The notes below the pieces were generated by a model, which saw nothing but the letters and a program-made list of their open reading frames with translations, was not told the origin of the DNA and made no database searches. Positions 1 through 64,000 of a DNA stretch of 64,000 bases are shown in pieces. Source of the DNA: an uncultured Ignavibacteria bacterium (GTDB lineage: Bacteria > Zixibacteria > MSB-5A5 > CAIYYT01). How positions within the stretch are numbered: position 1 is the stretch's first letter; each line of letters starts with the position of its first letter. The stretch covers positions 91,915 through 155,914 of the forward strand of contig CAZNWJ010000001.1 of assembly GCA_964576925.1 (NCBI GenBank). Direction: 5' to 3'. Made by a program: the position numbers and the translations under genes.

Positions 1-547
1 CCGCACTGCGATACCCGATCTTGATCAGTGCCCAGTTCATGCCGTCGCGAGCGTAATTGGGTGAGCGGTGGATTTCTTTCTCGATAGTTTCCAAAATCTT
101 CTCAAGGTCTTCGTCGCTGAGGATCTGCGGATGTCCTGCCATTGCCGCGACCAGCATGTAGCCGGTGCGTTTTGTCCATTCGTCTTTCGACTTGGTCCAC
201 TGCTTCAGCTTCTTCATCGCAAAAGGACCGCCGGTGACAACGTAGTTGGCAATCTGGTCGCCCAATTCCGTGTTTTGGATCTGCTTCATCCACTCGTCGA
301 TCTGGGCTTCGGTAACTTTGAGCGGGTCGGCGATCAAGCAGGCCAGCACTCGCGCATCATGAATACCGGTATTCCACAGTTCCAATGACAGCTCCTGGTT
401 CTTCTTGATCTTTTTGGCGAGGGTCTTGAGCTTGGTTAAGCCGACACCAATGTAGATCTTGGGATCATTACCCAGCCGCTCCCAGTTCTTGACGGCACGC
501 GGATCGGACAACGCATGTAGTTGGTCGAGGACTTCTTTGACGGTCAT
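1..547 (-). CDS. DNA alkylation repair enzyme (AlkD/AlkC-like HEAT-repeat DNA glycosylase), C-terminally truncated by window edge
   Basis: Own translation of minus strand from ATG at 545-547: MTVKEVLDQLHALSDPRAVKNWERLGNDPKIYIGVGLTKLK...VVTGGPFAMKKLKQWTKSKDEWTKRTGYMLVAAMAGH. Open to position 1. Resembles the DNA_alkylation (PF08713) family. Confidence 0.55.
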   Translation of the reverse strand, partial: MTVKEVLDQLHALSDPRAVKNWERLGNDPKIYIGVGLTKLKTLAKKIKKNQELSLELWNTGIHDARVLACLIADPLKVTEAQIDEWMKQIQNTELGDQIANYVVTGGPFAMKKLKQWTKSKDEWTKRTGYMLVAAMAGHPQILSDEDLEKILETIEKEIHRSPNYARDGMNWALIKIGYRSA

Positions 548-628
548 GTGGACTCCGGAGTTATTGATTTTGCTTATCAGGAGATACGCGGTGCGAGAGA
601 ATTCGTTTCAGGCAGATGTCGAGAGACA

Positions 629-659
629 CCCACCCTGCGCTGCGCTCCGGGTGGGCTAC
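629..659 (-). repeat. REP-like palindromic element, solo copy (revcomp GTAGCCCACCCGGAGCGCAGCGCAGGGTGGG)
   Basis: Imperfect palindrome CCCACCC...GGGTGGG followed by CTAC (GTAG on the other strand). Near-identical to the two copies flanking the RAYT gene at 39251-39909. Intergenic between the alkD-like gene and ettA. Confidence 0.6.
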
Positions 660-685
660 AGCTTTTGCAATCTTGCCGTTACTGC

Positions 686-2365
686 TTACGCCTTCACAAT
701 CTTCCGATAGCGGTTCCGGCGATTCTCAAACGGGCGGCCGCCCAGTTCGCGTTTGTGCCAGTCCTCATATTCGCGATAGTTGCCTTCAAACCAGCGCACC
801 TTGCCTTCGCCCTCGAAGACCAGTAGGTGCGTGCAGACGCGGTCGAGGAAGAAACGGTCGTGGCTGATCACCATCACGCAGCCAGTGAAATTGAGAATCG
901 CCTCCTCGAGATTGCGCAGCATGTTGACATCGAGGTCGTTGGTCGGTTCGTCAAGCAGCAGCACGTTACCGCCCGATTTGAGCACTTTAGCCAGATGACA
1001 GCGATTGCGCTCACCGCCCGACAACTCGCCGACCGTCTTCTGCTGGTCCGATCCCTTGAATCCGAATCGCGCCAGGTATTGGCGGATCGGAACCTCCACC
1101 TTGCCGAGCATTACGTTATCCGCGCCGCCGCCAACTTCATTGATCAAACTCTGATCGCCGGTCAGCGTATCGCGTTCCTGATCGACATAGGCGAGGTTGA
1201 CTGTGCTGCCGACCTTCACCTCGCCGGAGGTCGCTTTTTCCTGCCCGACAATCAGCCGGAACATCGTGGTCTTGCCGGTGCCGTTCGGGCCGACGAGTCC
1301 GACGATCGCCGACTTCGGTACGAGGAAGTTGACATCCTTGAAGATCACGCGGTCGCCATACTGCTTGGAGACACCGGAGAACTCGATCACCTGTTCGCCC
1401 AGTTCCGGTCCCGGCGCGATCACGATGCTGGCGCCGCCTTCTTTGGAGGCTGCCTCCTCGCGCGCGACCAGTTGTTCGTATTCAATGATGCGCGAGCGCG
1501 ATAACTGCTGGCGATCCTTGTTGGTCATCTTGATCCAGGCCAGCTCGCGTTGAAGCATCCGCGAGCGCGGGTTGTCTTTCTTTTCTTCGCCGGCGAGACG
1601 TTCCAGTTTCTGCTCGAGCCAACTGGTGTAATTGCCGGAATACGGAATGCCGCGACCGCCGTCGAGTTCGAGAATCCACTTAGTGATATTGTCGAGGAAA
1701 TAACGATCGTGCGTGACGATGATCACGGTGCCGGGATACTCGCGCAGTTGTTCTTCCAGCCAATCGACAGTCTCGGCATCGAGATGGTTGGTCGGTTCGT
1801 CGAGCAGGAGCAGATCGGGGCGCTCGAGTAGCGCCTTGCACAGAGCAACACGGCGTTTCTCACCACCCGATAACGTACTGACGATGCGTTCGTCTTCGGG
1901 CAGGCAAAGCGCATCGGCGGCGACGCGAATGTGCATATCGAGATTCCAGGCGTCGAGCGTATCGAGTTGTTCCTGAAGTTCGCCCATGCGCTCCATTAGC
2001 TTCGTCATGGCGTCGTCATCCATCGGCTCGCCCATTTTGGCTGTGATGTCGTTGTATTCGTTCAGCTTGGTCGTGATTTCGCCGAAAGCCTGCTCGACAG
2101 TCTGCCGCACGGTGATCGCTTCATCGAGCACCGGCTCCTGCATGACAATGCCCGACTTGAAATTGCCAATCAACTGTGCAGTGCCCTGAAACTGATCGTC
2201 GAGACCGGCCATTATGCGCAAGACGGTGGACTTACCGGAACCGTTTTCACCGACGATACCGATCTTGGCGCCGGGGTAGAAACTGAGATTGATGTTCTTG
2301 AGCACCTGCTTCTGGCCATAGAACTTGTCGAGCCGAAGCATGGTGAAGATATATTTTTCGCTCAT
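686..2365 (-). CDS. ettA: Energy-dependent translational throttle protein EttA (ABC-F ATPase)
   Basis: ORF 686..2461. Likely start MSEKYIFTMLRLDKFYGQKQVLKNINLSFYPGAKIGIVGENGSGKSTVLRIMAG, near-collinear with E. coli EttA. Two ABC cassettes (Walker A GENGSGKST and GPNGTGKTT, signatures LSGGEKRRV and LSGGERNR). About 559 aa. Confidence 0.9.
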   Translation of the reverse strand: MSEKYIFTMLRLDKFYGQKQVLKNINLSFYPGAKIGIVGENGSGKSTVLRIMAGLDDQFQGTAQLIGNFKSGIVMQEPVLDEAITVRQTVEQAFGEITTKLNEYNDITAKMGEPMDDDAMTKLMERMGELQEQLDTLDAWNLDMHIRVAADALCLPEDERIVSTLSGGEKRRVALCKALLERPDLLLLDEPTNHLDAETVDWLEEQLREYPGTVIIVTHDRYFLDNITKWILELDGGRGIPYSGNYTSWLEQKLERLAGEEKKDNPRSRMLQRELAWIKMTNKDRQQLSRSRIIEYEQLVAREEAASKEGGASIVIAPGPELGEQVIEFSGVSKQYGDRVIFKDVNFLVPKSAIVGLVGPNGTGKTTMFRLIVGQEKATSGEVKVGSTVNLAYVDQERDTLTGDQSLINEVGGGADNVMLGKVEVPIRQYLARFGFKGSDQQKTVGELSGGERNRCHLAKVLKSGGNVLLLDEPTNDLDVNMLRNLEEAILNFTGCVMVISHDRFFLDRVCTHLLVFEGEGKVRWFEGNYREYEDWHKRELGGRPFENRRNRYRKIVKA

Positions 2366-2478
2366 AGCCTGCTTTCTGAAATCACTTCCATACTGTCGCG
2401 ACCGCGGGCGGCCGCAGCTTCCGAGGCCGCTAAGGTAGGCAGGATCGGGAGGAGAAGTCAAGAGTAGATGCGATCGAG

Positions 2479-4068
2479 CTATATTCGGCGATAGTAGACC
2501 AGGTAGATGAATCCATCGCGCGACTGGGAGTATTGCTCATGGCCGGGGATATGCTTAACAGAGATCGCCACGGTCGTGTCGCGATAATGCGCGAAGAACT
2601 CCCCGCTGTTGGCCAACTGCGCCTCGGTCAAGAACCAATTGTTACCGACCAGATCGCCGGTTGAAGGTCCCGCGATAATGTAATCGGGCCGGCGCGACAG
2701 AACATAATCGGCGTCACCCTTCTCGTGACCGGGGAGCAACTGGTGCCGGGAGATTCGCGGTGCCAGGGGCTGGCGCGCGATGTGTTTGTCATTTAGACCG
2801 AGCATATCAATGAAACGGTGATTGGGAGCAAAATAGGGTGTTGAACCGGCGGTATTGAGAGCGATCAAAGTGCCTTTGGGCCAGTGGGTGTTGATGTACT
2901 CGCCAACGATCTTGCCCATGAAGGCCGCGCCGTCGACCATGCGCGCGCGATTGATGCGTTCCGGCGGTAGGGCGACTTGCAGCACACATAGAGTTGCAAT
3001 AATGATCGTGGCGGCGTTGGAAGCGACTCCCTTTCTGATCGGGCCGAACGAGTGCAGGGCAAACAGCAGAAACAGCCCGATGCTGGGAATCATGGGGGCG
3101 AAGAATCGAAAGGCCTGCATGTGATCGCCGCCGACGTAGACGACATAGAGCAGGTAGCTGCCGATGATGACACCCAAGAGTCCGCTCCTGACATTCCAGC
3201 TTTTCCTAAACGTTAGGAGCAGGATCGCAATTCCGAAAATGGGTAACAAGTATGGCAAGGCCACGGAATAGTAGCCAAGGTAGTCAAGGCCTCGAAGCAG
3301 TTTGACCTGGCTGAATTCGCCTTTGAGGTGCCAGGTATTAGGGAGCCATTCGCCATAGTAATAGAGTCGCCAGAGCAGCGCCGGCAGGTAGGCAATGCCA
3401 AATGCGAGCGAAAAGGCCACAAATTGCTTCACCCCTCCTGGTTTCCCTGCAATAATCAAGGCCGACAAGAAGCCAGCCATGATCGCGAAGAAGAGCAGCC
3501 CTTCAGGACGCGTCATCGCGGCGAGAGCCATCAATAGGCCGGCAAGGAGCCACTCGCGAATCGACCCCTTCAATGCATCGCCTGCAAGCCAAATCGAACC
3601 GGTAACGAACAGCGTGAACGTGGCCGTTTCGAGTCCACCGACAGACCAAACGATGAGAGGAAGAGCTGAGCAGGTTATCAGCAAGGGAATGGTCACGGTG
3701 GGGCTGCTTCCTGCCTGCGCCTGCTCGAAGCGACCGACAAAGGTCCAAACCAGCGCTAAGAGGCCGAGAAACGACGCCACACCAAGAATGTGAGCAGCGT
3801 TTTCGAGGCTTATCCCGGATAGTCCCAGGGCGCTGAGCATGATCACGAACCAGAAATTCGTGTAACCCTCGACACGCTCTCCGGGGTTCCAAACCAATCC
3901 CTGTCCGTCAAGGAAGTTGTGGACATATCGCAACGAAATGTAGGCGTCATCGTGAAAGAAGCCGTGATAGCGAAGGTATCCGCCAAGGCACGCCGCCAAG
4001 GCTACGAAGACAAAGACCCAACTACGCTGAAAGGAAGCTCTCGGCATTACAGCATGATACTCCAACAT
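2479..4068 (-). CDS. Polytopic membrane protein, putative GT-C-type glycosyltransferase (PMT/ArnT-like) with C-terminal soluble domain
   Basis: ORF 2479..4170. More than 10 predicted TM helices. Motif FHDDAYISLRY in the first loop resembles the DE/DD acidic motif of GT-C transferases. Start likely MLEYHAV (4068) or MPRASF (4047). Product assignment tentative. Confidence 0.5.
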   Translation of the reverse strand: MLEYHAVMPRASFQRSWVFVFVALAACLGGYLRYHGFFHDDAYISLRYVHNFLDGQGLVWNPGERVEGYTNFWFVIMLSALGLSGISLENAAHILGVASFLGLLALVWTFVGRFEQAQAGSSPTVTIPLLITCSALPLIVWSVGGLETATFTLFVTGSIWLAGDALKGSIREWLLAGLLMALAAMTRPEGLLFFAIMAGFLSALIIAGKPGGVKQFVAFSLAFGIAYLPALLWRLYYYGEWLPNTWHLKGEFSQVKLLRGLDYLGYYSVALPYLLPIFGIAILLLTFRKSWNVRSGLLGVIIGSYLLYVVYVGGDHMQAFRFFAPMIPSIGLFLLFALHSFGPIRKGVASNAATIIIATLCVLQVALPPERINRARMVDGAAFMGKIVGEYINTHWPKGTLIALNTAGSTPYFAPNHRFIDMLGLNDKHIARQPLAPRISRHQLLPGHEKGDADYVLSRRPDYIIAGPSTGDLVGNNWFLTEAQLANSGEFFAHYRDTTVAISVKHIPGHEQYSQSRDGFIYLVYYRRI

Positions 4069-4381
4069 GGCGACAGTGGTCAAGTCGGGGTTTGGGGGAT
4101 GCAAATGCGAGCAAGCTGGGTTCCCGGGCTCGGAGTGATCAGAATTGACGAATAAGTCACTAAATCCCATCGGAGTTAGGGTATATACTCGTTAGTCTCG
4201 AATAGACAATCGAACCCTCAAGAGCCGCAGTTTCTCAGTGGACGAAATCCCGCCAGTGGTAGTTGAAAGTGGATTATTCCGATCCAACGTGTACGAACCT
4301 ATACTTTGTGAACCTCTGTACTCCGAATCAAGGTAGGCCAGGCTGTCGGCAAGAGTGAACTTACTCATATTGGAGGGAGAA

Positions 4382-4828
4382 ATGTTGAGATTCGTCGGAA
4401 AGGCCGCACTCGCGGTTGTACTCGGAGTTATCACGCAGGTAGTTGTCATGGGTTGTTCGGCGGACGCACCGCTATCGCCCGTTACGCCGACTGCACAGGC
4501 ACTCTCGGCGCCCAACGCACCGCAAACGCCGAGCAGCCTGAATACGACCGCCGGAATCGACAGTGGTCCGGCTGATGAGTCCTCTACTTATGTTGAGTTT
4601 GACGTGCTGCTGCTGACGCCGGATCTCGAGAACAACACGATCCAGTTGTTTGACATGGTCTCGACTATGTTGATCGGTCATGTCAGCGATAACACCGTGT
4701 TATTGGGAATGGATGGCGAGGAAGTCACGCTGGCAGATTTCATGGTCTGCTTTAAAGGGCATGCTAAGGGTAACATGACAAACCCGGGCGAAATCGAGCT
4801 TGAATTCCTTCAGATGCTGCCTTTCTAA
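4382..4828 (+). CDS. Hypothetical lipoprotein
   Basis: ORF 4355..4828. ATG at 4382 preceded by GGAGGGAGAA. Signal peptide plus lipobox VVMGC. Ser/Thr/Pro-rich linker. Confidence 0.55.
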   Translation: MLRFVGKAALAVVLGVITQVVVMGCSADAPLSPVTPTAQALSAPNAPQTPSSLNTTAGIDSGPADESSTYVEFDVLLLTPDLENNTIQLFDMVSTMLIGHVSDNTVLLGMDGEEVTLADFMVCFKGHAKGNMTNPGEIELEFLQMLPF

Positions 4829-4892
4829 GGAGAAGCTACACTTTCCGGCGGCGGCACAAGAGTAAGCCGGCAGCGACGCCGGCGGGTGTCAG

Positions 4893-4921
4893 AGAACGGG
4901 TGCGAACGAGCTCGCACCCGT
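4893..4921 (+). terminator. Hairpin downstream of lipoprotein gene (AACGGGTGCGA-ACGAGC-TCGCACCCGTT then TTCGCTATT)
   Basis: Perfect 11-bp inverted repeat directly after the stop at 4828. Weak U-tract. Confidence 0.4.
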
Positions 4922-5063
4922 TTCGCTATTGTAAATAATTGCATAACAATAACTTAACAACGCACCGCTCCATTGCCGATCAGAACCCGTGGCAGCAAAC
5001 CTCTGGCCATCTCTCATGGAGAGTTAGCTAACAACTGGGGACAAAAGATTGCCAAAATATTTG

Positions 5064-5092
5064 TTGACAGGTATCCTTGAGCGCCATAGATT
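5064..5092 (+). promoter_or_regulatory. Sigma70-like promoter (TTGACA-17 nt-TAGATT)
   Basis: TTGACA at 5064-5069, 17-nt spacer, TAGATT at 5087-5092. Located in a 490-bp intergenic region. Confidence 0.4.
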
Positions 5093-5256
5093 CTGCGCCC
5101 ATTGGAGGAGGGATTGTGAAAGCTTGCGCAAGCGAGGCACAAAATGAGCCCGCAGCGTGACCTCAGCAGTCAGTTAACAATGTCCGGACCTAAGGTCCGG
5201 AGGATGAGAAAACTAATCGATTAACGAAAGACCTCCGTCGGGATGGATGTCAAGCT

Positions 5257-5285
5257 GGACAGGCTTTGCGTGTCCATTTTTTTTT
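5257..5285 (+). terminator. Rho-independent terminator/attenuator (GGACAGGCTTTGCGTGTCC + T9)
   Basis: Hairpin followed by nine consecutive T (5277-5285), about 190 nt downstream of the predicted promoter and 37 nt upstream of the lipoprotein ATG at 5322. Confidence 0.5.
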
Positions 5286-5321
5286 AGACACCATCGGACG
5301 GGGAAGAAAGGAAGTACCACA

Positions 5322-5930
5322 ATGAAGAAGATCTTGTTAGCCGTTATCGCCATCTCGTTAGTGGTGATGGCCGGCTGCAGCAAGCCGCCGGAGGCTGAGA
5401 TGGCCGCTGCCCAAAGCGCGGTCAATGAAGCCAAAGCGGCTGAAGCGGAGCAGTACGTTCCGCAGGCGTTCCGCATGTTGACCGACAGCTTGAATGCTGC
5501 GATGGCCATGAAGACGGAACAGGATGGCAAGTTTGCACTTTTCCGCAGCTACGGCGAGTCGAAGGCGATGTTTGAACGCGTCACCGCGATGAAGGCGGAT
5601 GTCGTCAATCAGGCGAACGCCGAGAAGGAACGCGTCAAGCAGGAAGTCATGGGCATGATGACCGAAGTGAAGGGTTTGCTTGATTCGACGATGGCTCTGC
5701 TGGAAAAGGCCCCGAAGGGCAAGGACAACAAGGCCGAGTTGGAACTGATCATGAATGACCTTACCAACCTTGGCTCGGAATATACCGTTGCTGAAGGCGA
5801 CTTCAACGGCGGCAAGTTCCTGGTGGCCCGGACGAAGTTCGAGTCGATCAAGTCGCGTGCGATGAACATTACGACGGAAATCTGCAAAGCTTACGAGGCC
5901 AAGGGCAAAAAATGCCCGATGGGAATGTAA
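5322..5930 (+). CDS. Lipoprotein, DUF4398-like (Ala-rich helical)
   Basis: ORF 5247..5930. Real start MKKILLAVIAISLVVMAGCSK (lipobox) preceded by GAAAGGAAG. The upstream in-frame extension crosses the T9 terminator and is judged spurious. Confidence 0.6.
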   Translation: MKKILLAVIAISLVVMAGCSKPPEAEMAAAQSAVNEAKAAEAEQYVPQAFRMLTDSLNAAMAMKTEQDGKFALFRSYGESKAMFERVTAMKADVVNQANAEKERVKQEVMGMMTEVKGLLDSTMALLEKAPKGKDNKAELELIMNDLTNLGSEYTVAEGDFNGGKFLVARTKFESIKSRAMNITTEICKAYEAKGKKCPMGM

Positions 5931-5959
5931 ATCCGCTCAGGATTTGACGAGTATAATAC

Positions 5960-5990
5960 CTGGGGGGAGACGATAATCGCCTCCCCCCAG
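5960..5990 (+). terminator. Hairpin CTGGGGGGAG-N11-CTCCCCCCAG after the lipoprotein gene
   Basis: 10-bp perfect G/C-rich stem immediately after the stop at 5930. Confidence 0.45.
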
Positions 5991-6018
5991 AAACATTTCA
6001 AGACGTTGCATCGTTGAT

Positions 6019-7110
6019 TTGCGGGGATCAACAGTGAATCGCTTCAAAAAGACACTTCTCGGATTATCACTACTTTCAGGCTTGGTACTTTTCTTCGCCG
6101 GCTGTGAAGAACCGCCGACTTTCAGTTTGGAATCAGCGCGACAGGCCTTGCTTTTGGCTGAACAAGCCGGATCTTTACGATACGCAGAGGCCATCTATCG
6201 CGACGCTGAACAATTGATATACAAGGGCTGGATGGAGATCGCTCATCAGAACGGCAGGCTCGGCTTGCTTCGCGACTATGCGGCGGCCGATTCGATTCTG
6301 GCGATGGCGTTGCGGCGGGCACAGGAGGCGCGTCAGAAGGCGGTGGACAGCATTGCGGCGGTAACCATAGCATCGACAAATACATTGGCTGAATTGCGGC
6401 AAGAACTCAATGAATGGAACGATGCGCTCAATGGTTCGCTCAACAATTTTCATGCGCGCGACGAATGGCAGCGCGCCCGACTGAATCTCGACATGGCAGA
6501 AAAGCTCGCCGCAGCCGGAGAGTATGACGAAGCGCACCTATCGATGCTGAAAGCGCGAGATCTTCTGCGTCTTGTGGGACGGTCACTTGAGGAACATCAG
6601 GCCGATGAGGCCCGCCAAATCCATGTCTGGCGCCGTTGGGTTAACGAGACCGTTGAGCTCTCCCGGCGCACAGGTGGCTATGCAGTTGTTGTCGACAAGA
6701 CTGCTCATAAGACCTACCTGGTCAAGGCCGGCCAAGTGATCCACACGTATGATTCTGAGCTTGGGTACAATTCGGCGCGGCAGAAGCTGTTTTCGGGAGA
6801 CGCGGCGACGCCCGAGGGCAAGTACCGCGTGACCAAGGAGAACAATCGTTCCAAGTACTATCGGGCGCTACTTCTTGATTATCCCAACAACTCCGACCGT
6901 CAACGCTTCGCCGAGAACAAGCGCCGCGGGATTATTTCACCAAGGGCACGCATCGGCGGCTGGATCGAGATCCACGGCGACGGCGGCAAGAACCGCGACT
7001 GGACCGAAGGTTGTGTTGCCCTGACGAACAAAGATATGGATCATATTATGCAGTTCGTTTCGGTCGGTACTCCCGTAACAATTGTGAGAAAGTCGGATCA
7101 GTGGCCATGA
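6019..7110 (+). CDS. L,D-transpeptidase (YkuD domain) lipoprotein
   Basis: Signal peptide plus lipobox FFAGCEE. C-terminal YkuD catalytic region: HTYDSELGYN...GKYRV...IHGDGG...DWTEGCVALTNKDMDHI (His/Cys catalytic dyad context). Confidence 0.75.
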   Translation: MRGSTVNRFKKTLLGLSLLSGLVLFFAGCEEPPTFSLESARQALLLAEQAGSLRYAEAIYRDAEQLIYKGWMEIAHQNGRLGLLRDYAAADSILAMALRRAQEARQKAVDSIAAVTIASTNTLAELRQELNEWNDALNGSLNNFHARDEWQRARLNLDMAEKLAAAGEYDEAHLSMLKARDLLRLVGRSLEEHQADEARQIHVWRRWVNETVELSRRTGGYAVVVDKTAHKTYLVKAGQVIHTYDSELGYNSARQKLFSGDAATPEGKYRVTKENNRSKYYRALLLDYPNNSDRQRFAENKRRGIISPRARIGGWIEIHGDGGKNRDWTEGCVALTNKDMDHIMQFVSVGTPVTIVRKSDQWP

Positions 7111-7754
7111 GGAAGTTGATCGTTTTTGTCATACTCCCGGTGTTTTCGATAGTGGCGGTATTGTTGTTTCTGGTCGCCATCAATCGCGAACAGCCGGAAG
7201 TGGTGGCTGCCGGATACTCGATCGACACCTTGCTGACGGAGCTCCCCACCGACCAAGCCAAAGCCGAGAAAGAACTGAAATCTGCGCGCCGCCAGCTCGA
7301 AAAGCTAAAACCCGCTAAGCCGTACATCGTAATCGACACGCACGCGAATCGCATCTACTTGCGCACTGCGGAGCGGGTGATGCTGGACGCGCGCTGCTCG
7401 ACGGGCTCCGGCGACACCTTGACCGACTCGACCAGCACGCGCAAATGGGTTTTCCATACGCCAACAGGCGTTTTCAAGATCAGGAATAAGCTCAAAGAGC
7501 CTTGGTGGCGTAAGCCGGACTGGGCGTTTATCGAAGAAGGCGAAGCGGTGCCGAAGAACGAGTCGGAGCGATACGATCCCAACGTCATGGGAGATTATGC
7601 CATGGGATTCGGGGACGGCTTTTTCATTCATGGCACGATCTACGAGCGACTACTGGGCGTGAATGTGACGCACGGCTGCGTCAGACTGGGGAGCACCGAT
7701 CTGGATTCGCTTTACAAGCAGACGCCGATCGGAACGTATGTCTACATATTCTGA
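7107..7754 (+). CDS. L,D-transpeptidase (YkuD domain) protein
   Basis: ORF 7011..7754. Start MRKLIVFVILPVFSIVAVLLF (signal/TM). C-terminal FIHGT...THGCVRLGSTDLDSLY matches the YkuD active site. Confidence 0.75.
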   Translation: MRKLIVFVILPVFSIVAVLLFLVAINREQPEVVAAGYSIDTLLTELPTDQAKAEKELKSARRQLEKLKPAKPYIVIDTHANRIYLRTAERVMLDARCSTGSGDTLTDSTSTRKWVFHTPTGVFKIRNKLKEPWWRKPDWAFIEEGEAVPKNESERYDPNVMGDYAMGFGDGFFIHGTIYERLLGVNVTHGCVRLGSTDLDSLYKQTPIGTYVYIF

Positions 7755-8448
7755 TTATTGCTCATGGCGGGGGCACCGTTTAGTTCTACTCTCCGTCATT
7801 ATATCACTGTCTGCCATCACGATCGTGTCGTGTGGCGGCGGGAAATCCGATGCGCCGGAAGGCAAGTCGGCTACTCAAGTCTGGAATCAGGAAACGGCGG
7901 TCGAAGAGTACCGGTTGATCCGGGCAGAGATCAAACTCGCCGAGTCCGAGAAACCGTACCTCGTGCTCGACCTTGCTCACCAGAATGTGGAATTGCGACT
8001 GAAGGGTGTTGTGGTTTGGGAATACCCCCTGGAATTGCTCGGAACCGACAAGGGCGACCTCAAGGATTTTGGCTCGGATTTCCTCGGCGAGAAGACGCAA
8101 TTTGTCCGCCCGATCCTGGAGCAGTACCTGTTTGCCTCGCAGGCTCAGACTCCCGATTCGGTACTGGCAATCATCTCGGAGGCGACTAACTTTGACAAGG
8201 GCTTATTGCAGCGCGACCTGCCATCCCGCTTTCAGCTTCACTGGGCCGGAGGCCTGATTCTCGACGTGCGGACGGATGTTGAAGGCAAAGAAACTTCATC
8301 CTTCAAGAATCGCCTTCGCGACCTGCAACAGACCATTGCGCGACCTTTCGGGCAGGAGATCATAACCTGCAAGATGCCGAAGGACAACGCGCTTACACTT
8401 TACAGAACCGCCCGACCGGGAGTCCCCACACTGCTGATTCCGGTGTAA
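7738..8448 (+). CDS. Hypothetical lipoprotein
   Basis: ORF with LLSVIISLSAITIVSCGGG lipobox. Start uncertain (overlaps the previous gene end). Same-strand trio with the two L,D-transpeptidases. Confidence 0.5.
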   Translation: MSTYSDYCSWRGHRLVLLSVIISLSAITIVSCGGGKSDAPEGKSATQVWNQETAVEEYRLIRAEIKLAESEKPYLVLDLAHQNVELRLKGVVVWEYPLELLGTDKGDLKDFGSDFLGEKTQFVRPILEQYLFASQAQTPDSVLAIISEATNFDKGLLQRDLPSRFQLHWAGGLILDVRTDVEGKETSSFKNRLRDLQQTIARPFGQEIITCKMPKDNALTLYRTARPGVPTLLIPV

Positions 8449-8484
8449 ACCGGTTGCTCCAAGAACTCCCTGATTAATCAGTGT

Positions 8485-8970
8485 ATGCTGTCACGATCCA
8501 CCTCATCCGCCAGGCGCGAAGCGCCATTTCTGCTGATCCGGCGAGCGCGTCTATCTGATCTCGATTCGATCGTAAGACTGGAGAACCTGAGCTTTGAATT
8601 CGATCTTTTTAGCCGCAAGCACTATCACTACCTGCTCACGAAAGCCAATTCGGTTGCGCTGGTAATGGAACGCGGCAATCGCCTGATCAGTTCAGCGGTT
8701 CTGCTGTTTCGTCGGAACGCCGGAAACGCACATCTCTACACGATAGCGGTACACCCGGCCGCGCGCGGTCGTGGCTACGGTGCGAGGATGCTGGCAGCCT
8801 GTGAGAAGGCAGCCCGACGCCGCGATTGCAGCAGCCTAACACTTGAAGTTCGCGCCGACAATCGTGCCGCCCAAAAACTTTACAAGAAAAGCGGTTACAG
8901 TGTCAGAGAGTGCGTCGAAGCCTACTATGAAGACGGCTGCGACGCTCTGAGACTTGTGAAGTATCTCTAG
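8485..8970 (+). CDS. GNAT family N-acetyltransferase
   Basis: Motif A region LYTIAVHPAARGRGYGARMLAACEKAA and ...RADNRAAQKLYKKSGY. Typical RimI-like size (161 aa). Confidence 0.8.
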   Translation: MLSRSTSSARREAPFLLIRRARLSDLDSIVRLENLSFEFDLFSRKHYHYLLTKANSVALVMERGNRLISSAVLLFRRNAGNAHLYTIAVHPAARGRGYGARMLAACEKAARRRDCSSLTLEVRADNRAAQKLYKKSGYSVRECVEAYYEDGCDALRLVKYL

Positions 8971-8989
8971 GATGTTCCCCGGCTCATCG

Positions 8990-9529
8990 TCAGACTTCAA
9001 ATTCGAGTTTGCAGAAGTACGAGTGGATTTTTCCATCAGCCTCGCGACTGGAGAAGACAGCATAACCCTTCTTGGCGACAGCATCCAGTAAAGGCGCCGG
9101 CACAAAGGGCGTGATCAATTCAAAAATCTGCCCGGCGGCCAAGGTCTGGAGGTCATTCATTACCCGCCGCAAGGGGTGCTCACCGGCTGCGAGCATCGGT
9201 TCCGCGTCCAGCGTCAGTTTGATGCAGTCTTTTTTGAGCCATTGAGGTGTGCTGTCGACCGAGGATTTCTGTTCGCCCCCCTGCCAGTTCTCCTCGATGC
9301 CCAACTCCTGCCGCAGCGTATTGATCAGAGTCCCGATTTGCACATCGCCAATCTGGGCGACTTGCCGTAGCGTAGCGACTTTTGCCACGGTTTTTCTCAA
9401 TAGCGGGTTGCGCAATTTTGCGTAGGCCGGGGAGAGCTTCATCAGGGGTTCCTCCAGTTTGGGGAATCGGTCCAGAAGCGGGCCGATCCGGGTGTCCGGA
9501 GTGATAGTCAAAGTCTCATCTGAGTTCAT
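8990..9529 (-). CDS. DUF1858 domain protein
   Basis: N-terminal ITPDTRIGPLLDRFPKLEEPLMKLSPAYAKLRNPLLRKTVAKVATLRQVA is characteristic of DUF1858. Adjacent to a DUF438 gene, a conserved pairing. Confidence 0.6.
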   Translation of the reverse strand: MNSDETLTITPDTRIGPLLDRFPKLEEPLMKLSPAYAKLRNPLLRKTVAKVATLRQVAQIGDVQIGTLINTLRQELGIEENWQGGEQKSSVDSTPQWLKKDCIKLTLDAEPMLAAGEHPLRRVMNDLQTLAAGQIFELITPFVPAPLLDAVAKKGYAVFSSREADGKIHSYFCKLEFEV

Positions 9530-9563
9530 CTTGCGTTCCTTTCCCTCTCGGTGTCAAAGCCCA

Positions 9564-10799
9564 CTACTTCGCGTAAGACAGGAGCCGCTGGTCGCCTTGC
9601 AGGGCGCGCTTGTCTGTAAGATCCTGGCTGACTTCGAGCGTACCGAGATACTTGCCCTGTTTGTCCCTCAGGGCGAAGTATTCAATGTGAATAAAGCGGC
9701 CTTTCAAATTGATCCAAAACGGAGCGCGCGATTCGCGTCCGGACTTGAAGTCTTCGAGAATTCTCTGGACGATATGGACGCTGTGCGGCGGATGGCATAG
9801 CTGCACTTTGCGCCCCAGAATCGCGCGATTACGGTCGAAGATTCTCTCCGTGCCTTGAGTGAAATAGCGCACCGTATCGTCGCTGTCGACGAAGGTCAGG
9901 TCGAAGGGGATCGTGTTCAGGATCGCATTCAGCTCTTCCGGCGTCATGCTGCCGGAAGGCAATTGCACGCGATCGGCAGACTGGCCGCCGGTCGTCTGTT
10001 CGGCAGGAATTCCCGAAGGCTGCCATTCATCTTTGGGATCATAGAGGCAGAAGCCAATCTCAAGGCTCTGGTTGTAAACCTGCCACCATTCCTGCTCAGA
10101 TAGAGTGTCCAGACACATCGGAAAGAGAATCTGTTCTTCTTTGAAGATCATGTCTTCGATGCCATCGGACGCCGGCTTAAAGACTAACTCAACAAGAGTC
10201 CGCGCTTCATCGACGGACACCTCACCGGCATGTTCGTAAGTCTCAATGGCGACTTTCAGGAGTTCGCGGATTTGGTCGTGTTTGCCCCACATGACTGTCG
10301 GCGGCCCGGTGATCCCGTGCTTCTCAAGAAACGGAAACACGAGGTTCTCCTTGCGCCGATAATGCTTGTCGACATCGGTGAGCTTGTGCAGGTTTACCCT
10401 GATTTCTGCAAAGGCCTCGCGGAGTGTGGTCTCCTCGTCGGTACCATCGATCCTGGCATAGAGTTGCTTCAGCGCGGACAACTCCCACTCGATGGCGCGA
10501 TTCTCATTGATGAAAGTATGGACCGGATGCCCCGGGGGAGCGGTCTTGGCCCCGCTGTGATCGATGTCACCCTTGAGTACGGCGCTATGAATGTCACAGA
10601 GCTTGAGCACTTCCGTCAGCGGGAGCCCTTCTTCAATCAACTCCTTCTCTACCAGCATGACCTCGTTGTAGGGGACTTGTCCCAGGATCCGTTTCAACTG
10701 GGTCTTGACCTGTTCCGGCGCTTCACCATTGTGCAATTGCAGGATCAGGTGCTTGAGTAGTTCACGGCGTTTTTCGGCATTGTTAATCAGTTCACTCAT
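9564..10799 (-). CDS. DUF438-hemerythrin-PAS domain protein
   Basis: 411 aa. Three regions: N-terminal DUF438-like (LKRILGQVPYNEVMLVEKELIEEG), central hemerythrin HHE-like cation-binding region (HxxxE spacing, CDIHS...H...E), C-terminal PAS-like region. Architecture typical of this family. Confidence 0.7.
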   Translation of the reverse strand: MSELINNAEKRRELLKHLILQLHNGEAPEQVKTQLKRILGQVPYNEVMLVEKELIEEGLPLTEVLKLCDIHSAVLKGDIDHSGAKTAPPGHPVHTFINENRAIEWELSALKQLYARIDGTDEETTLREAFAEIRVNLHKLTDVDKHYRRKENLVFPFLEKHGITGPPTVMWGKHDQIRELLKVAIETYEHAGEVSVDEARTLVELVFKPASDGIEDMIFKEEQILFPMCLDTLSEQEWWQVYNQSLEIGFCLYDPKDEWQPSGIPAEQTTGGQSADRVQLPSGSMTPEELNAILNTIPFDLTFVDSDDTVRYFTQGTERIFDRNRAILGRKVQLCHPPHSVHIVQRILEDFKSGRESRAPFWINLKGRFIHIEYFALRDKQGKYLGTLEVSQDLTDKRALQGDQRLLSYAK

Positions 10800-10817
10800 A
10801 TATTCCCTCGATCTTAT

Positions 10818-11984
10818 TCAGCGTTGTGGTATTGGTCCCGGTTTGGGGGATGCTGATTCATGCATTCGCGACAAGCCATCGGCATCTGTGGGGTGCCCAT
10901 AGCCTTCGAGAAGCTGTTGGTGATGAATGTATTCGCTGGTCGTTACCTGGTTCTGCCAGTACCCGGTAATCATCCCCAGGCCCGTGATTGCGATGAAGAT
11001 TCCGACGGTTGCAACGGCAACCCAGCGCTTGGGCACGACTTGCTTTCCTACCACCGTCTTGAGTTCGAGTGTGTCGGCGATCGGGCAGACATCCACGCAG
11101 GACATACACGAAGTGCATTCATCTGACCAGACGGTCCTGACTCTGTCGACCTTGATGAAGGATGGACACTTGACCGCGCATTTGCCGCAGTCTATGCACG
11201 AGATAGTATTGCGCTTGATTTTGACCGGCGACAGAAACGAGGTGATTCCCAGCAGGGCGCCATAGGGGCAAAGATTCCGGCACCAGAAACCACGAAACAA
11301 TATTGACAGCAGCACGAGTGCCCCGATGACGATCAGCGCGAACGACGAGATATGGGCGAAGAAATAGTACATTTTTACATCGGCCACGATGTTGTAAGGG
11401 CTGTCCAGGAAGGCTCGAAGCGCCAGGCGCCCCATGGAAAAAAAGATGGCGTAAACGAAAAACGCGAGCAGGAGATACTTCAGGCTCCGCAGGGGATAGT
11501 CAAGCCAGCGCGGCATGACAAGGCGACGGCGCAGCAGCTTCTGGCCGAGGTCACCGAGGGACTCGGAGATGAGTCCCACCGGACAAAGCCATGAACAAAA
11601 CGACTTACCAAATACGATCGACAGCGTGATGATGGCGACCAAAATAACCAGTCCTGCCGGATGAGCCATGTGAATCTCACCGGTCAGGAAGAGGTAATAC
11701 AGGCTCATGAGCGAACTGATCGGCAGGAACCCTTCGACGCCGGGAGGCCGGCTGACAAGCGTGGTCGTTCCTCCCGATTCGATGTACTTGACAAAGAAGT
11801 GGAATTCGATTCCAATCCAAACGCAGAGGAGAGCGAAGGCGATCTGCACGGTCAGCCGCCACTTCTGAAGCGGTTTTTGGCGATTCTTAACTACCTTTGC
11901 CTTTGCTTCAGCCGGCTTCGGCGGCGTTGGCGGCGCGCCGGCGTGACCAAGCCAGGTGATTTCCGTTCTTTCCTGTTCGCTCAT
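10818..11984 (-). CDS. Membrane-bound 4Fe-4S polyferredoxin (NapH/MauN/NosR-like)
   Basis: Multiple TM helices plus two ferredoxin motifs CIDCGKCAVKCP and CTSCMSCVDVCP, with additional CxxC pairs (CSWLCP, CRNLCP). Confidence 0.7.
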   Translation of the reverse strand: MSEQERTEITWLGHAGAPPTPPKPAEAKAKVVKNRQKPLQKWRLTVQIAFALLCVWIGIEFHFFVKYIESGGTTTLVSRPPGVEGFLPISSLMSLYYLFLTGEIHMAHPAGLVILVAIITLSIVFGKSFCSWLCPVGLISESLGDLGQKLLRRRLVMPRWLDYPLRSLKYLLLAFFVYAIFFSMGRLALRAFLDSPYNIVADVKMYYFFAHISSFALIVIGALVLLSILFRGFWCRNLCPYGALLGITSFLSPVKIKRNTISCIDCGKCAVKCPSFIKVDRVRTVWSDECTSCMSCVDVCPIADTLELKTVVGKQVVPKRWVAVATVGIFIAITGLGMITGYWQNQVTTSEYIHHQQLLEGYGHPTDADGLSRMHESASPKPGPIPQR

Positions 11985-12079
11985 GGCGATCTTTCCTCAT
12001 TCCCGACGAGATGATCATACTCCCGTCGTGGAGAGGATCGGAAAATAGCCTTGATCAGTCCTTGATTTAAGTCAATCCG

Positions 12080-12757
12080 TCAGGACTTTTCGCCGGAGGC
12101 AATTTCGTCCAAGCCGGCGCAATTGAGGATTCTGATGCGCTTACCGTCAACCTGGATCAATTCTAAGTCTTTGAGTTTCTTGAGGCTCCGCGAAAGTGTT
12201 TCGCTAATCGTCGCAAGCTCGCTGGCCAGTTCCGCTTTTGTCACGTCAAGGTCAAAAATGTCGGAACCGGCTTTTTGACGCTGTCGCAGCAGGTAAACGG
12301 CGAGACGTGCCGGGACTTCGCGCAGCGAGAGGTCTTCGAGCTTCATGGTAAACTCGCGCAGCCAGCGGGAGAGACTGGAAATAATCTTGAGGGAGATCGC
12401 CGGGTGACGGGTAATCAACTCTATAAAGCGATCCTTTGGAATGAAGGCAACCTGCGAATCATCGACGGCAACAGCATTGGCCGGAAAAGTCTTTCCGCGA
12501 AAGATGGCCGCCTCGGCAAACATCTGCCCCGGAACAATATAGTGAAGGGTGAACTCCTTGCCGTCCGGTGCGGCTTTATAGATACGCACACGGCCTGAGA
12601 GAAGGACGAAGAAGCCAAGGGCGGGATCGCCTTCGAAAAAGAGCATAACGTCGCGATCGATATGCCGAAACTGGACGATGGCGGCAAGGGACTCGAATTC
12701 GGATTGGTCAAGCTCCTGGAATAAGAAAGCGTTGTGAAGGAGACTTCGCTCTGGCAT
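12080..12757 (-). CDS. Crp/Fnr family transcriptional regulator
   Basis: N-terminal cNMP-binding beta-roll (GDPALGFFVLLSGRVRIYK) and C-terminal HTH (KAELASELATISETLSRSLKKL). Confidence 0.8.
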   Translation of the reverse strand: MPERSLLHNAFLFQELDQSEFESLAAIVQFRHIDRDVMLFFEGDPALGFFVLLSGRVRIYKAAPDGKEFTLHYIVPGQMFAEAAIFRGKTFPANAVAVDDSQVAFIPKDRFIELITRHPAISLKIISSLSRWLREFTMKLEDLSLREVPARLAVYLLRQRQKAGSDIFDLDVTKAELASELATISETLSRSLKKLKDLELIQVDGKRIRILNCAGLDEIASGEKS

Positions 12758-12915
12758 AAATGATGGATAGTCGAAAGTTAGTACTCATTCAAGTTCAAAC
12801 TTGCGCGACGGCTCGAATCCCCTCTCGCAACTTTTCACAAGGAAATCAGGCCGTTTTTGCTTACATTGCGTCGAGTCTTCTGGCGACGATACCGTCAGTC
12901 AGAGAGCGGATATGT

Positions 12916-13299
12916 ATGTCGAAGGATCATGCCTCATTCTCGCCGACGATAGTCGATCACTTCCTTCACCCCCGCAACGCCGGAGTCGTGGAGGACGCGA
13001 CGATCCGCGTCGAGCTGGTGAACGACATCTGCGGCGACCGCATGTCATTGACACTGTCGATGCATGAGGGAGTGATTAGCGAGGCAAAGTTTCGTTCATT
13101 TGGCTGCGCCGTCGCAATAGCGACGGCCTCGCTTCTGACAGAAGCAATCCGGGGGAGGCGCTTGGCGGACGCCGGGATTCAAGCGGACCAAGTTTTTGCG
13201 AAGGTTGCCGGCGAAACGTACGGTGAGAAAGAGCACTGCCGATCGCTTGTTGAACGGGCGTGGCGGCAGGCCGTCGAACAGATTGAGAAGATGAGTTGA
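12916..13299 (+). CDS. NifU/IscU-like Fe-S cluster scaffold domain protein
   Basis: ORF 12760..13299. ATG at 12916 (MSKDHASF...). IscU-like motifs HPRNAG...CGDRM...FGCAVAIATAS...EHCRSL. Confidence 0.6.
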   Translation: MSKDHASFSPTIVDHFLHPRNAGVVEDATIRVELVNDICGDRMSLTLSMHEGVISEAKFRSFGCAVAIATASLLTEAIRGRRLADAGIQADQVFAKVAGETYGEKEHCRSLVERAWRQAVEQIEKMS

Positions 13300-13320
13300 T
13301 TAGCGATAAGGAGTCAGGTT

Positions 13321-13818
13321 GTGACCACGGTAAGCAAAGAGATTGAAGATATCATCAAGATTGGTATCAAGACGGAGATCGAGGGGCAGTATTTCTACTC
13401 GACCTTAGCCCAGCAGATCAAGCATCCGGAGGCGCGCAAGAAGATCGAGCAATTGGCGATGGACGAAGTCAGCCATGAGCGGCGGCTTCGCGACCTGTAC
13501 AAGCAATATGTCGGTAAGGAGGTCTCCGAACTCCCCGCAGAAGGCTTGGCGATTTTCAAGAACGCGTTTGGCGACAGACCGCTTGCCGAAGCGGATAAAT
13601 TTCGTTTGATTGAACTGGCCATGGAAGCAGAGCGGCTGACTGCCCGTCACTACAAGGCCGGCGAAGCGAAAACCACCGATGCGCGCACGCGCGAAGTATT
13701 CGCCGAGTTGGTCGCCGAAGAGGACGGTCACTACGATATGCTGGCCGCTGAACGGGAGGCCTTGCGCGGCAACATCAATTGGTTTGCCTACGAAGGCTCA
13801 CAAATGCTTGAAGACTGA
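13321..13818 (+). CDS. Rubrerythrin/ferritin-like diiron protein
   Basis: GTG start. Four E-containing helical motifs (EIEGQYFY, DEVSHERRL, EAERLTARHY, EEDGHYDML) typical of the ferritin-like diiron four-helix bundle. Confidence 0.6.
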   Translation: MTTVSKEIEDIIKIGIKTEIEGQYFYSTLAQQIKHPEARKKIEQLAMDEVSHERRLRDLYKQYVGKEVSELPAEGLAIFKNAFGDRPLAEADKFRLIELAMEAERLTARHYKAGEAKTTDARTREVFAELVAEEDGHYDMLAAEREALRGNINWFAYEGSQMLED

Positions 13819-13854
13819 GGAAGAAAATCCGTCACTTTACTGGAGGAGAACGCT

Positions 13855-14523
13855 ATGAGTGCGGAGTTGTTTGATATCACCATTGTCGGCGGCGGACCGG
13901 CGGGGCTGTTCGCCTCGTTTTACGCGGGTTTGCGCGATGCGCGCACGAAAATCATCGAGTCGACCGGCGAATTGGGCGGCGCGCTAATTCACGAGTATCC
14001 CAACGAAGTCCTGCGCGACGTTGCCGGCTTCGTGCTGATCACTGCTCGCAAGCTTGCCGAAAACTTCATCGAGCAGGCCACAATGTACGAGCACGTGATT
14101 CTCAAGAATGAAAGCGTCAGTGCGTGCGAATTCGACAAGTCTTCCAAGACCTGGACGATTACAACTGACAAAGGCGCACATAAGTCCAAAGCTGTGGTAC
14201 TGGCGCTGGGCTCACTCGAACGAGTGCAGAAGAAGAGCAAGGGATTAATCGAATCTTTGAAGAAGCAAGGGGTCAAGATCAACGAACAGGGGATCGCCGT
14301 TGACGCCACGATGAATGCCGGAGTGCCGGGTCTTTATGCTTGCGGTGATTTCATCAGCAAGGCCAAGGAACTGAATTTCATCTCGATGGCAACCGCAGAG
14401 GCGGCGATCGCAGTCAATAACGCTAAGAAATACGTCAACCCCGAGGTTGATACGTTCCCGGGTTATTCCACTGATCTCAAAAAAGAAAAGCCCAACTATC
14501 ACACCAATCCCCTTGCGGATTGA
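13855..14523 (+). CDS. Short FAD-dependent oxidoreductase, TrxR-like but lacking the NAD(P)H domain
   Basis: N-terminal FAD fingerprint ITIVGGGPAGLFASFYAG and C-terminal GVPGLYACGDF FAD motif. Only 222 aa, with no second GxGxxG/A between them. Confidence 0.6.
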   Translation: MSAELFDITIVGGGPAGLFASFYAGLRDARTKIIESTGELGGALIHEYPNEVLRDVAGFVLITARKLAENFIEQATMYEHVILKNESVSACEFDKSSKTWTITTDKGAHKSKAVVLALGSLERVQKKSKGLIESLKKQGVKINEQGIAVDATMNAGVPGLYACGDFISKAKELNFISMATAEAAIAVNNAKKYVNPEVDTFPGYSTDLKKEKPNYHTNPLAD

Positions 14524-14547
14524 CGTGATTTTCCCCTATGAGCGATG

Positions 14548-14578
14548 AGGGCGCGGCCTGCCGCGCCCTTTCTTTTAG
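14548..14578 (+). terminator. Rho-independent terminator (GGGCGCGG-CCTG-CCGCGCCC + TTTCTTTT)
   Basis: GC stem and T-rich tail 25 nt after the stop at 14523. Confidence 0.6.
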
Positions 14579-14716
14579 TCCGGTATCGCGCGATCGTATT
14601 CGGAGATTATTTATCAGATTTTACTTGAATCGATGGTGGGTGTCTTCTATCTTGACTAAAGTAGTCAGAATTGAATTTCGGTCTGGAAACGAACCAATCG
14701 AACAGGGAGACGTTAG

Positions 14717-15022
14717 ATGTTTGTGATGATGAATCGGATGAGGGTCCCGGAGGAACAGCGGCAGCGATTTGAGGAGATGTTCCGCACACGTGCCAAAGCG
14801 GTGGATAGACGTCCGGGATTCATTCGTGCCGAGATATTGAAACCAAGCCAAGGCAACGAGTATATCGTCATGACACACTGGGAGTCTGAGAAGGCTTTTG
14901 AGGACTGGACCAACAGCAAGGAATACCTCGAAGGGCACAAACGAGTCGGAGAGTTCAAGGGCGAGGATGGACGGATCTCGTTAACGTCAACGATCGAGAA
15001 GTATGAAGTCTTTGCCACCTGA
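14717..15022 (+). CDS. Antibiotic biosynthesis monooxygenase (ABM/Dabb) domain protein
   Basis: About 100 aa with FIRAEILKPSQGNEYIVMTHWESEKAFEDW, typical of ABM-fold proteins. Confidence 0.65.
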   Translation: MFVMMNRMRVPEEQRQRFEEMFRTRAKAVDRRPGFIRAEILKPSQGNEYIVMTHWESEKAFEDWTNSKEYLEGHKRVGEFKGEDGRISLTSTIEKYEVFAT

Positions 15023-15308
15023 GTCCTCGACTTCTTCAGACGCCGAGTTCGATGCCGCTACCGCGAAGACTCCCTCTCTATACCAGAAGCTTCGCGGGGT
15101 CTTAAGGCAGTTCCGAAGGGACCTCCGCGAACCTCTTCCCGGCTCGGAGGGACTGGGTCGCTGGCAGCGCCTTCGCCTCCGGTTCCGTCACTTGATCAAG
15201 CGTTATGGATGGAAACTCGTGTTGGCCGTCGTCATCTATTACCTGATTCGCGACAGCCTGCTCTACATAATCATCCCCTATTTCGTCGCCAAGAAGCTGC
15301 TGGGTTGA
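15003..15308 (+). CDS. Hypothetical small membrane protein
   Basis: ORF overlapping the previous gene end. C-terminal TM (WKLVLAVVIYYLIRDSLLYIIIPYFVA). No family recognised. Confidence 0.35.
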   Translation: MKSLPPESSTSSDAEFDAATAKTPSLYQKLRGVLRQFRRDLREPLPGSEGLGRWQRLRLRFRHLIKRYGWKLVLAVVIYYLIRDSLLYIIIPYFVAKKLLG

Positions 15309-15420
15309 CATCGCCCGCGCTGCGACTATATTGGTACCTTCCGAGTCGATGATTACCCGTACGGGGCGCGTTGTTCATCGGCTTCCATACAGCTAGGAAA
15401 CCCGAGAGCGAACGACAGAA

Positions 15421-16761
15421 ATGACAGATTCCGCCGCAAATATCCAGATCTCGCCTGCCAAGACGGTCTATGTCGAGACTTATGGCTGCCAAATGAACGA
15501 GTACGACTCCGAGATCGTGCGCGAAATTCTACGGCGCAACAACTTCGCCCTGTCAGAATCTCCGGAGTCTGCCGGCGTTGTCCTGCTCAACACCTGTGCG
15601 ATCCGCGAAAACGCCCACGACAAAGTACGGGCACGGATCGGAGAACTCAGACACCTCAAGAAGAAGAACAAGAAGCTGATCCTGGGGGTACTGGGCTGCA
15701 TGGCGCAGAATCTCAAGAAAGAATTGCTCGAGTCAAACACGGGTGTCGACTTGATTGCCGGACCGGATTCCTACAAGGCCCTGCCGGTCATGATCGACCG
15801 TGTTCACAACACCGGCGAGAAAGAGTTCAAACTGACGCTGTCTGAGTACGAGACCTATGCTGACGTCTTCCCGACCAACCGGCATGGTGTCAACGCCTGG
15901 GTGGCGGTGATGCGCGGCTGCGATAACTATTGCACATTCTGCGTAGTACCGATGACGCGCGGCCGCGAACGAAGCCGCGATCCGTTCAACGTCATCGAAG
16001 AGGTTCGACAGCTGGCCGAACATGGCTTCAAACAGGTCACGCTTCTGGGACAGAATGTCAACAGCTACAAATTCAAGGGATTCGACTTTGCCAAGCTAAT
16101 CACGGCGGTCAGCAATATCGATGGTATCAGTCGCATCAGGTTCACTTCACCTCATCCCAAGGATTTTCCGGAGCAGCTAATCGAAGTCGTTGCGACCAAC
16201 CCGAAAGCCTGCAAGCATATTCACCTACCCCTGCAGGCGGGGTCGAACCGCGTACTTGAGGCGATGAATCGTACCTACACGCGCGAACACTTTGTGGCGC
16301 TCGCAGAGAGGATGCGCCAGATGATTCCCGGTCTGGCATTGACCACCGATGTTATTGTGGGCTTTCCGACCGAAACCGAGACGGAATTTCAGGAGACGCT
16401 GGAAGTCATGCAGGAAGTGCAATTTGATTCCGCATTCATGTTCAAGTACTCGGAACGCAAAGGCACACTGGCGCAGCGGACCCTGCCGGATGACATCTCG
16501 GATGAAATCAAGACTGACCGCATGGTACGACTCGTCGAACAGCAGCGGCACATTTCCTATCACCGAAACCAAGCCCATCTCGGGCAAGCTTTCGACGTTT
16601 TGGTGGAAGGGTATGGCAAGAAGCCGAATCAGCTTCTCGGCAGAAACGATGGCAACAAGATCGTGGTCTTTCCCGATAATGGCACCAAGCCGGGTGAATT
16701 GACCACGGTGCGGGTGGACGAGGTCACGCCGAATACGCTCATTGGAATAGCCTGCCCGTAG
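15421..16761 (+). CDS. miaB: tRNA-i6A37 methylthiotransferase MiaB
   Basis: N-terminal YVETYGCQMNEYDSEI. Radical-SAM CxxxCxxC (CDNYCTFC). TRAM C-terminus. 446 aa. Confidence 0.9.
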   Translation: MTDSAANIQISPAKTVYVETYGCQMNEYDSEIVREILRRNNFALSESPESAGVVLLNTCAIRENAHDKVRARIGELRHLKKKNKKLILGVLGCMAQNLKKELLESNTGVDLIAGPDSYKALPVMIDRVHNTGEKEFKLTLSEYETYADVFPTNRHGVNAWVAVMRGCDNYCTFCVVPMTRGRERSRDPFNVIEEVRQLAEHGFKQVTLLGQNVNSYKFKGFDFAKLITAVSNIDGISRIRFTSPHPKDFPEQLIEVVATNPKACKHIHLPLQAGSNRVLEAMNRTYTREHFVALAERMRQMIPGLALTTDVIVGFPTETETEFQETLEVMQEVQFDSAFMFKYSERKGTLAQRTLPDDISDEIKTDRMVRLVEQQRHISYHRNQAHLGQAFDVLVEGYGKKPNQLLGRNDGNKIVVFPDNGTKPGELTTVRVDEVTPNTLIGIACP

Positions 16762-16798
16762 CCCTTGAATTCATTCAGGAAAGTTGAAGAAGATAACG

Positions 16799-16830
16799 CC
16801 GGGAGAGCATAGGCTCTCCCGGTGTTTTGT
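16799..16830. terminator. Bidirectional terminator (CCGGGAGAGC-ATAG-GCTCTCCCGG + TGTTTTG)
   Basis: Between convergent miaB (+) and the DUF1573 gene (-). Confidence 0.6.
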
Positions 16831-16848
16831 TGGGTGGACTGCTCAGGA

Positions 16849-17577
16849 TTAGTGCTTCGCGACGGACGCCTTATTGAGACTAACAGGAATCGTGTAGCGA
16901 CTACCGTCCTTGTCGCTCACCGCAAAGGTGAACGACTTCTGGAATTGGTCTTCGGGGAGCGCGCTGTTGAGCTTCACCTTAATCTCTCTCGACTGCCCCG
17001 GTTTGATTTCTGAGCGCGGGATTTCAACGCTGATGAACTCCGATGAGAGGCTCACCAGCTGTAGCCCGACCGGTTCGGCAGAGACGTTCTTGACCGTCAA
17101 CTTGGCTTCCTTCGACTTGTTCTGTTCACTGAAGCTGATTTCACTCATCGAGAGTGTCAGCGGCGTCAAGGAGTCAGCGTGCTCATATGCCTTGCCCTTA
17201 AAGGACAGGGCGAAGCTCGCACGGTCCTTATCGTTAGTGGTAACCGTGGCGCTCTTACTGAATCTTCCGTTCGCTGCTTTATTCGAGGTGTAGATCAGTT
17301 CTACCGTTGTGCTGTCACCGGCTGCCACGACTTCTTTCTTGAGCGGGGCTTTTGTGCACCCGCAGCCTGGTTTGACACCGAGGATTTTCAGCGAGTCGGT
17401 ACCCTGGCTACGCAGTGTATAGGAATGCCCGACAACGGCTCCGGACGGAATGTAGCCAAAGTCGAACGAAAGCTCGTCGACCTCCACTTTGGCTGTGGAC
17501 GCCGGTGTTTCTTGAGCCAACGCGGATGCGCCAAATGCGGCGGCGATGAACAGTACAGCAAATGATGGGATTCTCAT
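16849..17577 (-). CDS. DUF1573 domain secreted protein
   Basis: Signal peptide MRIPSFAVLFIAAAFGASALA. FDFGYIPSGAVVGHSYTLRSQGTDSLKILGVKPGCGCT is the hallmark of DUF1573 (PF07610). Confidence 0.7.
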   Translation of the reverse strand: MRIPSFAVLFIAAAFGASALAQETPASTAKVEVDELSFDFGYIPSGAVVGHSYTLRSQGTDSLKILGVKPGCGCTKAPLKKEVVAAGDSTTVELIYTSNKAANGRFSKSATVTTNDKDRASFALSFKGKAYEHADSLTPLTLSMSEISFSEQNKSKEAKLTVKNVSAEPVGLQLVSLSSEFISVEIPRSEIKPGQSREIKVKLNSALPEDQFQKSFTFAVSDKDGSRYTIPVSLNKASVAKH

Positions 17578-17676
17578 GTTTTCTCCTTCAAGTGTGTTAG
17601 TCTATTGTGATCGATTTACTTTTGTATTTAAGGCTTTGACTACTGCTTACCCGTCTCGCTTGCTTTCCTAAGGTGA

Positions 17677-18375
17677 TTATGAGAGCAGTTTTCTGGCAGC
17701 CAGACTTAACAGGCTGGTTGATTCGCTGCGGAAGATTGGCGCAATTTTGTCGATCTGGCAGCAGCCCAAGTCTATGATCGCCTTCACCATTAATCGCACG
17801 TCGCGTTCGGTCTTAAGATCAGAGATCGTCAGCCGGCAAGTTTCGCTGCACTCACCCACGGAGAACTGAATCTGGCTGACTCCGAGCGAGTCCAGCAGGC
17901 TGGTCGCTTCGTCTCTCCCCATCCCAAGCGCGTCGAGCAACGAATTGGCCTTATCGTAATTCAAGGCAACATCTTTGCCGACGCCGGCAATGGCGATCTC
18001 GTATCCCACTTGCTCGCGAAAATTGAAAGGTATCAGCGCCAGCAGAGCGATCACCGCAGCAGCGGCGAGCATCGCCAGTCGCGGCCGCAGATTCGCAGGG
18101 CCAGAGCGCCCTGGTGAGACTCGATGAACGGAGACCTGATCGGCGGGGCTTCCGATGCTCTCGATTCGCTGGCGAAGCTCATTGATTGAAAGCCCCGGAG
18201 TCGGCTGGTTTTCACCAAGGGCGTGAAAGTCCCGTCCAATCGCTTCCTCGGCTCGCACCAACGCAGCGCACTCGAGGCAGGCGGCGAGATGTTCAAGCAG
18301 TTCGCGGTCCTGACAGTAGGCGCTGTATTGCCAGTTGGCACCTTCCAGGCGCTTGCGGGCATGACTGCATTTCAT
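17677..18375 (-). CDS. Anti-sigma factor (zinc-finger, single TM)
   Basis: N-terminal Cys/His-containing segment (CSHARKRLE...HLAACLECAAL), central TM (LAMLAAAAVIALLALIPF). Start overlaps the stop of the upstream ECF sigma gene (ATGA). Confidence 0.6.
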   Translation of the reverse strand: MKCSHARKRLEGANWQYSAYCQDRELLEHLAACLECAALVRAEEAIGRDFHALGENQPTPGLSINELRQRIESIGSPADQVSVHRVSPGRSGPANLRPRLAMLAAAAVIALLALIPFNFREQVGYEIAIAGVGKDVALNYDKANSLLDALGMGRDEATSLLDSLGVSQIQFSVGECSETCRLTISDLKTERDVRLMVKAIIDLGCCQIDKIAPIFRSESTSLLSLAARKLLS

Positions 18376-18911
18376 AGAGTATCCAGACCTTCTCTGCCGG
18401 TGGCGGCTGATTCGCGCACGAGTCGTGCGAGCCGATCGCGCATCTTTCTGCGAGCGCGCGAGAGTCGCATCTTGATAAGTCCTTCGGATTTGCCGAAGAG
18501 GGCTGCCAATTCAGAGACCTTCCACCCTTCGACCTCAGACATGATTACAATCATTCGGTCGTCGGCACTCAGAACGGCCAGAGCCGTCGCAAGCTGGCGA
18601 CGGGCATCATAAACCGGCGCAGGGTCGGAAGTACCGGCGAGTGATTCCAGGTCGGACGCTCCCAGAAGTACCCGCTTCCACCATGGATGGCGTACGCGAT
18701 TGCGATAGGTGTTGTTAATGATGCTGTAGAGCCAGGGGCGAAACGACTCCTCGCTGCGTAAAGCGGAATACCCGTCATGAGCTTTTAAGATAGCATCCTG
18801 GTACAAGTCATCACCCTCATCGGCTGTTCCGGTTAAGCGAACACAATAGTTTCTCGCCCGCACATGTTGAGTCTCGAGCAGCTTCCAGAATTCATTTCTG
18901 ATTACATCCAC
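18372..18911 (-). CDS. RNA polymerase sigma-70 factor, ECF subfamily
   Basis: Region 2 (LYQDAILKAHDGYSALRSEESFRPWLYSIINNTYRNRV) and region 4 (VSELAALFGKSEGLIKMRLSRARRKMRD). Confidence 0.8.
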   Translation of the reverse strand: MDVIRNEFWKLLETQHVRARNYCVRLTGTADEGDDLYQDAILKAHDGYSALRSEESFRPWLYSIINNTYRNRVRHPWWKRVLLGASDLESLAGTSDPAPVYDARRQLATALAVLSADDRMIVIMSEVEGWKVSELAALFGKSEGLIKMRLSRARRKMRDRLARLVRESAATGREGLDTL

Positions 18912-19077
18912 CTATTCAAGAGACAACTTTCGGGGGCGGAAGGTAACAAGAAAATCTCGGCAGCAGCAGTTGTGCGAGCGATCAGGCTGTAAATTCTACA
19001 ATAACAACAAGTTGCATTGTGACTGTAAGTAGGGATCCGCGATTGACGTTTGGTGGATTTCGTTTTATCGTGGGTCT

Positions 19078-19344
19078 ATGCTTTACATGATTATTGAGCG
19101 GTATGCACGTGGCGGTATCGAGGCAGTTGCTGAGCGATTCCGTTTACAGGGACGGATGATGCCGGAGGGTCTGCATTACGTTGCGAGTTGGCTCGACCCG
19201 GCAGGAACGATTTGTTACCAGGTGATGGAGACCGAAGATTCGACACTACTCGATGAGTGGATAGGCAACTGGAGTGATATCGTGGAATTTGAGATCACGC
19301 CGGTTCTTCCCTCGGCGGAGTTCTGGGCTAGGCGTTCGGGTTAA
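19078..19344 (+). CDS. DUF3303 domain protein
   Basis: 88 aa, MLYMIIERYARGGIEAVAERFRLQGRMMPEGLHYVASWLDP... matches the DUF3303 family as I recall it. Possible TTGACG-17-TATCGT promoter at about 19035-19065. Confidence 0.5.
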   Translation: MLYMIIERYARGGIEAVAERFRLQGRMMPEGLHYVASWLDPAGTICYQVMETEDSTLLDEWIGNWSDIVEFEITPVLPSAEFWARRSG

Positions 19345-19411
19345 GAGCTGTCGATTGTACACCGGAGTGAGAAAGCCGATGGTGTCCGGGAGTTCTCGAA
19401 GCGAAATGAAT

Positions 19412-19441
19412 AACGCCGTCTCGCAACTGCGAGACGGCGTT
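19412..19441. terminator. Bidirectional terminator (AACGCCGTCTCGC-AACT-GCGAGACGGCGTT)
   Basis: 13-bp perfect inverted repeat between convergent DUF3303 (+) and the RRM gene (-). Confidence 0.6.
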
Positions 19442-19509
19442 CAATATCGGTCAAACTAGGCAGTTACCCTGCGAGCCGGAGGCTCGCGGAGTTGTCAACG
19501 TCGATCGAA

Positions 19510-19854
19510 TTAACGGTCGCGGCGACCACCGCCGTAACCACCGCGTCCACCGCCACCGCCGCCGGGACGACGATCGCCACCACCACCGCCGCCACCCATG
19601 CGGGGGTTGTTCTCACGCGGGCGCGCTTCGTTCACATTCAGCGTGCGGCCGAGGAATTCCTTGCCGTTCATGCCGGCAATGGCTGCCTGCGCTTCTTCTT
19701 TGGTCGCCATTTCCACGAAGCCAAATCCGCGGGGTTCGCCCGAGAACTTGTCTTTAATGATGGTGGCGCGAGCAACGTTGCCGAAGCTCGAAAAAGCGTT
19801 CTTCAGATCCTCTTCCGTGGCTTGACGTGACAGATTGCCTACGAAGATGTTCAT
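19510..19854 (-). CDS. RRM-type RNA-binding protein with glycine-rich C-terminal tail
   Basis: [27 protein letters not shown]...RGFGFVEMA (RNP-2 and RNP-1 motifs) followed by [27 protein letters not shown]. Confidence 0.85.
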
Positions 19855-20173
19855 CTCTCTCTCCTGTTTGCTCTGCCGACAGAAAGCGACGCTGGCAAGA
19901 CGCAGCCTCGCGGCAGACGTAGTTGGATGCGCACTATTGCGCTTCGTCTCCGGGAATTACTTGTGATCGGTGTTACTCTCTACTCGGACAGGTTCTACCT
20001 TAAACAATTAATGTGGGAGACTTGTGGTCACACGTAGATAGATTATCGTCCGAAACCATACCTGTCAATAGCATTTTTGTTTAATTTCTCTGCGGTTGCC
20101 GACTGGGATCAGTCGTGGCAGGGGACTCCGCGGGTGTAAAATCGCTGTGCCCGAAGCCGATAGAATGCTTCAA

Positions 20174-20983
20174 TCAGCCTTCGATGAGCTTTCGGAATGC
20201 TGCCTGGTCGTGTCCTGCGAGCGCGGTTTTCAAGGATTCCAGGAATTCCTCGACCTCATTCGCAGCTACACCGGCGGATGCAAAGTGATTGGCAGCGTCG
20301 GACGCAAATCCCAGCGGCAGTGCCACGGGCGTTTCATAGCGTGCGTTGTGGGCGATAAGCAGGTCAAGGGTGTCTACGGGACGAAAGACAAACTCCGACC
20401 AGTCAAAGTGAGTCTGCCACTTGAGCGGCAAGAGACGGATCAGGGTCTGCAAGTAGTTATCACTGAGCGCAGAGTTGTTCTCGGCGTAGAGCAGAAGTCG
20501 CTCTCCCGCAAGCATACGCGCCAGAACGGGTAAGTGGGTGTCCGGAGACACTGCCAATAGTCCCGACAGCTCCTTGAATGGGTCGGCCGGACCCTCAATG
20601 CGTAGTTCTCTGGCTTGCGAAAGTTCCTCTGACGAACCTGCACTGACAAGTTGACTAGCGACGAGCGCCAAGTTGCCAAGGATCTCCCGATGTTGAGACT
20701 CAGAGAGTATCGCCGAGTGTCTCAGCATGGCCCCCCATCTTCCCGAGAAATCCCTCCCCAGTTGACTGACCCGGGTGATCGCACAAACCGTCTCCGTTCT
20801 AGTACGATTCCAGAGAACCGTGATTGAAGACTTGAATTCCTCGCTGCGGCAGTCACCGAACTCATCGTAACTGGCAATCAGCCACTGCTCGATGTCGCTG
20901 TCGATTCCGGCTGACTTGTAAACGACTTGCTGTGAACCAGGCAGATCGGGAAAGGTGCCGTAAATCAGGTGGTCGAGGAGCAT
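20174..20983 (-). CDS. Hypothetical protein, terminal gene of T6SS-like locus
   Basis: 269 aa, no TM, no family recognised. Starts 7 nt after the stop of the GTPase-membrane gene. Confidence 0.5.
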   Translation of the reverse strand: MLLDHLIYGTFPDLPGSQQVVYKSAGIDSDIEQWLIASYDEFGDCRSEEFKSSITVLWNRTRTETVCAITRVSQLGRDFSGRWGAMLRHSAILSESQHREILGNLALVASQLVSAGSSEELSQARELRIEGPADPFKELSGLLAVSPDTHLPVLARMLAGERLLLYAENNSALSDNYLQTLIRLLPLKWQTHFDWSEFVFRPVDTLDLLIAHNARYETPVALPLGFASDAANHFASAGVAANEVEEFLESLKTALAGHDQAAFRKLIEG

Positions 20984-20989
20984 CAGAAA

Positions 20990-22882
20990 TCAGAGCTTGG
21001 GCACAGAGGGCGGTTTGGGTACATCCCCGGACTTGTACTTGACGATGATGTTATAGTCGCGGCCGAAATCGAGACGAACACCGCCAGCTTGGATCTTTGG
21101 GTAGAAGGTCTCAATCGGGTTTTCGAAGGCGGGTTGTTCGTACATTGTGACCCCGTCTTTGAGATCCAACCACTTGAAGTGAACGGGGCTATTGCCTTTA
21201 CCCGATATCTTCTGGCTGATGGTAGGTGTGCCGCTGTTGTTAGTGAACTCAGTGTACGGGTTGTCGCCGATTTGTGCGACGATTTGGGCACCGTCGCGAA
21301 TTCCAGATATCGTCAATTCGAGTTCAAACTCCTTTTCGGCCACCTCCGCTCCGCCTGATTTGAACTGATCCTGAGCGGCCTCGACTTTCTTGACAAATGC
21401 AGGATCGAGCGTTTCGGCCGGGTGTTTGGCCCAGAATTCCTGCATCCTGGCTTCGAAAGCCGCTTGCTGCTCAGCCGGCGGTAATTTGGCTACATCGTCG
21501 CTGATCTTCTTAAAGTCTTTGGTGGCAGCGTCAGTGGCTTCCTTGAAGGGGGAATCCTCGGGAACGTCCTCAACCATTGGCGGCGCATCGGCCGACACCT
21601 GGGTTTGGACGAACGCTTGGCGCGCCTTGGCATATTCGATGAGCGGCTTGGCGCCAAAGAACTCCATCACAGGGATATGTCCAAGATAGTTCTTATAGTT
21701 GTCCTTCAGGATATTCGCCTGCTTCTGGTCGATCGGCGTCGGACCGCCGCCAAAAACCTGCTCGAACTTGTCTTCGGCGCGACTCAAAGTCCCGTCATAG
21801 ATAAACACCAGGTGATATAGATTGAAAGCGCTGAAGAGCAGCATCCAGGTGATGCTCAAGCCGATGACCCACTTGGTCATTCGCCACCACACCAACTTGC
21901 GTTTGTTAAAGAGAATCCGATTGAATGACCAAATCAGAGGATCCGGTACGCCGGAAGGCGTGATCTCGCGCGGGGGCTGAACGGCACCGGCCTGAACCTT
22001 CTCCAATCCGCCGGTGGCGGAGACAAAGAAGAACTGGAAGTCGAGATTATAGGAGGTCATCGAATCGATAAGGTTAGCCAGGGTACGTGTAACGCGTTCA
22101 CAGGAGCGCGCCCAGACTTCTCCGAAGCGGCGCTGGTTAACCTCGGCCAATCCCTTGATAAACGCCGCGACGCGCTTGCCCTTGTGCATCGCCGCGTTGG
22201 CCGGGATCAGCTCCACCGGATTGGACGGCGAGAAGCCTTCGAGGAAATCGGCCTTGGTAATCACGATGCCAATCGGGACGCGCCGGGGGGCGCAGTCGCG
22301 CAAGTCGTTGATGATCGTTTGGAAGGCGGCGATTTGTTCACGAAGCAGGACGTCGGTATCGAGCACTGAGGCATCAATAAAGAACAACGCTGCACGGGCG
22401 TAGGGGAAGAAGCGGGCGAACTGCTTGCGCAAGCCGCCCGGTTCGGCGATCGAAAGGGTCTCGCCCTTGTAATCAACCGTATAGAACTTGATGCCCTTGC
22501 GGATATTCATGTCGAGACCGAACTTGAGCACGCGCGTTTCCGAGGTCATGGTCGGGAACTTGCGCTCGCCGTCAACTTCAACCTGACGGCCTTCGCGAAT
22601 CTTGATCTGTTTGCCGCGCATCAGATTGTAGTTCTCGATCAGCGCCGCGGCGGTCTCGTTATCGAGCGGCGAAAGCTTGTAGTCGGGATTGCCTTTCAGC
22701 AATTCGTAGAGCACCGAGAAATAGACAGTCTTGCCGGCATTCGAATGTCCAAAGACCAGGACGACATTGTCGTCGTGCTGAAACGGAATGTCGGCAGCGC
22801 CCTTGGCCGGAGGGGGTGTTGCCGAGGCTTTCTTGAATATGCCGAAGGCTTTCTTAATCAGTCCGATCGGATTCAAGCTCAT
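20990..22882 (-). CDS. Membrane-anchored Ras-like small GTPase domain protein with periplasmic C-terminal domain
   Basis: 630 aa. G1 VLVFGHSNAGKT, G3 DYKG, G4 ITKAD, G5 FVSATGG. Single TM WVIGLSITWMLLFSAFNLYHLVFIY around residue 330. About 280-aa C-terminal domain. Start overlaps the upstream gene stop (ATGA). Confidence 0.6.
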   Translation of the reverse strand: MSLNPIGLIKKAFGIFKKASATPPPAKGAADIPFQHDDNVVLVFGHSNAGKTVYFSVLYELLKGNPDYKLSPLDNETAAALIENYNLMRGKQIKIREGRQVEVDGERKFPTMTSETRVLKFGLDMNIRKGIKFYTVDYKGETLSIAEPGGLRKQFARFFPYARAALFFIDASVLDTDVLLREQIAAFQTIINDLRDCAPRRVPIGIVITKADFLEGFSPSNPVELIPANAAMHKGKRVAAFIKGLAEVNQRRFGEVWARSCERVTRTLANLIDSMTSYNLDFQFFFVSATGGLEKVQAGAVQPPREITPSGVPDPLIWSFNRILFNKRKLVWWRMTKWVIGLSITWMLLFSAFNLYHLVFIYDGTLSRAEDKFEQVFGGGPTPIDQKQANILKDNYKNYLGHIPVMEFFGAKPLIEYAKARQAFVQTQVSADAPPMVEDVPEDSPFKEATDAATKDFKKISDDVAKLPPAEQQAAFEARMQEFWAKHPAETLDPAFVKKVEAAQDQFKSGGAEVAEKEFELELTISGIRDGAQIVAQIGDNPYTEFTNNSGTPTISQKISGKGNSPVHFKWLDLKDGVTMYEQPAFENPIETFYPKIQAGGVRLDFGRDYNIIVKYKSGDVPKPPSVPKL

Positions 22883-23787
22883 CGCGTGCCCTCGTGCTTC
22901 TTCGCCAGAAGTTCAGCGGCTTTGTCGCGATGGACTTTCTCCCAAGGTACCCGGATATTCAAAGCCCCGTAGACAAAGGCTGCGCACAGGACCAAGTAGA
23001 CCAGATACACCGGCCAGCGATTCCGGCAGACGTGCAGGACGAACCGCCAGTTGAACACAGAGAAGATTGTATTGCCCAGCGAGCTGAAAAAGTGCTTCAG
23101 AGCGCGCAGGATCGCAGACTCACCCTTGTAGATCTCGTTGGTGCGAAGGTACCAGGCGGCAAAATCATTATGTTCGGAAATGACGCGCAGTTCATCGGTT
23201 GGCGCAAAGGAACGAATCTCGTCCTTGCGGCCGCGCTGGTTGAGCGCCGCGATGTGCAGCATTTTCTTTTGCCAGGAGTCAGAGCGAACGATGCGCGTTG
23301 CCGAGACATTGATCTGGTCGCTTTCGCGGAAGTTGACGGCGATTTGTGCCGTGCGGTGAAGGATTAATGCGCGAAAGTCCCGATCACGCTTGGCGAAGCC
23401 TCGCAGTTTGCCGCCAAAGACGAGCGGAGCGATCGCTTGTTCGACAAACTGACTGTCGTCGACGATGCCGCGCAGTTTCTTGGCCGCCAGGAATGCATTC
23501 TGACATTGTTGCGGCGGGCGACGAACATACCAAAAGTACAACGCCAGGAGATTGGCAACGACCAAGCTGACGGGCTGCGAATTGCGCGGGATCGTGTTGA
23601 TTCGCTGCTTGAGGTGCTCGTCAACGCTGACACCGCCGTCAGCCGACAGATCGAGTCGATCAAGTTCGGCGAAGAAATTCTCGCAGTCGCGGATAAAGGT
23701 ATCCGCCGAGAAGTCCGTTTGCTGACGCTCGTAACGGTTGAGTTGGACAAAAATGGCGTTGGTAAGAGCTTTGAGTTTTTCCGACAT
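22879..23787 (-). CDS. Tail-anchored membrane protein (possible TssL/DotU analogue)
   Basis: 302 aa with a soluble N-terminal ~255 aa, one C-terminal TM (VYLVYLVLCAAFVYGALNI) and a short tail. Topology like TssL, but no sequence motif confirmed. Confidence 0.45.
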   Translation of the reverse strand: MSEKLKALTNAIFVQLNRYERQQTDFSADTFIRDCENFFAELDRLDLSADGGVSVDEHLKQRINTIPRNSQPVSLVVANLLALYFWYVRRPPQQCQNAFLAAKKLRGIVDDSQFVEQAIAPLVFGGKLRGFAKRDRDFRALILHRTAQIAVNFRESDQINVSATRIVRSDSWQKKMLHIAALNQRGRKDEIRSFAPTDELRVISEHNDFAAWYLRTNEIYKGESAILRALKHFFSSLGNTIFSVFNWRFVLHVCRNRWPVYLVYLVLCAAFVYGALNIRVPWEKVHRDKAAELLAKKHEGTR

Positions 23788-23793
23788 CCCTGT

Positions 23794-25266
23794 TTACCGC
23801 GCCCTCGAAAAGATCGAGACGTGATTCATCTTCACCGCTTCCAATGCGGAGCGATCAACATCTCCGTCAATGATAATATTCAGGCGATCGAGCCGCGAGC
23901 TTTTTAGCGGAAAGTACTCATTGGGCTGAATCAGCCAGAAATCGGGATCGCTGACATCCTCGACCGGTTTGCGGGCGACCGATGCTGCAGCGATGTCGTC
24001 GACCTCATTCGCGCCAAGGTAGATGATAACGTTGGCTGCGTACTGAATCGGCAGAACCTTCTTGTGCAACTTAACAATGACATCCTCGGTGCCGCGGGGA
24101 TCGACGCCGTCAATGACGATATGGTGGCGATTATTGCGGAAAGAATACTTGACCGCACCGTGTTGTTGCAGCAGGAAGCGGAAGCCATCGCGTTCGAGCG
24201 AATCACCTGTACGACCGGCCGCTCCCGACGCATAATAGCTTAAGATGGCGCCGACGAACTCAAGCATTCGTTCCGTGTCATTGAAGAACTGCGTCATCTC
24301 TTCGTACCCGTACGAGCGAGTCTGGTAGTCGCGTAACTCGGGCAGAATATTGCCGCCATTGAGCTCGCCTCGATCAGTCTTAATGTGGGCAGTGCGCACG
24401 TATTCGCGCAATTCCGGGTAGATGAGGAAACTCTGCTGGAAACCGCCGACAAAACCGCCAAAATAATTCATCAGGGCGCGGGCGCTGATTCCGCAATGAT
24501 GGTCGAAGATCTGATTGTAATTGAAGCCGAGGCTGTGGAGGAGATTCTCGGTCTGGAGGAAGACGCCACGAATGGTCTCTTCTTCGGCCGCCGCCGGCCG
24601 GCTCTTCACCTTCATCCTCACTTCGGCGATTGCCGCAACCCCGGCGCGTTGGATATTGTCCAATAGCTTGCGAATGTTAGCCATGCGCGAGGTAACTGCC
24701 TTGCCGCAACTCGTCGTCATGACGCTCGGGACAAACGACTCGTCAAGTCGTACATCGTCGCCCTCACGCACGATTTCAGCCACCTGAAGTCCCGCCGCCG
24801 AACCGACGGAATCGGACGCACCGGCACTTAGAAAGTAGCGGGGTACCTGATAGGGCAGGCGGCTTAAGAGTTCTCCCGGCAGTGGGTCGCCAAAGGCAGT
24901 GCGTTCGGTCGGGGAGGAATACAGAAAAATCGGAATTCTCTCACGCTTTTCCTTGGACAAGTCAAAGCTGAGCTCGACGGCCTTGAACTTGCTGTAAGCT
25001 TCATTGACGTTAACGATCGAGCCATTGGGAAGCAAGGCGGCGCACTTGAGTACCGTCACGCTAACGGTGTTGCCGCTGCGCTGAAGCTTGATCTCCAACG
25101 GTTCACTCTTGCTGCCGGCAGCTTTCACCAACCCGTAGCTGGTCGCGAGTGCGGACGCTGTCGCGCGGCTCAGGTTATAGGTGAAGTCAGCTTCCTGGCT
25201 GAAGTGACGGCTGGTAATCAGCATGCCGTCGACCCAATTAACACCCCAGACGTTTAAATCATCCAT
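23794..25266 (-). CDS. tssK: T6SS baseplate protein TssK-like
   Basis: N-terminus MDDLNVWGVNWVDGMLITSRHFSQ parallels the canonical TssK opening (V.W.EGM.L.PQHFQQ). 490 aa is the typical size. Immediately downstream of tssE-F-G. Confidence 0.6.
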   Translation of the reverse strand: MDDLNVWGVNWVDGMLITSRHFSQEADFTYNLSRATASALATSYGLVKAAGSKSEPLEIKLQRSGNTVSVTVLKCAALLPNGSIVNVNEAYSKFKAVELSFDLSKEKRERIPIFLYSSPTERTAFGDPLPGELLSRLPYQVPRYFLSAGASDSVGSAAGLQVAEIVREGDDVRLDESFVPSVMTTSCGKAVTSRMANIRKLLDNIQRAGVAAIAEVRMKVKSRPAAAEEETIRGVFLQTENLLHSLGFNYNQIFDHHCGISARALMNYFGGFVGGFQQSFLIYPELREYVRTAHIKTDRGELNGGNILPELRDYQTRSYGYEEMTQFFNDTERMLEFVGAILSYYASGAAGRTGDSLERDGFRFLLQQHGAVKYSFRNNRHHIVIDGVDPRGTEDVIVKLHKKVLPIQYAANVIIYLGANEVDDIAAASVARKPVEDVSDPDFWLIQPNEYFPLKSSRLDRLNIIIDGDVDRSALEAVKMNHVSIFSRAR

Positions 25267-25307
25267 GTATCAGACCCATACAGAAAATGTGAAAGCAATA
25301 TACCCCG

Positions 25308-26240
25308 CTAAAATGTCTCCCGCAAGTATGTTGAGAAACCGAGAAACGCGCTGTGCGAGTCATCGCCTATGACAAATATCGACAAACCGGGTTGAAATCG
25401 AAACCTAAGTTCGGAGCGCAAGTGTGAGGGCCGAAACAGCGTCAGCAAGTTGTTTGTGATCGTGCGCAAGCGCCCTTCGGGAGCAAATGAGGCAATATCG
25501 TCCTCGAAGAGGCCCTCGACGTTGACGCGAAAGGTTGAGAAGTTCTCTTCAAACTCCTGACCGGGAAAGAAGTCGCGTCCCAGCCGACTATTGAGCTTCC
25601 CCAGCCGGGGCCAGAAGTTATCGGGGATCGCTTCGTGCGCTGCGATGTTTTCTTCAACCGTAACGCGCTTGCCAAGGAACGCCGGCAAGACCTGCTCATA
25701 TAAGAGACGACGGCCGAGGAAGTACGGCGCAAAGAACCGCAGCAATAGCAGGTACTTGCGATCCTCCCGCGCCAGAGTCGGCAGGTCGCCCCCCAGGCTT
25801 TCCCAATAAAGCAATTCGGTATCGTTATCGTCGATGCAAAAAAGCATCCGTAGGCGAAGGAGGTAGTGGGCAATCCAATGGCGATAAGTGATCGTATCGA
25901 AGGCGCTCCAGAATTCGAGATAGCGATCCTCCCAGACTCCGGGGTGATGGTCCGATTCTTCCAGTTGCTCAACGAAGAACGACTGTGGAAAGTAGTTCTT
26001 AAAACACGGAAGGTAGGCGAAGACTACGCGCTCATCGCGTCGATCGACCCGAGACGTCACCGTGCGGATCGTCTCAATATCCGAGAAAAACCCGCCGTGG
26101 GCTTCAAGGCTTACGAACCAGAACTCGCTTGGCTCGATGCCCAGGGTATGAAGCAGCAAGCTGAATTCGGAGAGCCGGGTACGCTCGCGAATGCGATGCA
26201 CGGAAGTGATTTGCCCGGTCTTCATTGGCTCGCCGCCCAC
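25308..26240 (-). CDS. tssG: T6SS baseplate protein TssG-like
   Basis: 310 aa. Position and size after tssF, overlapping its 3' end. Weak N-terminal resemblance to TssG. Assignment mainly by synteny. Confidence 0.5.
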   Translation of the reverse strand: MGGEPMKTGQITSVHRIRERTRLSEFSLLLHTLGIEPSEFWFVSLEAHGGFFSDIETIRTVTSRVDRRDERVVFAYLPCFKNYFPQSFFVEQLEESDHHPGVWEDRYLEFWSAFDTITYRHWIAHYLLRLRMLFCIDDNDTELLYWESLGGDLPTLAREDRKYLLLLRFFAPYFLGRRLLYEQVLPAFLGKRVTVEENIAAHEAIPDNFWPRLGKLNSRLGRDFFPGQEFEENFSTFRVNVEGLFEDDIASFAPEGRLRTITNNLLTLFRPSHLRSELRFRFQPGLSIFVIGDDSHSAFLGFSTYLRETF

Positions 26241-27997
26241 TGCGCGTTCAGGTGGAGATTGAGTGGCGTGTAGCTGTCCAGGTATTGGCTAAGGCGCTGC
26301 AAGAGATACGTCTGCTCTTCTGCGGTTACCTTAGCATCGGCTCTGAGGGCGACTTCGACCGTTACGGAAGGCAAGAGCCCTCCGACCGATCGGATCACGC
26401 TACGCCTGGCTCTGGCGGTTGCGATGCGGCTGTCAAAGCTCCTCGCGAGGTACTCGATCTCGCCTTCGGAAAGGGCGACGCCATGATTACGCAGGAAGAA
26501 GCCGGTCATACGCCTGACTTCTTCATCCGACTTGGCATCCGAGCCGCCGGACGAACTGACGAGATTTCGGGGCGAGTGCAATTGCGGATGATCGCGGGTC
26601 AGTTTCAGCGGGGTGTCTGCCCCAATGCCGTTGCCGTCGGCTCCCTCGGTCAATGAATATTGGACGACTACGAAGTCGGGCGGCTCCTTCCCTGTGCTCT
26701 CGAAGTTAATCGCGACCTTGACTTCACCTTCTTCCTCGAGAATGTGGTACTTGTAGAGATTGGTGAACGACGTCAGGTCCAAGTGGTTCACATACTCCTG
26801 GTCCCTCGAGTCCCAGACCCGATCGATCGAAAACAATTTGCGTGTCGGATCTTCTTTCTGATCCTGATACTCAAAGAGATTCACTTCGAGAGCCGGCTGT
26901 CCCATCGTGTACTTGTTCAGATGAGACCGTCGCCGATTGATGAGAAGCAGCGTATTGGTGTCAAAGTGAATAAAGCGCCGGAGATCGCCGACTTTCTCAT
27001 CGCGTGCCAGGTCAATCCGCAGCCATATTCTTGGCGAAGCCAACTTGGAAAAATCGAGGTGCGCGAATTTGGTTTTGACAGGATCTGGAATCGGCGTTTT
27101 CACCGCACTGGCGAGGGCAGTTCCGGGAATGACGGCAAAGTTCTTGGCTGGTGCCAGGTAGTGTTTGAAATGCCAATGAAGCTTCCCGGAAGTCAGAAAA
27201 TCGCTGCTGTAGAGCCGACTTTGGAAATTGGTCTCGACTTCCAACTCACGGATATCCAGATGCTTGAAGATCTCGAGGCGATGTTGGTATTCACCTGGTT
27301 TGAAAGGCGCCGCCTGCCCATCTCCGACTACGCGCCAGTCAACCCAATTCAGCATCCGTGAGGAATCGGCGTCTGGTCCGAGATATAGCGGCAGATCGTC
27401 GATTTCTGTGAGAGGCAGCCCGGATTGGATTCCGATCCAAATCGTCCCTCCCAGCGGCGGCGGAGCGTTGCGTTTCATCGTACGATATGCAGGCGAATCG
27501 AGCGACTCTTCCCATTTGTCCGCTTCCGGGGCCAATACCTTCAACACACGAAAGTACTCGCCGGAGGTAAACAGCACGAGATCGGCGTGTACATCGAGGA
27601 TTTCCTGGGCGTAAAGCGGGAAGAAAGTATATTCGCGGGGGAAAGCTCCCCCCAGCGTACAAGCAAATTCAACATCGGTGTCGATTCGCGCCCGTTTGTC
27701 GGTGCAACGACAAGAGAGCATCGTAAAGGCGGGAACCGGGCGTCGAATGCCAGTGACGAAGAAGTTGCCGATCAGTGCGTCGATTACGTCCTGACCGGCC
27801 CGCTTGAGTTTGTCCTCCGTGCTGGTGCTGTGGAAGGCGAACGCCTTGAGCATCAGCAGCAGGGCCGGATCCATCTGCTTTTCGCCGGAAGGCACCTGAT
27901 AGCCCCAGAACTTGAGGCGATCGATCATTTCCTGATAAGCGCGCTCTTCGCGGTCGGTCCATTTTTCGGCCACGGTGCTTCCTCTCAAATCTCCCAC
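26222..27997 (-). CDS. tssF: T6SS baseplate protein TssF-like
   Basis: 591 aa. N-terminal LLLMLKAFAFHSTSTEDKL...LIGNFFVTGIRRPVPAFTMLS parallels the TssF LLEGFAFL...YLRPIPSM region. Overlaps tssE by 13 nt. Confidence 0.6.
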   Translation of the reverse strand: MGDLRGSTVAEKWTDREERAYQEMIDRLKFWGYQVPSGEKQMDPALLLMLKAFAFHSTSTEDKLKRAGQDVIDALIGNFFVTGIRRPVPAFTMLSCRCTDKRARIDTDVEFACTLGGAFPREYTFFPLYAQEILDVHADLVLFTSGEYFRVLKVLAPEADKWEESLDSPAYRTMKRNAPPPLGGTIWIGIQSGLPLTEIDDLPLYLGPDADSSRMLNWVDWRVVGDGQAAPFKPGEYQHRLEIFKHLDIRELEVETNFQSRLYSSDFLTSGKLHWHFKHYLAPAKNFAVIPGTALASAVKTPIPDPVKTKFAHLDFSKLASPRIWLRIDLARDEKVGDLRRFIHFDTNTLLLINRRRSHLNKYTMGQPALEVNLFEYQDQKEDPTRKLFSIDRVWDSRDQEYVNHLDLTSFTNLYKYHILEEEGEVKVAINFESTGKEPPDFVVVQYSLTEGADGNGIGADTPLKLTRDHPQLHSPRNLVSSSGGSDAKSDEEVRRMTGFFLRNHGVALSEGEIEYLARSFDSRIATARARRSVIRSVGGLLPSVTVEVALRADAKVTAEEQTYLLQRLSQYLDSYTPLNLHLNAQWAASQ

Positions 27998-28329
27998 GAC
28001 AAGTCAAATCGCTGATTACCGGGGCCGGTACCCGAAACCCGGCACACAAATGTGGCGGTCGGCGAAGAGACGTTATCGGAGATCGCTACGTTAACAACGA
28101 GGCCGAGATAGCGCCTAAACTGCGCCAGGACATGATTGCGCACCTCGACCTTTAAGTCATCATGATGTTCGGGGGTGAATAAAGAGGACCGACAGCCAAA
28201 TTCCGGATCGGGTCGATAGCTTCCCAATTCAGTTTCAAGCAAAAAACGCGCAAACTCGGCCACACCTCCGGTGCGGACGAAGCGCGTCTCCCTTAGTTCG
28301 ACTGGAGTTCGAATTGCCTCATTGGCCAT
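27985..28329 (-). CDS. tssE: T6SS baseplate TssE-like (gp25/GPW lysozyme-like)
   Basis: 114 aa, gp25-like size. Sits between vgrG and tssF as in many T6SS loci. Sequence resemblance modest. Confidence 0.55.
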   Translation of the reverse strand: MANEAIRTPVELRETRFVRTGGVAEFARFLLETELGSYRPDPEFGCRSSLFTPEHHDDLKVEVRNHVLAQFRRYLGLVVNVAISDNVSSPTATFVCRVSGTGPGNQRFDLSWEI

Positions 28330-28332
28330 GTG

Positions 28333-30195
28333 TTAGTTTAGTGCAATGGGCTTGCCCGATACTGTTACAGGTCCTTTGCCGGTGACGCCCACCATGGCGC
28401 CCTCGGCGTTGAATTGGCCATTGGCCTTCATGTTCATGTTGCCTTTAGCAGTGGCATCGACGCTCATGCCGTCAATCGTAATGCCCTGCGATGCTTTGAG
28501 CGTCGCATTTCCCGAGCTCGACTCAATGGAGACATCGTTTGTCGCCTTAACGGTGAAAGCCTTGCCGGCCTCCATGCTGATATTTTCCTTCGCCTTGAGC
28601 ACGATATCCTTATCGGCCATTATCGTAATTGTATTCTGACTGGAATCGATGACGATCGTGTTGGTGCCGGTTTTGTCGATAATCTCGATCTTCTCTTCTC
28701 CGGACTTCTCGCGGAAAATGATCTGGTGCCCACAACGCGTGTAGATCACCTTGTTGTCGTTATCAGGCGTGTAAATCCCAGTCGGCGGCAAGTCCTGTCC
28801 GTTCCACATTGAACCGATAACGACCGGCTGAGTGGGATCGCCATTCTCAAAAATCACGAGCACTTGATCGTCGATTTCAGGGATGAAATAGAAGCCGCGC
28901 TCTCGTCCGGCGTAAGGGGAAACGAAAGGCAGCCAGTGCGATTCCAGGGCGTTGCCGTCATTGTCAAGCAAAGGGAACTGCACCTTTATCCGCCCACGCG
29001 ATTCGGGATCCTCGATGTTAGTCACAAGGGCTGGCATCGGGTCGGCCCGCCTGACCCGCGATTCTGATGCCACGCGGCTGGGTACGGCCGCTTCGAGCGG
29101 CAGTACTTCGAGCTCGTTGTAATAACCGACGTTTCCTTCGATACGGTGCGTGACGCCGGTTACGAAATAGACGCCATTATATGCAGTGCCGGCTTCTTCC
29201 AGCTTGACCGTATCGCCAACCTTAATGCTCGGGACATTAGACTGGATAGTGCCTTCCAGAAGCCCGCTGACCGCTTCTTGGCCAAGCGATTGTGCCAACA
29301 ATTTCACTTCGTTGTGGTGGAAACCCGAATCGGCAGCAGAGTTTGACGTTAGTGAAGATAGATCTCGGGAACCGGCAAAGGCCCGCTGGGCCAGCCCGGA
29401 GAATGATGTTGACGAACTTTGTTGTCCAACAAAGACCTGCTTCTGCGCGTGGTCCCAACCGCGAACGGTGTGGTTGATTTGCTGTGCATTCAAACTAATG
29501 TTGATACTGCCAACACTCTTCCCCCAAACCAACGTTTTCTGATTCCGGGTAGCGGCGGTGGCAATCTGCAGCTTCTTACCGTCATAGTATAGCCAACTAC
29601 TGGTTACGCTGGCCAGCATCACCAGGAAATCCCAATCGGTTTCCTGCCATTGGATCATATACTCCGGCGCATACCCTGCATCACCGCTGAACGTCACGCC
29701 CGCTTTTTCTATACTGTATTCTCCCACGATCCGATCAACAACATCGCTACGGGACATATTCAAGAACGTGCGGAATTTTCTGACAAAGTCCATCTTGATG
29801 GTCGGGCTCTTGGCCTCGACAGTGACGGTGGCCAGAGTGTCACCGCGACTACTGATATGAAGATTGGTGACCAAGCCGGCGAATTCCAGCGGCGACTCTG
29901 AGATGGCGTAGTCTTCGGTCGGCTTGATGGCAACGTTAATCGACTTGCCGATCAAACCGTGATAGGAGTTCGTGGCATCCAACTGCGTCTTGAAGTCCGG
30001 TGACGTCAGGTCGGCTGTCAAGCTGACCTTGAGCACGTGATGCTCGAACGCTTCTTGCCTAAGTTCGAGCGAACTCACGACCCACGAGACCGGCGAACCA
30101 TCGATCTTGACTTCGACTGCAGCCGTAATTCGGGAAAGTGGTCCCTCATCTTCGCGTTCGTCATCTTCCGGAATATCTGCTTCGTGCAATGCCAT
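28333..30195 (-). CDS. vgrG: VgrG-like spike protein (gp27/gp5 fusion) with C-terminal beta-helical repeats
   Basis: QWQETDWDFLVMLAS (gpD-like motif). gp5 OB-fold signature IPEIDDQVLVIFENGDPTQPVVIGSMWNG. C-terminal repetitive TIVIDSSQNTITIMADKDIVLKAKENISMEAGKAFTVKATNDVSIE... beta-helix. No recognisable toxin domain. Confidence 0.8.
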   Translation of the reverse strand: MALHEADIPEDDEREDEGPLSRITAAVEVKIDGSPVSWVVSSLELRQEAFEHHVLKVSLTADLTSPDFKTQLDATNSYHGLIGKSINVAIKPTEDYAISESPLEFAGLVTNLHISSRGDTLATVTVEAKSPTIKMDFVRKFRTFLNMSRSDVVDRIVGEYSIEKAGVTFSGDAGYAPEYMIQWQETDWDFLVMLASVTSSWLYYDGKKLQIATAATRNQKTLVWGKSVGSINISLNAQQINHTVRGWDHAQKQVFVGQQSSSTSFSGLAQRAFAGSRDLSSLTSNSAADSGFHHNEVKLLAQSLGQEAVSGLLEGTIQSNVPSIKVGDTVKLEEAGTAYNGVYFVTGVTHRIEGNVGYYNELEVLPLEAAVPSRVASESRVRRADPMPALVTNIEDPESRGRIKVQFPLLDNDGNALESHWLPFVSPYAGRERGFYFIPEIDDQVLVIFENGDPTQPVVIGSMWNGQDLPPTGIYTPDNDNKVIYTRCGHQIIFREKSGEEKIEIIDKTGTNTIVIDSSQNTITIMADKDIVLKAKENISMEAGKAFTVKATNDVSIESSSGNATLKASQGITIDGMSVDATAKGNMNMKANGQFNAEGAMVGVTGKGPVTVSGKPIALN

Positions 30196-30284
30196 CGTCG
30201 CCTCGTCTGCTACTCTACCTTAAGGAAGCGGGAAGGGAGAACTTCTCTCGCCTTCCCGCAGTGTCCCAACTATCGTCGGTGGGC

Positions 30285-30698
30285 TTATTTGCCCTTCCAG
30301 TCCTTCTTGTACTCGGTGCCGTTGAGGTCCACCAGCTCCGCCGAGATTTCGAAGTACTCGTACATCTGCTCGTTCGGAGCCGATGCGGTCGAGGGAACGT
30401 GCTCTTCATAGTGGGTGATGAAACCGTTCTCCCACTTCAGAACCTTTAGATCCTTCTTGAGGTTCGGATCCTTAAAGGTGATCTGGCCGGCTTTGCGGTT
30501 GACCTGGGACGAATCGAACGCCCACTTGGCGATACCGACGTTTTCGTCCGATTCCCGGCTGATCTTGATCTTCAGACCGGTCGGCACCGAACTCGGCTTG
30601 CCGTCCGCGAGATCGTGGGGGGTGAAGAGTTCATAGCTCACCGAGTGAACCTTGTCGAACTTTTCGCCATCGACCAGCAGTTCTACTTCCTGTGCCAT
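30285..30698 (-). CDS. hcp: Hcp-like inner tube protein
   Basis: 137 aa, strong SD (GCAGGAGGAAATGAACAATG). Position between tssC and vgrG. C-terminal ...YKKDWKG recalls the Hcp C-terminal Trp. Shorter than canonical Hcp (~160 aa). Confidence 0.5.
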   Translation of the reverse strand: MAQEVELLVDGEKFDKVHSVSYELFTPHDLADGKPSSVPTGLKIKISRESDENVGIAKWAFDSSQVNRKAGQITFKDPNLKKDLKVLKWENGFITHYEEHVPSTASAPNEQMYEYFEISAELVDLNGTEYKKDWKGK

Positions 30699-30807
30699 TG
30701 TTCATTTCCTCCTGCGGAATGTTACGTTTATCTCTGACTTTCGTTCTTACTTACGAACCTTACTAACTTCATCCCAACTGTCGCCGGATTCGATTGAAGG
30801 TTCGGAA

Positions 30808-32208
30808 TTATTTCACGGCCGTCTGGCCGGAGTCGTCCACCATGGCCTCCAGCTTCACGACGTACTGCTTGATCGGCGTTTTGGTATTCAAGGCGACTTC
30901 CAGCAACATCTGCTGGTTTTCGATCATCTCGTTCGTCGCGATCACGTTGCAGGTGAAGCCGTTAATGACCTTATTGCGCTGTAACAGGCTCAGGAACTTG
31001 TTCAGGTCCCCGTCGATCGACTTCTTCAGCTTGTCGTCGAAGCCCTTGTAAACCTGTTGATTGAGGTAATTACGCATGGTCTTGTAGATGTAGTCGTAAG
31101 TCCGCTTGATCGTGTAGTTGCGGAACTTGGCGTCCTTGGACAGCGTGTCCGCGCCCATGGCCACGACATCACCAACATCGCCCTGCCAATTGAGCACGCA
31201 GTTGATGCCCTTCTCGTTGAGCTTCGTGTTCTTGGCTTCGTTGAGCTTGATCCGGGTGCTTTGCACGCCGCCCAATTTGCCATTGACCTTGCCTGCCGAG
31301 GGCGCCTGGATGCCAATATCGTTGTCGTTCTTATAGATCAATCCGGCCACCAGGGATGACGGCGGAATCCAGAGCGGATCCTTGTCAAAGCGGCTTTCAG
31401 GCTTGTCGGCTTTGACGTAGTTGCCGAAGACCGAGATATATGCCTTGTACTCGTCGTTGGAGCGCAACGAATCGTAAGACGGATCGTCGAGTTCCTCAGA
31501 CAGCTCTTCGTAGCTGTTGAAGTGCTTGAAATCGGTGAGCACGTGGAGCTTGCTCGGCATCCCCATGTCGCGAGCGACGGTGTCGATATCCTTGACGCTT
31601 CCAAGATAGCCGGGAATGCAGCAGAGCGAGTAGCAGTTCGTGATGTCATAGAGGCCGTAGATGTCGTGCACCTGCCGATTGACATACTCGAACTTCTCGC
31701 GGTCATTCGGATCAGTAAGGTCGGCGATTCCGACATTCGCGAAATAAGCGTAAATCTCGGAATCGGGCCGCGCCATCGCGTTCTGGAAGAACAAATCGAT
31801 GCCGCGATACGCAACCTCGATCGGGCGCACCGTATCGTGGATGCTTTTCATGTTCTCGCCGAGGTTCTTGTCAGCCTCAGCGATCATGTTGTCGAGTTTG
31901 TCCTTGAATTCGTCGGACGTGACGTCTCCGGCCGAGATTAATTCCGACCAAACAGAGAGCCGCTGCCTGAGCTGCTTGCGGCGGTCCTTGAATTCATCCG
32001 AAGACAAGAACTTATTGAATGATTCATTCTTGGGATCCAGGAACTTGGCGCCTTCAACGTAGACGCCGTCCTGGCTGGTGAAGTGAGACAAGTGATCCTT
32101 GATCACCTCGTAGCCGACAAAACCGGCACCGAGGATATCTTTGAGATCAGTTTTCTCTTTGACTTTTACTTCAGCCTGTTGCTGTGGGTCTTTTTCCTGA
32201 TCAGCCAT
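30808..32208 (-). CDS. tssC: T6SS contractile sheath large subunit TssC-like
   Basis: 466 aa immediately after the tssB-like gene (18-nt gap). Size and placement typical of TssC/VipB. Confidence 0.65.
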   Translation of the reverse strand: MADQEKDPQQQAEVKVKEKTDLKDILGAGFVGYEVIKDHLSHFTSQDGVYVEGAKFLDPKNESFNKFLSSDEFKDRRKQLRQRLSVWSELISAGDVTSDEFKDKLDNMIAEADKNLGENMKSIHDTVRPIEVAYRGIDLFFQNAMARPDSEIYAYFANVGIADLTDPNDREKFEYVNRQVHDIYGLYDITNCYSLCCIPGYLGSVKDIDTVARDMGMPSKLHVLTDFKHFNSYEELSEELDDPSYDSLRSNDEYKAYISVFGNYVKADKPESRFDKDPLWIPPSSLVAGLIYKNDNDIGIQAPSAGKVNGKLGGVQSTRIKLNEAKNTKLNEKGINCVLNWQGDVGDVVAMGADTLSKDAKFRNYTIKRTYDYIYKTMRNYLNQQVYKGFDDKLKKSIDGDLNKFLSLLQRNKVINGFTCNVIATNEMIENQQMLLEVALNTKTPIKQYVVKLEAMVDDSGQTAVK

Positions 32209-32226
32209 GATTACCTCTTCCCCGGT

Positions 32227-32682
32227 TTACAGTTTCTCGATATAGGACTTAATGACATTCAAGAACTCTTCTTTCTTGGCCGGATTTGACAATTCCTTTT
32301 TCAGCTTGGAATTGGGCTTGTCCAGCAGGTTCTTGAAGTTGCGCAGGATTTCGACCTCGTTGTACTTTTCCCAGAGGTATTGGTTCTTCTTGATGATTTC
32401 CATCGAACCGAAATCCTTCATTGAATTGAACTCCAGCTCGACCGACTCTTCGGACCCGTCCTGCTTATTGATCGTGACTTCCTGGGTCGGCCGAAACGTT
32501 GCGAACACTTCTTTGAGGTTTTTGCAGCGGGTCAACTCGGGTTCGGTCTCTTCGCGCGAGTTCAGCTTGGTCAGATAGACCATTTTGTTCGACGGCAAGA
32601 GATCGACGGGAATCGAATCGCTTTTCTCCTTGTACTCGGTGGTACCGATGTGGGGGGCGGCAATTCGGAACTGGTCTGCCAT
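32227..32682 (-). CDS. tssB: T6SS contractile sheath small subunit TssB-like
   Basis: 151 aa. NLKEVFATFRPTQEVTINKQDGSEESVELEFNSMKDFGSMEIIKK parallels the VipA/TssB segment (..DEVFEH..P...L.V..DGS..V.L.F.SMDDF.P). Confidence 0.65.
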   Translation of the reverse strand: MADQFRIAAPHIGTTEYKEKSDSIPVDLLPSNKMVYLTKLNSREETEPELTRCKNLKEVFATFRPTQEVTINKQDGSEESVELEFNSMKDFGSMEIIKKNQYLWEKYNEVEILRNFKNLLDKPNSKLKKELSNPAKKEEFLNVIKSYIEKL

Positions 32683-32703
32683 GGTATCCTCCTGATAGTA
32701 TCT

Positions 32704-33837
32704 CTATAACTTGACGATTTCAAAGTTGTCGCCATTAAGGCGGACTTCGACGCGCGAGCCTTCCGGGAAGCGCCCGTCGATGATGCCGATGGAAAGCGGG
32801 TTGAGAATTTCCTTTTCGATAACCCGCTGCAGCGGCCGCGCGCCCATTTCAAAGTTGTAACCGCGTTCGGCCAGGGCCTTCATAGCTTCCGCCGTACACG
32901 AGATCGTCATCTTTTGATCTTTGAGGATCTTGTTGATGACTTTGAGCTGAATATTGACGATGGCGTTGATGCCTTTCTCCGTTAGCGGCCGGAAGATGAT
33001 CCATTCCAGGCGGTTGAGAAACTCCGGCCGGAACTTCGCTTTCAGAATCTTCATCATCTCGTCGCGATCGACCGGCTGGTTCTCGCGATAGCAATCCAGG
33101 ATGTAGTGCGAACCGAAATTGGAAGTCAGGATCACGATCGTATTCGTAAAATCGATGGTATTGCCCTGACCGTCGGTCAAGCGACCGTCGTCCAGTAGTT
33201 GCAGCATGATGTTGAAGACATCGGCATCGGCCTTTTCGACTTCGTCGAAGAGCACGACGGAATAGGGATTGCGTTTGACTTTCTCGGTCAACAAACCGCC
33301 CGCTTCATAGCCGACATACCCAGGTGGAGCACCAATCAGCTTGGCAACGGAGTGTTTCTCCATGTACTCTGACATATCGAAGCGGATCATGTTCTTTTCG
33401 TCGTTGAAAAGAAACTCGGCAAGAGTTTTGGCCAATTCCGTCTTACCTGTGCCCGTAGACCCCAGGAACAGGAAGGAGCCGATCGGCCGGTTGTGCCGCT
33501 TGATGCCGGAACGGGAACGGCGCACGGCTTCGCAGATCGTCTTAATCGCGTCCTCCTGGTCGATAACTCGTTTGCCGAGGTGATCTTCCAGGTTGAGAAG
33601 TTTAGCTTTTTCATCCTCCATCATGCGCGACACCGGGATCTTGGTCCAGCGGGAGATGACGTAGGCGACATCTTCCGTGCCAAGAGTCTGTTTCTCAGCG
33701 GTCACGAACTTTTCCAAACGATCGATCTTTTCGAGGTTTTCGCGAAATCGCGTGATCTGGCTCTTGTCTTCGCTCATTCTGCTTTCCGTTAATACCGCTT
33801 GGCGGTCTCGCAAACTGTCCGTGTTTTGGATCGACAT
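32704..33837 (-). CDS. ClpV/ClpB-family AAA+ ATPase, C-terminal fragment (M-domain remainder + D2)
   Basis: D2 Walker A GSTGTGKTELAK, sensor/arginine region, ...VISRWTKIPVSRMMEDEKAKLLNLEDHLGKRVIDQEDAI. Lacks Clp_N and D1, which are encoded by the adjacent upstream ORF in a different frame. Confidence 0.8.
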   Translation of the reverse strand: MSIQNTDSLRDRQAVLTESRMSEDKSQITRFRENLEKIDRLEKFVTAEKQTLGTEDVAYVISRWTKIPVSRMMEDEKAKLLNLEDHLGKRVIDQEDAIKTICEAVRRSRSGIKRHNRPIGSFLFLGSTGTGKTELAKTLAEFLFNDEKNMIRFDMSEYMEKHSVAKLIGAPPGYVGYEAGGLLTEKVKRNPYSVVLFDEVEKADADVFNIMLQLLDDGRLTDGQGNTIDFTNTIVILTSNFGSHYILDCYRENQPVDRDEMMKILKAKFRPEFLNRLEWIIFRPLTEKGINAIVNIQLKVINKILKDQKMTISCTAEAMKALAERGYNFEMGARPLQRVIEKEILNPLSIGIIDGRFPEGSRVEVRLNGDNFEIVKL

Positions 33838-33878
33838 GGTAGCCGACCCGATTTTTACACTCTACTCAAACCCAAGGT

Positions 33879-35294
33879 TCAAACGCGGCCCACCCAAAGG
33901 GAAAAAGTCTCTTCGAATCTGTCGTTAAACTCGCTCAGTCGCTTCTGCACATCTTCCGGAATAGCACTGTCATCCGTCGCGGCTGATTGCGCCCCCAACT
34001 TACCCTTGATTTCCTCCGCCAGCTTTCGCAGTTCCGGAATCTCGTTCTTCGCGCGCGTGCAATTGAGGCGAAACGAGGCCGCGGCTTCGTCGAGCAGGTC
34101 GATCGCCTTATCCGGTAGGAAGCGGTCGCCGATGTAACGCTGAGACAAGCGAATTGCCTCGTCAACGACGCCATCCGGGATATCGAGATTGTGATGCTTG
34201 CCGTAGGTGTCGCGTACGCCGGAAAGGATCTCCTGTGCTTCATTGAACGTCGGCTCTTCGACCATGACGCGCTGGAAGCGCCGGTCGAGCGCTTTGTCCT
34301 TTTCGATATACTTCCTGTACTCTTCTAGAGTCGTCGCCCCAATGACCTTGAATGTTCCGCGGGCCAGAGCTGGTTTGATCAAGTTAGCAGCATCCATGCC
34401 ACCCGAAGGGTTGCCGGCGCCGACCAAGGTGTGGACCTCGTCGATATAGAGAATCAGGTTGCCTTTGCCCTTGGACAGGCGTGAGATAAGCGCATTGAAG
34501 CGCTCCTCGAATTCGCCTTTGTACTTGGCCCCTGCTACCAGCTGTCCCAGATCAAGCTGCAGGAGCACCGAATCCCAAAGCTCCGGGGTGGTCTGCTTGT
34601 TAATTATCTGCAAAGCCAGGCCTTCGACAAGAGCCGACTTGCCCACCCCCGGAGGGCCGACCAGAATCGGATTGTTCTTACGACGTCGGATCAAGACGCG
34701 CGAGATGTTATAGATGTCTTCCTTGCGGCCGAAGAAATTGTCGTATTCGCCGCGGCGGGCACGCTCGCACATATCGACGCAGTACTTGATGCCTTCGGCG
34801 CCGGCGACAGCCTCTTCGCCATCGGTGACTGTTTGACCGCCGGCAATCGACTGGACAACTTTCATCTCCGCATTGGCATCGATGATCTTGCCCTCGTCGA
34901 AGTCGAGGCGGCGGCGAATCTGCTCTGACAAAGGAGAGTCCGGTGAAACCAACACCATCAAGATGTGCTCGGGGCGCACCTCGGAGTCCGAGTATTTCTC
35001 CGCCTTGTTGCCTGCTGCGACCAACAGCGATTGCAGGGCAGGTGACGCGGAGGGGCGGACTTCATCGGCAGCAGACTTACCGAATTTGGAAAGCTCGTCG
35101 GCAAGAAGCGCCTCAAAGTACTCGGGTTTCTTGCCGAGTTGCTTGAGAATTGCCGCCAGTTCTCCCTCTTCGTCGCGCAGCAAGGTGAGAAAGAGGTGCT
35201 GCGGGCGAATCTCCGAATGAAAATAGCTTTTAGCCAGTTCCTGCGAACGCCGAATGGCATTTTGCAGGGTCGTCGAGAACGATCCTAAATCCAT
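33879..35294 (-). CDS. ClpV/ClpB-family AAA+ ATPase, N-terminal fragment (Clp_N + D1 + start of M-domain)
   Basis: Clp_N repeats (IRPQHLFLTLL...), D1 Walker A ILVGPPGVGKSALVEG, Walker B LILYIDEVH. Ends within coiled-coil ...EFNDRFEETFSLWVGRV, 41 nt before the ATG of the C-terminal fragment. Confidence 0.8.
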   Translation of the reverse strand: MDLGSFSTTLQNAIRRSQELAKSYFHSEIRPQHLFLTLLRDEEGELAAILKQLGKKPEYFEALLADELSKFGKSAADEVRPSASPALQSLLVAAGNKAEKYSDSEVRPEHILMVLVSPDSPLSEQIRRRLDFDEGKIIDANAEMKVVQSIAGGQTVTDGEEAVAGAEGIKYCVDMCERARRGEYDNFFGRKEDIYNISRVLIRRRKNNPILVGPPGVGKSALVEGLALQIINKQTTPELWDSVLLQLDLGQLVAGAKYKGEFEERFNALISRLSKGKGNLILYIDEVHTLVGAGNPSGGMDAANLIKPALARGTFKVIGATTLEEYRKYIEKDKALDRRFQRVMVEEPTFNEAQEILSGVRDTYGKHHNLDIPDGVVDEAIRLSQRYIGDRFLPDKAIDLLDEAAASFRLNCTRAKNEIPELRKLAEEIKGKLGAQSAATDDSAIPEDVQKRLSEFNDRFEETFSLWVGRV

Positions 35295-35506
35295 ACACTC
35301 TTCACGTTGGAGGTGCGAAGTTTCCCGCGATAGATGCGCTAAACTTCAAGGTTACTATCTATCTTCTTCCCTGTCAAGGCGATAATTCGCCGCCGGCGCT
35401 TCCAGCAGCGGGCCGCCTGTCAAAATGGCTCTACTAAGTCCCACCCTGGACGTCATTGGTTGATCTTCGGTTCGATTCAGCGGGCACGTCACTCTTGTTC
35501 CTGCCC

Positions 35507-36541
35507 TTAGCCGCCGAACAGGCGATCAATAAAAGTTTTTTTACGCTTCCGCTCAACTTGAAATGTGCCGGCGCGAAGAAAATCAGCAATGGGCCGCGTC
35601 CGATCTTCGTAGCCGGCATCGCCGAGATAGCTTGTGAGCTTGTCTTCGACGTCCGTGGCGCTGGCTGGCCGCTTTTCCGGGTCGAACGCTACGCAGCCGC
35701 GGAGAATCTGACCGAAGTCCTTGAGCAGCGAACGCGCCAGCGGGTCGCGATATTCCGGATAGAGCGCCTCTATACGGAAAGGGCGGTTTTCCCGAACGTT
35801 TTGCCGAGCTTCGAAAATTGTCTGTCCCTGATATGGGTGGCACGCTGTCGCAGCCTCCAGCATGATCAGCCCCAACGCATAGACGTCAGAGCGGCGATCG
35901 GCGTAGCCCGCTTTCAGCAGTTGTTCCGGTGATTCATAAGTTTGCGGAAGATATGGCAACTCAAGCTGCCGCCGGTCAGCAAAGGCTCTTAGCTGATTCG
36001 TGTCACAATCGGCAAGTAGGACCCGGCCATCCGGCGTCAAGAGGATATTCTCCGGACTCAGATTCCGGTGCAGAGGGATCAGGTTTCCGAGGCCGGGAGA
36101 GGGGCGGAGCCCGTGAATCTGCAGCAGGGCCGTTACGGCTCCCAGTGCGATGAGAGCGACCAGGTCGGGGTGAAGCGGCGCAAAGCGCTCGATCACGACG
36201 CGCAGGCTCGTTGCCTCGATATATTCGAACTCGAAAAAGCGAATTCCGGCGTGCTGTCCGGCGGCGTAATAGCGCAGGAGACGATCGCCGCGGAACTCCT
36301 GAAGAAGTCGCGACAGGCGGTCGAAGGTCTCGCCGATTTCAGGGTGCTGCGACAGGCGGCGCCGGAGCACCTTCAGACGCACCGCAGAATTGTCGGAGAG
36401 GCGCCGCGCCCGGAAGCAGTATGTCGTCGGTCCCTCGCCGATCGGATTCTTGTCGATCGCGTAGTTTTGAAACCGCTCCGGCAGGTCGGGATGGTCGAGG
36501 GCGGCAAAGTGAGCGTAGCGTGCTTTATTATGGGTCGACAT
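35507..36541 (-). CDS. Ser/Thr protein kinase-like protein with degenerate catalytic loop (PpkA-like, probable pseudokinase)
   Basis: Kinase fold motifs: Gly loop IGEGPTTY, VRLKVL (Lys), HRNLSPENILL in place of HRDLKPEN, DCD in place of DFG, SPE for APE. Confidence 0.7.
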   Translation of the reverse strand: MSTHNKARYAHFAALDHPDLPERFQNYAIDKNPIGEGPTTYCFRARRLSDNSAVRLKVLRRRLSQHPEIGETFDRLSRLLQEFRGDRLLRYYAAGQHAGIRFFEFEYIEATSLRVVIERFAPLHPDLVALIALGAVTALLQIHGLRPSPGLGNLIPLHRNLSPENILLTPDGRVLLADCDTNQLRAFADRRQLELPYLPQTYESPEQLLKAGYADRRSDVYALGLIMLEAATACHPYQGQTIFEARQNVRENRPFRIEALYPEYRDPLARSLLKDFGQILRGCVAFDPEKRPASATDVEDKLTSYLGDAGYEDRTRPIADFLRAGTFQVERKRKKTFIDRLFGG

Positions 36542-36634
36542 CGTCCATGATGCGCCTGGCGCACCATCCAGCTTGGTTACCTGAGTCGGTGCCGCAACAC
36601 AGGTCCGTTACGGCGTCAGTAGAGCGAAATGTGC

Positions 36635-37003
36635 TTAAAGCCCGAAACTGGGATTGGCGCCGGGAATTCGTTCGTCTTCTACCGTGAAGCGAATTACCGT
36701 CTGCAGGCCGACCTTGATCAGGTCGTTGCTCCGAAGCAACGTTTGCTCGGAGCGGACGCCGTTAATCGTGGAGCCGTTGCGTGACAAGTTCATAAAAAGA
36801 AAGGTATCGCCACGTCGAATCACCGCAAAATGCTCGCGGCTGATGGCAGCGTCCTCATCGGAGAGTACAAAATCGCAACGGTCTCCGGAACGCCCGACGC
36901 GGAACTGGACTGCCTCGGAGGAGAACTGCCGCCCGCGATCCGGACCTTCTTCGACTATCAATAACGGCCTGAGTGCCATAGTCATAGATAATAAGTCGGA
37001 CAC
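36635..37003 (-). CDS. FHA domain protein
   Basis: 122 aa. GRSGDRCDFVLSDEDAAISREHFAVIRRGDTFLFMNLSRNGSTING contains the conserved FHA G-R...S-R-H...N-GT core. Confidence 0.75.
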   Translation of the reverse strand: MSDLLSMTMALRPLLIVEEGPDRGRQFSSEAVQFRVGRSGDRCDFVLSDEDAAISREHFAVIRRGDTFLFMNLSRNGSTINGVRSEQTLLRSNDLIKVGLQTVIRFTVEDERIPGANPSFGL

Positions 37004-37039
37004 GGGGGCAAAATCAACACAATTGTACAGTGGGAGTTA

Positions 37040-37259
37040 CAGGGATTCTTATATTCACTTAACTGCGATAATATCTTCGAATGTCATGATCGACATCAAT
37101 TTAATGCCACAATGACATTTATGTGCGTCATAATGGCAGCACTCTTCTCAATCATGGTCCACACCACTGTCGTTTCTACAAAGTGCTTTCGGGTTGTGAA
37201 GATAACCCATATTTTGTGAGCGGAATAGAATCACGGGGGCGATACGAAGAGGTCAGAGA
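37040..37259. promoter_or_regulatory. AT-rich divergent intergenic region with repeated ATGACAT/ATGTCAT half-sites
   Basis: 256-bp gap between the FHA gene (-) and mrp (+), markedly AT-rich relative to the window. Contains ...AATGTCATGATCGACATCAATTTAATGCCACAATGACATTTATGTGCGTCATAATGG... (37078-37135). Confidence 0.3.
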
Positions 37260-38405
37260 ATGTCTGAGCGGCACGTTCATGATTCACACTCGCACAAAGA
37301 TCAAGTCGGCGGGCTTGCCGGCGTTAAGAACATCATAGCAATTGCCTCCGGCAAGGGCGGGGTCGGTAAGTCAACGGTGTCGGTTAACCTGGCTGTGGCT
37401 TTGAAGCAGACCGGCGCCAAGGTCGGCTTAATGGATGCCGACATCTACGGCCCGAGTCAGCCGGGAATGTTGGGGGCAAGGCACGCCAAACCGGGCATCC
37501 ATGGTAACCTTCTTGAACCGGTAGAGCGGTTTGGAGTGAGCTTCGTGTCGATGGGACTTCTAATCGACAACGACGGCCCGGTGATCTGGCGCGCACCGAT
37601 GGCGATGAAGATTATCCAGCAGTTTATCGGCAATGTCGACTGGGGTGAACTTGACTACTTGCTGATCGACCTGCCGCCAGGGACGGGCGATGTGCAGCTA
37701 ACTCTGGCGCAGCAGGCGCAATTGACCGGCGCGGTGATCGTCACCACCCCACAGCAGGTGGCACTCGGCGTGGCCGCCAAGGGTCTAAAGATGTTCGAAC
37801 AAGTGAACGTGCCGATCATCGGCGTGATTGAGAACATGAGCGGATTCACCTGCAAACATTGCGGACAAGTGACAGAGATTTTCAAGACCGGCGGCGGTGA
37901 AGCTCTCGCTAAACACTCGGATGTGCCCTATCTCGGTGCGATTCCACTCGATCCACAGATCATGATGAGCGGAGATACCGGTGTGCCGTTGGTGGAAGAC
38001 GGAGCCGGCAGCGCCGGGGCACAGGCTTTCCTGGCGGTAGCACGCAGTCTGCAAACGAATGTCGCGCGACTTGCGGCCACGGTTGGAGCCGACGAGCCGG
38101 AGCAGATCGAGCTTCGACAGACCGGTGAGCTGGTCGTTACGTGGAATGACGCTTCCCAAAGCGTCTACAACCCGTTCACGCTGCGTATCAATTGCCCTTG
38201 TGCTTCCTGCGTCGACGAAAACTCCGGCCGGCGGACGCTTGATCCGAAGCGCGTGCCGCTCGATATCAAGGTAGCGAGTTTTGACATGGTCGGACGTTAT
38301 GCGGTCGCTCTTCATTTCTCCGACGGGCACTCGACGGGGCTTTATTCGTTTAAGCTCTTGAGGGAGTTGCCGAAGATTGGCGATGGCGGGTCGTTTGATG
38401 TGTAA
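37260..38405 (+). CDS. apbC: Mrp/NBP35 (ApbC) Fe-S cluster carrier ATPase fused to C-terminal DUF971 domain
   Basis: Deviant Walker [22 protein letters not shown], CxxC (CKHCG). C-terminal ~110 aa ...[29 protein letters not shown]... resembles DUF971. Confidence 0.8.
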
Positions 38406-38414
38406 GTCTGCCCT

Positions 38415-38433
38415 CCCACCGCAAGCGGTGGGG
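38415..38433 (+). terminator. Hairpin CCCACCGC-AA-GCGGTGGG after mrp stop (no U-tract)
   Basis: Inverted repeat 10 nt after the stop. Followed by a second hairpin CCCCC-TTTGCTAA-GGGGG at 38480-38497. Confidence 0.3.
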
Positions 38434-38571
38434 CACCAGATGGACTGTCCCTGGTCTGCGGGAGAATACAACCCCCTAACCCCCTTTGCTAAGGGGGAAT
38501 AGGTTCGACCAAGATCGCCTGATAATTGAAGTCGAGCCAATCGATGCGAGATTAGTGAAAGGAAGTAGAGT

Positions 38572-39159
38572 ATGTCTGAGCAAGAGATCAAAATAACGGC
38601 ACAGCTTTTCCCTGACCCGGATGTCTGCATCTTTCGCGTCGATCGGCCTGTGTTTCCGGGCGGCGCGTATGATTGCAAGTCCGCGGAGATGGCAAAGGAT
38701 TCGCCGCTTCTGGAGGCGCTGTTTGCGCTGAAAGGTGTGCGCGAGATCTTCATTACCGGCGACAGCCTGACCATTTCCAAGGATTCCGATGAAGACTGGC
38801 AAGTGCTGGGTCGCGAGGTCGGCAAGACAATCCGGCAAGCGATCAATTCCGGCAAGCCGCTGATGGCGGAGAATCTCAAGCAGCCGATGCCGCCGGATGA
38901 CGAAATCAAGAAGATCGTCACCGAGATGCTGGAGGAGCAGATCAATCCGGCAATTGCCTCGCACGGCGGGTTTGTCAACGTGGTCGACGTCAAGGAAGGC
39001 CGCATTTTCATGCAGATGAGCGGCGGCTGCCAGGGCTGCGCGTCGTCATCGATGACGTTGCGTTACGGTATCGAGCGGATGATTCGCGAGCGGATTCCGC
39101 AGATTATCGAGATTGTCGATGTCACCGATCATGGCGCGGGAGTGAATCCGTATTATTGA
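38572..39159 (+). CDS. Nfu/NifU-C family Fe-S cluster carrier (Nfu_N + NifU C-terminal domain)
   Basis: C-terminal NifU motif INPAIASHGGFVNVVDVKEGRIFMQMSGGCQGCASSSMT (CxxC). Confidence 0.75.
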   Translation: MSEQEIKITAQLFPDPDVCIFRVDRPVFPGGAYDCKSAEMAKDSPLLEALFALKGVREIFITGDSLTISKDSDEDWQVLGREVGKTIRQAINSGKPLMAENLKQPMPPDDEIKKIVTEMLEEQINPAIASHGGFVNVVDVKEGRIFMQMSGGCQGCASSSMTLRYGIERMIRERIPQIIEIVDVTDHGAGVNPYY

Positions 39160-39250
39160 TCCGCTAACAGCATAAACGAGAATCAGACGGGCCGTCGACC
39201 ATGTGTTGACGGCCCGTTGTGATATGGGGAAGGCTGCCCAACTGTATCCC

Positions 39251-39283
39251 GTAGCCCACCCGGAGCGCCAGCGGAGGGTGGGG
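39251..39283 (+). repeat. REP element (GTAGCCCACCCGGAGCGCCAGCGGAGGGTGGGG), 5' flank of RAYT
   Basis: GTAG tetranucleotide followed by imperfect palindrome. 5 nt from the RAYT stop codon. Confidence 0.7.
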
Positions 39284-39287
39284 CCAT

Positions 39288-39860
39288 CTATTGCAGCTCG
39301 AATGTGTCTACTTCCATCATTGAGCCTTTCCATCCCAGGTAATTTCGACAACTTGACCACGGCCACTCCTCGGCACTTGTCACCAATCCGCGTTTCACTG
39401 GATTTTTGTGGCAGTGCTCGATCCGGCTGCGAACCGCATTGACACTGCGGCAATTGTGATCAAAACACCGCCGTTCCCAAAAAGCGTTGCGCTCAATCCC
39501 ATTTCGTAGGACACGAAATTCTTTCAGCATCTCCGGATCGACCGATCGCAGGGCGCGCAAGGCGGCGTGCGCCGAACGATTCTTGGCGAGTCCGATCACC
39601 GGACCCAATTCGACTTCGACAGGAGGGACGACTACGAGATGGACGTGTTCAGGCATGATGACGTAAGCGAGAAGTCTCAGGTTATTTCGAAGACGAATTT
39701 CTCTGATCGAGTCGATGACGAACAGCTTCAGTGCATCGTAGCGGAGTGCTGGAATATCTCGATGCGTAACGAAAGTAATGAATCGAGCGCGCCCGTCATG
39801 ATCGAAGTGGCGAAGGTTCATGGATGCAACAAATGAGTAGGAAGCTGCGAGGGCAATCAC
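39288..39860 (-). CDS. REP-associated tyrosine transposase (RAYT, IS200/IS605 Y1 HUH family)
   Basis: HUH motif YVIMPEHVHLVVVP. WERRCFDHN (W.RRFWDH-like). Catalytic Tyr region CHKNPVKRGLV. Real start probably MNLRHFDHDGRARFITFVT (39821). Confidence 0.75.
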   Translation of the reverse strand: MIALAASYSFVASMNLRHFDHDGRARFITFVTHRDIPALRYDALKLFVIDSIREIRLRNNLRLLAYVIMPEHVHLVVVPPVEVELGPVIGLAKNRSAHAALRALRSVDPEMLKEFRVLRNGIERNAFWERRCFDHNCRSVNAVRSRIEHCHKNPVKRGLVTSAEEWPWSSCRNYLGWKGSMMEVDTFELQ

Positions 39861-39876
39861 ATTTGGAGAACCGAAT

Positions 39877-39909
39877 CCCCACCCTCCGCTGACGCTCCGG
39901 GTGGGCTAC
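39877..39909 (-). repeat. REP element (revcomp GTAGCCCACCCGGAGCGTCAGCGGAGGGTGGGG), 3' flank of RAYT, inverted relative to 39251-39283
   Basis: One mismatch to the other flanking copy. Inverted orientation. Confidence 0.7.
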
Positions 39910-39912
39910 CGG

Positions 39913-41016
39913 CTATTTGTTCTTTGGACGGGGATCAATGATAAAGGAATGTGCAGCCAAATATCGAAAATTTAGGTTGCCAACTCGCTTCATTTGCGCA
40001 AAGTCATAAACGATGATTGGTCCAGACGGTTTACCGAATGGAGTCTGATCGTTGGCAATGAGGCCGATCTCGCTATTGGGAAGAAACATTAGACCCGTGG
40101 GAGCGAATTCGGGGTACGGAATCGGAAAAGTGATACTGTCGAAGTCAGCAGCCGTCAGGATGACTTCCATAGAACGTGAACCGACATCATACTCAAAGAG
40201 TGTTCCCAAATCCGACGGGAAGTCATCGGGCCCGTAGTAGCCCAAATAGAGCCGATTGCCGACTTGCGGACGAGAGATGAAGAAACGGTAAGGTATGTAT
40301 CGCTCAAAAAGCGGAGCACCGGTTTGTGCGCTGAATACAAGAAAGTAGAAAACCTGCGGGGCAGGAAGAACCACTGCATAGATTTCCGATCCATCACGGG
40401 ACAGGAGAAACCCAGCCAATTGGACAACTGCTCCATCGACCCGCGGGACGGGAATTGACCTGACAATAGTCCAATCATCGACAAACTGATAGACGTCGAT
40501 CGATGTGCCAGCTCCTGTGAATATCTCCGTGCCATCGGAGCCAAAAGTCACTTGGCGGCACGGGATATTGTTCTGAAATTCGACGGAGAGATCAGGCACC
40601 GTCAGCAGGGTTAAGCCCTGGTCGCTGCCAACCGCAAGCAATTGCCCCGAAGGGCTGAGCGATATGCCGCCATCCGGTCGCATCTCCCGCATTGCCAAAG
40701 TATCGTGAGAATCAAAGTCGGTCACGACGATGCCGAGTGGATTGCGACCTTGGAAGATGAGGTATCGAGCATCCGGCGTCAGTCGAAAAGTCACTGGTGG
40801 CTGCTCTGCCCAATAGAGGGAGTCGACGACCTCAAGTGTCTTAAGGCTGTAACGGTACGTATACTGAGCAAACGGTTGCACGATGCCGTATGACACCGTC
40901 AGGTAGTATTCGGCATCTTTCGGCGGAGTCGGGCAATTAGGGCAATCTTCGCCACAGCAGACTAGTGCGACAGTACCGCACAGCAAGAGCAGTGTCAGAA
41001 AGTACTTCCTCACATA
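39913..41016 (-). CDS. Lipoprotein with predicted beta-propeller (WD40/TolB-like) fold
   Basis: ORF 39913..41109. Likely GTG start preceded by AAAGGAGGAAA. Signal plus lipobox LLLLCGTVALVCCG. Repetitive beta-strand-rich sequence. Confidence 0.5.
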   Translation of the reverse strand, partial: YVRKYFLTLLLLCGTVALVCCGEDCPNCPTPPKDAEYYLTVSYGIVQPFAQYTYRYSLKTLEVVDSLYWAEQPPVTFRLTPDARYLIFQGRNPLGIVVTDFDSHDTLAMREMRPDGGISLSPSGQLLAVGSDQGLTLLTVPDLSVEFQNNIPCRQVTFGSDGTEIFTGAGTSIDVYQFVDDWTIVRSIPVPRVDGAVVQLAGFLLSRDGSEIYAVVLPAPQVFYFLVFSAQTGAPLFERYIPYRFFISRPQVGNRLYLGYYGPDDFPSDLGTLFEYDVGSRSMEVILTAADFDSITFPIPYPEFAPTGLMFLPNSEIGLIANDQTPFGKPSGPIIVYDFAQMKRVGNLNFRYLAAHSFIIDPRPKNK

Positions 41017-41361
41017 GATTTCCTCCTTTATGAGATGGGCAAGTGAATCTCGACGCCTGCAACCTCGAAGTTCGCATTGCGGACATTTGTATCCACGTTC
41101 GAATTCCAAAGGGAGCGCTCTGTCACAGTTTCTGCATTCATCCTAGCCTGATGGGTCGCTCATGGCCCTTTGATAGTGCGCGTTGGGATCGATTGGCTGA
41201 ATGAATGTTAACGTAGCACGGAGGGGTTGTCAAGACCTTTTGTCATAAAGAGATTCATTGGTTTCGTGCAGGTGGTGAGAATTCGCCGTACCAAGCTGTG
41301 GCGACACGGCCAAGGTTTTCATTGCGCGCCATCACGCCGCTCCGTATACTGCTCTATTAGT

Positions 41362-42063
41362 ATGAACGGCGGCGCAAACATTGGCCGCAATTGCCGGTTG
41401 TTCCTGGAGCAACTGGAGCAAGTCGCCGGACGCTGCGGACGAAATCCGGCAGAGATTACGCCGATCGCGGTCTCCAAAACGATGTTGCTTGGCGATGCGT
41501 TGGAAGCCGTGAAAGCCGGTTTTGCGGATGTCGGCGAAAACAAGGTGCAGGAAGCCCAGGGGAAATTTGGCAATGTCGAGCGCGACTTCACCCTGCACAT
41601 GATCGGGCACCTGCAGAGCAATAAGGCGAAAGCGGCTGTCGAGTTGTTTGACACGATCCAGTCGGTTGACTCGCTCAAACTGGCGCAGGCGATCGACAAG
41701 GAAGCCGAACGGCTTGGCAAGGTGATGCCGATCTTGCTCGAGGTCAACACCAGCCGCGAGCAGCAGAAGTTCGGACTGGCGCCGGAAGAGACTTCGGATT
41801 TGTTTGACCAGGTCAGCACGCTGAAGCACCTGCGGCTGACCGGTTTGATGACGATCGCGCCGTTTGTCGATGTAGAAGCCCCAATCCGGGCCGCCTTCAG
41901 CGAATTGCGCGGCCTGTTTGAGCGGATCAGGGCCGCGCACCCCGAGGCGGGTGCGTTTACAGAGCTGTCGATGGGAATGACGGACGACTGGGAGATAGCG
42001 GTTGCGGAAGGCGCGACGATGATCCGGATCGGGCGCGCGCTGTTTGGAGAAAGGACTTATTGA
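41362..42063 (+). CDS. yggS: YggS family pyridoxal-phosphate homeostasis protein
   Basis: ORF 41227..42063, start MNGGANIGRN. ...IAVSKTMLLGDALEAVKAGFADVGENKVQEA...LHMIGHLQSNKAK... is typical of YggS/PLPBP. Confidence 0.8.
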   Translation: MNGGANIGRNCRLFLEQLEQVAGRCGRNPAEITPIAVSKTMLLGDALEAVKAGFADVGENKVQEAQGKFGNVERDFTLHMIGHLQSNKAKAAVELFDTIQSVDSLKLAQAIDKEAERLGKVMPILLEVNTSREQQKFGLAPEETSDLFDQVSTLKHLRLTGLMTIAPFVDVEAPIRAAFSELRGLFERIRAAHPEAGAFTELSMGMTDDWEIAVAEGATMIRIGRALFGERTY

Positions 42064-42064
42064 A

Positions 42065-42577
42065 ATGCCGATCACGCCGGTGGATCTGCGGAACGCGAAA
42101 TTCGACAAGAAAATGCGCGGCTATAGTCCGCTCGACGTCGACGCCCTGATTAACGAGGCCGCGGCGGAGATCGAGCGTCTGATCAACGTCAATAACGACC
42201 TGCAGCGGCAGGTCTTGTCGCTCGAAGACAAGCTGCGCACGTTTCAGAATCTTGAGAAATCGCTCAAGGAGACGCTGTTGACTGCGCAACAAGCCGCTGA
42301 AGAAAAGAAGAAGGCCACAGAGCGCGCGGCGGAAGTACAGATTCGTGAGACGGAAGCCGTTTGCGCTGAGATGAAGCAACAGGCGCACAAAGAAGTCGAG
42401 ACGATGAAGTTTGAGTTGGCCTCGTTGAAGATGCAGAAGGTGCGGTTCAGCGCAGAGATCAAGTCGCTTGTGGATGCACACTTGAAATTGCTGGAAGAAA
42501 AGTCCGGTGGCGAAAACCTGGCGGAAGTTGCCTCGCAGGTTCAGAACCTCAGCACAACAATGAGCGAACCAGAATAG
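42065..42577 (+). CDS. DivIVA domain protein
   Basis: MPITPVDLRNAKFDKKMRGYSPLDVDALINEAAAEIERL (DivIVA N-terminal) plus coiled coil. Directly after yggS. Confidence 0.8.
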   Translation: MPITPVDLRNAKFDKKMRGYSPLDVDALINEAAAEIERLINVNNDLQRQVLSLEDKLRTFQNLEKSLKETLLTAQQAAEEKKKATERAAEVQIRETEAVCAEMKQQAHKEVETMKFELASLKMQKVRFSAEIKSLVDAHLKLLEEKSGGENLAEVASQVQNLSTTMSEPE

Positions 42578-42587
42578 GATTGGACCA

Positions 42588-43412
42588 ATGCAGTTGTACG
42601 ATAAGATCATTGAAGCAACAAACTTCATCCGCACCAAGACCAAAGCGGAACCGCAGGTCGGGATCATTCTCGGCACGGGTCTAGGTCGGCTCGGCGAGAA
42701 GATCGAGCGCGAGACGGCGGTCGATTACCAACAGATACCACACTTCGCAGTCTCCACTGTCGAAGGGCATGCCGGTCGACTGATCTTCGGCAAGCTCAAG
42801 GGCAAGTCGGTGGTCGCCATGCAGGGACGCTTTCATTTCTATGAAGGCTACAACATGGAGCAGGTAACCTTCCCGGTGCGCGTCATGAAACAACTCGGCA
42901 TCAAAGTGTTGATCGTCTGCAACGCCGCCGGCGGCATGAATTCGCAGTTTCGCGTCGGCGAGATGGTGCTGATCACCGATCACATCAATTTCCAGGCGCA
43001 GAACCCACTGATCGGGCATAATGACGAGCGCCTGGGGCCGCGGTTCCCCGATATGTACAACTGCTACGACCGCGAACTGGTTGATTTGGCCGAACGCACG
43101 GCCATCGACCTGGGTTACCGGGTGATGCGCGGTGTGTATGCCGCTGTCACCGGGCCGAATCTTGAGACGGCGGCAGAGTACCGCATGCTGCGCGCGATGA
43201 GCGCGGATTTGGTCGGCATGTCCACGGTGCCGGAAGTTCTCGTGGCAAGGCACCAGGGTACCAAGGTACTTGGCGTATCAATCGTCACTGATATGGGATT
43301 GCCGGATGACTTGCATCCTTGCAGTCACGAAAAGATTCTGGCGGCGGCGAACAAGACCGAGCCGCTGATGACGGAAATGATCGCCAGCGTGGTCGAAAGG
43401 ATGCAGCTTTGA
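42588..43412 (+). CDS. Purine nucleoside phosphorylase (PNP/MTAP family, trimeric type)
   Basis: ...VGIILGTGLGRLGEKIE...VEGHAGRLIFGKLKGKSVVAMQGRFHFYEGY...VCNAAGGMN... matches the family I PNP motifs. Confidence 0.8.
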   Translation: MQLYDKIIEATNFIRTKTKAEPQVGIILGTGLGRLGEKIERETAVDYQQIPHFAVSTVEGHAGRLIFGKLKGKSVVAMQGRFHFYEGYNMEQVTFPVRVMKQLGIKVLIVCNAAGGMNSQFRVGEMVLITDHINFQAQNPLIGHNDERLGPRFPDMYNCYDRELVDLAERTAIDLGYRVMRGVYAAVTGPNLETAAEYRMLRAMSADLVGMSTVPEVLVARHQGTKVLGVSIVTDMGLPDDLHPCSHEKILAAANKTEPLMTEMIASVVERMQL

Positions 43413-46400
43413 AGTTTGACGAACTGAAGTCGAACCTCTCGTTGGCCAAGCTCGAGGAGGAGATCCTCAAGTATTGGGAAGAAAACGACACCTTCCATGC
43501 CGGCGTGCGCCTGCATCAGAATGCCCCGCGATTTACTTTCTACGAGGGTCCGCCGACGGCGAACGGCCGCCCCGGTATTCATCACGTCATCGCGCGCACC
43601 ACGAAGGACATGGTGTGCCGTTACAAGCAGATGCGCGGCTATCTCGTCGAGCGCAAGGGCGGCTGGGACACGCACGGCTTGCCGGTCGAAATCGAAGTCG
43701 AGAAGCAGCTGGGTTTGAAGTCCAAAGCCGAAGTCGAAAAATACGGGGTCGCTGAATTCAACAAGATGTGCCGCGAGTCGGTGTTCAAGTACGTCAACGA
43801 CTGGAACGCGATCACGCGCCGGATCGGCTATTGGGTCGATCTCGACAAGCCCTATATCACCTGCGAGAACTATTACATCGAATCGGTGTGGTGGATTCTG
43901 GCGCAGCTTTACAATCGCGGGCTGATGTACAAAGGCCACAAGATTCTGCCATACTGCCCTCGCTGCGGGACGGGGCTCTCATCGCACGAGGTCGCACAGG
44001 GCTACGAGGATGTAAAAGATCCTTCGATCTTTGTGCGTGCGGAATTGGTTGACGAGCCGGGCACGAAATTCCTTGTCTGGACAACGACGCCCTGGACGTT
44101 GATTTCCAACGTGGCGTTGGCCGTGTCGCCGGATGCCGACTATGTCAAAGTCAAACACGGCGACGAGAAGCTGATTTTGGCCGAAGCGCTGGTTGAGAAA
44201 GTTCTCGGCGGCCATGAAGTCGAGATTCTCGAGCGCTTCAAGGGCGCGACGCTGGAACGAAAGCAGTATAAGCCGTTCTTCCCGTATTTTGCCGGGAAGT
44301 ACGATGCGATCTACTATGTCACGCTCGCCGATTTTGTTACGCTGGAGGATGGCACGGGAATCGTGCACATGGCGCCGGCGTTTGGCGCAGATGACTATGC
44401 CATCGGCGTGAAATACGGTTTGCCGGTGATCCAGGCGGTTGAACCGGACGGGACTTTCCCCGCGGTCGTCATCGACTATGCCGGCAAGTTCATCAAAGAT
44501 GCCGATCCACAGATCATCAAAGACCTGGACAAGCGCGGCATTCTTTACAAGAAAGAGATTTACGAGCACTCTTACCCCTTTTGCTGGCGCTGTCATTCGC
44601 CGTTGATCTACTACGCCCGCAAATCGTGGTACATCAAGACCTCGGAGCACAAAGACCGTCTGCAGGCCCGCAACAGCGAGATTAATTGGGTGCCGCCGGA
44701 GATGGGAACCGGCCGCATGGGCGAGTGGCTAGCGAATAACGTCGACTGGGCGCTGTCGCGTGAGCGCTTCTGGGGCACGCCGCTGAATCTCTGGGTCTGC
44801 CAGTCGTGCGAGAAAGTCACCGCGGTCGACTCCGTGGCCATGCTTCGCAAGCTGGCGACCAACGCGCCGCAAGATCTTGATCTGCACAAGCCGCACGTGG
44901 ACAATCTCGAAGTGAAATGCGAGTGCGGCGGCCGCATGGTGCGCGAGCCGGAAGTCATCGATGTCTGGTTTGATTCCGGCGCAATGCCCTATGCCCAGTG
45001 GCACTATCCCTTCGAGAACAAGGAAGTCTTCGAGCGGAATTTTCCGGCGGACTTCATCTCAGAGGCCACCGACCAGACGCGCGGTTGGTTCTATTCGCTG
45101 TTGGCAATCAGCACGTTGCTCTTCGACAAGCCTGCTTATAAGAATGTCGCCGTGATGGGCTTCATTCTCGACAAGAAGGGCAAGAAGATGTCGAAGCATC
45201 TGAAGAACACGACGGATCCGTTTGACATTGTCGCCAAGTATGGCGCGGATGCCCTGCGCTGGTACTTATTGACGGTGAGCCCGCAACACCAGGTAACGCG
45301 CTTCGACATCGAAGGCGTCGCCGAAACGGAACGGAAGTTCTTTGACACGTTGAAGAACACTTATGCCTTCTTCGCGATCTACGCCAACATCGACGAGTTG
45401 AAAGAGCGCGCGCAGAGAGAGGCTGGCGGAAACCTGCGCCGGTTCCTTGAGTCGAAGGCAGGTGCGCCGGTAGAAATCGACCTTTGGCTGCAGTCGCGGC
45501 TGGAGACGGTCAAGAAGTTAGTAACCGAGGCGCTGGACGCGTACGATTTGACGCGCGCCTGCCGGGCGATTGAAGAATTCGTCATGGACGAACTCTCCAA
45601 CTGGTATGTGCGACGCTGCCGCAGACGGTACTGGGCATCGGGAGACACGCCGGACAAGTTTCGCGCGTACCTTGAACTCTATAGTGCTCTGGTTGATGTC
45701 TGTCTCTTGTCTGCTCCGACGGCGCCGTTTCTAAGCGAGCGGCTCTATCGCGAGCTGGGAGACGGCACATCGGTTCATCACCAAGCGTGGCCGAAGTTCG
45801 AAGAAACACGAATCAACCCGGCTCTGGAAGAACGTATGGAAGCGGCGATCAAACTGGTATCGTTGGGACGCGCAGCGCGCAACAGCGTCCAGATCAAGGT
45901 GCGCCAACCGCTGCAGGAGATGAAAGTCAAGCTTCCAGCCGGTATTGAAGAGAACAATGTCGAGCCGTTGACGTCCGTGATAGCCGAAGAGATCAATGTC
46001 AGGAAAGTGACATTTCTCAAGGACACGACCGAGGTGGCGGAATACAAGTTGTTGCCGAATTTCAAGGAACTGGGCCCCAAGGTCGGCGGGGCGATCAAGG
46101 CTGTGCAGGCAGCGCTGGCGCAGCTAACGGAAGCGGATATCAGAAAATTCCTCGCGCTCAAGGAGCTGAAGCTAACGGCAGACAGCCGTGTGTTTTCGTT
46201 CTCCGGCGATGAGATTCAGGTGCGTTTGACTGGTAAGGGTGGCTTCGCCGTAGCTGCCGACGGCGGCTACACGGTTGCATTGACGACCGAATTGACCGAA
46301 GAACTCCGCGACGAAGGTTTCGCGCGCGAGTTGGTCAACAAGATCCAGAATATGCGCAAGGATGCCGACTTCAATGTCACCGACACGATTGCGGTTACGA

Positions 46401-46561
46401 TTGCCGGCACGCCGCGGGTCACCGCCGCAGCGCAGAAACATCTGGATTACATCAAACAAGAGACGCTGGCGACCGATATCACATACGGTGAGCCCAAGGA
46501 CGGCATAATTCGCGAATGGGATATTAACGGCGAGCCGGCCAAGTTGGCGATTCAGCGATAG
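43409..46561 (+). CDS. ileS: Isoleucine--tRNA ligase (type 2/eukaryote-like)
   Basis: ORF 43319..46561. Probable TTG start (LKFDELKSNLSLAKLEEEILKYWEEND). HIGH region PGIHHVIAR, KMSKS KKMSKHLKN, CP1 editing domain, zinc CxxC pairs. About 1050 aa. Confidence 0.9.
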   Translation: MKFDELKSNLSLAKLEEEILKYWEENDTFHAGVRLHQNAPRFTFYEGPPTANGRPGIHHVIARTTKDMVCRYKQMRGYLVERKGGWDTHGLPVEIEVEKQLGLKSKAEVEKYGVAEFNKMCRESVFKYVNDWNAITRRIGYWVDLDKPYITCENYYIESVWWILAQLYNRGLMYKGHKILPYCPRCGTGLSSHEVAQGYEDVKDPSIFVRAELVDEPGTKFLVWTTTPWTLISNVALAVSPDADYVKVKHGDEKLILAEALVEKVLGGHEVEILERFKGATLERKQYKPFFPYFAGKYDAIYYVTLADFVTLEDGTGIVHMAPAFGADDYAIGVKYGLPVIQAVEPDGTFPAVVIDYAGKFIKDADPQIIKDLDKRGILYKKEIYEHSYPFCWRCHSPLIYYARKSWYIKTSEHKDRLQARNSEINWVPPEMGTGRMGEWLANNVDWALSRERFWGTPLNLWVCQSCEKVTAVDSVAMLRKLATNAPQDLDLHKPHVDNLEVKCECGGRMVREPEVIDVWFDSGAMPYAQWHYPFENKEVFERNFPADFISEATDQTRGWFYSLLAISTLLFDKPAYKNVAVMGFILDKKGKKMSKHLKNTTDPFDIVAKYGADALRWYLLTVSPQHQVTRFDIEGVAETERKFFDTLKNTYAFFAIYANIDELKERAQREAGGNLRRFLESKAGAPVEIDLWLQSRLETVKKLVTEALDAYDLTRACRAIEEFVMDELSNWYVRRCRRRYWASGDTPDKFRAYLELYSALVDVCLLSAPTAPFLSERLYRELGDGTSVHHQAWPKFEETRINPALEERMEAAIKLVSLGRAARNSVQIKVRQPLQEMKVKLPAGIEENNVEPLTSVIAEEINVRKVTFLKDTTEVAEYKLLPNFKELGPKVGGAIKAVQAALAQLTEADIRKFLALKELKLTADSRVFSFSGDEIQVRLTGKGGFAVAADGGYTVALTTELTEELRDEGFARELVNKIQNMRKDADFNVTDTIAVTIAGTPRVTAAAQKHLDYIKQETLATDITYGEPKDGIIREWDINGEPAKLAIQR

Positions 46562-46643
46562 AATTCTATTGTTGAATCCTGTCACAGGCGATTTCTTTCG
46601 CAGATGGTACGAGAACGGAAGGCTCTCAGTCGGAAACTGAACG

Positions 46644-47042
46644 ATGCGTAAACGAGACCTGGAGAAATTCGAGAAACAACTGCTTGCCCGCCGGGAGGAG
46701 TTGGTCAAGGACATGGAGAATTTCAAGGACACGTCGCTCAGCACTACCACCAAGGATGCGACCGGCGACCACTCCAGCTACTCGTTCCATATGGCTGACC
46801 AGGGCACCGATGCCGAAGAGCGGGAGAAGGCTTTTATGCTGGCTTCGAAGACCGGCAGGCTGCTCTACCATATTGACGAAGCCCTGCGGCGAATCAAAGA
46901 CAACACCTACGGCAAATGCATAAAGTGCGGTAAGCAGATTTCGGTCGCCCGATTGCAGGCCGTGCCGCACGCGCGATACTGCATCGACTGCAAGTCGCGT
47001 GAAGAAGAAGAAAAAGCTGCGAAGATTATTCCGCGCCAATAA
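46644..47042 (+). CDS. DksA/TraR family C4-type zinc finger protein
   Basis: C-terminal CIKCGKQISVARLQAVPHARYCIDCK (C4 finger). Coiled-coil N-terminus. Located between ileS and lspA. Confidence 0.7.
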   Translation: MRKRDLEKFEKQLLARREELVKDMENFKDTSLSTTTKDATGDHSSYSFHMADQGTDAEEREKAFMLASKTGRLLYHIDEALRRIKDNTYGKCIKCGKQISVARLQAVPHARYCIDCKSREEEEKAAKIIPRQ

Positions 47043-47046
47043 CTCG

Positions 47047-47640
47047 ATGCCACTTCCCGAATCTCTGCGCTGGTCACCGGCAAATCGCTACCTGCTGCTA
47101 TTGTCATCGATTTCGGGCTTGGTTTACCTGCTCGACCAGTTCACCAAAGAGGCCGCGCTTAAGTTCCTTAGTCCCGTGTCACACACGCCGATTTTCGGCG
47201 ACCTCCTGCGGTTTACGTTGGTATTTAACGAAGGCGGCGCGTTTTCGACGCGATTAGGTTCAGCCTACTTCTATACGTTTGCCTCGGTACTGGTCATGAT
47301 CATAGTGGTCATTGTACTATACCGTGACGCTGGCAAAAACCGCATACTGGATACCGCCCTCGCGCTGGTTCTCGGCGGGGCCCTGGGGAATCTGACCGAC
47401 CGTTTGCGCTTTGGCGCCGTGGTTGATTTCATAGACTTTGACTTTCCTGATATTGCATTGGCTCCGGGCAAGCTTCTCTTCTTCGACTTTCCGGGCTACT
47501 CGCTCGACCGCTGGCCGGTATTCAACATCGCGGACTCAGCCGTGTCGGTCGGCATGGTTCTCCTGGTGATTGCCCTGCTGGTCGATTCGCGAAAAAGGCA
47601 GTGTGTCGTTAATCCAGTTGACAATTCCACGACTGCCTGA
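47047..47640 (+). CDS. lspA: Lipoprotein signal peptidase II
   Basis: ORF 46999..47640, ATG at 47047. ...LLLSSISGLVYLLDQFTK..., NEGGAFS, FNIADSAVSVG motifs. Conserved ileS-lspA linkage. Confidence 0.8.
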   Translation: MPLPESLRWSPANRYLLLLSSISGLVYLLDQFTKEAALKFLSPVSHTPIFGDLLRFTLVFNEGGAFSTRLGSAYFYTFASVLVMIIVVIVLYRDAGKNRILDTALALVLGGALGNLTDRLRFGAVVDFIDFDFPDIALAPGKLLFFDFPGYSLDRWPVFNIADSAVSVGMVLLVIALLVDSRKRQCVVNPVDNSTTA

Positions 47641-48568
47641 GTCACAGCGACTCGATCTCTACCTGGCACAAGCGAACCTCGGGTTGTCGCGCAGCCGGAT
47701 CAAGCGGCTGTTCGGCGAAAAGCGTGTGACGATGAACGGGCAATGGGTGCGGGTATCGTTTCAGGTGAGCGGCGGCGAGAAGATCGAAATCGATGTTCCC
47801 GATGAAAAACGCATTGCGTTCGCCGCCGAGGAAATCGACCTCGAAATCGTCTATGAAGATGACGTTCTGGCCGTCGTCAATAAGCCGGCCGGATTGGTAA
47901 CGCACCCGGCGCCCGGCAACGAATCCGGCACTCTCGCCAACGCTCTCCTGCATCACTTCACAGATCTTTCAACGGGCTACGCCAAAGGCTTTCCGGGACT
48001 AGTGCACCGGTTGGACAAGAATACCAGCGGCCTGATGGTTGTCGCCAAGAGCGATACCGTCCAGCGTGATCTGGCACAACAACTGATGAAGCGATCTCTG
48101 CGACGGGAGTATTGGGCACTAATCTGGGGCAAGTTCAAAGAGCCCGCGGGACGAATTGATCTGGCGATTGGGCGGTCTCGGACTGATCGCAGAATAATGA
48201 CCTCAGGAAGTCCCAAGCCACGCGAAGCCGTCACGCACTACGAGACAATCGAGGAGTTCTTGATCTTTAGCTTGCTTAAAATCCATCTGGAGACCGGCCG
48301 CACCCACCAGATCCGCACGCACCTCAAGGAATCGGGGCACCCGGTTCTGGGCGATCCCGAATATGGCGGACGGGAGAACCGGCTATCAGGAATCGAGGCG
48401 AGGCACCGCGCCTTCGTGGGCAAGCTTCTGGAACTGACTGGGCGCCAAATGTTGCACGCCAAGCGGCTAAAGTTCGTCCATCCGGTCACCGGAAAATCGG
48501 TTGACTTCGAAGTCGATTTACCGGATGATTTTAAGCAAGTACTGGACTACGTGCGTCAGTATCGGTAG
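47570..48568 (+). CDS. rluD: RluA-family 23S rRNA pseudouridine synthase (RluD-like)
   Basis: S4-like N-terminus (QRLDLYLAQ...SRSRIKRLF) and catalytic HRLDKNTSGLMVVAKSD. Start ambiguous (ATG 47570, GTG 47603 or TTG 47618; all overlap lspA). Confidence 0.75.
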   Translation: MPCWSIREKGSVSLIQLTIPRLPESQRLDLYLAQANLGLSRSRIKRLFGEKRVTMNGQWVRVSFQVSGGEKIEIDVPDEKRIAFAAEEIDLEIVYEDDVLAVVNKPAGLVTHPAPGNESGTLANALLHHFTDLSTGYAKGFPGLVHRLDKNTSGLMVVAKSDTVQRDLAQQLMKRSLRREYWALIWGKFKEPAGRIDLAIGRSRTDRRIMTSGSPKPREAVTHYETIEEFLIFSLLKIHLETGRTHQIRTHLKESGHPVLGDPEYGGRENRLSGIEARHRAFVGKLLELTGRQMLHAKRLKFVHPVTGKSVDFEVDLPDDFKQVLDYVRQYR

Positions 48569-48580
48569 GAAAGGAAGACT

Positions 48581-49984
48581 ATGCGCAAAACTGTAACGAT
48601 GCTGTTGCTCCTCGCGTGCGGCTTGTTATTCCTGCCGTCGACGCCGATAGATGCTGCCCGTAAACCTCGTCCCTGGCCGGAGATCAACCTGTCAACCTTG
48701 CCTTCGGTTGTCGGCATGCCGAATTCGTGGCCCTTTGAGATTCAGCACCGCAGTGCAGTCTACCTCGCCGACTTGGATAAGCTCCATGTCGCGGTGAGCT
48801 ACGGTCGCGGCCGGAATGACAACGATTTGAATCCGCTATCTGGCAACATTGCCGGTCGTTATGGATATTCATTCTATCGCAGAATTGACTACTCCATCGA
48901 CAACATCAAGCTCGATGTCTACTCGCACCTTGGTAAGCGCACGTTCGGTTCGCTCTGGGCCACCTATGGCGAAGATGAGAACCGCGACAGCAAGTCTGCC
49001 TTCTTGGAAGCCGAGCCCAATCGTGTTGAAGTTCGATCAGCTTTTGCCTGGAATTTCAAACCCGGTTGGACCGCTGCTGCTGCCGGATCATTTTCGAACT
49101 ATCCGTATGCGTATGTGTTTGCGCTGCAGCCGTCAGGCTCAAGCCCAGCGGATTCGCAGTTTATGCTGCCGGCCAATGTTGGGGAGCATTTCACCGGTAT
49201 TGTCGATGTGATGAACCGGACACAGAAGAACCTCGAATTGATTTTCGGGGCCGAGTTTCACGCCCACTACACGAAGTTTGCCGCACCGGATCCGCCGGAT
49301 GGCGCAAACTACCGCGATACCTCGGAGGTCAAGGAGTACATTTACAGCACAGCTCCGCGCCTGATTGTCAGGAAGACTTTTTCAACCGGCGATTACCTGC
49401 GCGCCGGAGCTTCTGTCTACTTCAATCTCATCGACTACCAATATGCCGGAGCAGGACGGTGGGAGTATCCGTCGTTGGGAATTCCCTCATATCGTACGCA
49501 AACGCTTCTCTCGATGGTTCCCAAGTGGAATTTCTACATCGATGGCAGCAGGCTGTTGGGCGCCAACACGGTCTTTTATTCGGCGCTTCAGTTCACCGGT
49601 TACCCCAATCGATTGACCCGCGAGGACACGGACTTCGTTCCGGTCGATCTTTCGCTCCTCGATGTGGACAACATCACGACTGTGGCTTGGACGGCCGATA
49701 TCTCGAGCAAGCTGACTCGCATCTTCCATGGATCGATCGGTTTCACGTTGCGCTATCTCGATACCGGCTTCTCAAGCGACCTTGATCCGGCAACGACGCC
49801 GGCCGATGACCGCAAGCTCTATCCCAGCTTGCACGTTGGCACACAAACCCGTTTCTACAAGAGCTTGTGGTGGTCGGTTCGAGTGAACGATTTCCACTTG
49901 TACACTTCGGAAGAGGTGGGCACGGCTCCGCTTTTCGAAAACCGCTTCTATTTCGAGACAGAGATTCTGTTTCTCGGCCTGTAG
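48581..49984 (+). CDS. Putative outer-membrane beta-barrel protein
   Basis: Signal peptide MRKTVTMLLLLACGLLFLPSTPIDA. Alternating amphipathic strands. C-terminal ...YFETEILFLGL. No family recognised. Confidence 0.45.
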   Translation: MRKTVTMLLLLACGLLFLPSTPIDAARKPRPWPEINLSTLPSVVGMPNSWPFEIQHRSAVYLADLDKLHVAVSYGRGRNDNDLNPLSGNIAGRYGYSFYRRIDYSIDNIKLDVYSHLGKRTFGSLWATYGEDENRDSKSAFLEAEPNRVEVRSAFAWNFKPGWTAAAAGSFSNYPYAYVFALQPSGSSPADSQFMLPANVGEHFTGIVDVMNRTQKNLELIFGAEFHAHYTKFAAPDPPDGANYRDTSEVKEYIYSTAPRLIVRKTFSTGDYLRAGASVYFNLIDYQYAGAGRWEYPSLGIPSYRTQTLLSMVPKWNFYIDGSRLLGANTVFYSALQFTGYPNRLTREDTDFVPVDLSLLDVDNITTVAWTADISSKLTRIFHGSIGFTLRYLDTGFSSDLDPATTPADDRKLYPSLHVGTQTRFYKSLWWSVRVNDFHLYTSEEVGTAPLFENRFYFETEILFLGL

Positions 49985-50081
49985 GTAAGCAGACAGTCCA
50001 GCCAGCTGACAAACTTCGAAGCAAACAAAAAGGGCACGCGGTAGCGTGCCCTTCTCTGTTGCGATTGTCAACGACTGCCGA

Positions 50082-52376
50082 CTACCAGCGCACCAGTCGT
50101 TCGGCTTCGGCCATGATCTGGTCGATTTGCGGCAGACAGGCGCGGTCACCATCAGGGCCGTAGGCGATACGGACATCCGGCGGAGTGATCATGCCGATCG
50201 GGGCATCGAGATAACCGAATGCTTCTGAAGTCGTAATGACCGCAGCGATCGTCGCGCCGGTGCCGCCGGGGAAGCGATCTTCCGAGACGATCAATACTCG
50301 CCCGCAATCTATCGCTGCCTGGCGAATGGTCTCTTCGTCCATCGGTTTGAGCGTGCGCAGGTCGATGACGCGGGCATTGATGCCCTTCTCAGCCAGCAAC
50401 TCAGCAGCCTTCAGCGACATCGGCAGCGTAATGCCATACGATATAATCGCCAGATCCGAATCCTGATCGCGGTAGGTCTTAGCCTGGCCGAACGGAATCG
50501 TGAAGTCGAGTGCCGGATACGGCCGCTCGATAACCACACCGTCCCAATCGCGACGATTATAGAGCGCCACGGCCTCGCAGAAGAGCACCGGGTCTTTGCA
50601 ACCAACGGCTGTGCGGAAGAGCCCAACGGCGTCTTCAGCGTTGGAAGCGCAGACAACATGTAGGCCTGGGATGTTCAGGAAAGTTCCGAGATTGGCCTCG
50701 GAGTGCCAGAACGACCCTGCGCCCTGTTTGTATCCACCATAGGAACAGCGGATGACCATGTCGGCATGTTCCTGTTTCTTCGAGCGCTGATGAAGCGTGC
50801 AGATGCGGTCCTTCAGGTGCTGGTAGGCCGGCGACATATAGTCGATGAACTGGATCTCCGGCAGCGCCTTGCGCCCCTGGTAGGCATGACCGGACGCTTT
50901 GCCGAGAATGCCGGCTTCGTCAAGCGGAGTGTTGAACACACGATTGACGCCGAAGGCGCGCTGCAGACCCTGGGACACGAGAAAGACACCGCCCTTACCC
51001 TTCAGAATCTTCTGCTCTTCCGTGTTGAACTTCATCTTACCGGAGAAATCGGCGACGTCTTCACCAAAGAGAACCACGTCGGGCGTCAACAGGAAGGTGT
51101 CAAACAACGCATAGTTCATCGCACGGCGGAGCGTCATCGGCCCGAGATTCTCTGGAAGTTCGGCCGATGGGCGGGCACCCATTTCGTGATATTTCTTGTA
51201 CTCTTTCTTGCGGTCACCCTTATAGGCGTTGACGTACTTGTTCCAGCGTTCCTTGGCGTTGTCGTAAGTGTAGTCGGTGACAAGGCTGATGACAAAGTCG
51301 CGGGTCTTAAGCTGACGATCGGCAACGACCTCAGCAGAGATCTTCGAGACTTCAGCGTCGTACTTTTCGTACATCCCCTTGATCTGGTCGGCGGTAAGCA
51401 CTCCGTCTTCGATCAAGACCTTGGCGGCCTTGAGAATCGGGTCGTTGGTGTAGTGCCATTTTTGTTCAGCCAGCGCCATATAGAATGACTGGTCGTCGGA
51501 ACCGGAGTGGCTTTCTTCGCGCACGACACGAATATTGGAAAGCACCGGTCCCTTACCGGAACGGGCGTACTCGATATTCTCTTTTTGGTGCTTGAGCACT
51601 TCTTTAATCTCAGTGCCGTCGAAGTGGTCAATCTTCAGCCCGAAGCGCTGATACCCCTCGAACGGCGAAGTCGGATCGCCATCGGGGAACTGCTCTTCCA
51701 CCGAGACCGAGATTGCCCAGCCACAATTGTAGATTGCGAAGATGTTGCGAGTCTTGTCAAACACGGAATAGAAGACCGCGCGGGCGAATTCGGCTTCCGA
51801 AGTCGAACCCTCGCCAATCGACGTGTAGACGACGGCGTCTTTCGGCCAGCGACCGCCGGGGTAACGCGCCTGCTGCGAAATCGGCGTCGGGTTCTTGATC
51901 GCTTCTCCAAGCCCGGCTGCTTCGAGGGCGTGCGCGCCGGTCGGAGAAGCCTGCGGCAAAATCGACTCTTTGGCGTGTGCCGCATGGTGGTGCTGGATCA
52001 TGCCGCCGGTTGAAGATGAGCGCGGATCGCCAATCGCTTCGAGCATTTTCTGCCGGATATCGATGCCGCGGGTCAGATCCAGAGTCATGTTACGATAGTA
52101 ACCGAAGAACGGATCGTCCTGGCGCAGCAGAAAGCCGGTACAGGCATCGAGGAGTTCCTTGCCGGAGGACCCGATGAAGAAATAGCATTCGCCGCGACGG
52201 GTGAGGAGTTTCTCCTCAATCAGGATGCGCCGCGACTTGATCATGATGTCGAAGATGTACTCGAGGTCCTTGGCGGAAAGTCCGGAATACTCTTTCAACG
52301 GCTTATCGCGGTCGGTGATGTACTTACCGACCTTGTCAAAGGTCTCAACTTGTTGTAGTATTTCTTTAATATCCAA
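50082..52376 (-). CDS. 2-oxoacid dehydrogenase E1 component, fused alpha/beta subunits (TPP-dependent)
   Basis: 764 aa. N-terminal E1-alpha TPP-binding region. C-terminal E1-beta/transketolase-like region (...IRCSYGGYKQGAGSFWHSEANLGTFLNIPGLHVVCASNAEDAVGLF...). Confidence 0.75.
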   Translation of the reverse strand: MDIKEILQQVETFDKVGKYITDRDKPLKEYSGLSAKDLEYIFDIMIKSRRILIEEKLLTRRGECYFFIGSSGKELLDACTGFLLRQDDPFFGYYRNMTLDLTRGIDIRQKMLEAIGDPRSSSTGGMIQHHHAAHAKESILPQASPTGAHALEAAGLGEAIKNPTPISQQARYPGGRWPKDAVVYTSIGEGSTSEAEFARAVFYSVFDKTRNIFAIYNCGWAISVSVEEQFPDGDPTSPFEGYQRFGLKIDHFDGTEIKEVLKHQKENIEYARSGKGPVLSNIRVVREESHSGSDDQSFYMALAEQKWHYTNDPILKAAKVLIEDGVLTADQIKGMYEKYDAEVSKISAEVVADRQLKTRDFVISLVTDYTYDNAKERWNKYVNAYKGDRKKEYKKYHEMGARPSAELPENLGPMTLRRAMNYALFDTFLLTPDVVLFGEDVADFSGKMKFNTEEQKILKGKGGVFLVSQGLQRAFGVNRVFNTPLDEAGILGKASGHAYQGRKALPEIQFIDYMSPAYQHLKDRICTLHQRSKKQEHADMVIRCSYGGYKQGAGSFWHSEANLGTFLNIPGLHVVCASNAEDAVGLFRTAVGCKDPVLFCEAVALYNRRDWDGVVIERPYPALDFTIPFGQAKTYRDQDSDLAIISYGITLPMSLKAAELLAEKGINARVIDLRTLKPMDEETIRQAAIDCGRVLIVSEDRFPGGTGATIAAVITTSEAFGYLDAPIGMITPPDVRIAYGPDGDRACLPQIDQIMAEAERLVRW

Positions 52377-52586
52377 GGTTCTCCTACCTTTCCAGGAGGT
52401 AAACGAAAATTCGAAAATAAGTACGTAAGTTACTGCCCGTTAGCTAAATCTCAAAGTGATTTTTTGGCTGGTGCAGAGCCAATAAGGACTTGAGCGACCC
52501 ATTTATTTGTGCCAGGCCGCGCCGACAACCGCCCCAACTTTCTGCCCTCCAAGCGTTTCTTTGTGCCGATAAGATTTGCAGTCAAA

Positions 52587-52627
52587 CGCTCACTCCCATT
52601 GACTCCCAAGGTTGATGGGAGTGAGCG
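52587..52627 (-). terminator. Hairpin CGCTCACTCCCAT-N15-ATGGGAGTGAGCG downstream of OMP gene
   Basis: 13-bp perfect inverted repeat 19 nt after the minus-strand stop at 52646. T-rich on the minus strand after the stem (TTTGACTGCAAATCTT). Confidence 0.5.
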
Positions 52628-52645
52628 ATTGGACCGCCACGTAGA

Positions 52646-53365
52646 TTAGAAGTAGACGGATAGTCCGAGGCGGACCGAGGTCGCGTCGACATTGATCCCC
52701 TTAGACTCCTGCAGACGAGTCACGACTCGCGAGTAGCTACTTCCGGCCAAGTTGTCGCTTCGCACGTTTTCCTGCTCCATCCAGCCATAGACTACCTGCA
52801 ATCCGTATTCGCCGAGAAGCCCGAAGGACCGATGAGGCCTCCACTCGGCACCGATGGTCATCACCGCTCCGACCGAGAGATCATTGAGTTCTTCTTCCGT
52901 GCGGCTCCGGCCGCTCGTCTCGATGGTAGACTCCGATGTGCGATGAGCATAGGTGACAATTGGACCCAGCCCGGCATAGCCGAACGATTTGCCAATTTGC
53001 CCGATTTGTCGCAATATCTGCCATCGCGCCGAAATCGAGTAACGGCTGCTGGATTCGGCGCGACTCACGACGATGGTCGTATCGTTTCCGTTTGTGTAGT
53101 CCCGGATTTCACTTTCGCTGGCTTTGGTTCCGGGATCAAGCGAGAGACTCAGTCCCAGGCGCCACCCGGAGGTCTCAGTCACCATCTTCTTGATCGAAAC
53201 GACGGAGCCCAGATAACTGAATATTTGCTCGTCAGCGACGGCAAATTGAAGCGCCCAGCGGGCAGGCTTCTGTGTGCCGCTGGAATCGGCAGAAGTTTGT
53301 CCGAACAAGGATGATGCACCCAGCACCAGCAATACTGCCAGTGCAGCAACGGTCATGCGGTTCAT
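52646..53365 (-). CDS. Outer-membrane beta-barrel protein (OmpW/porin-like)
   Basis: ORF 52646..53440, start MNRMTVAALAVLLVLGASSLFGQ (signal). C-terminal ...VRLGLSVYF (terminal Phe). Confidence 0.55.
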   Translation of the reverse strand: MNRMTVAALAVLLVLGASSLFGQTSADSSGTQKPARWALQFAVADEQIFSYLGSVVSIKKMVTETSGWRLGLSLSLDPGTKASESEIRDYTNGNDTTIVVSRAESSSRYSISARWQILRQIGQIGKSFGYAGLGPIVTYAHRTSESTIETSGRSRTEEELNDLSVGAVMTIGAEWRPHRSFGLLGEYGLQVVYGWMEQENVRSDNLAGSSYSRVVTRLQESKGINVDATSVRLGLSVYF

Positions 53366-53596
53366 TTTGTCCTCCCGTGCGGTTTCTGATATTGAGAATA
53401 TCCCTTTGCTCAGGCAGTCAGCCATTCTTAGAGCAGACAACTGTCCCGAACATCGTGAATTCTATCGACAATGTCAACAACACATTGATTCAGCCAGAAG
53501 GAGTACACGCGTCGTTGCGATATATTCCGAAGAACGTGTGATGGCGAGGAGTGATCCTCGGGGTTAGGTTCTGGTTTGGCCAGGAGTTAATAAGAC

Positions 53597-54190
53597 TTAG
53601 GTCAATGTCCTTGCGCAGTTAACCGCAAACTGCCGGCACTCCGAGAGCTTGGATTGGTCCCGGAGAACTGATCCGATCGGTGATTCTTCGTGCGCGTAAG
53701 TGAACTTCCCCGCTTTCGTGATACCGCACCAGACGAAGAATCCGCCAACCGTGCGTTCCGCCGGTTCGAATTTCTCGCGTTCGCCACCCACAAGAATGTA
53801 AGCACCCTTGCAGGAGAGGATTCCCTGGTTATCAAAGACGGCGCGGCCGTTTTCGAAACGCGGCGGGCGAAAACAGTTGCAGCGATCGATAAACAACTTG
53901 GTCTGAGCCGACACACCATCGAAGTAGATCGGCGAGGCGATCAGGACGAAGTCGGCGGAGCGGAGATGCTCCAACACAGGATGCAAGTCATCTTGATAGA
54001 TGCACAGCATAGGGCGCGGATCGACTCCGCATGACTGGCAAGGAATGATATTGAGGTCGTTAAGTCGAACCGTGGCAACTTCCGCATCGGCGATAACCGA
54101 GCGAAACCCCTTTTCAAACTCCAGCGCGAGCAACTCCGTCGAGCTGCCGTGACGCGGCGAGCCGTTAATGATTAGCAGCTTCTTCTTCAT
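53597..54190 (-). CDS. Flavodoxin-like NAD(P)H-dependent FMN reductase family protein
   Basis: Start MKKKLLIINGSPRHGSSTE (typical FMN reductase N-terminus). Cys-rich segment (CQSCGVDPRPMLC) suggests an iron-sulfur flavoprotein subtype. Confidence 0.6.
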   Translation of the reverse strand: MKKKLLIINGSPRHGSSTELLALEFEKGFRSVIADAEVATVRLNDLNIIPCQSCGVDPRPMLCIYQDDLHPVLEHLRSADFVLIASPIYFDGVSAQTKLFIDRCNCFRPPRFENGRAVFDNQGILSCKGAYILVGGEREKFEPAERTVGGFFVWCGITKAGKFTYAHEESPIGSVLRDQSKLSECRQFAVNCARTLT

Positions 54191-56054
54191 CGAGCAATTG
54201 ATAGTATTCCCAGAAGCAATTATCAAGTCGCTCCTGCGTCGCTTTCTGCTGGGTACCCAGATCCGAGAGCTTCTGCCAATCGGCAGCGAAGCGTTCGTCG
54301 AGCTGGTCTGACTTGATTTGTGCCAACTGCGCTTCGATCCCCGAGATCTCGTCCTCGAGTTCTTTGATGCGGCGGCGGCGGGAAGTCGCGAGATTCTTCA
54401 TCCGGCGCTCTTCTTTGTAAGAATCGCGTTTTTGGCTGCGATCGCCGGCGGGCCCGGTTTGTGCCTGCTGCCTTTTGCGTTCGACGTACTCGGAGTACTT
54501 GCCGTCAAAGTCGATGAGCCGGGTATCTTCGAGCGCCAGGATGCGAGTAGCGACGGAATCGAGAAAGAAACGGTCGTGACTGATGAACAGGACCGTTCCG
54601 TCAAACTCCCGCAGGGCTTCCTCGAGCACTTCGCGAGAGCCGATATCAAGGTGGTTCGTCGGCTCGTCGAGAATCAGGAAGTTCGCCGGCAGTGCCAAGA
54701 GCCACGCCAGCGCCAATTTCTTCTTCTCGCCGCCGGAGAGCATCTTAACTTGCTTGAAAACGTCCTCGCCGAAAAACAAGAAACGCGCCAAATGGCTGCG
54801 CAGTCTGAAGGCATCCCACTGCGGTTGAAGGTCCCAGACTGTATCGAGGACAGTGCTGTCAGGATTGAGCATTGCAAGTTCCTGGTCGAAATACTCGTAG
54901 TCGACATTACGGCCGATCTCGACCGAGCCATCCTTGCATTCAATTTCTCCCAGAATAGCTTTGATCAAAGTCGTCTTGCCGGTGCCGTTGCGGCCGATCA
55001 AAGCGACCTTGTCGCCGCGCTCGATCTCAAAAGTTGCATCAGAGAACAAGACGCGCTCGCCGTAAGCAAAGGCGAGATCCTGTACCCGCAAGATCGAGTG
55101 ATACGAGCGGCGAGAGGCGGCCATGCGAATCGTGGCTTTCTTGGCTTCGGTCGTCGGCGCGCTAAGCCGTTCGAGTTTGGCCAGAGAACGGCGACGCGAC
55201 TGCGCCTGCTTGGTCTTCTGCCCGGCGATGTTCCGCACGATAAAATCTTCGATCCGGGCGATTTCTTCCTGCTGATGCAGGTACTTCTTAAGCTGGAGCC
55301 TGCGGCGCTCGGCGCGCTCTTCGCAGTACGCAGTGAAGTTGCCGTGGTACAATTCAAGGCGGCCTTGCTCCAGCTCAACGATCTTGTTGACCACGTGATC
55401 AAGAAACACGCGATCGTGGGAGACGACAATCAGTGCACCGTCAAAGTTCTGCAGGTAGTTTTCCAACCAAATGGTCGATTCGATGTCCAGATGGTTGGTG
55501 GGTTCATCGAGAAACAGCAGGTTTGGCTGGCGCAACAACACCTTGGCAAGCGCCGCGCGGTTGCGCTCGCCTCCCGAGAAACTCGCAATCGAGCGGTGGA
55601 AATCGCTTTCCGCAAAGCCGAGTCCGACCAGCGTCGACTTGATCGTGTCGTCCAGCGTATAGCCGCCGCGGACTTCCCACTCGTGCTGCAACTCTCCATA
55701 CGTTTCCAACTCGCTTTCATTACCGGCCGCGATGGAAGCTTCCAGAGATTCCATGCGACTCTTGAGTTCGAGAAGTTCGCTGTAAGACTCGAGCATGGAG
55801 AGGAAGAGCGAGTAATCGGACGCAATCTCGTCTTCTTGCGACACGTAGCCGACCTTGCATTGGCCGTTTAGCGTCACATTGCCGATATCGGGGTGCACCT
55901 GACCAAGCGCGATTTTGATGATGGTGGTCTTGCCGGTACCGTTGGGTCCGACGAGGCCATACTTCTCCCCTTTCACGACCTGCAGGTCGACGCCGCGCAG
56001 GAGATGGTCATCATTGTACTTCTTTTCAATCCCGGCGAGCTGAAGGTAAATCAA
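54165..56054 (-). CDS. ABC-F family ATPase (Uup-like, C-terminal coiled coil)
   Basis: Two ABC cassettes (GPNGTGKTT, GRNGTGKTT; LSGGERNR, LSGGEKKK). C-terminal coiled coil. No in-frame ATG near the expected start. Likely TTG at 56054 overlapping the upstream stop (TTGA). Confidence 0.75.
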   Translation of the reverse strand: MIYLQLAGIEKKYNDDHLLRGVDLQVVKGEKYGLVGPNGTGKTTIIKIALGQVHPDIGNVTLNGQCKVGYVSQEDEIASDYSLFLSMLESYSELLELKSRMESLEASIAAGNESELETYGELQHEWEVRGGYTLDDTIKSTLVGLGFAESDFHRSIASFSGGERNRAALAKVLLRQPNLLFLDEPTNHLDIESTIWLENYLQNFDGALIVVSHDRVFLDHVVNKIVELEQGRLELYHGNFTAYCEERAERRRLQLKKYLHQQEEIARIEDFIVRNIAGQKTKQAQSRRRSLAKLERLSAPTTEAKKATIRMAASRRSYHSILRVQDLAFAYGERVLFSDATFEIERGDKVALIGRNGTGKTTLIKAILGEIECKDGSVEIGRNVDYEYFDQELAMLNPDSTVLDTVWDLQPQWDAFRLRSHLARFLFFGEDVFKQVKMLSGGEKKKLALAWLLALPANFLILDEPTNHLDIGSREVLEEALREFDGTVLFISHDRFFLDSVATRILALEDTRLIDFDGKYSEYVERKRQQAQTGPAGDRSQKRDSYKEERRMKNLATSRRRRIKELEDEISGIEAQLAQIKSDQLDERFAADWQKLSDLGTQQKATQERLDNCFWEYYQLLDEEEAANH

Positions 56055-58153
56055 CCAGCATTCACCTCCGGCTGGCGGGCAGTAAAGGCGACAGCCATCT
56101 CGGCAAGCAAGAACAGGAATCCTGCCAGCAAGAACAGCTTCCACAGCTCGGTTCCGAAGCGGGCTGAGGCAATCGCTTCGGCCGGGTCCTGACCAAAGCC
56201 CAGCACAACCACGTTGGCACCGGCCACTTTGGCGCCGATAGTTCCGGGGTCGGTGTATTCGGGAGTTGATTCTGAACTCGGGAAGTTAACAGCAAAGATG
56301 TCGATCACGCGATTGTCACCCAGGATGCGGTAGATCCCGGTATGATGCAGCCGTCCCAGGCTAAAAGCAATGGCGCCGGCGCGGAGGGCGGCCTCTACCT
56401 GTGTCGTGTCACCGTTCGGGGTGACAAGGGAGTATTGCCGGGCATTCTGGGGGCCCAATTCACGTGTAATCTCAGTGCCAGCAATGAGGGTCTCACGCTG
56501 ATTGAGAGGCTCCGACACCAAGTACTCAATCGAGCGATTCAATAAGATGACGGAGAGCGGTCGAAACACCAGATCTGAGTAGTTCTCGTCGAGGCTGAAA
56601 GTGAAGAGCAGAGCTTTTCCCTTGCCGACTGCGGCTTCAAGAACGGCCGGAGCATTGTCTGAAAACCGGGCGAGAATTGTCGAGCGCGCGGATTCTCGCG
56701 TGCTGAAGTGCCCGCTGAATTCGGCTTGCGGCAACTTGTCGCCGCTGAATTGACGGTACGGTGAAAACAACGGGTGCGCTAAATCGAGTTTGTTCAGAAG
56801 GTACCTTCCGCCCCCGGTCGCCGGGACAGCCGGCGCCTGGAGAATCTCCAAACCAAACATCGATTCGGCAACTTCATCGCTGAAAGCGGAAAATTCCAGA
56901 TCAGGCCGCATCAGGAACAAGGCGGAGCCGCCGGTGTTGACGAAGTTACGCACCGCCGAGTAAAGTGCGGGCTGCGGACGCCCCCTGGCATTGACAATAA
57001 TCGCATCGAATTCCATGAGATTGGCGGTTGCCGCCTGAAGCGTGCCAATGATCTGAACGCTTTTGGCCAGCGACTGGCTCTCGCTGGGAGCCAAAGCGTT
57101 CTTCAGATAGAATGCCTCGCGGTCGTCGTCGGACACCAGTGCGATTTTGCTTCCGGAGGGAATTCGCATGGCAAATCCCGCACGATTGTCAGCCAGGAGA
57201 TCATCGTCATCAATTGACAACTCTCCGTAGAGATACCCTGGTTCCGTCGGGGTGTGTTCGAAAGAAACGCGACCCGTGCCGGATGGCGGTACCGAAAGAT
57301 CGGTCTGCGCGATGCGGCGATCGTTCACATCGAGCGATACGAGCAGTTCTTCCGGCTGGTCTTCCTTAAGGTTGTGAATCTCGCCCTGAACCGAAAACGA
57401 GCGACCGGCTGTGATGATCTGGTTGGGAAAGATCACTTTGTCGACCGCTGCGTTGCTGACACCATCCAGACTCGTCTGCGTAAGGAACAGCTTCACATCG
57501 AGTTTTTCCGCCTGGAAGGACTGATATTCGAAGTTTCTCCAGGCATCTCCCTGAAAGTCGCTGAGCAGATATACCTCAAGGTTGGGATCCGTTGCGGCGC
57601 GCAGGATTTCGAGTGCGCGAGCAAAGGCGACTTGAGGCTCCGTCTCCGAAGCTGATGGCGTCAATGTCTTGAGAAAGGCGCTGAGTCTTGCAAAGTCCGA
57701 AGTCGGTTCGCCGGAGTCGTAGCGAATCGTCGAGCCGAAGCCGAGGATGACGACTTTTTCCTTCTCCGCAAAGTTCTTCAGAATCGCTTCCGCCTTTTCG
57801 ATGCTGCGTTCAAAGAAACTCCCGGAATTGGTTTCAGTTTGGCAGGAGCCGGAAATATCGATCATGATGACCGCGGTCGTCGTCGTCTTACCGCCCAGCG
57901 CCGGAAGATAGCCGCCTTCGATCGTTGGCCGCGCGAAGGCGAAGGCGATCGCAAGCAAAGCCAGCGTTCGCAAGATCAGCAGCAGGATCTGGCGGATCTT
58001 GACCTGGCGCATACGCGTCTTCTGCAATGAAAGCAGGTACTTGACGGTCGAGAACTCAACGATCTTGACTCTCTGTTTGTTGAACAAGTGCAACAGAAGT
58101 GGAATCGAGGCCGCCGCTGCAAAAAGGAGCAAAAAGGGATTAATAAAATTCAT
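56051..58153 (-). CDS. BatA-N-terminal/VWA domain membrane protein
   Basis: N-terminal NPFLLLFAAAASIPLLLHLFNKQR (BatA_N double-TM motif). VWA-like MIDISGSCQ segment. C-terminal TM. 700 aa. Confidence 0.65.
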   Translation of the reverse strand: MNFINPFLLLFAAAASIPLLLHLFNKQRVKIVEFSTVKYLLSLQKTRMRQVKIRQILLLILRTLALLAIAFAFARPTIEGGYLPALGGKTTTTAVIMIDISGSCQTETNSGSFFERSIEKAEAILKNFAEKEKVVILGFGSTIRYDSGEPTSDFARLSAFLKTLTPSASETEPQVAFARALEILRAATDPNLEVYLLSDFQGDAWRNFEYQSFQAEKLDVKLFLTQTSLDGVSNAAVDKVIFPNQIITAGRSFSVQGEIHNLKEDQPEELLVSLDVNDRRIAQTDLSVPPSGTGRVSFEHTPTEPGYLYGELSIDDDDLLADNRAGFAMRIPSGSKIALVSDDDREAFYLKNALAPSESQSLAKSVQIIGTLQAATANLMEFDAIIVNARGRPQPALYSAVRNFVNTGGSALFLMRPDLEFSAFSDEVAESMFGLEILQAPAVPATGGGRYLLNKLDLAHPLFSPYRQFSGDKLPQAEFSGHFSTRESARSTILARFSDNAPAVLEAAVGKGKALLFTFSLDENYSDLVFRPLSVILLNRSIEYLVSEPLNQRETLIAGTEITRELGPQNARQYSLVTPNGDTTQVEAALRAGAIAFSLGRLHHTGIYRILGDNRVIDIFAVNFPSSESTPEYTDPGTIGAKVAGANVVVLGFGQDPAEAIASARFGTELWKLFLLAGFLFLLAEMAVAFTARQPEVNAG

Positions 58154-58275
58154 CGATCTGGATGCATTTCCCGGTTATGGCCATCAACTTGGAATCTCAC
58201 CGAATTTCGCGTGATTGCAGGAATCGGCCCAAGTGCAAGCAATAAAGCTACAAGCTTCTACGAATGAAAGCCCGA

Positions 58276-60150
58276 TTAGTTCTTGAAGGGAGTTTTCAAG
58301 TAGTCCTGTGCCAAGTGTCGGTCGAGGTAGGCCGTTGGCAGCCTGAGGACTTCCTGGTACTCTTCTTTCGCACCCTTGCGGTCCTTTTTGAGGTCCTTGG
58401 CTTGGCCCATGGCCAGGAGTATCTGTCCAACATAGAACATCCGTTCTTCGAGAAACAACGCCATCTCGAGGTGCTCCAAAGCAACGTCGATTGAGCCCAG
58501 CCGCAGCGCCGCCTTTCCGACACGCAAGTATTGAAGGGGATTGTCGTTGTTGGCTGCCAACAAGACCTTGCTGTTGTCAAGAGCGAGTTGAAAGTAAGCC
58601 GACGCCGAATCCTTTCGCCCCAGAGCGAAATAAAGGTCGCCGATGACGAGATCATAATCGATCTGCAGGCCGGGAGTCCGCGTGGCCTTGCGCACGGCTT
58701 GCATCAATTCCATGGCGCGCTTGACATTTCCCCGAAACTGCTCGATTTGGGCGAGTTTTGCCGTCGCTTGATTTGCAACTGAATCGCCTTCGGCAATGGG
58801 TGCAAAGATTGCCGCGGCCTCGTCCACCTTGCCGGCCGAGAGCAGAAGGTTAGCGTAGTAGATACGGGTACCGAGATCGCTCTCGGACCCTGAAGCAGAC
58901 GGTTTTATGAACTCAGCGGCCTTTTCGAATTCGCCAAAGGTGTAGTAGAGACTCGACAACATTCGCGGCGCCCAGGCGGTATCTTTGAGTTCGTCAAACG
59001 CCGTGCGCGCATAGGGCAAGATTTCTGTCGTCTTCATGAACATCTGCGCCCGGGAGGCAAAGAAGCTGAGGGCACCGTAGGTGAAAGAGACTGTATCTAC
59101 GTACTGGCGCCACTCGGCTTCGACATTTGCCAGTGGTTCATTGTAGACGCGCTCGAACACCGCCGGCAAAGTCAGGTCAGTGGATTCCTGGTACAGATTA
59201 ACCAGCTTGCCGCGACCGCGAGTATTCAGCAGGAAGTTGACGAAAGAGCCCGCGATTCCCAATGATACGTTGCGGTCGAGGGCGCGGTAGTCCCGTGAGA
59301 TTGACAAACTCGCAATCTCCGGCAACTGACCGGACTTGGCGAGGGCCTTGATCGGCAACTCGGCATAGTTGAGGCTGGCAACCATGCCTTCATGGAGAAA
59401 AGCCGGAGAATATCCCATGACCCGCATCAGGCGCAGCATGTAGACGACTTCGGGGTGAAGCTCGTTCACGCCGTGAGTGAAGTGGGCAAAAACGCTGTGG
59501 CGGGCATAGTCGAGCGCGTTGTCCCAACGCGGATCCCACCCGACATCCGGAACGCGGCACGGAGAGATATAGAAATTGGTCTTGGTGCGATCGCTGAACT
59601 GGAAGCGTTCGACGAGGCCGTCATAGTCGCGCTCAAAGGCGTCGCGAATCTCGTTCCAGCGATAATCACCAAGCGACTGGCGAATGAAATAGAAATCGAA
59701 GTCACCCGAGGGGTCAAATCTGAAATCGTCGCCGGCGAATCGATACTCGCAATCCGAAACAAGCGTACCCAGCGAATCGAATTGCATGCGGATGCGATAG
59801 ACGGAGCCCGCGCGGACAAGCGCCGAATCAAAGAATACGGCGGCGCCGCGAAAGATCACATCACGCCGGAAGAAGTTGCGCGGCGGGTTGCTGTTGCCGA
59901 AGACCTGGGAATGCAGCTGAATAACCGTATCATGAAGCGCTGACGCTGTCAGTTGGTAGCTGAAATTCCCCATGCTGAACTGAAAATCGCTATCCAGCAG
60001 AGCCCCGCAGGAACGGCTATCGACAACGGTCCAGTTTCCATCCTGGGGCCGCTCCAGAAATTCGCAGGTAAAGAATGCGGCCGGTTCAGCTTTCGTGGGG
60101 GATTCAGCGAAAAAAAAGATCAACGCAAGTACGATCAGTACCGACCTCAA
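58276..60150 (-). CDS. Secreted TPR-repeat protein
   Basis: Signal peptide MRSVLIVLALIFFFAESPTKA. C-terminal half with repeated TPR-like helices (...AKLAQIEQFRGNVKRAMELMQ...YFQLALD...). Confidence 0.55.
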   Translation of the reverse strand: MRSVLIVLALIFFFAESPTKAEPAAFFTCEFLERPQDGNWTVVDSRSCGALLDSDFQFSMGNFSYQLTASALHDTVIQLHSQVFGNSNPPRNFFRRDVIFRGAAVFFDSALVRAGSVYRIRMQFDSLGTLVSDCEYRFAGDDFRFDPSGDFDFYFIRQSLGDYRWNEIRDAFERDYDGLVERFQFSDRTKTNFYISPCRVPDVGWDPRWDNALDYARHSVFAHFTHGVNELHPEVVYMLRLMRVMGYSPAFLHEGMVASLNYAELPIKALAKSGQLPEIASLSISRDYRALDRNVSLGIAGSFVNFLLNTRGRGKLVNLYQESTDLTLPAVFERVYNEPLANVEAEWRQYVDTVSFTYGALSFFASRAQMFMKTTEILPYARTAFDELKDTAWAPRMLSSLYYTFGEFEKAAEFIKPSASGSESDLGTRIYYANLLLSAGKVDEAAAIFAPIAEGDSVANQATAKLAQIEQFRGNVKRAMELMQAVRKATRTPGLQIDYDLVIGDLYFALGRKDSASAYFQLALDNSKVLLAANNDNPLQYLRVGKAALRLGSIDVALEHLEMALFLEERMFYVGQILLAMGQAKDLKKDRKGAKEEYQEVLRLPTAYLDRHLAQDYLKTPFKN

Positions 60151-60893
60151 ACAGTCCCCTCGACTTTCTTTCGCAGCAGATCAATCACCTTGTTCTCCGT
60201 CAGGATCGGTATTACATCGAGCGTGTCAACGGCGCAGGCGGTTACGATGTCGGCGCCGTAGCCCAACTCGCGCAGGTAGCGCGCATGATCGGCGCGGCTG
60301 ACTACAGCCTCGATGGAGTCCGCCTGGTTCTTATACCACATATGTGCCACTTGAGCCGCATCGTTGTCGGTCTGAAACGCCCCTGATGTGACGAGTTTGT
60401 CGATCAGAGCGCCGCCGCAGAACGTGTCCTCCAGCGAAAAATTCCCCTGCCTACCCGCACAGACGATGGCGACGTCTTTTTGTGCAACCAGGATCGCCTC
60501 AGCCACTGCGGAAAGATTGACGAATCCGCAAATCATCGTCTGGATGGCCGGTGCGCACTTAAGGATTGCCCGGGAACCGTTGGTGGAGGCAAAGATCAAG
60601 ACCTTGTCGCGGACGACTTCGGACGAGTATTCGGCGGGAGAATTGCCGAGGTCAAAGCCTTCGACCTTATTGCCGTCTCGCTCGCCACAAAGCAACACTT
60701 TGGCGCGATCCAGATTGGCCCGCATTGCCGCTGCATCACCGGTGGCGCCAACCGGAACAATTTCTCGGCATTCGTTCTGAATTGCGGTGCAGATCGAAGT
60801 TGAAGCCCGCAAGACATCAATGACGACAGCGATGCGCCCCCGCAGCTTGGCGTCAGTCAGCGGCTGCGGAGTGAAGTAGAGTTTGACTATCAT
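60147..60893 (-). CDS. comB: 2-phosphosulfolactate phosphatase ComB family
   Basis: ...RIAVVIDVLRASTSICTAI...VGATGDAAAMRANLDRAKVLLCGERDG... matches the ComB family. Confidence 0.7.
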   Translation of the reverse strand: MIVKLYFTPQPLTDAKLRGRIAVVIDVLRASTSICTAIQNECREIVPVGATGDAAAMRANLDRAKVLLCGERDGNKVEGFDLGNSPAEYSSEVVRDKVLIFASTNGSRAILKCAPAIQTMICGFVNLSAVAEAILVAQKDVAIVCAGRQGNFSLEDTFCGGALIDKLVTSGAFQTDNDAAQVAHMWYKNQADSIEAVVSRADHARYLRELGYGADIVTACAVDTLDVIPILTENKVIDLLRKKVEGTV

Positions 60894-60899
60894 AGCCGA

Positions 60900-61997
60900 C
60901 TATTTGTGGGTTCCGTTCTTGTAAAAGGCGCCTTTGATGACCTCGGCAGCGCAACGTTTGCCGCGGATGTCAATCTCAACCATGTCACCGACTTTACCGT
61001 ACTCGCGATCAATATAACCCAGCGCAATACCCTGCTCGATTGACGGACTGAAACAGCCCGAGGTAACGACGCCGACGTTTTTGTCGCCGATGAAGATCGA
61101 GTAGCCGTGGCGTGGGATCGCCTTGTCCTTCAGCATCAGAGACTGCAGGCGGCGCGGTGGTTTGCCTTCTTTCATTTTCAAGATCGGCTCACGGCCAATG
61201 AAATCACCTTTTTCGACCTTGCAGATCCAACCCAGTCCGGCTTCGATGGGATTGGTCGTCTTGTCGATGTCGTTTCCGTAAAGCATGTAGCGCATCTCGA
61301 GTCGCAGACTATCACGCGCACCGAGGCCGATGGGTTCAGCGCCGAAAGCCTTGCCCGCCTCAACCGCCTGATCCCACAGTTGAGTGGCGATTTCCGGATC
61401 ACAGTAAATCTCGAAGCCGTCCTCGCCGGTGTATCCGGTGCGGCTAAACAAAGTGTCGCGACCGCAGAACTTTGCCCGGCCCGATTCATAGTACCCCATC
61501 GCCGACAGGTTGAAGTCCGTCAGCTTGGCAGTTGCGGCTTCTGCGTTCGGTCCCTGGATCGCCAGCAGACCGAGTTCATCGGAACGGTTTATTAAATCGA
61601 CGCCGGCGGGTTTATGCTGCATAAGCCAATCGAAATCTTTATCGATATTGGAGGCATTTACGACGAGCATGTATTCGTCTGGCAGACGATATACCAAGAG
61701 ATCATCGACAATGCCGCCATCAGGATAACACATGGCAGAGTACTGAACCTGCTGCATGCGCAACGTGGACGCATCGTTGGTGGTCATTTTCTGGATGAAT
61801 TCCAGTGCACCGGCGCCACGGACGAAAAATTCGCCCATGTGGGATAAGTCAAAGAGGCCCAGGCTCTTGCGCACCTGAAGATGTTCCTGGTTTATCGAAC
61901 GGTATTGAATCGGCATCAGAAATCCGGCAAATTCCACCATCTTGGAACCCAGCTTCTGATGACACGTCGTAAACGGTGTGTTCTTGATTTGAGTCAT
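60900..61997 (-). CDS. gcvT: Glycine cleavage system aminomethyltransferase T
   Basis: MTQIKNTPFTTCHQKLGSKMVEFAGFLMPIQYRSINQEHLQVRKSLGLFDLSHMGEF is a canonical GcvT N-terminus. 365 aa. Confidence 0.9.
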   Translation of the reverse strand: MTQIKNTPFTTCHQKLGSKMVEFAGFLMPIQYRSINQEHLQVRKSLGLFDLSHMGEFFVRGAGALEFIQKMTTNDASTLRMQQVQYSAMCYPDGGIVDDLLVYRLPDEYMLVVNASNIDKDFDWLMQHKPAGVDLINRSDELGLLAIQGPNAEAATAKLTDFNLSAMGYYESGRAKFCGRDTLFSRTGYTGEDGFEIYCDPEIATQLWDQAVEAGKAFGAEPIGLGARDSLRLEMRYMLYGNDIDKTTNPIEAGLGWICKVEKGDFIGREPILKMKEGKPPRRLQSLMLKDKAIPRHGYSIFIGDKNVGVVTSGCFSPSIEQGIALGYIDREYGKVGDMVEIDIRGKRCAAEVIKGAFYKNGTHK

Positions 61998-62255
61998 GGT
62001 AGGTCAACCCAACTTTCTCCATCCCAAACGTTCGTTCCATATTATGCACACAGCGCGTAAGCGTCAATCGGTTTTTCCGCAGCGCCGAGCCGAGAAGTGT
62101 CAGAAGCCAGAGATTAAATTCCATCAAGATCAAGTCATATGTTCGTACAAGGATTCGATGATAGACCAGAACCAAGAGATTGTGCTGAATCCTTCGATAT
62201 CGAGTTCCGTGGTTGATGGGGTTTCCATCTGGCACAGACCATTGAGTGGCCGTAC

Positions 62256-63269
62256 ATGAGTGTCTTATTCCCGTTCTCTGAGTACTGGTGGTTCTACCTT
62301 GCGTTTTCGGGGTTTGTTCTCTTGTTGCTGGCGCTGGACCTTGGCGTCTTTCACCGCAAAGCGCACGCCGTTTCCAATAAAGAGGCGGCGATTTGGAGTA
62401 CCATCTGGGTCGCGCTGGCGCTGCTCTTCGCCTTGTTCCTCTACAAGTATTCGGCCGCAAGTTTTGCCGATAATCCGCGTTTGCTGGCGATTCCAGGATT
62501 CGATAGTGAAGCGGCGGCCAAGACCGTTGCGCTGGAGTATCTCACGGGCTTCATTATTGAAAAGTCCCTCGCAGTCGACAACATCTTCGTCTTTGTTTTG
62601 ATCTTCAATTATCTGGCGATTCCGCTCACCTATCAGCATCGTGTCCTCTTTTATGGGATCATCGGTGCGCTGGTGTTTCGGGCAATCTTCATCGCCCTGG
62701 GGTCCGTTCTGCTACAGTACCACCTGATCGTATATCTCTTTGGTGCATTCCTGATATTCACCGGTATCAAAATGATGTTCACGCCGGACAAGGGTCTCGA
62801 GCCGGAGAAGAACCCGCTGGTGCGGTTTCTGCGCCGTTTCTTCCCGGTAACGCCGACGATTGAAGGGGAGAAGTTTTTCCTGAAACGTGAGGGGCGGTGG
62901 TTTATCACGCCGCTGATGATCGCCTTGGTCCTTGTGGAATTCTCGGACATCATCTTTGCCGTCGACTCTGTGCCGGCGATCTTTGCCATTACGAAGGAGC
63001 CGCTAATCGTCTTCACGTCAAACGTCTTTGCGATCCTCGGCCTGCGGGCGCTCTATTTCTTGCTAGCGAATATCGTTGATCGCTTCCACCTGCTGAAGTA
63101 CGGATTGGCTACCGTGCTGGTTTTCGTCGGCCTGAAGATGGTCTGGTTGAACAATGCGTTCGACGGCAAGTTTCCGGTTACGTGGTCGCTGGGGATTATC
63201 GGCGCCGTGATCGCGATCTCGGTGATTCTATCCTGGCTGATTCCCCCGCGCACGAAGTCTTCAGCCTAG
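62256..63269 (+). CDS. TerC/Alx family integral membrane protein
   Basis: ...LEYLTGFIIEKSLAVDNIFVFVLIF... TerC signature. Multiple TMs. 258-nt leader upstream. Confidence 0.8.
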   Translation: MSVLFPFSEYWWFYLAFSGFVLLLLALDLGVFHRKAHAVSNKEAAIWSTIWVALALLFALFLYKYSAASFADNPRLLAIPGFDSEAAAKTVALEYLTGFIIEKSLAVDNIFVFVLIFNYLAIPLTYQHRVLFYGIIGALVFRAIFIALGSVLLQYHLIVYLFGAFLIFTGIKMMFTPDKGLEPEKNPLVRFLRRFFPVTPTIEGEKFFLKREGRWFITPLMIALVLVEFSDIIFAVDSVPAIFAITKEPLIVFTSNVFAILGLRALYFLLANIVDRFHLLKYGLATVLVFVGLKMVWLNNAFDGKFPVTWSLGIIGAVIAISVILSWLIPPRTKSSA

Positions 63270-63860
63270 TCGGCGCGAATCCAGTTGATTCGAAAACCCT
63301 CGCGAATGCCGTAGCGGTCAACAAAGCCCGCATTGACTTCCACTACATATTGCGCCGCGGCTGATGACGGATAGCTGGTCTCAGCATAGGGGGTGGTATT
63401 CTTGTGAATCGTGACGATCTCCCGCTTGGAGTTGACGAAGAGCATGTCGAGAGACAGGATCGTGTTTTTCATCCAGAAAGCTTGCATGGCCTCGTAAGGA
63501 AAAATGAAGAGCATGCCTTGACTGAACTCCATCTGATCGCGATACATCAGACCCCGGTTCCGCTCGTCGTTATTCTCGGCGATCTCTGCGTCAATCGTGG
63601 CGACGATCCTTCCCTCCGGATCAAAGAAGCTCAGGATCGCTTCCCGCTGGAATTCGAGCCGAAGCATCATATTGTCCGGTTGTTGCACCGAACTGTCTGG
63701 CGCTGCTTTCTTCTCATCGCCGTCACGAACCAGCGTGATTGTCAGAACCACCGCAATGGCCAAGACAACAACATAAACCACATATTTGGTTCCGGAGCGG
63801 GCCTGCTTCTCTGGCGACTTGCTCTTCGTTTTTCGTTTGTTTTTCTTTGCCTCAGCCATC
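63266..63860 (-). CDS. DUF192 domain protein
   Basis: ORF 63266..63910, ATG at 63860. TM then ...GMLFIFPYEAMQAFWMKNTILSLDMLFVNSKREIV...YVVEVNAGF, matching DUF192 (COG1430). Confidence 0.65.
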
Positions 63861-64000
63861 GGACATACTCGTGCAATTGATCTGTGGGCCGCGGGTGTTG
63901 TCTCGGCCACTTATCGCATGCATTATATCAGATTGGCGTTACTCCGGCTATCTACTTTGCGCGCCCGAATATAAAATCCACTCCTGTCAGTTTTCCCTTG

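Follow-up and report, generated by a model that had tools for sequence, protein, structure and literature searches.

In Bacteroidota, the gene tssN adjoins tssK, and TssO and TssQ are often unrecognisable by HMM (PMC10781749). According to the paper on the Bacteroidota membrane complex, TssN has five N-terminal TM helices followed by a C-terminal cytoplasmic domain, TssQ, TssO and TssP each carry a single TM helix at the N-terminus and lack a cytoplasmic enzyme domain, and TssR is a lipoprotein; the word "GTPase" does not occur in it. Type VI secretion systems (T6SS) of subtypes i to iii have no spike plug, tail fibre or tape measure. No description of the T6SS variant reported here was found in the literature searched.

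Gene content and contractile core

The window (the whole stretch of DNA that was analysed, 64 kb) contains 15 co-oriented, tightly packed minus-strand genes which run from position 37003 to 20174, with intergenic gaps of -19 to +212 nt (ORF listing). The stop codon of the gene for a 302-aa protein overlaps the start codon of a GTPase gene in an ATGA (22879-22882), and the TssE/TssF and TssF/TssG genes overlap as well. The original prediction had described this packing and these overlaps accurately; its count of thirteen genes has to be corrected to the 15 of the ORF listing, which is also the number of products that it named. The genes are as follows.

36635..37003, minus strand: FHA-domain protein, 122 aa, first gene of the cluster (PF00498, 49 bits; Yop-YscD_cpl, 45.5 bits)
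35507..36541, minus strand: Ser/Thr-kinase-fold protein, 344 aa, probably a pseudokinase (PF00069, 74 bits)
33879..35294, minus strand: ClpV/TssH N-terminal half, 471 aa, Clp_N and first AAA+ ring (Clp_N, AAA, AAA_lid_9; TIGR03345)
32704..33837, minus strand: ClpV/TssH C-terminal half, 377 aa, second AAA+ ring and D2-small (AAA_2, 226 bits; ClpB_D2-small, 81 bits; TIGR03345)
32227..32682, minus strand: TssB small sheath subunit, 151 aa (PF05591, 24.9 bits, cut-off 24; TIGR03358, E 5e-5)
30808..32208, minus strand: TssC large sheath subunit, 466 aa, T6SS-iii type (PF17541, 162 bits; Phage_sheath_1C)
30285..30698, minus strand: Hcp/TssD tube protein, 137 aa, T6SS-iii type (PF17642, 74 bits, whole length)
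28333..30195, minus strand: VgrG/TssI spike, 620 aa (Phage_base_V, 91 bits; Phage_GPD, 60 bits; NF033848 VgrG_rel, E 1e-55)
27985..28329, minus strand: TssE gp25-like baseplate wedge protein, 114 aa (family profile; PF04965 in orthologues)
26222..27997, minus strand: TssF baseplate wedge protein, 591 aa from the GTG start as listed (TIGR02243, E 2e-6; family profile)
25308..26240, minus strand: TssG baseplate protein, 310 aa (PF06996, 36.6 bits, cut-off 24.6; TIGR03347, E 2e-8)
23794..25266, minus strand: TssK baseplate protein, 490 aa (TIGR03353, E 1e-9; family profile)
22879..23787, minus strand: tail-anchored all-helical protein, 302 aa, candidate inner-membrane docking subunit (TssL-like topology and gene position)
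20990..22882, minus strand: GTPase-TM-periplasmic protein, 630 aa, candidate minimal TssM-like membrane-complex subunit
20174..20983, minus strand: GAP1-N2 domain protein, 269 aa, cytoplasmic, last gene of the cluster, putative GTPase partner or regulator, clade-specific (PF20013)

The remainder of the window consists of housekeeping genes, and neither a PAAR protein nor an evident effector is encoded within it.

All ten core proteins are supported by Pfam, NCBIfam or profile matches. As single sequences, FHA, the kinase, both ClpV halves, TssB, TssC, Hcp, VgrG and TssG score above the curated cut-offs; TssE, TssF and TssK fall below them and are backed by family profiles. The TssE sequence alone has no match in Pfam or NCBIfam. 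Its family profile (A7) retrieves gp25 (2e-12) and TssE chain 6gj1_D (0.005), and orthologues in related loci carry PF04965, just as TssB orthologues carry PF05591. The TIGR03353 match of TssK covers the N-terminal 200 residues; its family profile aligns with E. coli TssK (hhalign probability 93%, E 2.8e-7) and has TssK chains as its best PDB matches. The TssF profile matches baseplate-J (0.002) and TssF (0.015) in the PDB, and in hhalign it is closer to the T6SS-iii TssF of Hymenobacter (probability 96.5%, E 7e-10) than to E. coli TssF (43.6%, E 2.4e-4). The complete contractile core that had been predicted for a T6SS, as opposed to an extracellular contractile injection system (eCIS), is thus supported by these family assignments.

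We regard it as extremely improbable that the locus encodes an eCIS or a phage-tail-like particle instead of a cell-anchored T6SS, even though TssF matches baseplate-J proteins, the C-terminal domain of TssC resembles Afp3 and phage sheaths, and a single-sequence PDB search with TssC retrieves Afp3, PVC and phage sheaths and not VipB/TssC. Such a particle would not account for TssB (VipA), ClpV, TssK and TssG, which to our knowledge are T6SS hallmarks absent from eCIS, nor for the two conserved membrane proteins in the operon, and genes for a tape measure, tail fibre, cap or terminator are absent from the locus and its immediate surroundings.

Judged from their sequence matches, the sheath and tube proteins and TssF are members of the T6SS-iii families of Bacteroidota and not of those of T6SS-i. 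This is indicated by PF17541 in TssC and PF17642 in Hcp, by the greater similarity of TssF to the Hymenobacter protein, and by a tblastn search of a plasmid collection, in which TssC has full-length matches only to DUF5458 proteins of Bacteroidota (24-29% identity); the T6SS-i sheaths on plasmids all went unmatched, although 430 plasmids carry TssM. The layout had been predicted to differ from T6SS-i and to resemble Bacteroidetes T6SS-iii, and both statements hold.

The TagH model matches the FHA protein across its FHA domain only. The FHA gene also precedes the kinase gene in the related loci L084 and L085, where the two are conserved together. The kinase, correctly described as degenerate, has the catalytic loop LHRNLSPEN, with HRN for HRD, as well as DCD for DFG and no GxGxxG loop, and is probably a pseudokinase. 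The proposed "TPP-type" regulatory module is doubtful because the catalytic Asp is missing from the kinase and a phosphatase from the locus. The division of ClpV into two pieces is real: the halves match TIGR03345 over residues 3-458 (E 5.6e-111) and 484-836, between them lie a stop codon and 41 nt of spacer, and the split recurs in L083, L084 and L085, including a distant clade. In relatives, the C-terminal half is always encoded directly upstream of tssB.

The genes after tssK and their conservation

The last three proteins have no curated T6SS assignment (Pfam, NCBIfam). At curated thresholds of these databases, TssJ, TssL, TssM, TssA and the Bacteroidota TssN have no counterpart among the 15 proteins, in agreement with the original prediction for TssJ and TssA; a far sub-threshold IcmF-related_N match of the GTPase is the sole trace. 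The 302-aa protein consists of a cytoplasmic helical domain of ~250 aa, one C-terminal TM helix (~258-281) and a short periplasmic helix. It has no similarity to TssL/DotU by any method, and we propose it as a candidate inner-membrane docking subunit from its TssL-like topology and gene position. The 630-aa protein combines a G-domain (~39-300) of Rag/Arf/MglA-like fold, a TM helix within 313-377, periplasmic helices (386-516) and a beta-sandwich (518-620); its TM segment is only moderately hydrophobic, under the Kyte-Doolittle cut-off of 1.6. In this protein the G-domain motifs read GHSNAGKT (G1), DYKGE (G3), TKADFLEGF (G4) and SATG (G5), and all four motifs are invariant.

These topologies bear on whether the locus is a Bacteroidota-type T6SS-iii in which TssN, TssO, TssP and TssQ, as well as TssR, have diverged past sequence recognition. 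Zixibacteria belong, like Bacteroidota, to the FCB superphylum. The T6SS-iii type of sheath, tube and TssF would fit such a divergence, as would the position of tssN beside tssK and the poor HMM recognition of TssO and TssQ. The topology of the 302-aa protein, however, is the reverse of that of TssN, the 630-aa protein has a cytoplasmic GTPase unlike TssQ, TssO and TssP, the 269-aa protein has no TM segment, and the paper on the Bacteroidota membrane complex does not mention a GTPase. Moreover, the NCBIfam TssN model used in the Hymenobacter annotation has no match in the locus, and Hymenobacter TssN and its two neighbours align with the locus proteins at a probability below 1% (hhalign). We consider this explanation very unlikely; the reading of the three terminal genes as not Bacteroidota-style is upheld.

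A scan of GTDB species representatives yielded 135 stretches that encode GTPase relatives, and synteny was counted over 82 related loci of up to 21 kb each. In 77 of the 82, the gene for the 302-aa protein adjoins the GTPase gene, and in 74 it adjoins tssK. About 52 of the 82 loci retain the complete order TssB-C-Hcp-VgrG-E-F-G-K-302aa-GTPase, contig ends cutting most of the others. The relatives, all from uncultured organisms, are Zixibacteria, Krumholzibacteriota, Latescibacterota and Calditrichota, with 27-32% identity in the GTPase. Since the order recurs across phyla at such low identity, the 302-aa and GTPase proteins are integral parts of the T6SS. In the variant locus L066 the GTPase gene lies beside genes for an outer-membrane beta-barrel/PEGA protein, two PD40 proteins, a PAAR protein and a PG-binding protein, which fits an envelope and spike-related role.

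An ordinary split T6SS, with tssJ, tssL, tssM and tssA elsewhere in the genome and the terminal genes as accessory regulators, is unlikely. The window covers only 64 kb of an 893-kb contig, and T6SS genes are spread over several loci in some bacteria (PMC10781749). Yet the core is not of T6SS-i type, no match to TssJ, TssL, TssM or TagF was obtained in the 82 related loci or the window, and a membrane complex like that of T6SS-i never occurs in Bacteroidota with T6SS-iii (PMC10781749). The strict conservation of two membrane proteins after tssK also suits structural subunits better than regulators.

The 269-aa protein, previously listed as unknown, can be assigned to the GAP1-N2 domain family: the window protein scores 22.9 bits against PF20013 (cut-off 24), and 15 of 16 members of its family match (best 1e-6). 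The family has just 14 representatives among 1.84 billion proteins. Its gene comes after that of the GTPase in loci of the near clade as well as in L002, L037 and L073. GAP1-N2 is present in 17 loci; in the major clade an unrelated signal-peptide protein takes its place. It is thus clade-specific and, on this distribution, outside the conserved core. It has no similarity to TagF.

GAP1 is a described partner of DO-GTPases (PMC7159879), and the GTPase protein, whose best Pfam match is DO-GTPase2 and whose 15 family members all match that model, also belongs to this DO-GTPase2-like group, whose usual partner is GAP1. The last genes might then form a separate DO-GTPase/GAP1-N2 conflict (defence) system (Kaur et al. 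2020) that adjoins a T6SS with its membrane complex elsewhere; GAP1 is typically encoded just downstream of the DO-GTPase, and in some DO-GTPases a C-terminal TM helix precedes beta-sandwich domains (PMC7159879). We consider this quite unlikely. The GTPase and 302-aa genes follow tssK in nearly every locus, distant clades included, and are joined by overlapping stop and start codons; the homologues of both proteins are all unnamed and come from the same phyla; and every GTPase locus with upstream sequence has T6SS-related genes, except L038, where a masked stretch interrupts. GAP1-N2, by comparison, is confined to the minority of loci given above, and the FNIII-repeat protein, tubulin, vWA protein and variable effector array typical of GAP1-N2 systems are absent.

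The proposed membrane anchor and its probable relation to TssM

We thus favour, at a probability of roughly 0.68, a complete, working-type T6SS of a distinct subtype, with a two-gene anchor after tssK and a core that is sister to that of Bacteroidota T6SS-iii. The suggestion of a candidate new subtype is supported; the core is iii-like and the terminal genes are other than TssN/O/P/Q/R. The tail-anchored helical protein and the single-pass inner-membrane GTPase, with its periplasmic helical region and beta-sandwich, would replace TssJ-L-M of T6SS-i or TssN-Q-O-P-R of Bacteroidota as the envelope anchor. The TssK face of the baseplate would dock onto the cytoplasmic domains of both, and the periplasmic domain of the GTPase protein would extend to the wall or outer membrane. 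The locus encodes no outer-membrane or lipoprotein component, so that its gene set does not account for the crossing of the outer membrane. The nucleotide state of the G-domain may gate assembly or firing; in this clade the GAP1-N2 protein may help to set that state, and the FHA protein and pseudokinase possibly read it. The two-piece ClpV would disassemble the sheath once contracted.

That no TssM is recognisable remains correct at curated thresholds (Pfam, NCBIfam), but the 630-aa protein resembles a minimal TssM. After DO-GTPase2, its G-domain matches the IcmF/TssM N-domain next, weakly but reproducibly: IcmF-related_N ranks third in frequency among the Pfam matches (10/15 family members), at a far sub-threshold 12.6 bits for the window protein, and E. 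coli TssM reciprocally touches DO-GTPase2. Both domains share the motif TKADxLxGF, as TKAD[LF]LxGF after a PV/PI strand. With hhalign, the GTPase gives E 2.5e-4 (probability 43%) against TssM, 0.0017-0.048 against Ras/Arf/Rho and 0.13 against reversed TssM. When a TssM N-terminal HMM was run against 9,761 ORFs, the top 14 matches were all from the GTPase family; E-values of single HMMs are 0.004-0.08. Since Arf1 by itself gives 0.0017, the weak similarity could reflect shared TRAFAC GTPase ancestry alone.

In TssM/IcmF, too, the cytoplasmic domain is a P-loop NTPase with a TM helix behind it. The 630-aa protein has the layout NTPase, one TM helix, periplasmic helices and beta domain, and its gene comes after tssK and the gene for a tail-anchored protein. 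By position and architecture it is most likely a minimal TssM, distantly related to TssM/IcmF. T6SS-i loci have the order tssK-tssL-tssM-tagF; here, tssK is followed by a tail-anchored protein, an NTPase-TM-periplasmic protein and a small cytoplasmic protein. Given these positional, architectural and weak sequence signals, the two anchor proteins may represent a TssL/TssM-type pair that has diverged, rather than a wholly new solution.

Layout and contractile core of the cluster

An ORF listing revealed 15 consecutive minus-strand ORFs between positions 20174 and 37003 of the window, which overlap or are separated by short spacers. The original prediction had counted thirteen genes; this number had to be corrected, while its product list and boundaries hold. 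The largest spacer (212 nt) separates the kinase gene from the first ClpV gene, and the start codon of the GTPase gene overlaps the stop codon of the gene for the 302-aa protein.

Features of the cluster and its downstream flank (window coordinates and strand)
35507-36541, minus: kinase-fold protein
22879-23787, minus: tail-anchored helical protein (302 aa)
20990-22882, minus: GTPase-TM-periplasmic protein (630 aa)
20174-20983, minus: GAP1-N2 domain protein (269 aa), directly after the GTPase gene
19510-19854, minus: small RRM-type RNA-binding protein whose tail is rich in glycine and arginine; next gene downstream of the cluster
17677-18911, minus: ECF-type sigma factor (179 aa) and putative anti-sigma membrane protein (232 aa), assigned by sequence reading only

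Downstream of position 20174, the RRM protein gene and the sigma/anti-sigma pair are accompanied by genes for a secreted protein and MiaB; upstream of position 37003 are a gene for an Mrp/NUBPL ATPase and ordinary housekeeping genes. The ECF pair, located ~1.3 kb downstream of the cluster, may possibly have a role in its regulation. The Mrp/NUBPL gene adjoining the FHA gene is common to the window and to L084 and L085, two loci from close relatives. In these (positions 1-5070), the T6SS cluster lies close to the presumed origin of replication, at a distance of ~3.4 kb from dnaA and dnaN. No tRNA gene or composition break marking the cluster was found in the window. A TssM-sized ORF of 1080 aa elsewhere in the window codes for isoleucyl-tRNA synthetase, not for TssM.

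Curated Pfam cut-offs were passed by the FHA protein, the kinase-fold protein, both ClpV halves, TssB, TssC, Hcp, VgrG, and TssG. TssB barely exceeds its cut-off (PF05591, 24.9 bits) but its orthologues match PF05591 too, and TssC (PF17541, 162 bits) shares its family with its orthologues; together they represent the two-component contractile sheath of a T6SS. The tube protein Hcp (PF17642, 74 bits) and the spike protein VgrG (Phage_base_V, 91 bits; Phage_GPD, 60 bits; VgrG_rel, E 1e-55) are also as expected for a T6SS. As single sequences, TssE, TssF, and TssK are below the curated cut-offs, an outcome which had been named in advance as a possible refutation. Their assignments are based on profiles of orthologues from related loci, and these settle the T6SS identity. 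The TssE profile matches gp25 proteins (2e-12), the TssK profile matches E. coli TssK (probability 93%), and the TssF profile matches the annotated TssF of a Hymenobacter T6SS-iii (probability 96.5%, E 7e-10) and, weakly, that of E. coli (probability 43.6%). The T6SS baseplate set of TssE, TssF, TssG, and TssK is thus represented, TssG by Pfam and the other three by family profiles only.

The C-terminal sheath domain of TssC resembles Afp3 and phage sheaths, which raises the question of an extracellular contractile injection system (eCIS). Such systems are defined by having a tape measure, tail fibres, and a cap, and by lacking TssB, TssK, and ClpV. The cluster is the reverse on both counts: TssB, TssK, and ClpV are encoded, and no tape measure, tail fibre, or terminator/cap genes occur in or next to it. 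This gene content excludes an eCIS and identifies the cluster as a T6SS.

The sheath and tube proteins show the combination typical for T6SS-iii (TssC, DUF5458/PF17541; TssD, PF17642), PF17541 and PF17642 being the Bacteroidota-type sheath and tube families. When a plasmid collection was searched with TssC (tblastn), the only full-length matches were Bacteroidota "DUF5458" proteins (24-29% sequence identity). T6SS-i sheaths were absent from these matches, although 430 plasmids encode TssM. The score of TssC against TIGR03355 (VipB/TssC type) is 15.9 bits at a cut-off of 271, which is not that of a T6SS-i sheath, and matches from a word-index protein search with TssC were confined to the same family. 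Given the two Pfam families and the restriction of TssC matches to Bacteroidota DUF5458 proteins, the core is, by sequence comparison, a distant sister of the T6SS-iii core.

A survey of >20,000 complete genomes found T6SS-iii in Bacteroidota only (Bongiovanni et al., 2024; PMC10781749). The system described here does not show this confinement. The closest named relatives of the locus are Zixibacteria MAGs, followed by MAGs from Krumholzibacteriota, Latescibacterota, Calditrichota, and the "FCB group". The FCB superphylum includes the host lineage, as it does the Bacteroidota. Many MAGs carrying the system (among loci L003-L082) are titled "uncultured Ignavibacteria/Ignavibacteriales" while near-identical proteins have been deposited as Zixibacteria, and taxonomic labels are thus not uniform.

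Split ClpV and the FHA/kinase genes

ClpV is encoded by two genes in the window and in related loci, with the split in the middle-domain region.

Two-gene ClpV
Window, 32704-35294, minus
L083 (distant relative), 6942-9514
L084 (near clade), 6931-9507

The two halves cover positions 3-458 and 484-836 of TIGR03345, and thus account for ClpV/TssH. The first gene is closed by a stop codon and the second begins 41 nt on, within the ClpB middle-domain region. In close relatives, the two chains have 473 and 357 aa; in the distant clade, they have 491 and 366 aa, with stop and start overlapping. Because near and distant clades share it, we consider the split a conserved trait rather than a frameshift or a pseudogene. 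ClpV is predicted to work as an Hsp100-type ATPase that is naturally composed of two chains.

The kinase-fold protein has HRN instead of HRD and DCD instead of DFG, and it lacks the glycine-rich loop. It is therefore probably a pseudokinase which is paired with the FHA protein. A phosphatase domain was not found in any of the 15 cluster proteins. Of the PpkA/PppA/Fha pathway (active Hanks kinase, PP2C, FHA), only the FHA component is thus present. The original prediction of a TPP-type FHA/kinase module is correct with respect to FHA and fails with respect to an active kinase, as the catalytic Asp and DFG are missing, and to a phosphatase.

In the near clade, the FHA and kinase genes precede ClpV. 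In L083 they are not upstream of ClpV, where genes for a PAAR-like protein and likely effectors are found. The presence of FHA and kinase genes was read in the near clade and L083 only; drifting STK HMM labels in other loci (PD40, Laminin_G) were discarded. The upstream genes of L083 (positions 1-6728, co-oriented) code for a DcrB-like protein, several large proteins, and a PAAR-like protein that is extended at its C-terminus, and are likely effector or immunity cargo. They have no equivalent in the window, within which neither a PAAR protein nor effectors were found.

The 302-aa protein and the GTPase

A word-index search returned only ~30 homologues of the 630-aa GTPase. GTDB species representatives were scanned with a degenerate pattern, which yielded 135 stretches with GTPase relatives, 80 of which were kept as loci. 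Six-frame ORFs of all loci (82 in this analysis) were searched with iterated HMMs built from the window proteins. The genes for the 302-aa protein and the GTPase are direct neighbours in 77 of the 82 loci, and tssK was detected in 74. In ~52 of the 82 loci, the order TssB-TssC-Hcp-VgrG-TssE-TssF-TssG-TssK-302aa-GTPase is complete, most of the others being cut by contig ends. This order is kept down to 27-32% GTPase identity, and also in MAGs labelled Krumholzibacteriota, Latescibacterota, Calditrichota, or "FCB group". Because adjacency and order are conserved at such low identity and under several phylum labels, the 302-aa protein and the GTPase are integral, conserved components of this T6SS type. 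Homologues of both are all annotated as hypothetical. One locus (L038, on the complete Zixibacteria chromosome CP070766.1) has the GTPase gene without upstream T6SS genes and with a 100-base masked stretch (9796-9895) directly before it; either the locus is split here or the assembly was joined at this point.

None of the 15 cluster proteins matches TssJ, TssL, TssM, or TssA at the curated cut-offs of Pfam and NCBIfam, and profiles for TssJ, TssL, and TagF had no match in the window or in the 82 related loci. The T6SS-i membrane set (TssJ, TssL/DotU, a ~1100-aa TssM/IcmF, and TssA) is represented only by a sub-threshold match of the TssM N-domain to the 630-aa protein, and the 302-aa protein has no detectable similarity to TssL/DotU. 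A split T6SS-i with its membrane genes elsewhere in the genome would account for these absences; it is unlikely, as the core is of the iii-type and the two membrane proteins are conserved. That the membrane genes represent a diverged TssN-R complex might be supposed from the iii-type core, and tssN and tssP are nearly ubiquitous in T6SS-iii (PMC10781749). This is contradicted by topology and by profile comparisons. The NCBIfam family model for TssN has no match among the cluster proteins, and hhalign against Hymenobacter TssN and two neighbours gave probabilities <1%, so that a TssN, TssO, or TssP identity was rejected. The topologies differ from those of TssN/Q/O/P/R.

In the predicted structure of the 630-aa protein (pLDDT 78), a G-domain (~39-300) is followed by a long helix with the TM segment (313-377), periplasmic helices (386-516), and a beta-sandwich (518-620). 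The motifs G1 (GHSNAGKT), G3 (DYKG), G4 (TKAD), and G5 (SATG) and the candidate switch-I Thr77 are invariant across the family; judged by these motifs, the GTP-binding site is intact. A fold search with the whole model matched generic GTPases exclusively.

Pfam matches among members of the GTPase family
DO-GTPase2: 15 of 15, best E 6.4e-7
DO-GTPase1: 12 of 15, best E 0.0016
IcmF-related_N: 10 of 15, best E 0.003
Gtr1_RagA: 8 of 15, best E 0.0033

The window protein reaches 25.1 bits for DO-GTPase2 (PF19993, cut-off 27). Against IcmF-related_N (PF14331) it has 12.6 bits (cut-off 25), compared to 147-296 bits for real TssMs, and thus does not qualify as TssM/IcmF by this model. For reference, eight TssM genes and their neighbours were taken from E. 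coli Sakai and seven plasmids; these loci have the order tssK-tssL-tssM-tagF. A comparison of the GTPase family with the TssM profile by hhalign gave an E-value of 2.5e-4 (probability 43%, 204 columns), the aligned region beginning at the Walker B strand, including PxxxVxTKAD[LF]LxGF and the SA(T) motif, and ending in the TM helix. At a permissive setting, Walker A and DxxG align as well. Controls had E-values of 0.0017 (Arf1), 0.009 (H-Ras), 0.048 (RhoA), and 0.13 (reversed TssM). When 9,761 ORFs from all loci and the window, including ClpV, ABC, and ParA-type P-loop proteins, were searched with an HMM of the TssM N-terminus, the best 14 matches all belonged to the GTPase family, the window protein among them. 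E. coli TssM, in turn, weakly matches DO-GTPase2. The overall layout agrees with that of TssM (NTPase, TM, periplasmic helical part and C-terminal beta domain, encoded after tssK and a tail-anchored protein), with the N-terminal TM hairpin and IcmF_C missing. The sequence signals are each sub-threshold but jointly consistent. We see about even odds for a true and specific homology between the G-domain and the TssM NTPase domain, and have higher confidence in a functional analogy of the two proteins.

The gene following the GTPase gene differs between clades. The 269-aa protein occurs in two clades only, that of the window and a small intermediate one, with 14 representatives among 1.84 billion proteins. 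GAP1-N2 is matched by 15 of 16 family members and GAP1-M, weakly, by one of the 16; unlike in the GAP1 of DO-GTPase systems, GAP1-M and GAP1-C are essentially absent. A TagF identity was rejected, as hhalign and HMM searches remained without a match. In the major clade, the GAP1-N2 protein is replaced by an unrelated protein, which has no homologue in the window.

L021 12139-12657 and 51 other loci: conserved ~175-aa protein that has a signal peptide and, at its C-terminus, a hydrophobic stretch; encoded next to the GTPase gene, on its downstream side

This ~175-aa protein is possibly a periplasmic or outer-membrane partner. A search did not identify it as TssJ, and it has no Pfam match. Downstream of the cluster, the major clade has a conserved trio of genes on the opposite strand (L021 12749-16717, L025 12843-16829, L063 12750-16794), coding for a ~515-aa protein (with a C-terminal Laminin_G_3 in two of the three examined), a ~376-aa protein, and a ~450-aa TPR protein.

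GAP1 has been described as a partner of DO-GTPases, and a GTPase in which a beta-sandwich follows a C-terminal TM helix has also been described (Kaur, Burroughs, Iyer, Aravind 2020; PMC7159879). The term "T6SS" does not occur in that text, and "type VI" is mentioned once. One might regard the terminal genes as a neighbouring but independent DO-GTPase/GAP1 defence system. This reading conflicts with the synteny and with the lack of GAP1 in most loci; moreover, a full GAP1 (N, M, C) is lacking, and the cluster has no FNIII or effector genes. A paralogous GTPase occurs in another setting:

L066 5834-14432 (CP070742.1, Zixibacteria chromosome): paralogous GTPase of 688 aa with a DO-GTPase2 score of 29.9 bits, which exceeds the cut-off

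The gene order there is OM beta-barrel/PEGA protein, two PD40 (TolB-like) proteins, GTPase, PAAR protein, and peptidoglycan-binding protein, which fits an envelope role of the GTPase.

The cluster encodes a complete contractile core and a conserved membrane pair. We envisage that the 302-aa protein and the GTPase would offer their cytoplasmic domains as a docking site to the baseplate, which would bind with its TssK side, and that the periplasmic helical and beta-sandwich part of the GTPase might reach the cell wall or the outer membrane. The nucleotide state of the GTPase may gate assembly or firing. This would have a parallel in Agrobacterium, where the Walker A motif of TssM reportedly has a role together with phospho-TssL and Fha. 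In the window's clade, the GAP1-N2 protein could modulate the GTPase switch. The FHA protein and the pseudokinase might act as scaffold or sensor, and the two ClpV chains would jointly recycle the sheath. No outer-membrane component for tube passage is encoded in the cluster. That the single-pass GTPase is a true G-protein switch at the core of a minimal T6SS membrane complex, and an ancestral or stripped-down TssM/IcmF, is a tentative proposal, to which we assign a probability of roughly 0.3. If true, a G-switch anchor would link the evolution of T6SS-i and T6SS-iii, the Bacteroidota would have replaced a TssL/TssM-type anchor by TssNQOPR, DO-GTPase/GAP1 conflict systems and the T6SS anchor would share a common GTPase module, and firing in the window's clade would be gated by the GAP1-N2 partner.

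Comparison with known systems

The definition of T6SS subtypes rests largely on the way in which a conserved phage-like machine is attached to the envelope. To our knowledge, the only characterized anchors of classical T6SSs are TssJLM and, since 2024, TssNQOPR, the latter reportedly confined to Bacteroidota. The locus and its relatives show a third arrangement, an iii-type core with a candidate two-protein anchor around a small GTPase, which is widespread in uncultured FCB phyla. In the literature searched on Zixibacteria T6SS, T6SS-linked GTPases, and new T6SS subtypes, we found neither a description of this system nor of a T6SS-linked small GTPase anchor. The proposed GTPase-based minimal anchor, an iii-type core outside Bacteroidota, and a conserved split ClpV would surprise the specialist, and with the two-piece ClpV, nature has provided an experiment on the coupling of AAA+ rings. 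A possible bridge between TssM and the 630-aa protein is relevant to a question still open for T6SS membrane complexes. If real, it would provide a natural minimal TssM, help with the long-standing question of the function of the TssM NTPase domain, and reveal what the membrane complex cannot do without. The system suggests contact-dependent antagonism by Zixibacteria and their relatives in sediments and soils.

The 630-aa protein differs from MglA-type polarity and Rag/Arf-like GTPases in that its G-domain continues into a TM helix and a periplasmic domain, that a helical insert separates G4 from G5, and that a Roadblock/MglB partner is lacking. Its resemblance to DO-GTPase/GAP1-N2 systems lies in the best Pfam match of its G-domain (DO-GTPase2, below the cut-off for the window protein) and in the downstream GAP1-N2 gene; unlike in these systems, the pair is embedded in a T6SS operon, and a second GTPase, zinc ribbon, FNIII-repeat protein, tubulin/vWA module, and variable effectors are lacking.

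The TssC and Hcp Pfam families are those of Bacteroidota T6SS-iii (Russell et al., 2014; PMC10781749), and TssF is closest to the iii-type. As in T6SS-iii, TssJ and TssA are not recognizable, and TssL and TssM are not found at curated thresholds. In contrast to T6SS-iii, the system has no TssN/Q/O/P/R but the tail-anchored helical protein and the GTPase-TM-periplasmic protein instead, and its gene order shows strict conservation. Two genes code for its ClpV, compared to one (849 aa) in Hymenobacter, and its hosts are outside Bacteroidota.

The system differs from T6SS-i by lacking the TssJ lipoprotein and by having a sheath and tube of another type. FHA and kinase-fold genes in the cluster are a trait of many T6SS-i loci, and the succession of tssK, tail-anchored protein, NTPase-TM-periplasmic protein, and small cytoplasmic protein matches the tssK-tssL-tssM-tagF order. 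Compared to TssM (~1150 aa), the GTPase has only 630 aa and is devoid of the N-terminal TM hairpin and of most of the periplasmic domain, but Walker A, DxxG, and TKAD[LF]LxGF, followed by the TM helix, are collinear in both.

Follow-up and report, generated by a model that had tools for sequence, protein, structure and literature searches.

A TssK-linked, membrane-anchored DO-GTPase-family protein in T6SSiii-like loci of Zixibacteria and allied FCB phyla

The operon and its membrane proteins

The window, that is, the whole stretch of 64,000 nucleotides that was analysed, carries an operon that is T6SSiii-like as judged from its profile matches. All of its genes lie on the minus strand, in the order Ser/Thr kinase (STK), ClpV (two ORFs), TssB, TssC, TssD, VgrG, TssE-like, TssF-like, TssG, TssK, p302, GTPase and p269, with the following features:

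35507..36541 (-), Ser/Thr protein kinase at the operon head (Pkinase 1.8e-20), a possible regulator
25308..35294 (-), remaining T6SS core, recognised by Pfam and NCBIfam matches and made up of the nine genes that follow
33879-35294 (-), ClpV N+D1
32704-33837 (-), ClpV D2
32227-32682 (-), TssB
30808-32208 (-), TssC, matching PF17541
30285-30698 (-), TssD, matching PF17642
28333-30195 (-), VgrG
27985-28329 (-), TssE-like protein, so called from its position and from profile matches in related loci
26222-27997 (-), TssF-like protein
25308-26240 (-), TssG
23794..25266 (-), TssK-like baseplate protein (TIGR03353 1e-9, PF05936 1e-4, both below cut-offs)
22879..23787 (-), p302, a 302-aa all-alpha C-tail-anchored protein, ATGA-coupled to the downstream GTPase
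20990..22882 (-), 630-aa membrane-anchored DO-GTPase-family protein, an ATG-started ORF
21923..22771 (-), its cytoplasmic G domain, residues ~38-320
21797..21868 (-), its single transmembrane (TM) helix, residues ~339-362, placed by hydropathy and flanking charges
20993..21796 (-), its predicted periplasmic part, residues 363-630 (268 aa), a helical domain and then a beta-sandwich in the AF2 model
20174..20983 (-), p269, a 269-aa soluble GAP1-N2 protein (short-form GTPase-associated protein 1)

Of the proteins encoded in this operon, TM segments were found in p302 and the GTPase only. None of the large ORFs of the window bears a Pfam signature of TssJ/L/M or TssN-R, no fn3-repeat protein or classical effector gene was found among those scanned, and the PADLOC defence models gave no match. 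NCBIfam likewise returned no match for the GTPase, p302 or p269. Homologs of the STK occur near many related loci.

The 630-aa protein combines a G domain, one TM helix and a periplasmic part, an architecture that an earlier note on this DNA had proposed together with four GTPase motifs. All four motifs lie where they were claimed, namely G1 GHSNAGKT (residues 45-52), G3 DYKG (137-140, followed by E), G4 TKAD (209-212, then FLEGF) and G5 SAT (288-290, followed by G), and they are accompanied by a candidate switch-I residue, T77, and by the family signature PP..P.GV..P..W. Across 76 family members, with a G-domain median identity of 31%, these motifs are invariant or nearly so, and the (near-)invariant residues are G45, K51, T77, D137, Y138, G140, K210, D212, T290 and G291, with T290 kept in 73 of the 76. 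Judged from this alignment, the conservation of the nucleotide-binding residues is far above chance. The invariance of G1, G3, G4 and G5 against a median identity of 14% in the fast-evolving periplasmic part is read as purifying selection. The residue after DxxG is variable, being E in the window protein (DYKGE) and K in 36, E in 22 and D/R in 8 of the 76 members, so that hydrolysis may be slow or partner-dependent.

Hydropathy, flank charges and the AF2 model agree on the topology that had been proposed. The N-terminal flank of the TM helix is K/R-rich (NKRKLVWWRMTKW) and the C-terminal flank is acidic, which by the positive-inside rule indicates an N-in/C-out orientation with the G domain in the cytoplasm. 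No hydrophobic segment was found by hydropathy before residue 339. In the AF2 model (pLDDT 79.4), the G domain spans residues 39-290 and a long helix, residues 313-377, contains the TM helix, while the C-terminal half consists of a helical domain (386-516) and a beta-sandwich (518-619).

The ATGA overlap with the gene of the preceding tail-anchored protein is also real (..CGATGAGC..). The lone TM helix of p302, at residues 258-277 of 302 (nt 22957-23016), identifies this protein as tail-anchored. No Pfam family matched the p302 family consistently at E<=1; the matches were scattered and single, with no Tss family among them, and no similarity of p302 to TssL was found. In many loci, a TssM periplasmic HMM matched p302 at residues ~35-90 (E 0.01-10). 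A TssM-periplasmic-like assignment was rejected and the matches are treated as chance, since hhalign gave 1%, the topology does not fit and the matches are not independent of one another.

Family membership, partner protein and distribution

Profile comparisons place the 630-aa protein in the DO-GTPase family (Pfam PF19993/PF19975). Its G domain aligns with 44 generic DO-GTPases of ~300 aa over 228 columns (hhalign 100%, E 1.4e-42), and the alignment covers their C-terminal FFVSxTG..PP..P.GV..P..W signature. Moreover, DO-GTPase2 (PF19993) matches 19/19 family members scanned, the window protein itself scoring 25.1 bits, just below the cut-off of 27, and its relatives 28.9-39.8. The earlier designation as a Ras-like small GTPase holds for the G-domain fold and for the TRAFAC-type motifs G1, G3, G4 ([NT]KxD) and G5, all of which are present. 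It does not hold for membership in the Ras, Arf, Rab or MglA families, as the Ras, Arf and Roc Pfam families gave no match at E<=1 in the 19 members scanned. Gtr1_RagA matched 12 of these members weakly, and no non-GTPase Pfam family was matched consistently. A PDB sequence search with the GTPase family profile returned an HflX fragment only (E=1).

Like SR-beta and Sar/Arf, the protein is membrane-located, and like Rag and MglA it has a dedicated non-canonical regulator partner. It differs from Rag/Gtr1, Arf/Sar/SR-beta and MglA in sequence-family membership, in the fusion to its own TM helix and periplasmic domain, in the absence of a catalytic Gln after DxxG, and in its insertions at residues 90-115 and 220-280 and its PP..P.GV..P..W tail.

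DO-GTPase/GAP1-N2 pairs were described as "GTPase-centric" systems by Kaur, Iyer, Burroughs and Aravind (2020, eLife; PMC7159879). According to that work, some GAP1-N2-type GTPases have a C-terminal TM with beta-sandwich or other domains beyond it on the extracytoplasmic side, a C-terminal TM is also known from GAP1 proteins, and DO-GTPase/GAP1 pairs are read as threshold-setting switches tied to sensing; T6SS, IcmF and TagF are not mentioned. The present locus shares with these systems the GTPase family across the whole domain, a downstream GAP1-N2 gene and a membrane-proximal organisation. Unlike them, the pair sits inside a T6SS operon, directly after TssK and co-inherited with it, and has an additional invariant partner in the tail-anchored p302. 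There is one GTPase and no paralogous pair, zinc ribbons are absent, and no FNIII-repeat partner or tubulin, HSP70 or PP2C theme is seen here. In addition, GAP1 has been shortened to ~270 aa in the window's clade and lost altogether from the largest one, and the DO-GTPase Walker-B glutamate (hhhhDxxGE) is only partly conserved in the T6SS-linked family.

The gene that follows the GTPase after a spacer of 6 nt encodes p269, the cognate partner of the GTPase family, which had gone unrecognised in the earlier note. GAP1-N2 (PF20013) matches 24/24 p269 homologs (best E 1.6e-6), and p269 of the window scores 22.9 bits, just below the cut-off of 24. Two distant T6SS loci, L083 and L100, encode GAP1 proteins of 964-979 aa in the position of p269; the full-length GAP1 of L083 reaches 38.8 bits (cut-off 24), and the p269 profile matches the N-terminus of these proteins at E 1e-23 to 1e-25. 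GAP1-N2 is absent from the largest (sister) clade, which accounts for 64 of the 82 loci and has a small exported protein after the GTPase instead. A GAP1-controlled switch is therefore not universal. DENN matched 3 of the 24 p269 members, too weakly for use, and a PDB sequence search with the p269 profile gave no match. An identity of p269 with TagF, in which GTPase-GAP1 would parallel TssM-TagF, was rejected (hhalign against four TagF sequences, 0.2%).

Relatives of the GTPase are encoded in 135 species-level genomes of Zixibacteria, Calditrichota, Krumholzibacteriota, Latescibacterota and other non-Bacteroidota FCB bacteria. Within the window and ±10 kb around related loci, p302 lies immediately upstream of the GTPase in 78/82 loci. 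The order TssK/p302/GTPase is found in 74/82, spanning at least four phylum-level labels and reaching down to ~22% overall identity, and where the flank allows, the locus runs TssB-C-D-VgrG-(E)-F-G-K. The same T6SS context is kept at 28-32% identity (L001, L002) and in the second-tier relatives P0056, P0058 and P0069. The great majority of the homologs belong to T6SS loci and follow TssK directly, in line with the setting proposed for the window protein. In three loci (L038, L066, L070) that encode the GTPase, the flanking 10 kb contain no T6SS core genes. Loci of other clades have additional exported, OMP-like or TPR proteins in their neighbourhood.

Relation to TssJLM and TssNQOPR

Only two T6SS membrane complexes have been described, TssJLM and TssNQOPR. 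The latter is the membrane complex of Bacteroidota T6SSiii and includes no nucleotide-binding protein (Bongiovanni et al. 2024), and T6SSiii is confined to Bacteroidota in the current reviews and literature. The operon analysed here resembles T6SSiii with TssNQOPR in its core type (TssC PF17541, TssD PF17642) and in encoding non-TssJLM membrane proteins beside TssK; in TssNQOPR, the component closest to the baseplate genes is thought to join the membrane complex and the baseplate. Compared by their described architectures, TssN (five TM helices and a ubiquitin-like domain), the helical TssO/Q, TssP (an N-terminal TM and PKD domains) and TssR are all unlike the GTPase or p302. The earlier note knew of no such component in described T6SS subtypes, and neither the 2026 T6SS accessory-factor review nor the 2024 Bacteroidota membrane-complex paper mentions a GTPase component. 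The literature searched contained nothing relevant, either on GTPases as T6SS components or on T6SSs of Zixibacteria and related phyla. The T6SS-linked GTPase module, of which no description was found in the searchable literature, looks undescribed.

Several traits recall TssM (IcmF), which together with TssL (DotU), a protein with a cytoplasmic helical domain and a C-terminal TM, makes up the inner-membrane core of the T6SSi membrane complex. Both TssM and the 630-aa protein bear Walker A, hhhhDxxG and TKxD-L-x-GF in an NTPase domain, the two domains being distantly similar; a TM helix comes next, and the periplasmic region is first helical and then beta. As with TssM/TssL, the 630-aa protein is encoded after tssK and adjoins a C-tail-anchored protein. 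Unlike TssM, it is about half the size and lacks the N-terminal TM1-TM2 hairpin as well as the IcmF-related and IcmF_C periplasmic domains. The arrangement also departs from TssJLM in that the partner p302 resembles TssL neither in sequence nor in fold and that no TssJ signature was found in the window.

Possible role of the GTPase module and competing explanations

The best reading of these observations is that the GTPase module stands in for TssL/TssM, a function that we infer, in an apparatus of Zixibacteria and allied FCB phyla that have no TssJLM and no TssNQOPR in the vicinity of the locus. With modest confidence, the 630-aa protein is probably a T6SS-dedicated inner-membrane DO-GTPase that makes up, with p302, the module by which a T6SSiii-like apparatus sits in the cytoplasmic membrane, joined by GAP1-N2 in the window's clade. 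In such a module, the G domain and the p302 helical domain beneath the membrane would provide a docking site for the TssK baseplate, and the TM helices with the helical/beta-sandwich periplasmic domain would fasten the machine to the cell envelope. The switch that permits baseplates to dock, sheaths to assemble or the apparatus to fire would be the nucleotide state of the G domain, which GAP1-N2 would help to set as a GAP, GEF or effector.

A broader proposal is possible, if on balance doubtful: p302 and the TM-anchored DO-GTPase (with GAP1-N2 where present) would make up a third class of T6SS membrane complex, regulated by GTP and serving a T6SSiii-like lineage outside Bacteroidota, the long-enigmatic TssM/IcmF NTPase would also belong to the DO-GTPase superfamily, and the proteobacterial and FCB anchors would both derive from one ancestral GTPase-TM-periplasmic protein. 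The module may be a third way of equipping a T6SS with a membrane complex, beyond TssJLM and TssNQOPR, in which a T6SSiii-type core outside Bacteroidota is paired with a distinct nucleotide-switch membrane module. The locus family bears on the question, left open by Bongiovanni et al. (2024), of which membrane complex is ancestral or whether they were acquired independently. A shared ancestor, if true, would favour an ancestral TssM-like anchor that was later replaced by TssNQOPR in Bacteroidota. Additionally, the poorly understood NTPase domain of TssM would gain a related GTPase family with a dedicated partner, GAP1, and this link between TssM and DO-GTPases suggests testable ideas on nucleotide-gated assembly.

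The resemblance to TssM could alternatively mean that the GTPase is a highly diverged, trimmed true TssM ortholog and p302 a diverged TssL, both descended, without new recruitment, from the ancestral membrane complex that also gave rise to proteobacterial TssLM, which we regard as quite improbable. The G domain aligns with a 9-sequence TssM NTPase profile over 84 columns (hhalign 88%, E 3e-6), pairing Walker B, the next strand, and IPIGIVITKADFLEGF with lPVYVvlTKlDLlxGF, and a greedy full-length alignment (72%, E 3.3e-5) also pairs Walker A, FFVSATG with VYFTSxxQxG, and the ensuing TM helix. PF14331 matches 14/19 members weakly (best 0.003), and a TssM-NTPase HMM ranks the GTPase family above all other P-loop proteins in 7,325 ORFs. 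The genes for TssK, the tail-anchored protein and the NTPase-TM protein are arranged like tssK-tssL-tssM, and the NTPase, TM, helical and beta parts of the protein follow one another as they do in TssM. However, generic, non-T6SS-type DO-GTPases match the TssM NTPase equally well or better (hhalign 96.6%, E 5.6e-10), so that this similarity, common to all DO-GTPases, is no evidence of orthology to TssM, and the window protein is vastly nearer to DO-GTPases (E 1e-42). The independent recruitment suggested in the earlier note is not secure, as the Walker B-to-G4 core does align with the TssM/IcmF NTPase, a similarity that DO-GTPases show generally. Orthology is further opposed by the missing N-terminal TM hairpin, by the TagF-GAP1 similarity that was not found (0.2%), and by the periplasmic part. 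PF06761 (IcmF-related) and PF06744 (IcmF_C) gave no match at E<=1 in 19/19 members, and hhalign between the periplasmic parts of the 630-aa protein and TssM gave 0.4%, that is, no similarity. An identity with the TssM periplasmic domain was thus rejected, and the C-terminus did not match it in these sequence comparisons, as the idea of a novel part had implied. TssM is not among the PDB fold matches listed.

Another explanation, rather unlikely in our view, is that the GTPase is a sensor or regulator and not a structural anchor, its periplasmic domain sensing envelope stress, attack or cell contact, with the trans-envelope complex encoded elsewhere. The GTPase and GAP1-N2, perhaps with the Ser/Thr kinase of the operon, would then convey a post-translational on/off signal for T6SS assembly, in analogy to the TagQRST-PpkA-Fha-TagF pathway of T6SSi. 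Such a role is consistent with the view of DO-GTPase/GAP1 pairs as sensing-coupled threshold switches (Kaur et al.; PMC7159879), with a highly variable periplasmic part beside a conserved G domain, and with the kinase near many loci. One TM helix with ~270 aa in the periplasm seems small for a trans-envelope channel, and the exported, OMP-like or TPR proteins near the loci of other clades could do structural work. However, the position of the GTPase directly after TssK is invariant and its presence is conserved like that of baseplate genes (78/82 with p302), which is unusual for accessory regulators, typically patchy, and the window operon offers no other membrane protein. A chance placement of an unrelated DO-GTPase/GAP1 conflict (immunity) system beside the T6SS operon is hardly credible and already disfavoured. 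In its favour, Kaur et al. (2020; PMC7159879) describe DO-GTPase/GAP1-N2 pairs as conflict systems that stand alone, and three loci have no T6SS genes nearby. Against it, the GTPase gene is translationally coupled inside the operon, and the TssK-p302-GTPase order persists across the phylum-level labels and identities given above. The lack of a PADLOC match, and of the FNIII-repeat/effector genes typical of GAP1-N2 systems in the window, argues in the same direction.

If the GTPase is instead the T6SS-dedicated membrane component favoured here, the T6SS itself would be the linked "output" of the module. DO-GTPase/GAP1 pairs have so far been only predicted immune "switches", and the controlled output would in this case be a concrete molecular machine. 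The nearest non-T6SS relative with readable neighbours (P0095) has no T6SS gene nearby and adjoins an FGE-sulfatase-domain gene, this domain being among the effectors that Kaur et al. list for DO-GTPase systems (PMC7159879).

The GTPase in its T6SS operon

Between 36541 and 20174 every gene is encoded on the minus strand. The T6SS operon begins with a Ser/Thr kinase, ClpV as two ORFs, TssB, TssC and TssD, and continues with VgrG, a TssE-sized ORF, a TssF-like protein, TssG, TssK, a 302-aa protein, the GTPase and a 269-aa protein.

35507-36541 (-): Ser/Thr protein kinase, first gene of the T6SS operon
32704-35294 (-): ClpV/TssH in two ORFs that differ in frame, with 41 nt between them
20990-22882 (-): ORF of the 630-aa GTPase

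The TssC of the window matches PF17541 (E 4e-47) and its TssD matches PF17642 (E 1.6e-20), while the NCBIfam T6SSi model of TssC gives only E 0.0047. Since the matched models are non-canonical and the T6SSi match is poor, the core is termed T6SSiii-like. Among the large ORFs scanned in the 64-kb window, none matched the TssJ, TssL, TssM or TssN-R families, and the 302-aa protein and the GTPase are the sole membrane proteins of the operon. The nearest public homologs belong to Zixibacteria MAGs. The first ClpV ORF (471 aa) carries Clp_N, AAA D1 and the lid, and the second (377 aa) AAA_2 D2 and D2-small; this arrangement may reflect a natural split, a frameshift or an error of assembly.

The motifs and the single TM helix read by the earlier note are present: GHSNAGKT at residues 45-52, DYKG at 137-140, TKAD at 209-212, SAT at 288-290, and one hydrophobic helix at about 339-362. 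Because this helix is flanked by K/R-rich sequence on its N-side and acidic sequence on its C-side, the G domain is predicted to be cytoplasmic and residues 363-630 periplasmic. In an AlphaFold2 model built with 19 homologs as input (pLDDT 79.4), the G domain (39-290) is followed by a very long helix (313-377) with the TM segment inside, a helical domain (386-516) and a beta-sandwich (518-619). The ATGA overlap also holds, the GTPase start codon sharing bases with the stop codon that ends the 302-aa ORF upstream, and the 269-aa ORF begins 6 nt past the GTPase stop. The 302-aa protein has an all-alpha model (pLDDT 82.7), and the position of its one TM segment, at residues 258-277, marks it as tail-anchored.

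Family of the G domain and its GAP1 partner

The description of the G domain as Ras-like stood at the level of fold, where the best Foldseek match was SR-beta (E 2e-6), but not at that of sequence family. Membership in the Ras, Arf, Rab or MglA families was rejected, and all 19 family members match Pfam DO-GTPase2 instead (DO-GTPase1 in 16/19). Several window-protein Pfam scores fall slightly under curated thresholds, for instance 25.1 bits against a DO-GTPase2 cut-off of 27 (relatives 28.9-39.8), and the assignment is based on profile-profile results and consistency over homologs. Compared with 44 generic DO-GTPases of about 300 aa, the G domain aligned over 228 columns at 100% probability (E 1.4e-42), including the distinctive tail FFVSxTG...PP..P.GV..P..W.

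Kaur et al. 2020 (PMC7159879) introduced the DO-GTPases as a new family of TRAFAC GTPases whose genes invariably have a gene for GTPase-associated protein 1 (GAP1) downstream. Systems of the GAP1-N2 type are membrane-proximal, and in some of them the GTPase has a TM near its C-terminus and beta-sandwich domains after it. The window resembles these systems in having a GAP1-N2 protein, of 269 aa, downstream of the GTPase. GAP1-N2 matches 24/24 tested homologs of this protein (best E 1.6e-6); the window copy scores 22.9 bits (cut-off 24).

Across 76 family members compared with the window protein, the G domain has a median identity of 31%. Invariant or nearly invariant are G45, K51 and T/S52 of the P-loop, T77 (a candidate switch-I threonine), D137, Y138, G140, T/S209, K210, D212, S/T288, T290 and G291, which argues that nucleotide binding is maintained, probably with guanine specificity through TKxD. 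The residue after DxxG varies (K in 36, E in 22), so the family-defining Walker-B glutamate is only partly kept. The periplasmic part is fast-evolving, with only 14% identity.

Association with T6SS loci

When all of 1.84 billion representative proteins were searched by HMM, 365 relatives emerged at E<=1e-3, of which 55 reached E<=1e-30. With one genome scanned for each GTDB species, relatives turned up in 135 genomes. The top 80 loci come from Zixibacteria (part labelled Ignavibacteria), Calditrichota, Krumholzibacteriota, Latescibacterota and unclassified FCB bacteria. Many "uncultured Ignavibacteria" MAG loci (L003-L010, L016, L018) are 59-98% identical to Zixibacteria-titled loci, and the taxonomic labels of these records are probably unreliable.

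The GTPase is tied to T6SS. When every ORF of 82 loci (+-10 kb of each) was searched with profiles, a homolog of the 302-aa protein lay directly upstream of the GTPase in 78, with TssK before it in 74, and where the flank permits the order is TssB-C-D-VgrG-(E)-F-G-K. Homologs of just 28-32% identity retain this order. Even three second-tier relatives of 820-840 aa (P0056, P0058, P0069), whose match is restricted to G domain and TM, sit in T6SS loci, after homologs of TssK and of the 302-aa protein (E 1e-33 to 1e-38 for P0056 and P0058), and their genes are followed by a 282-aa protein or a 964-979-aa GAP1-N2 protein. Within the family, three loci (L038, L066 and L070) depart from this pattern; otherwise only more distant relatives occur outside T6SS contexts, such as P0095, which has an FGE-sulfatase-domain gene and no T6SS gene among its neighbours.

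Neighbouring genes differ among loci:

L001 12191-12760, and 51 other loci (e.g. L020-L082): conserved protein of about 175-200 aa after the GTPase
L083 12570-15464 and L100 12504-15443: 964-979-aa GAP1 of distant T6SS loci
L066 (Zixibacteria bin38 chromosome CP070742.1) 5834-13849: GTPase homolog, no T6SS core within 10 kb

The protein found in these 52 loci belongs to the largest clade, that of GTPases of about 735 aa; it is small and exported, carries a signal or TM segment at its N-terminus and matches no Pfam family. The opposite strand beyond it encodes, in this clade, a propeller-like protein, an OMP-like protein of about 377 aa and a TPR lipoprotein, possible outer-envelope parts. The GAP1-N2 gene is missing from this clade (loci read at +-10 kb), which counts against a universal GAP1-driven switch. 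In L083 and L100, the GTPase's partner is a membrane protein itself, with a GAP1-N2 N-terminus, a TM helix at about 321-348 and an extracytoplasmic region of about 620 aa; the 269-aa profile matches its N-terminal ~220 aa (E 1e-23 to 1e-25). Neighbours of the L066 homolog are a PEGA-OMP, two PD40 beta-propeller proteins and a PAAR protein, and L038 (CP070766.1) holds an orphan GTPase copy beside competence and DUF4388 genes.

Relation to TssM and possible role of the module

Against a TssM alignment of nine sequences from Proteobacteria and Campylobacter, the G-domain profile matched the NTPase profile at 88% probability (E 3e-6), through Walker B, the next strand and then IPIGIVITKADFLEGF versus lPVYVvlTKlDLlxGF. 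Greedy full-length alignment (72%, E 3.3e-5) added Walker A, FFVSATG/VYFTSxxQxG and the TM helix past the NTPase. Pfam IcmF-related_N matched 14/19 members weakly, and a TssM-NTPase HMM placed the GTPase family above all other P-loop proteins in the 7,325 ORFs taken from loci and window, matches that are not independent because they are mutually related. Generic DO-GTPases (P0102-P0178) match the TssM/IcmF NTPase at least as well (hhalign 96.6%, E 5.6e-10; Walker B to TKxD-L-x-G), and the two NTPase cores are probably homologous at superfamily level, a link not found in Kaur et al. (PMC7159879).

A diverged TssLM would account for these matches and for the striking parallel in gene order (tssK, tail-anchored protein, NTPase-TM) and domain order, which may also be convergent. 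This reading is unlikely: the generic DO-GTPases match TssM no worse, the window GTPase lacks TssM's N-terminal TM hairpin, its C-terminus does not resemble the TssM periplasmic domain, a possibility that the earlier note had allowed (hhalign 0.4%; no PF06761 or PF06744 match), and the 302-aa protein has no TssL similarity by sequence or among best fold matches. Judged by sequence, the protein is a DO-GTPase and not a recognisable TssM ortholog. The 269-aa protein was also considered as TagF and rejected, having no TagF similarity. A TssM periplasmic-region HMM (positions 239-290) weakly matched (E 0.01-10) many 302-aa homologs of the ~735-aa clade in their cytoplasmic domain (residues ~35-90, e.g. 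L046 9032-9961), probably by chance since hhalign gives just 1%.

We lean, with slightly better than even confidence, towards an inner-membrane docking module. The 302-aa protein and the GTPase would form this module, onto which the TssK baseplate would dock; the periplasmic helical and beta-sandwich domains would fasten it to the envelope, and a nucleotide switch in the G domain, which GAP1-N2 would modulate in loci that encode it, would license docking, assembly or firing. As the main rival, which we rate as a minority possibility yet above a diverged TssLM, the module would serve purely for trans-membrane sensing or regulation, and the genes of the structural complex would lie elsewhere. 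The DO-GTPase and its GAP1 partner would suit such a role; the place of the 302-aa protein and the GTPase after TssK, as the only membrane proteins of the operon, counts against it. A conflict system beside the T6SS by chance is highly improbable given the retained gene order.

The GTPase family with its GAP1 partner (2020) and the T6SS core type are already known. No description of the GTPase module combined with T6SS was found in open-access papers or bioRxiv, an absence that is not proof; the paper defining the Bacteroidota membrane complex does not mention such a module in T6SS, and a review of T6SS accessory factors from August 2026, recognising four T6SS classes and confining T6SSiii to Bacteroidota, nowhere contains the word "GTPase". 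Should the membrane complex turn out to be this module, the significance would be considerably greater.

Kinase homologs occur just downstream of the GTPase, on the opposite strand, in at least 16 related loci, which, together with the operon kinase, is a hint of control through threonine phosphorylation comparable to PpkA of T6SSi. The DNA directly downstream of the operon, at 16849-18911 (-) and 19510-19854 (-), encodes an RRM RNA-binding protein whose tail is rich in Gly and Arg, an ECF sigma factor, a putative anti-sigma protein and an exported Ig-like protein (DUF1573). On the other side, some 3 kb upstream of the operon, lies a transposase fragment:

39288-39860 (-): IS200-like Y1 transposase fragment (PF01797, E 2.5e-6)

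What the first reader, a model, noticed from the sequence alone, without database searches (positions are those of the whole stretch)
32704..35294. ClpV recycling ATPase encoded as two ORFs split inside the M-domain coiled coil
The N-terminal ORF (Clp_N + D1, ends ...FEETFSLWVGRV*) and the C-terminal ORF (starts MSIQNTDSL..., remainder of M-domain + D2) are 41 nt apart and in different frames. Together they span about 848 aa, the length of an intact ClpV, so nothing is deleted. In the downstream ORF's frame a TAG lies 9 codons upstream of its ATG, and the upstream ORF's TGA precedes it. A single ribosomal or sequencing frameshift therefore cannot join them. Either a genuinely two-chain ClpV, a recent pseudogenisation (T6SS still able to fire once but not recycle), or an assembly error.
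Basis: seen in the sequence. Interest (0 to 1): 0.6.

Follow-up and report, generated by a model that had tools for sequence, protein, structure and literature searches.

The report
Conserved two-gene T6SS ClpV ATPase
The ATPase that recycles the sheath of a type VI secretion system is encoded here as two separate genes, and this split is old and kept by selection in a whole lineage of Zixibacteria-like bacteria, so it is not a broken gene or an assembly error.

Summary
On the minus strand a 471-aa ORF (Clp_N + AAA D1 + first M-domain hairpin) is followed, after stop codons in every frame, by an ORF encoding the rest of the M-domain plus AAA D2.

The split is not a pseudogene or an assembly error:
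- The best 120 protein clusters matching the N-half are all 447-540 aa. 117 of them stop 1-14 residues after one conserved W-x-x-R motif.
- Besides the window, 11 independent loci with enough flank (40-99% identity) have a separate D2 gene next, then tssB-tssC-hcp.
- Silent sites are saturated (pS 0.7-0.8) while pN is 0.05-0.16 in both halves.
- All ATPase motifs are invariant.
- In the distant groups the D2 ATG overlaps the upstream stop behind a strong Shine-Dalgarno sequence.
- Stop codon type, spacer length and frame all vary, which rules out recoding.

The break aligns to about residues 466-476 of E. coli ClpB, in mid helix L2 at the motif 1/motif 2 boundary.

Bacteroidota T6SSiii loci carry one fused 812-849-aa ClpV.

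I infer, without having shown it, that the two chains assemble into a two-ring unfoldase. This is a new variant of a known kind.

The parts
33879..35294 (-). tssH-N: first chain of the split ClpV-like ATPase, 471 aa. It holds the Clp_N domain, AAA+ D1 with its lid, and the first M-domain hairpin, and ends LWVGRV followed by TGA.
   Evidence: ORF and translation. Pfam Clp_N, AAA and AAA_lid_9. 120 stand-alone homologues of 447-540 aa. Walker A, Walker B, pore loop and Arg fingers are invariant. pN 0.10-0.16 against pS 0.71-0.80.
33778..33878 (-). Intergenic spacer of 101 nt. It has stop codons in all three frames and holds a non-conserved upstream ATG at 33837-33835 that extends the ORF by 20 codons.
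   Evidence: Frames. In relatives the spacer is 37-64 nt and is not alignable. The extension evolves as non-coding sequence against L167. No Rfam match and no significant RNA fold.
32704..33777 (-). tssH-C: second chain, 357 aa from ATG 33777 (the longest possible ORF starts at 33837, 377 aa). It holds one M-domain helix, the segment EDVAYVISRWTKIPV, then AAA+ D2 and the D2-small domain.
   Evidence: Pfam AAA_2 and ClpB_D2-small. Homologues are 357 aa. Conserved start. pN 0.055-0.115 against pS 0.71-0.78. D2 Walker A, Walker B, pore loop GAPPGYVGY and sensor-2 GARP are invariant.
32227..32682 (-). TssB (small sheath subunit)
   Evidence: Pfam T6SS_VipA. The position is conserved in the related split loci with enough flank.
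30808..32208 (-). TssC (large sheath subunit) of the PF17541 type, the presumed substrate of the ATPase
   Evidence: Pfam TssC PF17541. Synteny. 24-29% identical to Bacteroidota T6SSiii TssC (annotated DUF5458).
30285..30698 (-). Hcp / TssD tube protein (PF17642 type)
28333..30195 (-). VgrG spike
   Evidence: Phage_GPD and Phage_base_V:
23794..28329 (-). Baseplate genes: TssE-like (27985-28329), TssF-like (26222-27997), TssG (25308-26240) and TssK (23794-25266)
   Evidence: Pfam TssG and a weak VasE match. The TssE-like and TssF-like ORFs are named by position only. The gene in the same place in L003 hits GPW_gp25. Conserved by tblastn in relatives.
35507..36541 (-). Ser/Thr protein kinase directly upstream of tssH-N, a possible regulator
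   Evidence: Pfam Pkinase. Conserved upstream in L001 and L005 at 54-58% identity. Absent in L002 and in group B.

Best explanation
This is a naturally split, two-gene version of the T6SS sheath-recycling AAA+ ATPase (the functional equivalent of TssH/ClpV).

**Composition of the two chains**
- Chain 1 (471 aa) carries the N-domain, the D1 ATPase ring module and the first hairpin of the middle domain.
- Chain 2 (357 aa) carries the remaining middle-domain helix, the short segment that follows the middle domain, and the D2 ATPase ring module.

**How it most likely works**
- The gene was cut once, in the common ancestor of a Zixibacteria-related lineage, in the middle of the long M-domain helix at the motif 1/motif 2 boundary.
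- It has been kept as two genes ever since. The two are co-transcribed at the head of the tssB-tssC-hcp-vgrG operon.
- In the distant subgroups they are translationally coupled.
- I infer that the two products associate non-covalently into a two-tier (6+6) ring. This ring would thread TssC of contracted sheaths exactly as a single-chain ClpV does.

**Shown here**
- The split itself.
- Its conservation, and purifying selection on both halves.
- Intact catalytic motifs in both halves.
- The conserved gene context.
- The position of the break in the fold.

**Inferred, not shown**
- Physical assembly of the two chains.
- 1:1 stoichiometry.
- Sheath disassembly as the function.
For: **1. Conservation of the break**
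- All 120 best clusters matching the N-half are 447-540 aa. 117 end 1-14 residues after an invariant W-x-x-R; 2 are cut by contig ends and 1 reads through.
- Close C-half homologues are stand-alone proteins of 340-383 aa.
- Several N/C pairs share the same contig.
- PGAP annotates MBK7091252.1 and MBK7091253.1 as two intact proteins.

**2. Loci with DNA**
- Besides the window, 11 loci have enough flank: L167, L001, L002, L005, L085, L003, L006, L086, L088, L165 and L166. All have N-gene, D2-gene, then tssB-tssC-hcp, followed by vgrG and baseplate genes as far as the flank reaches.
- L089 also has both halves, but its contig ends before tssB.
- The 150 or so other loci fetched are fused ~870-aa ClpBs with no T6SS genes nearby.

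**3. Selection**
- pN is 0.05-0.16 against a saturated pS of 0.70-0.80 for both ORFs.
- Against L167, 92-94% of differences are at third positions, with only 4 and 1 amino-acid changes.

**4. Catalytic motifs**
- D1 and D2 Walker A and B, both pore loops, the Arg fingers and sensor 2 are invariant across groups A and B.

**5. Expression signals**
- In groups B and C the D2 ATG overlaps the N-gene stop (offsets -1, -4 or -8) behind GGAGG- or AGGAG-like sites.
- Stop codon type (TGA, TAA, TAG), spacer length (-8 to +101) and relative frame all vary, so no recoding signal is conserved.

**6. Position in the fold**
- The concatenated profile aligns to E. coli ClpB 6-855 in one stretch. The invariant Trp (W467) aligns with the Trp of the ClpB segment 'EEEWK'. 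The break falls at about ClpB 466-476.
- In the AF2 model of the concatenation (pLDDT 82), the junction is a loop of pLDDT below 50 between helices 447-464 and 478-496.
- The best fold matches are ClpC and ClpB.

**7. Precedent for function in trans**
[quoted passage not shown] That paper cites Beinker et al. [quoted passage not shown]

**8. Single origin**
- The split family is monophyletic in a crude NJ tree.
Against: - No experimental or proteomic evidence exists for either product or for a complex.
- The AF2 model is a forced single chain, so it cannot demonstrate assembly in trans. I could not inspect its contacts. The low confidence at the junction may partly reflect alignment rows that end there.
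- By sequence the pair is not a curated ClpV. Even the virtual fusion scores 699 bits against a ClpV1 cut-off of 885, and 894 bits against a ClpB cut-off of 1232.
- The N-domain resembles ClpC and ClpB N-domains more than the solved ClpV1 N-domain, 4HH5, which scores only E = 0.003. How the sheath is recognised is therefore unknown.
- One fused variant exists inside group B (P0100), so the split state is not absolutely required.
- In group A the two genes are separated by 37-101 nt with weak Shine-Dalgarno sequences, so equal expression is not guaranteed.
Confidence: 0.78

Rival explanations
1. The two halves have become functionally independent. For example, D2 could act alone as a single-ring unfoldase, as NBD2-only disaggregases do, while N-D1 acts separately as a sheath-binding adaptor or regulator and forms no stable joint ring with D2.
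For: - Isolated ClpB NBD1-M is itself an oligomerising, active ATPase (PMC4239642).
- Skd3 (human ClpB) is reported as a potent disaggregase (PMC7343390, title and abstract seen). That it has a single D2-like NBD is from my own knowledge.
- In group A the genes are uncoupled by 37-101 nt.
- The spacer is more conserved than silent sites, which hints at separate regulation.
Against: - The two genes are strictly adjacent and co-oriented in every locus with enough flank.
- In groups B and C the start overlaps the stop, which argues for 1:1 co-expression.
- The tail of chain 1 (F...W..R) and the head helix of chain 2 are conserved although they lie outside the ATPase cores.
- A read-through fusion occurs within the family.
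Confidence: 0.14
2. Recoding: a programmed frameshift, stop read-through or ribosomal hop joins the two ORFs into one ~830-aa chain.
For: - The two ORFs are collinear pieces of one ancestral protein.
- One fused variant exists.
Against: - The window has stops in all three frames between the ORFs.
- Across loci the stop codon is TGA, TAA or TAG. The distance is -8, -4, -1, 37, 38, 40, 64 or 101 nt, and the relative frame differs.
- The spacers are not alignable.
- The D2 genes have their own ATG, and in groups B and C their own strong Shine-Dalgarno sequence.
- Pfam finds no intein (Hint) domain in either ORF, and the chain-1 tail after W-x-x-R is only 1-14 residues.
Confidence: 0.02
3. Recent pseudogenisation of a once intact clpV, leaving a T6SS that fires but cannot recycle.
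For: - Sporadic broken Hsp100 genes do exist: L078 and L161 in my own sample.
- A stop-codon-split clpV is described in Xanthomonas phaseoli pv. manihotis (PMC7788950).
Against: - The same break point is shared by lineages only 40% identical.
- Silent sites are saturated while both halves stay under strong constraint.
- The catalytic motifs are invariant.
- The sporadic broken genes are broken at other positions, with overlapping frames.
Confidence: 0.02
4. Assembly or sequencing error in this window.
For: None specific. It is the generic worry for a single sequence.
Against: - An independent assembly (L167, GCA_964633215.1) that is 87% identical at the DNA level has the same two ORFs with the same 41/101-nt spacer.
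- Ten further independent loci show the same arrangement.
- One N-half sequence was seen on 26 contigs from NCBI, ENA and Logan.
Confidence: 0.01

Closest known systems
Canonical ClpV/TssH of T6SS, both proteobacterial T6SSi (TIGR03345) and the fused ClpV of Bacteroidota T6SSiii
   Same: - Class-1 Hsp100 domain order: N-domain, D1, a short M-domain, then D2.
- No ClpP-docking IGF/IGL-type loop is seen in the D2 sequence (read by eye from the translation).
- Encoded next to tssB and tssC.
- M-domain length equals that of Bacteroidota ClpV.
- The T6SS genes are of the PF17541 and PF17642 type, as in Bacteroidota.
   Different: - Encoded as two genes, whereas the Bacteroidota loci checked have one gene of 812-849 aa.
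- Only 28-38% identical to those ClpVs, and it forms its own clade.
- Below the ClpV1 HMM cut-off.
- The N-domain is not ClpV1-like by sequence.
ClpB disaggregase, including Francisella ClpB, which serves its T6SS
   Same: - Best sequence and fold matches.
- 41-43% identity.
- ClpB is involved in Francisella T6SS disassembly (PMC7182274, abstract seen).
   Different: - About 30 residues of M-domain motif 2, the Hsp70-binding part (PMC4428496), are missing.
- The gene is split.
- It is dedicated to a T6SS operon rather than being a lone housekeeping gene.
- It scores below the ClpB cut-off.
Engineered split ClpB of Thermus thermophilus (NBD1-M plus NBD2; Beinker et al. 2005, cited in PMC4239642)
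   Same: The two AAA+ rings are on separate polypeptides. [quoted passage not shown]
   Different: - That is a laboratory construct, cut after the M-domain.
- Here the cut is natural, lies inside the M-domain, and has been kept by selection in a whole lineage.
clpV split by a stop codon in Xanthomonas phaseoli pv. manihotis (PMC7788950)
   Same: clpV is divided between the two AAA domains. The authors suggest that the two fragments may interact.
   Different: - That is a shallow, within-pathovar nonsense mutation in a T6SSi, with no evidence of a dedicated second start or of long-term selection.
- Here the split is deep (40% identity) and has its own start codons.

Membership tests
Class-1 Clp/Hsp100 AAA+ unfoldases (ClpA/B/C/V) | Clp_N domain followed by two AAA+ modules (D1 of the PF00004 + AAA_lid_9 type, D2 of the AAA_2 + ClpB_D2-small type) | tested here: met
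   Pfam on the two ORFs. The concatenated profile aligns with ClpB 6-855 at E = 1e-264. Foldseek top hits are ClpC and ClpB. The modules lie on two polypeptides.
Class-1 Clp/Hsp100 AAA+ unfoldases (ClpA/B/C/V) | Intact Walker A and B, pore-loop Tyr, Arg fingers and sensor 2 in both rings | tested here: met
   These columns are invariant in the alignment of 10 split pairs.
Class-1 Clp/Hsp100 AAA+ unfoldases (ClpA/B/C/V) | Single polypeptide carrying both rings | tested here: not met
   Two ORFs with stops in all frames between them. This is conserved in 117 clusters.
TssH/ClpV (T6SS ATPase) | Scores above the curated TIGR03345 VI_ClpV1 cut-off | tested here: not met
   372 and 334 bits for the halves and 699 bits for the virtual fusion, against a cut-off of 885.
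TssH/ClpV (T6SS ATPase) | Encoded within a T6SS core gene cluster next to the sheath genes | tested here: met
   The window and all 11 related split loci with enough flank.
TssH/ClpV (T6SS ATPase) | N-domain binds the TssC N-terminus, and the hexamer disassembles contracted sheath | not testable with these tools
   By sequence the N-domain is closer to ClpC and ClpB than to the solved ClpV1 N-domain, 4HH5 (E = 0.003). A binding or disassembly assay is needed.
ClpB disaggregase | Scores above the curated TIGR03346 cut-off, and has a full-length M-domain with motif 2 (the Hsp70 site) | tested here: not met
   894 bits against a cut-off of 1232. The M-domain is about 30 residues shorter than in ClpB in the motif 2 region.
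T6SS subtype iii (Bacteroidota type) | TssC of the PF17541/DUF5458 type and Hcp of the PF17642 type | tested here: met
   tblastn to Bacteroidota T6SSiii TssC gives 24-29% identity.
T6SS subtype iii (Bacteroidota type) | TssN/O/P/Q/R membrane complex instead of TssJ/L/M (PMC10781749) | not tested
   No Pfam match for the unassigned ORF 22879-23787. I did not search for TssN-R homologues.

The most novel reading that the evidence does not exclude
The split is adaptive rather than merely tolerated. Putting the D1 ring and the D2 ring on separate chains would let the cell assemble the recycling motor on demand. For example, N-D1 could dock on contracted sheath and only then recruit the D2 motor, or the ratio of the two rings could be tuned through the conserved spacer and the adjacent Ser/Thr kinase. 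That would be a mode of T6SS regulation, and of inter-ring communication in Hsp100 machines, not seen in single-chain ClpV or ClpB.
Probability: 0.15. Interest if true: 0.7.

Novelty: new variant of a known kind. Interest (0 to 1): 0.45.

Why it matters
**Why it would matter if true**
- Double-ring Hsp100 machines (ClpA, ClpB, ClpC, ClpV, Hsp104) are taken to be single chains in which D1 and D2 communicate through a covalent connection.
- That the link is dispensable has so far rested on a laboratory construct of ClpB.
- Here nature appears to have run the same experiment and kept the result across a deep lineage.
- The cut lies at a defined structural hinge of the middle domain, in a dedicated T6SS ATPase.
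- This gives a ready-made system for studying ring-ring coupling and assembly.

**Practical consequences**
- Annotation pipelines and T6SS detectors that expect one ~850-aa TssH will score these loci as lacking ClpV, or as carrying a pseudogene.
- The finding also extends the description of T6SSiii-like systems to Zixibacteria-related bacteria.

Tried and rejected
- **Exact-sequence look-ups.** Neither window ORF was on record.
- **Mixed alignments.** MAFFT alignments of the concatenation with both N-type and C-type stand-alone proteins always misplaced one set, putting D1 onto D2. The alignment that worked used N-type proteins plus partial fused ClpBs.
- **Search for T6SSiii loci in viral contigs with a TssC profile.** Nothing found.
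- **RNA element in the spacer.** No Rfam match, fold z-score -0.4, and spacers not alignable between relatives.
- **Promoter and terminator scan.** Counts were at the shuffle expectation.
- **Literature searches.** I searched for split ClpV, TssH, ClpB and naturally split Hsp100. The only hit was the Xanthomonas stop-codon case.
- **P0241.** This is a 477-aa representative from the 50%-cluster search. By its tail it is a frameshifted ClpC-type fragment, not a member of the family.
- **Recoding, intein splicing, pseudogene and assembly error.** All considered and rejected, for the reasons given under the rival explanations.
- **Rooting of the tree.** With only three clans and no outgroup, the NJ tree cannot say whether the split family is sister to ClpB or to Bacteroidota ClpV.
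Full report
**1. Observation**

The feature lies on the minus strand.
- ORF 33879..35294 (471 aa) ends ...FEETFSLWVGRV followed by TGA.
- ORF 32704..33837 (377 aa) starts MSIQNTDSL.
- The two are 41 nt apart and in different frames. Stop codons in all three frames lie between them, including the TAG nine codons upstream of the second ATG.
- Pfam assigns Clp_N, AAA and AAA_lid_9 to the first ORF, and AAA_2 and ClpB_D2-small to the second.
- NCBIfam aligns the first ORF to positions 2-430 of the ClpB model and the second to positions 507-851.

**2. Surroundings**

The two ORFs head a minus-strand T6SS operon:
- TssB (32227-32682)
- TssC of the PF17541 type (30808-32208)
- Hcp of the PF17642 type (30285-30698)
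- VgrG (28333-30195)
- a TssE-like and a TssF-like ORF
- TssG and TssK

A Ser/Thr kinase lies directly upstream (35507-36541). The rest of the window is ordinary chromosome, including IleRS, an Mrp-type ATPase, a MiaB-like enzyme and an ECF sigma factor.

**3. The split is conserved**

*Protein level*
- I searched the N-half against 5.8 billion proteins. The best 120 clusters, from 99% down to 40% identity, are all 447-540 aa.
- 117 of them end 1-14 residues after a conserved W-x-x-R motif. Two are cut by contig ends. One (P0100) reads through.
- The close homologues of the C-half are stand-alone proteins of 340-383 aa, most of them 357 aa.
- Several N/C pairs sit on the same contig. PGAP annotated MBK7091252.1 and MBK7091253.1 as two intact neighbouring proteins.

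*DNA level*
- Besides the window, I examined 12 loci that carry the N gene followed by a separate D2 gene.
- Group A (78-99% identical in the N-half): L167, L001, L005, L002 and L085.
- Group B (40-43%): L003 (a complete Zixibacteria genome, CP070674.1), L006, L086, L088 and L089.
- Group C (43%): L165 and L166.
- In the 11 with enough flank, tssB-tssC-hcp follow the D2 gene, and then vgrG and baseplate genes as far as the flank reaches. L089 ends before tssB.
- About 150 other loci fetched with the same query are fused ~870-aa ClpBs of Bacteroidota, Acidobacteriota and others, with no T6SS genes beside them.
- Two of those (L078, L161) are sporadically frameshifted, but at other positions and with overlapping frames. 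That is what an artefact or a fresh pseudogene looks like.

**4. Selection**

- Between the window and group A relatives, the proportion of synonymous differences is saturated (pS 0.70-0.80). The non-synonymous proportion is 0.10-0.16 in the N gene and 0.055-0.115 in the D2 gene.
- Against the closest relative, L167, the N gene has 183 nucleotide differences. 168 are at third codon positions and only 4 change an amino acid.
- The D2 gene has 109 differences against L167. 103 are at third positions and 1 changes an amino acid.
- The following are invariant across groups A and B: Walker A and B of both rings, the D1 pore loop AGAKYKGEFEERF, the D2 pore loop GAPPGYVGY, the Arg fingers, and sensor-2 GARP.

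This excludes recent pseudogenisation. Together with the many independent assemblies, it also excludes an assembly error.

**5. Start of the second gene**

- In relatives the D2 protein starts at the equivalent of ATG 33777 (MSxEKSQI...). In L001 a stop lies two codons upstream of that ATG.
- In the window and L167, an upstream ATG extends the ORF by 20 codons.
- That stretch differs at 9 of 60 nt, spread 3/3/3 over codon positions, and 7 of 20 residues change. It behaves as non-coding sequence.
- The spacer is therefore most likely 101 nt and the product 357 aa.

**6. Expression signals and recoding**

- In groups B and C the D2 ATG overlaps the N-gene stop, at offsets of -4 (ATGA), -8 or -1. 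It is preceded by GGAGG-, AGGAG- or GGGG-type sites. This is the classic arrangement for translational coupling.
- In group A the genes are 37-101 nt apart, the Shine-Dalgarno sequences are weak, and the spacers cannot be aligned.
- Stop codon identity, distance and relative frame all vary. A conserved frameshift, read-through or hop is therefore excluded.
- Pfam finds no intein domain in either ORF.

**7. Where the break lies in the fold**

- A profile of ten concatenated pairs aligns with E. coli ClpB residues 6-855 in a single collinear stretch, at E = 1e-264.
- The family's invariant Trp (W467 in the window) aligns with the Trp in the ClpB segment 'EEEWK'. The chain break then corresponds to about ClpB 466-476.
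- From my knowledge of the ClpB structure (Lee et al. [quoted passage not shown]
- Motif 2 is the Hsp70-binding part of the M-domain (PMC4428496).
- Compared with ClpB, about 30 residues of motif 2 are absent. The M-domain is the same length as in fused Bacteroidota T6SSiii ClpVs.

*AlphaFold2 model*
- I modelled the concatenation with an alignment of N-type proteins plus partial fused ClpBs. The mean pLDDT is 82.
- The model has a long helix at 395-438, a helix at 447-464, a loop at 469-475 with pLDDT below 50 exactly at the junction, a helix at 478-496, and then the segment EDVAYVISRW as a helix at 505-516.
- The best fold matches are ClpC and ClpB.

*Caveats on the model*
- The model is a forced single chain, and I could not inspect its contacts.
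- The low confidence at the junction may partly reflect alignment rows that end there.

*Inference from ClpA/ClpB structures (knowledge, not tested here)*
- The M-domain is an insertion in the D1 small subdomain. The segment that follows it would then return to complete that subdomain.
- If that holds here, chain 2 supplies a piece of chain 1's D1 lid. Together with contacts between the conserved tail and the head helix, this would tether the two chains.

**8. Mechanism**

- The best-supported reading is a two-chain TssH. Chain 1 supplies the N-domain and the D1 ring, and chain 2 supplies the D2 ring. They would assemble non-covalently into a two-tier hexamer that unfolds TssC of contracted sheaths.
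- There is a laboratory precedent. T. thermophilus ClpB NBD1-M and NBD2 can be produced separately, and the original paper reports chaperone activity without covalent linkage (Beinker et al. 2005, cited in PMC4239642).
- Assembly, stoichiometry and substrate are inferred, not shown.

**9. Comparison with what is known**

- By HMM cut-offs the pair is neither a ClpV1 nor a ClpB, even as a virtual fusion: 699 bits against 885, and 894 bits against 1232.
- Its N-domain is closer to ClpC and ClpB N-domains than to the solved ClpV1 N-domain.
- Bacteroidota T6SSiii loci on plasmids (Hymenobacter, Bacteroides finegoldii, Capnocytophaga) each carry one fused ClpV of 812-849 aa, in the same locus as the sheath genes.
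- In a crude NJ tree the split family is monophyletic and separate from both ClpB and those ClpVs. Identity is 41-43% to ClpB and 28-38% to the ClpVs. A single fission event is the most parsimonious reading. The tree has no outgroup, so the sister group is undetermined.
- P0100 (L168) is an in-frame fused variant on a 1.7-kb contig. It is 72% identical to split group B members, and so nested within them. It is either a secondary re-fusion or an error. Either way, it shows how easily the overlapping arrangement could re-fuse, and yet more than 100 clusters keep the split.

*Literature*
- In the held library I found no description of a conserved two-gene ClpV.
- The nearest case is a stop codon dividing clpV in Xanthomonas phaseoli pv. 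manihotis. The authors speculate that the fragments interact (PMC7788950).

**10. Taxonomy**

- NCBI names for relatives vary: 'Candidatus Zixiibacteriota', 'candidate division Zixibacteria', 'uncultured Ignavibacteria bacterium', 'FCB group bacterium' and 'bacterium'.
- The window therefore comes from a Zixibacteria-related member of the FCB group. The exact placement was not determined.

**11. Verdict**

The 'two-chain ClpV' reading is supported, and the pseudogene and assembly-error readings are refuted.
- This is a new variant of a known kind of machine: a naturally split double-ring Hsp100 dedicated to a T6SSiii-like system.
- It is moderately interesting. Gene fission is common, and function of ClpB halves in trans is known in vitro.
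- However, a deep, selected natural split at a defined hinge of ClpV appears to be undescribed. It also matters for T6SS annotation.

Noticed in passing
window 33778-33878: The 101-nt spacer between the two tssH genes differs at only 13 of 101 nt between the window and L167. Third codon positions of the flanking genes differ at 36% and 29%. The spacer is therefore more conserved than silent sites. It has no Rfam match, no significant fold, and no similarity to the spacers of more distant relatives. This is unexplained.
   Followed up: partly
window 20174-22882 (minus strand): A Double-GTPase-2 protein (20990-22882) and a GAP1-N2 protein (20174-20983) sit at the distal end of the T6SS operon, after an unassigned 302-aa ORF (22879-23787). 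I do not know whether they belong to the T6SS.
   Followed up: no
window 35507-36541 (minus strand); L001 8764-9786; L005 4762-5793: A Ser/Thr protein kinase lies immediately upstream of tssH-N. It is conserved there in two group A relatives (54-58% identity) but not in L002 or in group B. It may be a T6SS regulator.
   Followed up: partly
L168 134-1756 (P0100, GCA_977970965.1): An in-frame fused version of the two halves (...YWGHRLDREFKSSLPYEKIKPEN...) on a 1.7-kb contig. It is 72% identical to split group B members. The last ~25 nt of the contig diverge from the family and end in a stop. It is either a secondary re-fusion or an error.
   Followed up: partly
L078 5998-8629; L161 2835-4776: Two otherwise ordinary ClpB genes (L078 from a Bacteroidetes MAG, L161 from an unnamed metagenome contig) are broken by frameshifts at other positions, with overlapping frames. 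They look like sporadic errors or pseudogenes and make a useful contrast to the conserved split.
   Followed up: no
L002 13021-14959: In this 822-kb contig, TssC and Hcp are called as several short pieces (167 + 241 aa, and 61 + 87 aa). This suggests indel errors in that assembly. The tssH-N and tssH-C boundaries are nevertheless the same as in relatives.
   Followed up: no
window 39288-39860 (minus strand): An IS200-like Y1 transposase ORF lies a few kb upstream of the T6SS cluster.
   Followed up: no
L169, L172, L173 (Bacteroidota plasmids): Complete or near-complete T6SSiii clusters with TssN, TssO and TssR and a fused ClpV are carried on plasmids of Hymenobacter volaticus, Bacteroides finegoldii and Capnocytophaga sp. 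In PGAP their TssC is annotated only as 'DUF5458 family protein'.
   Followed up: partly
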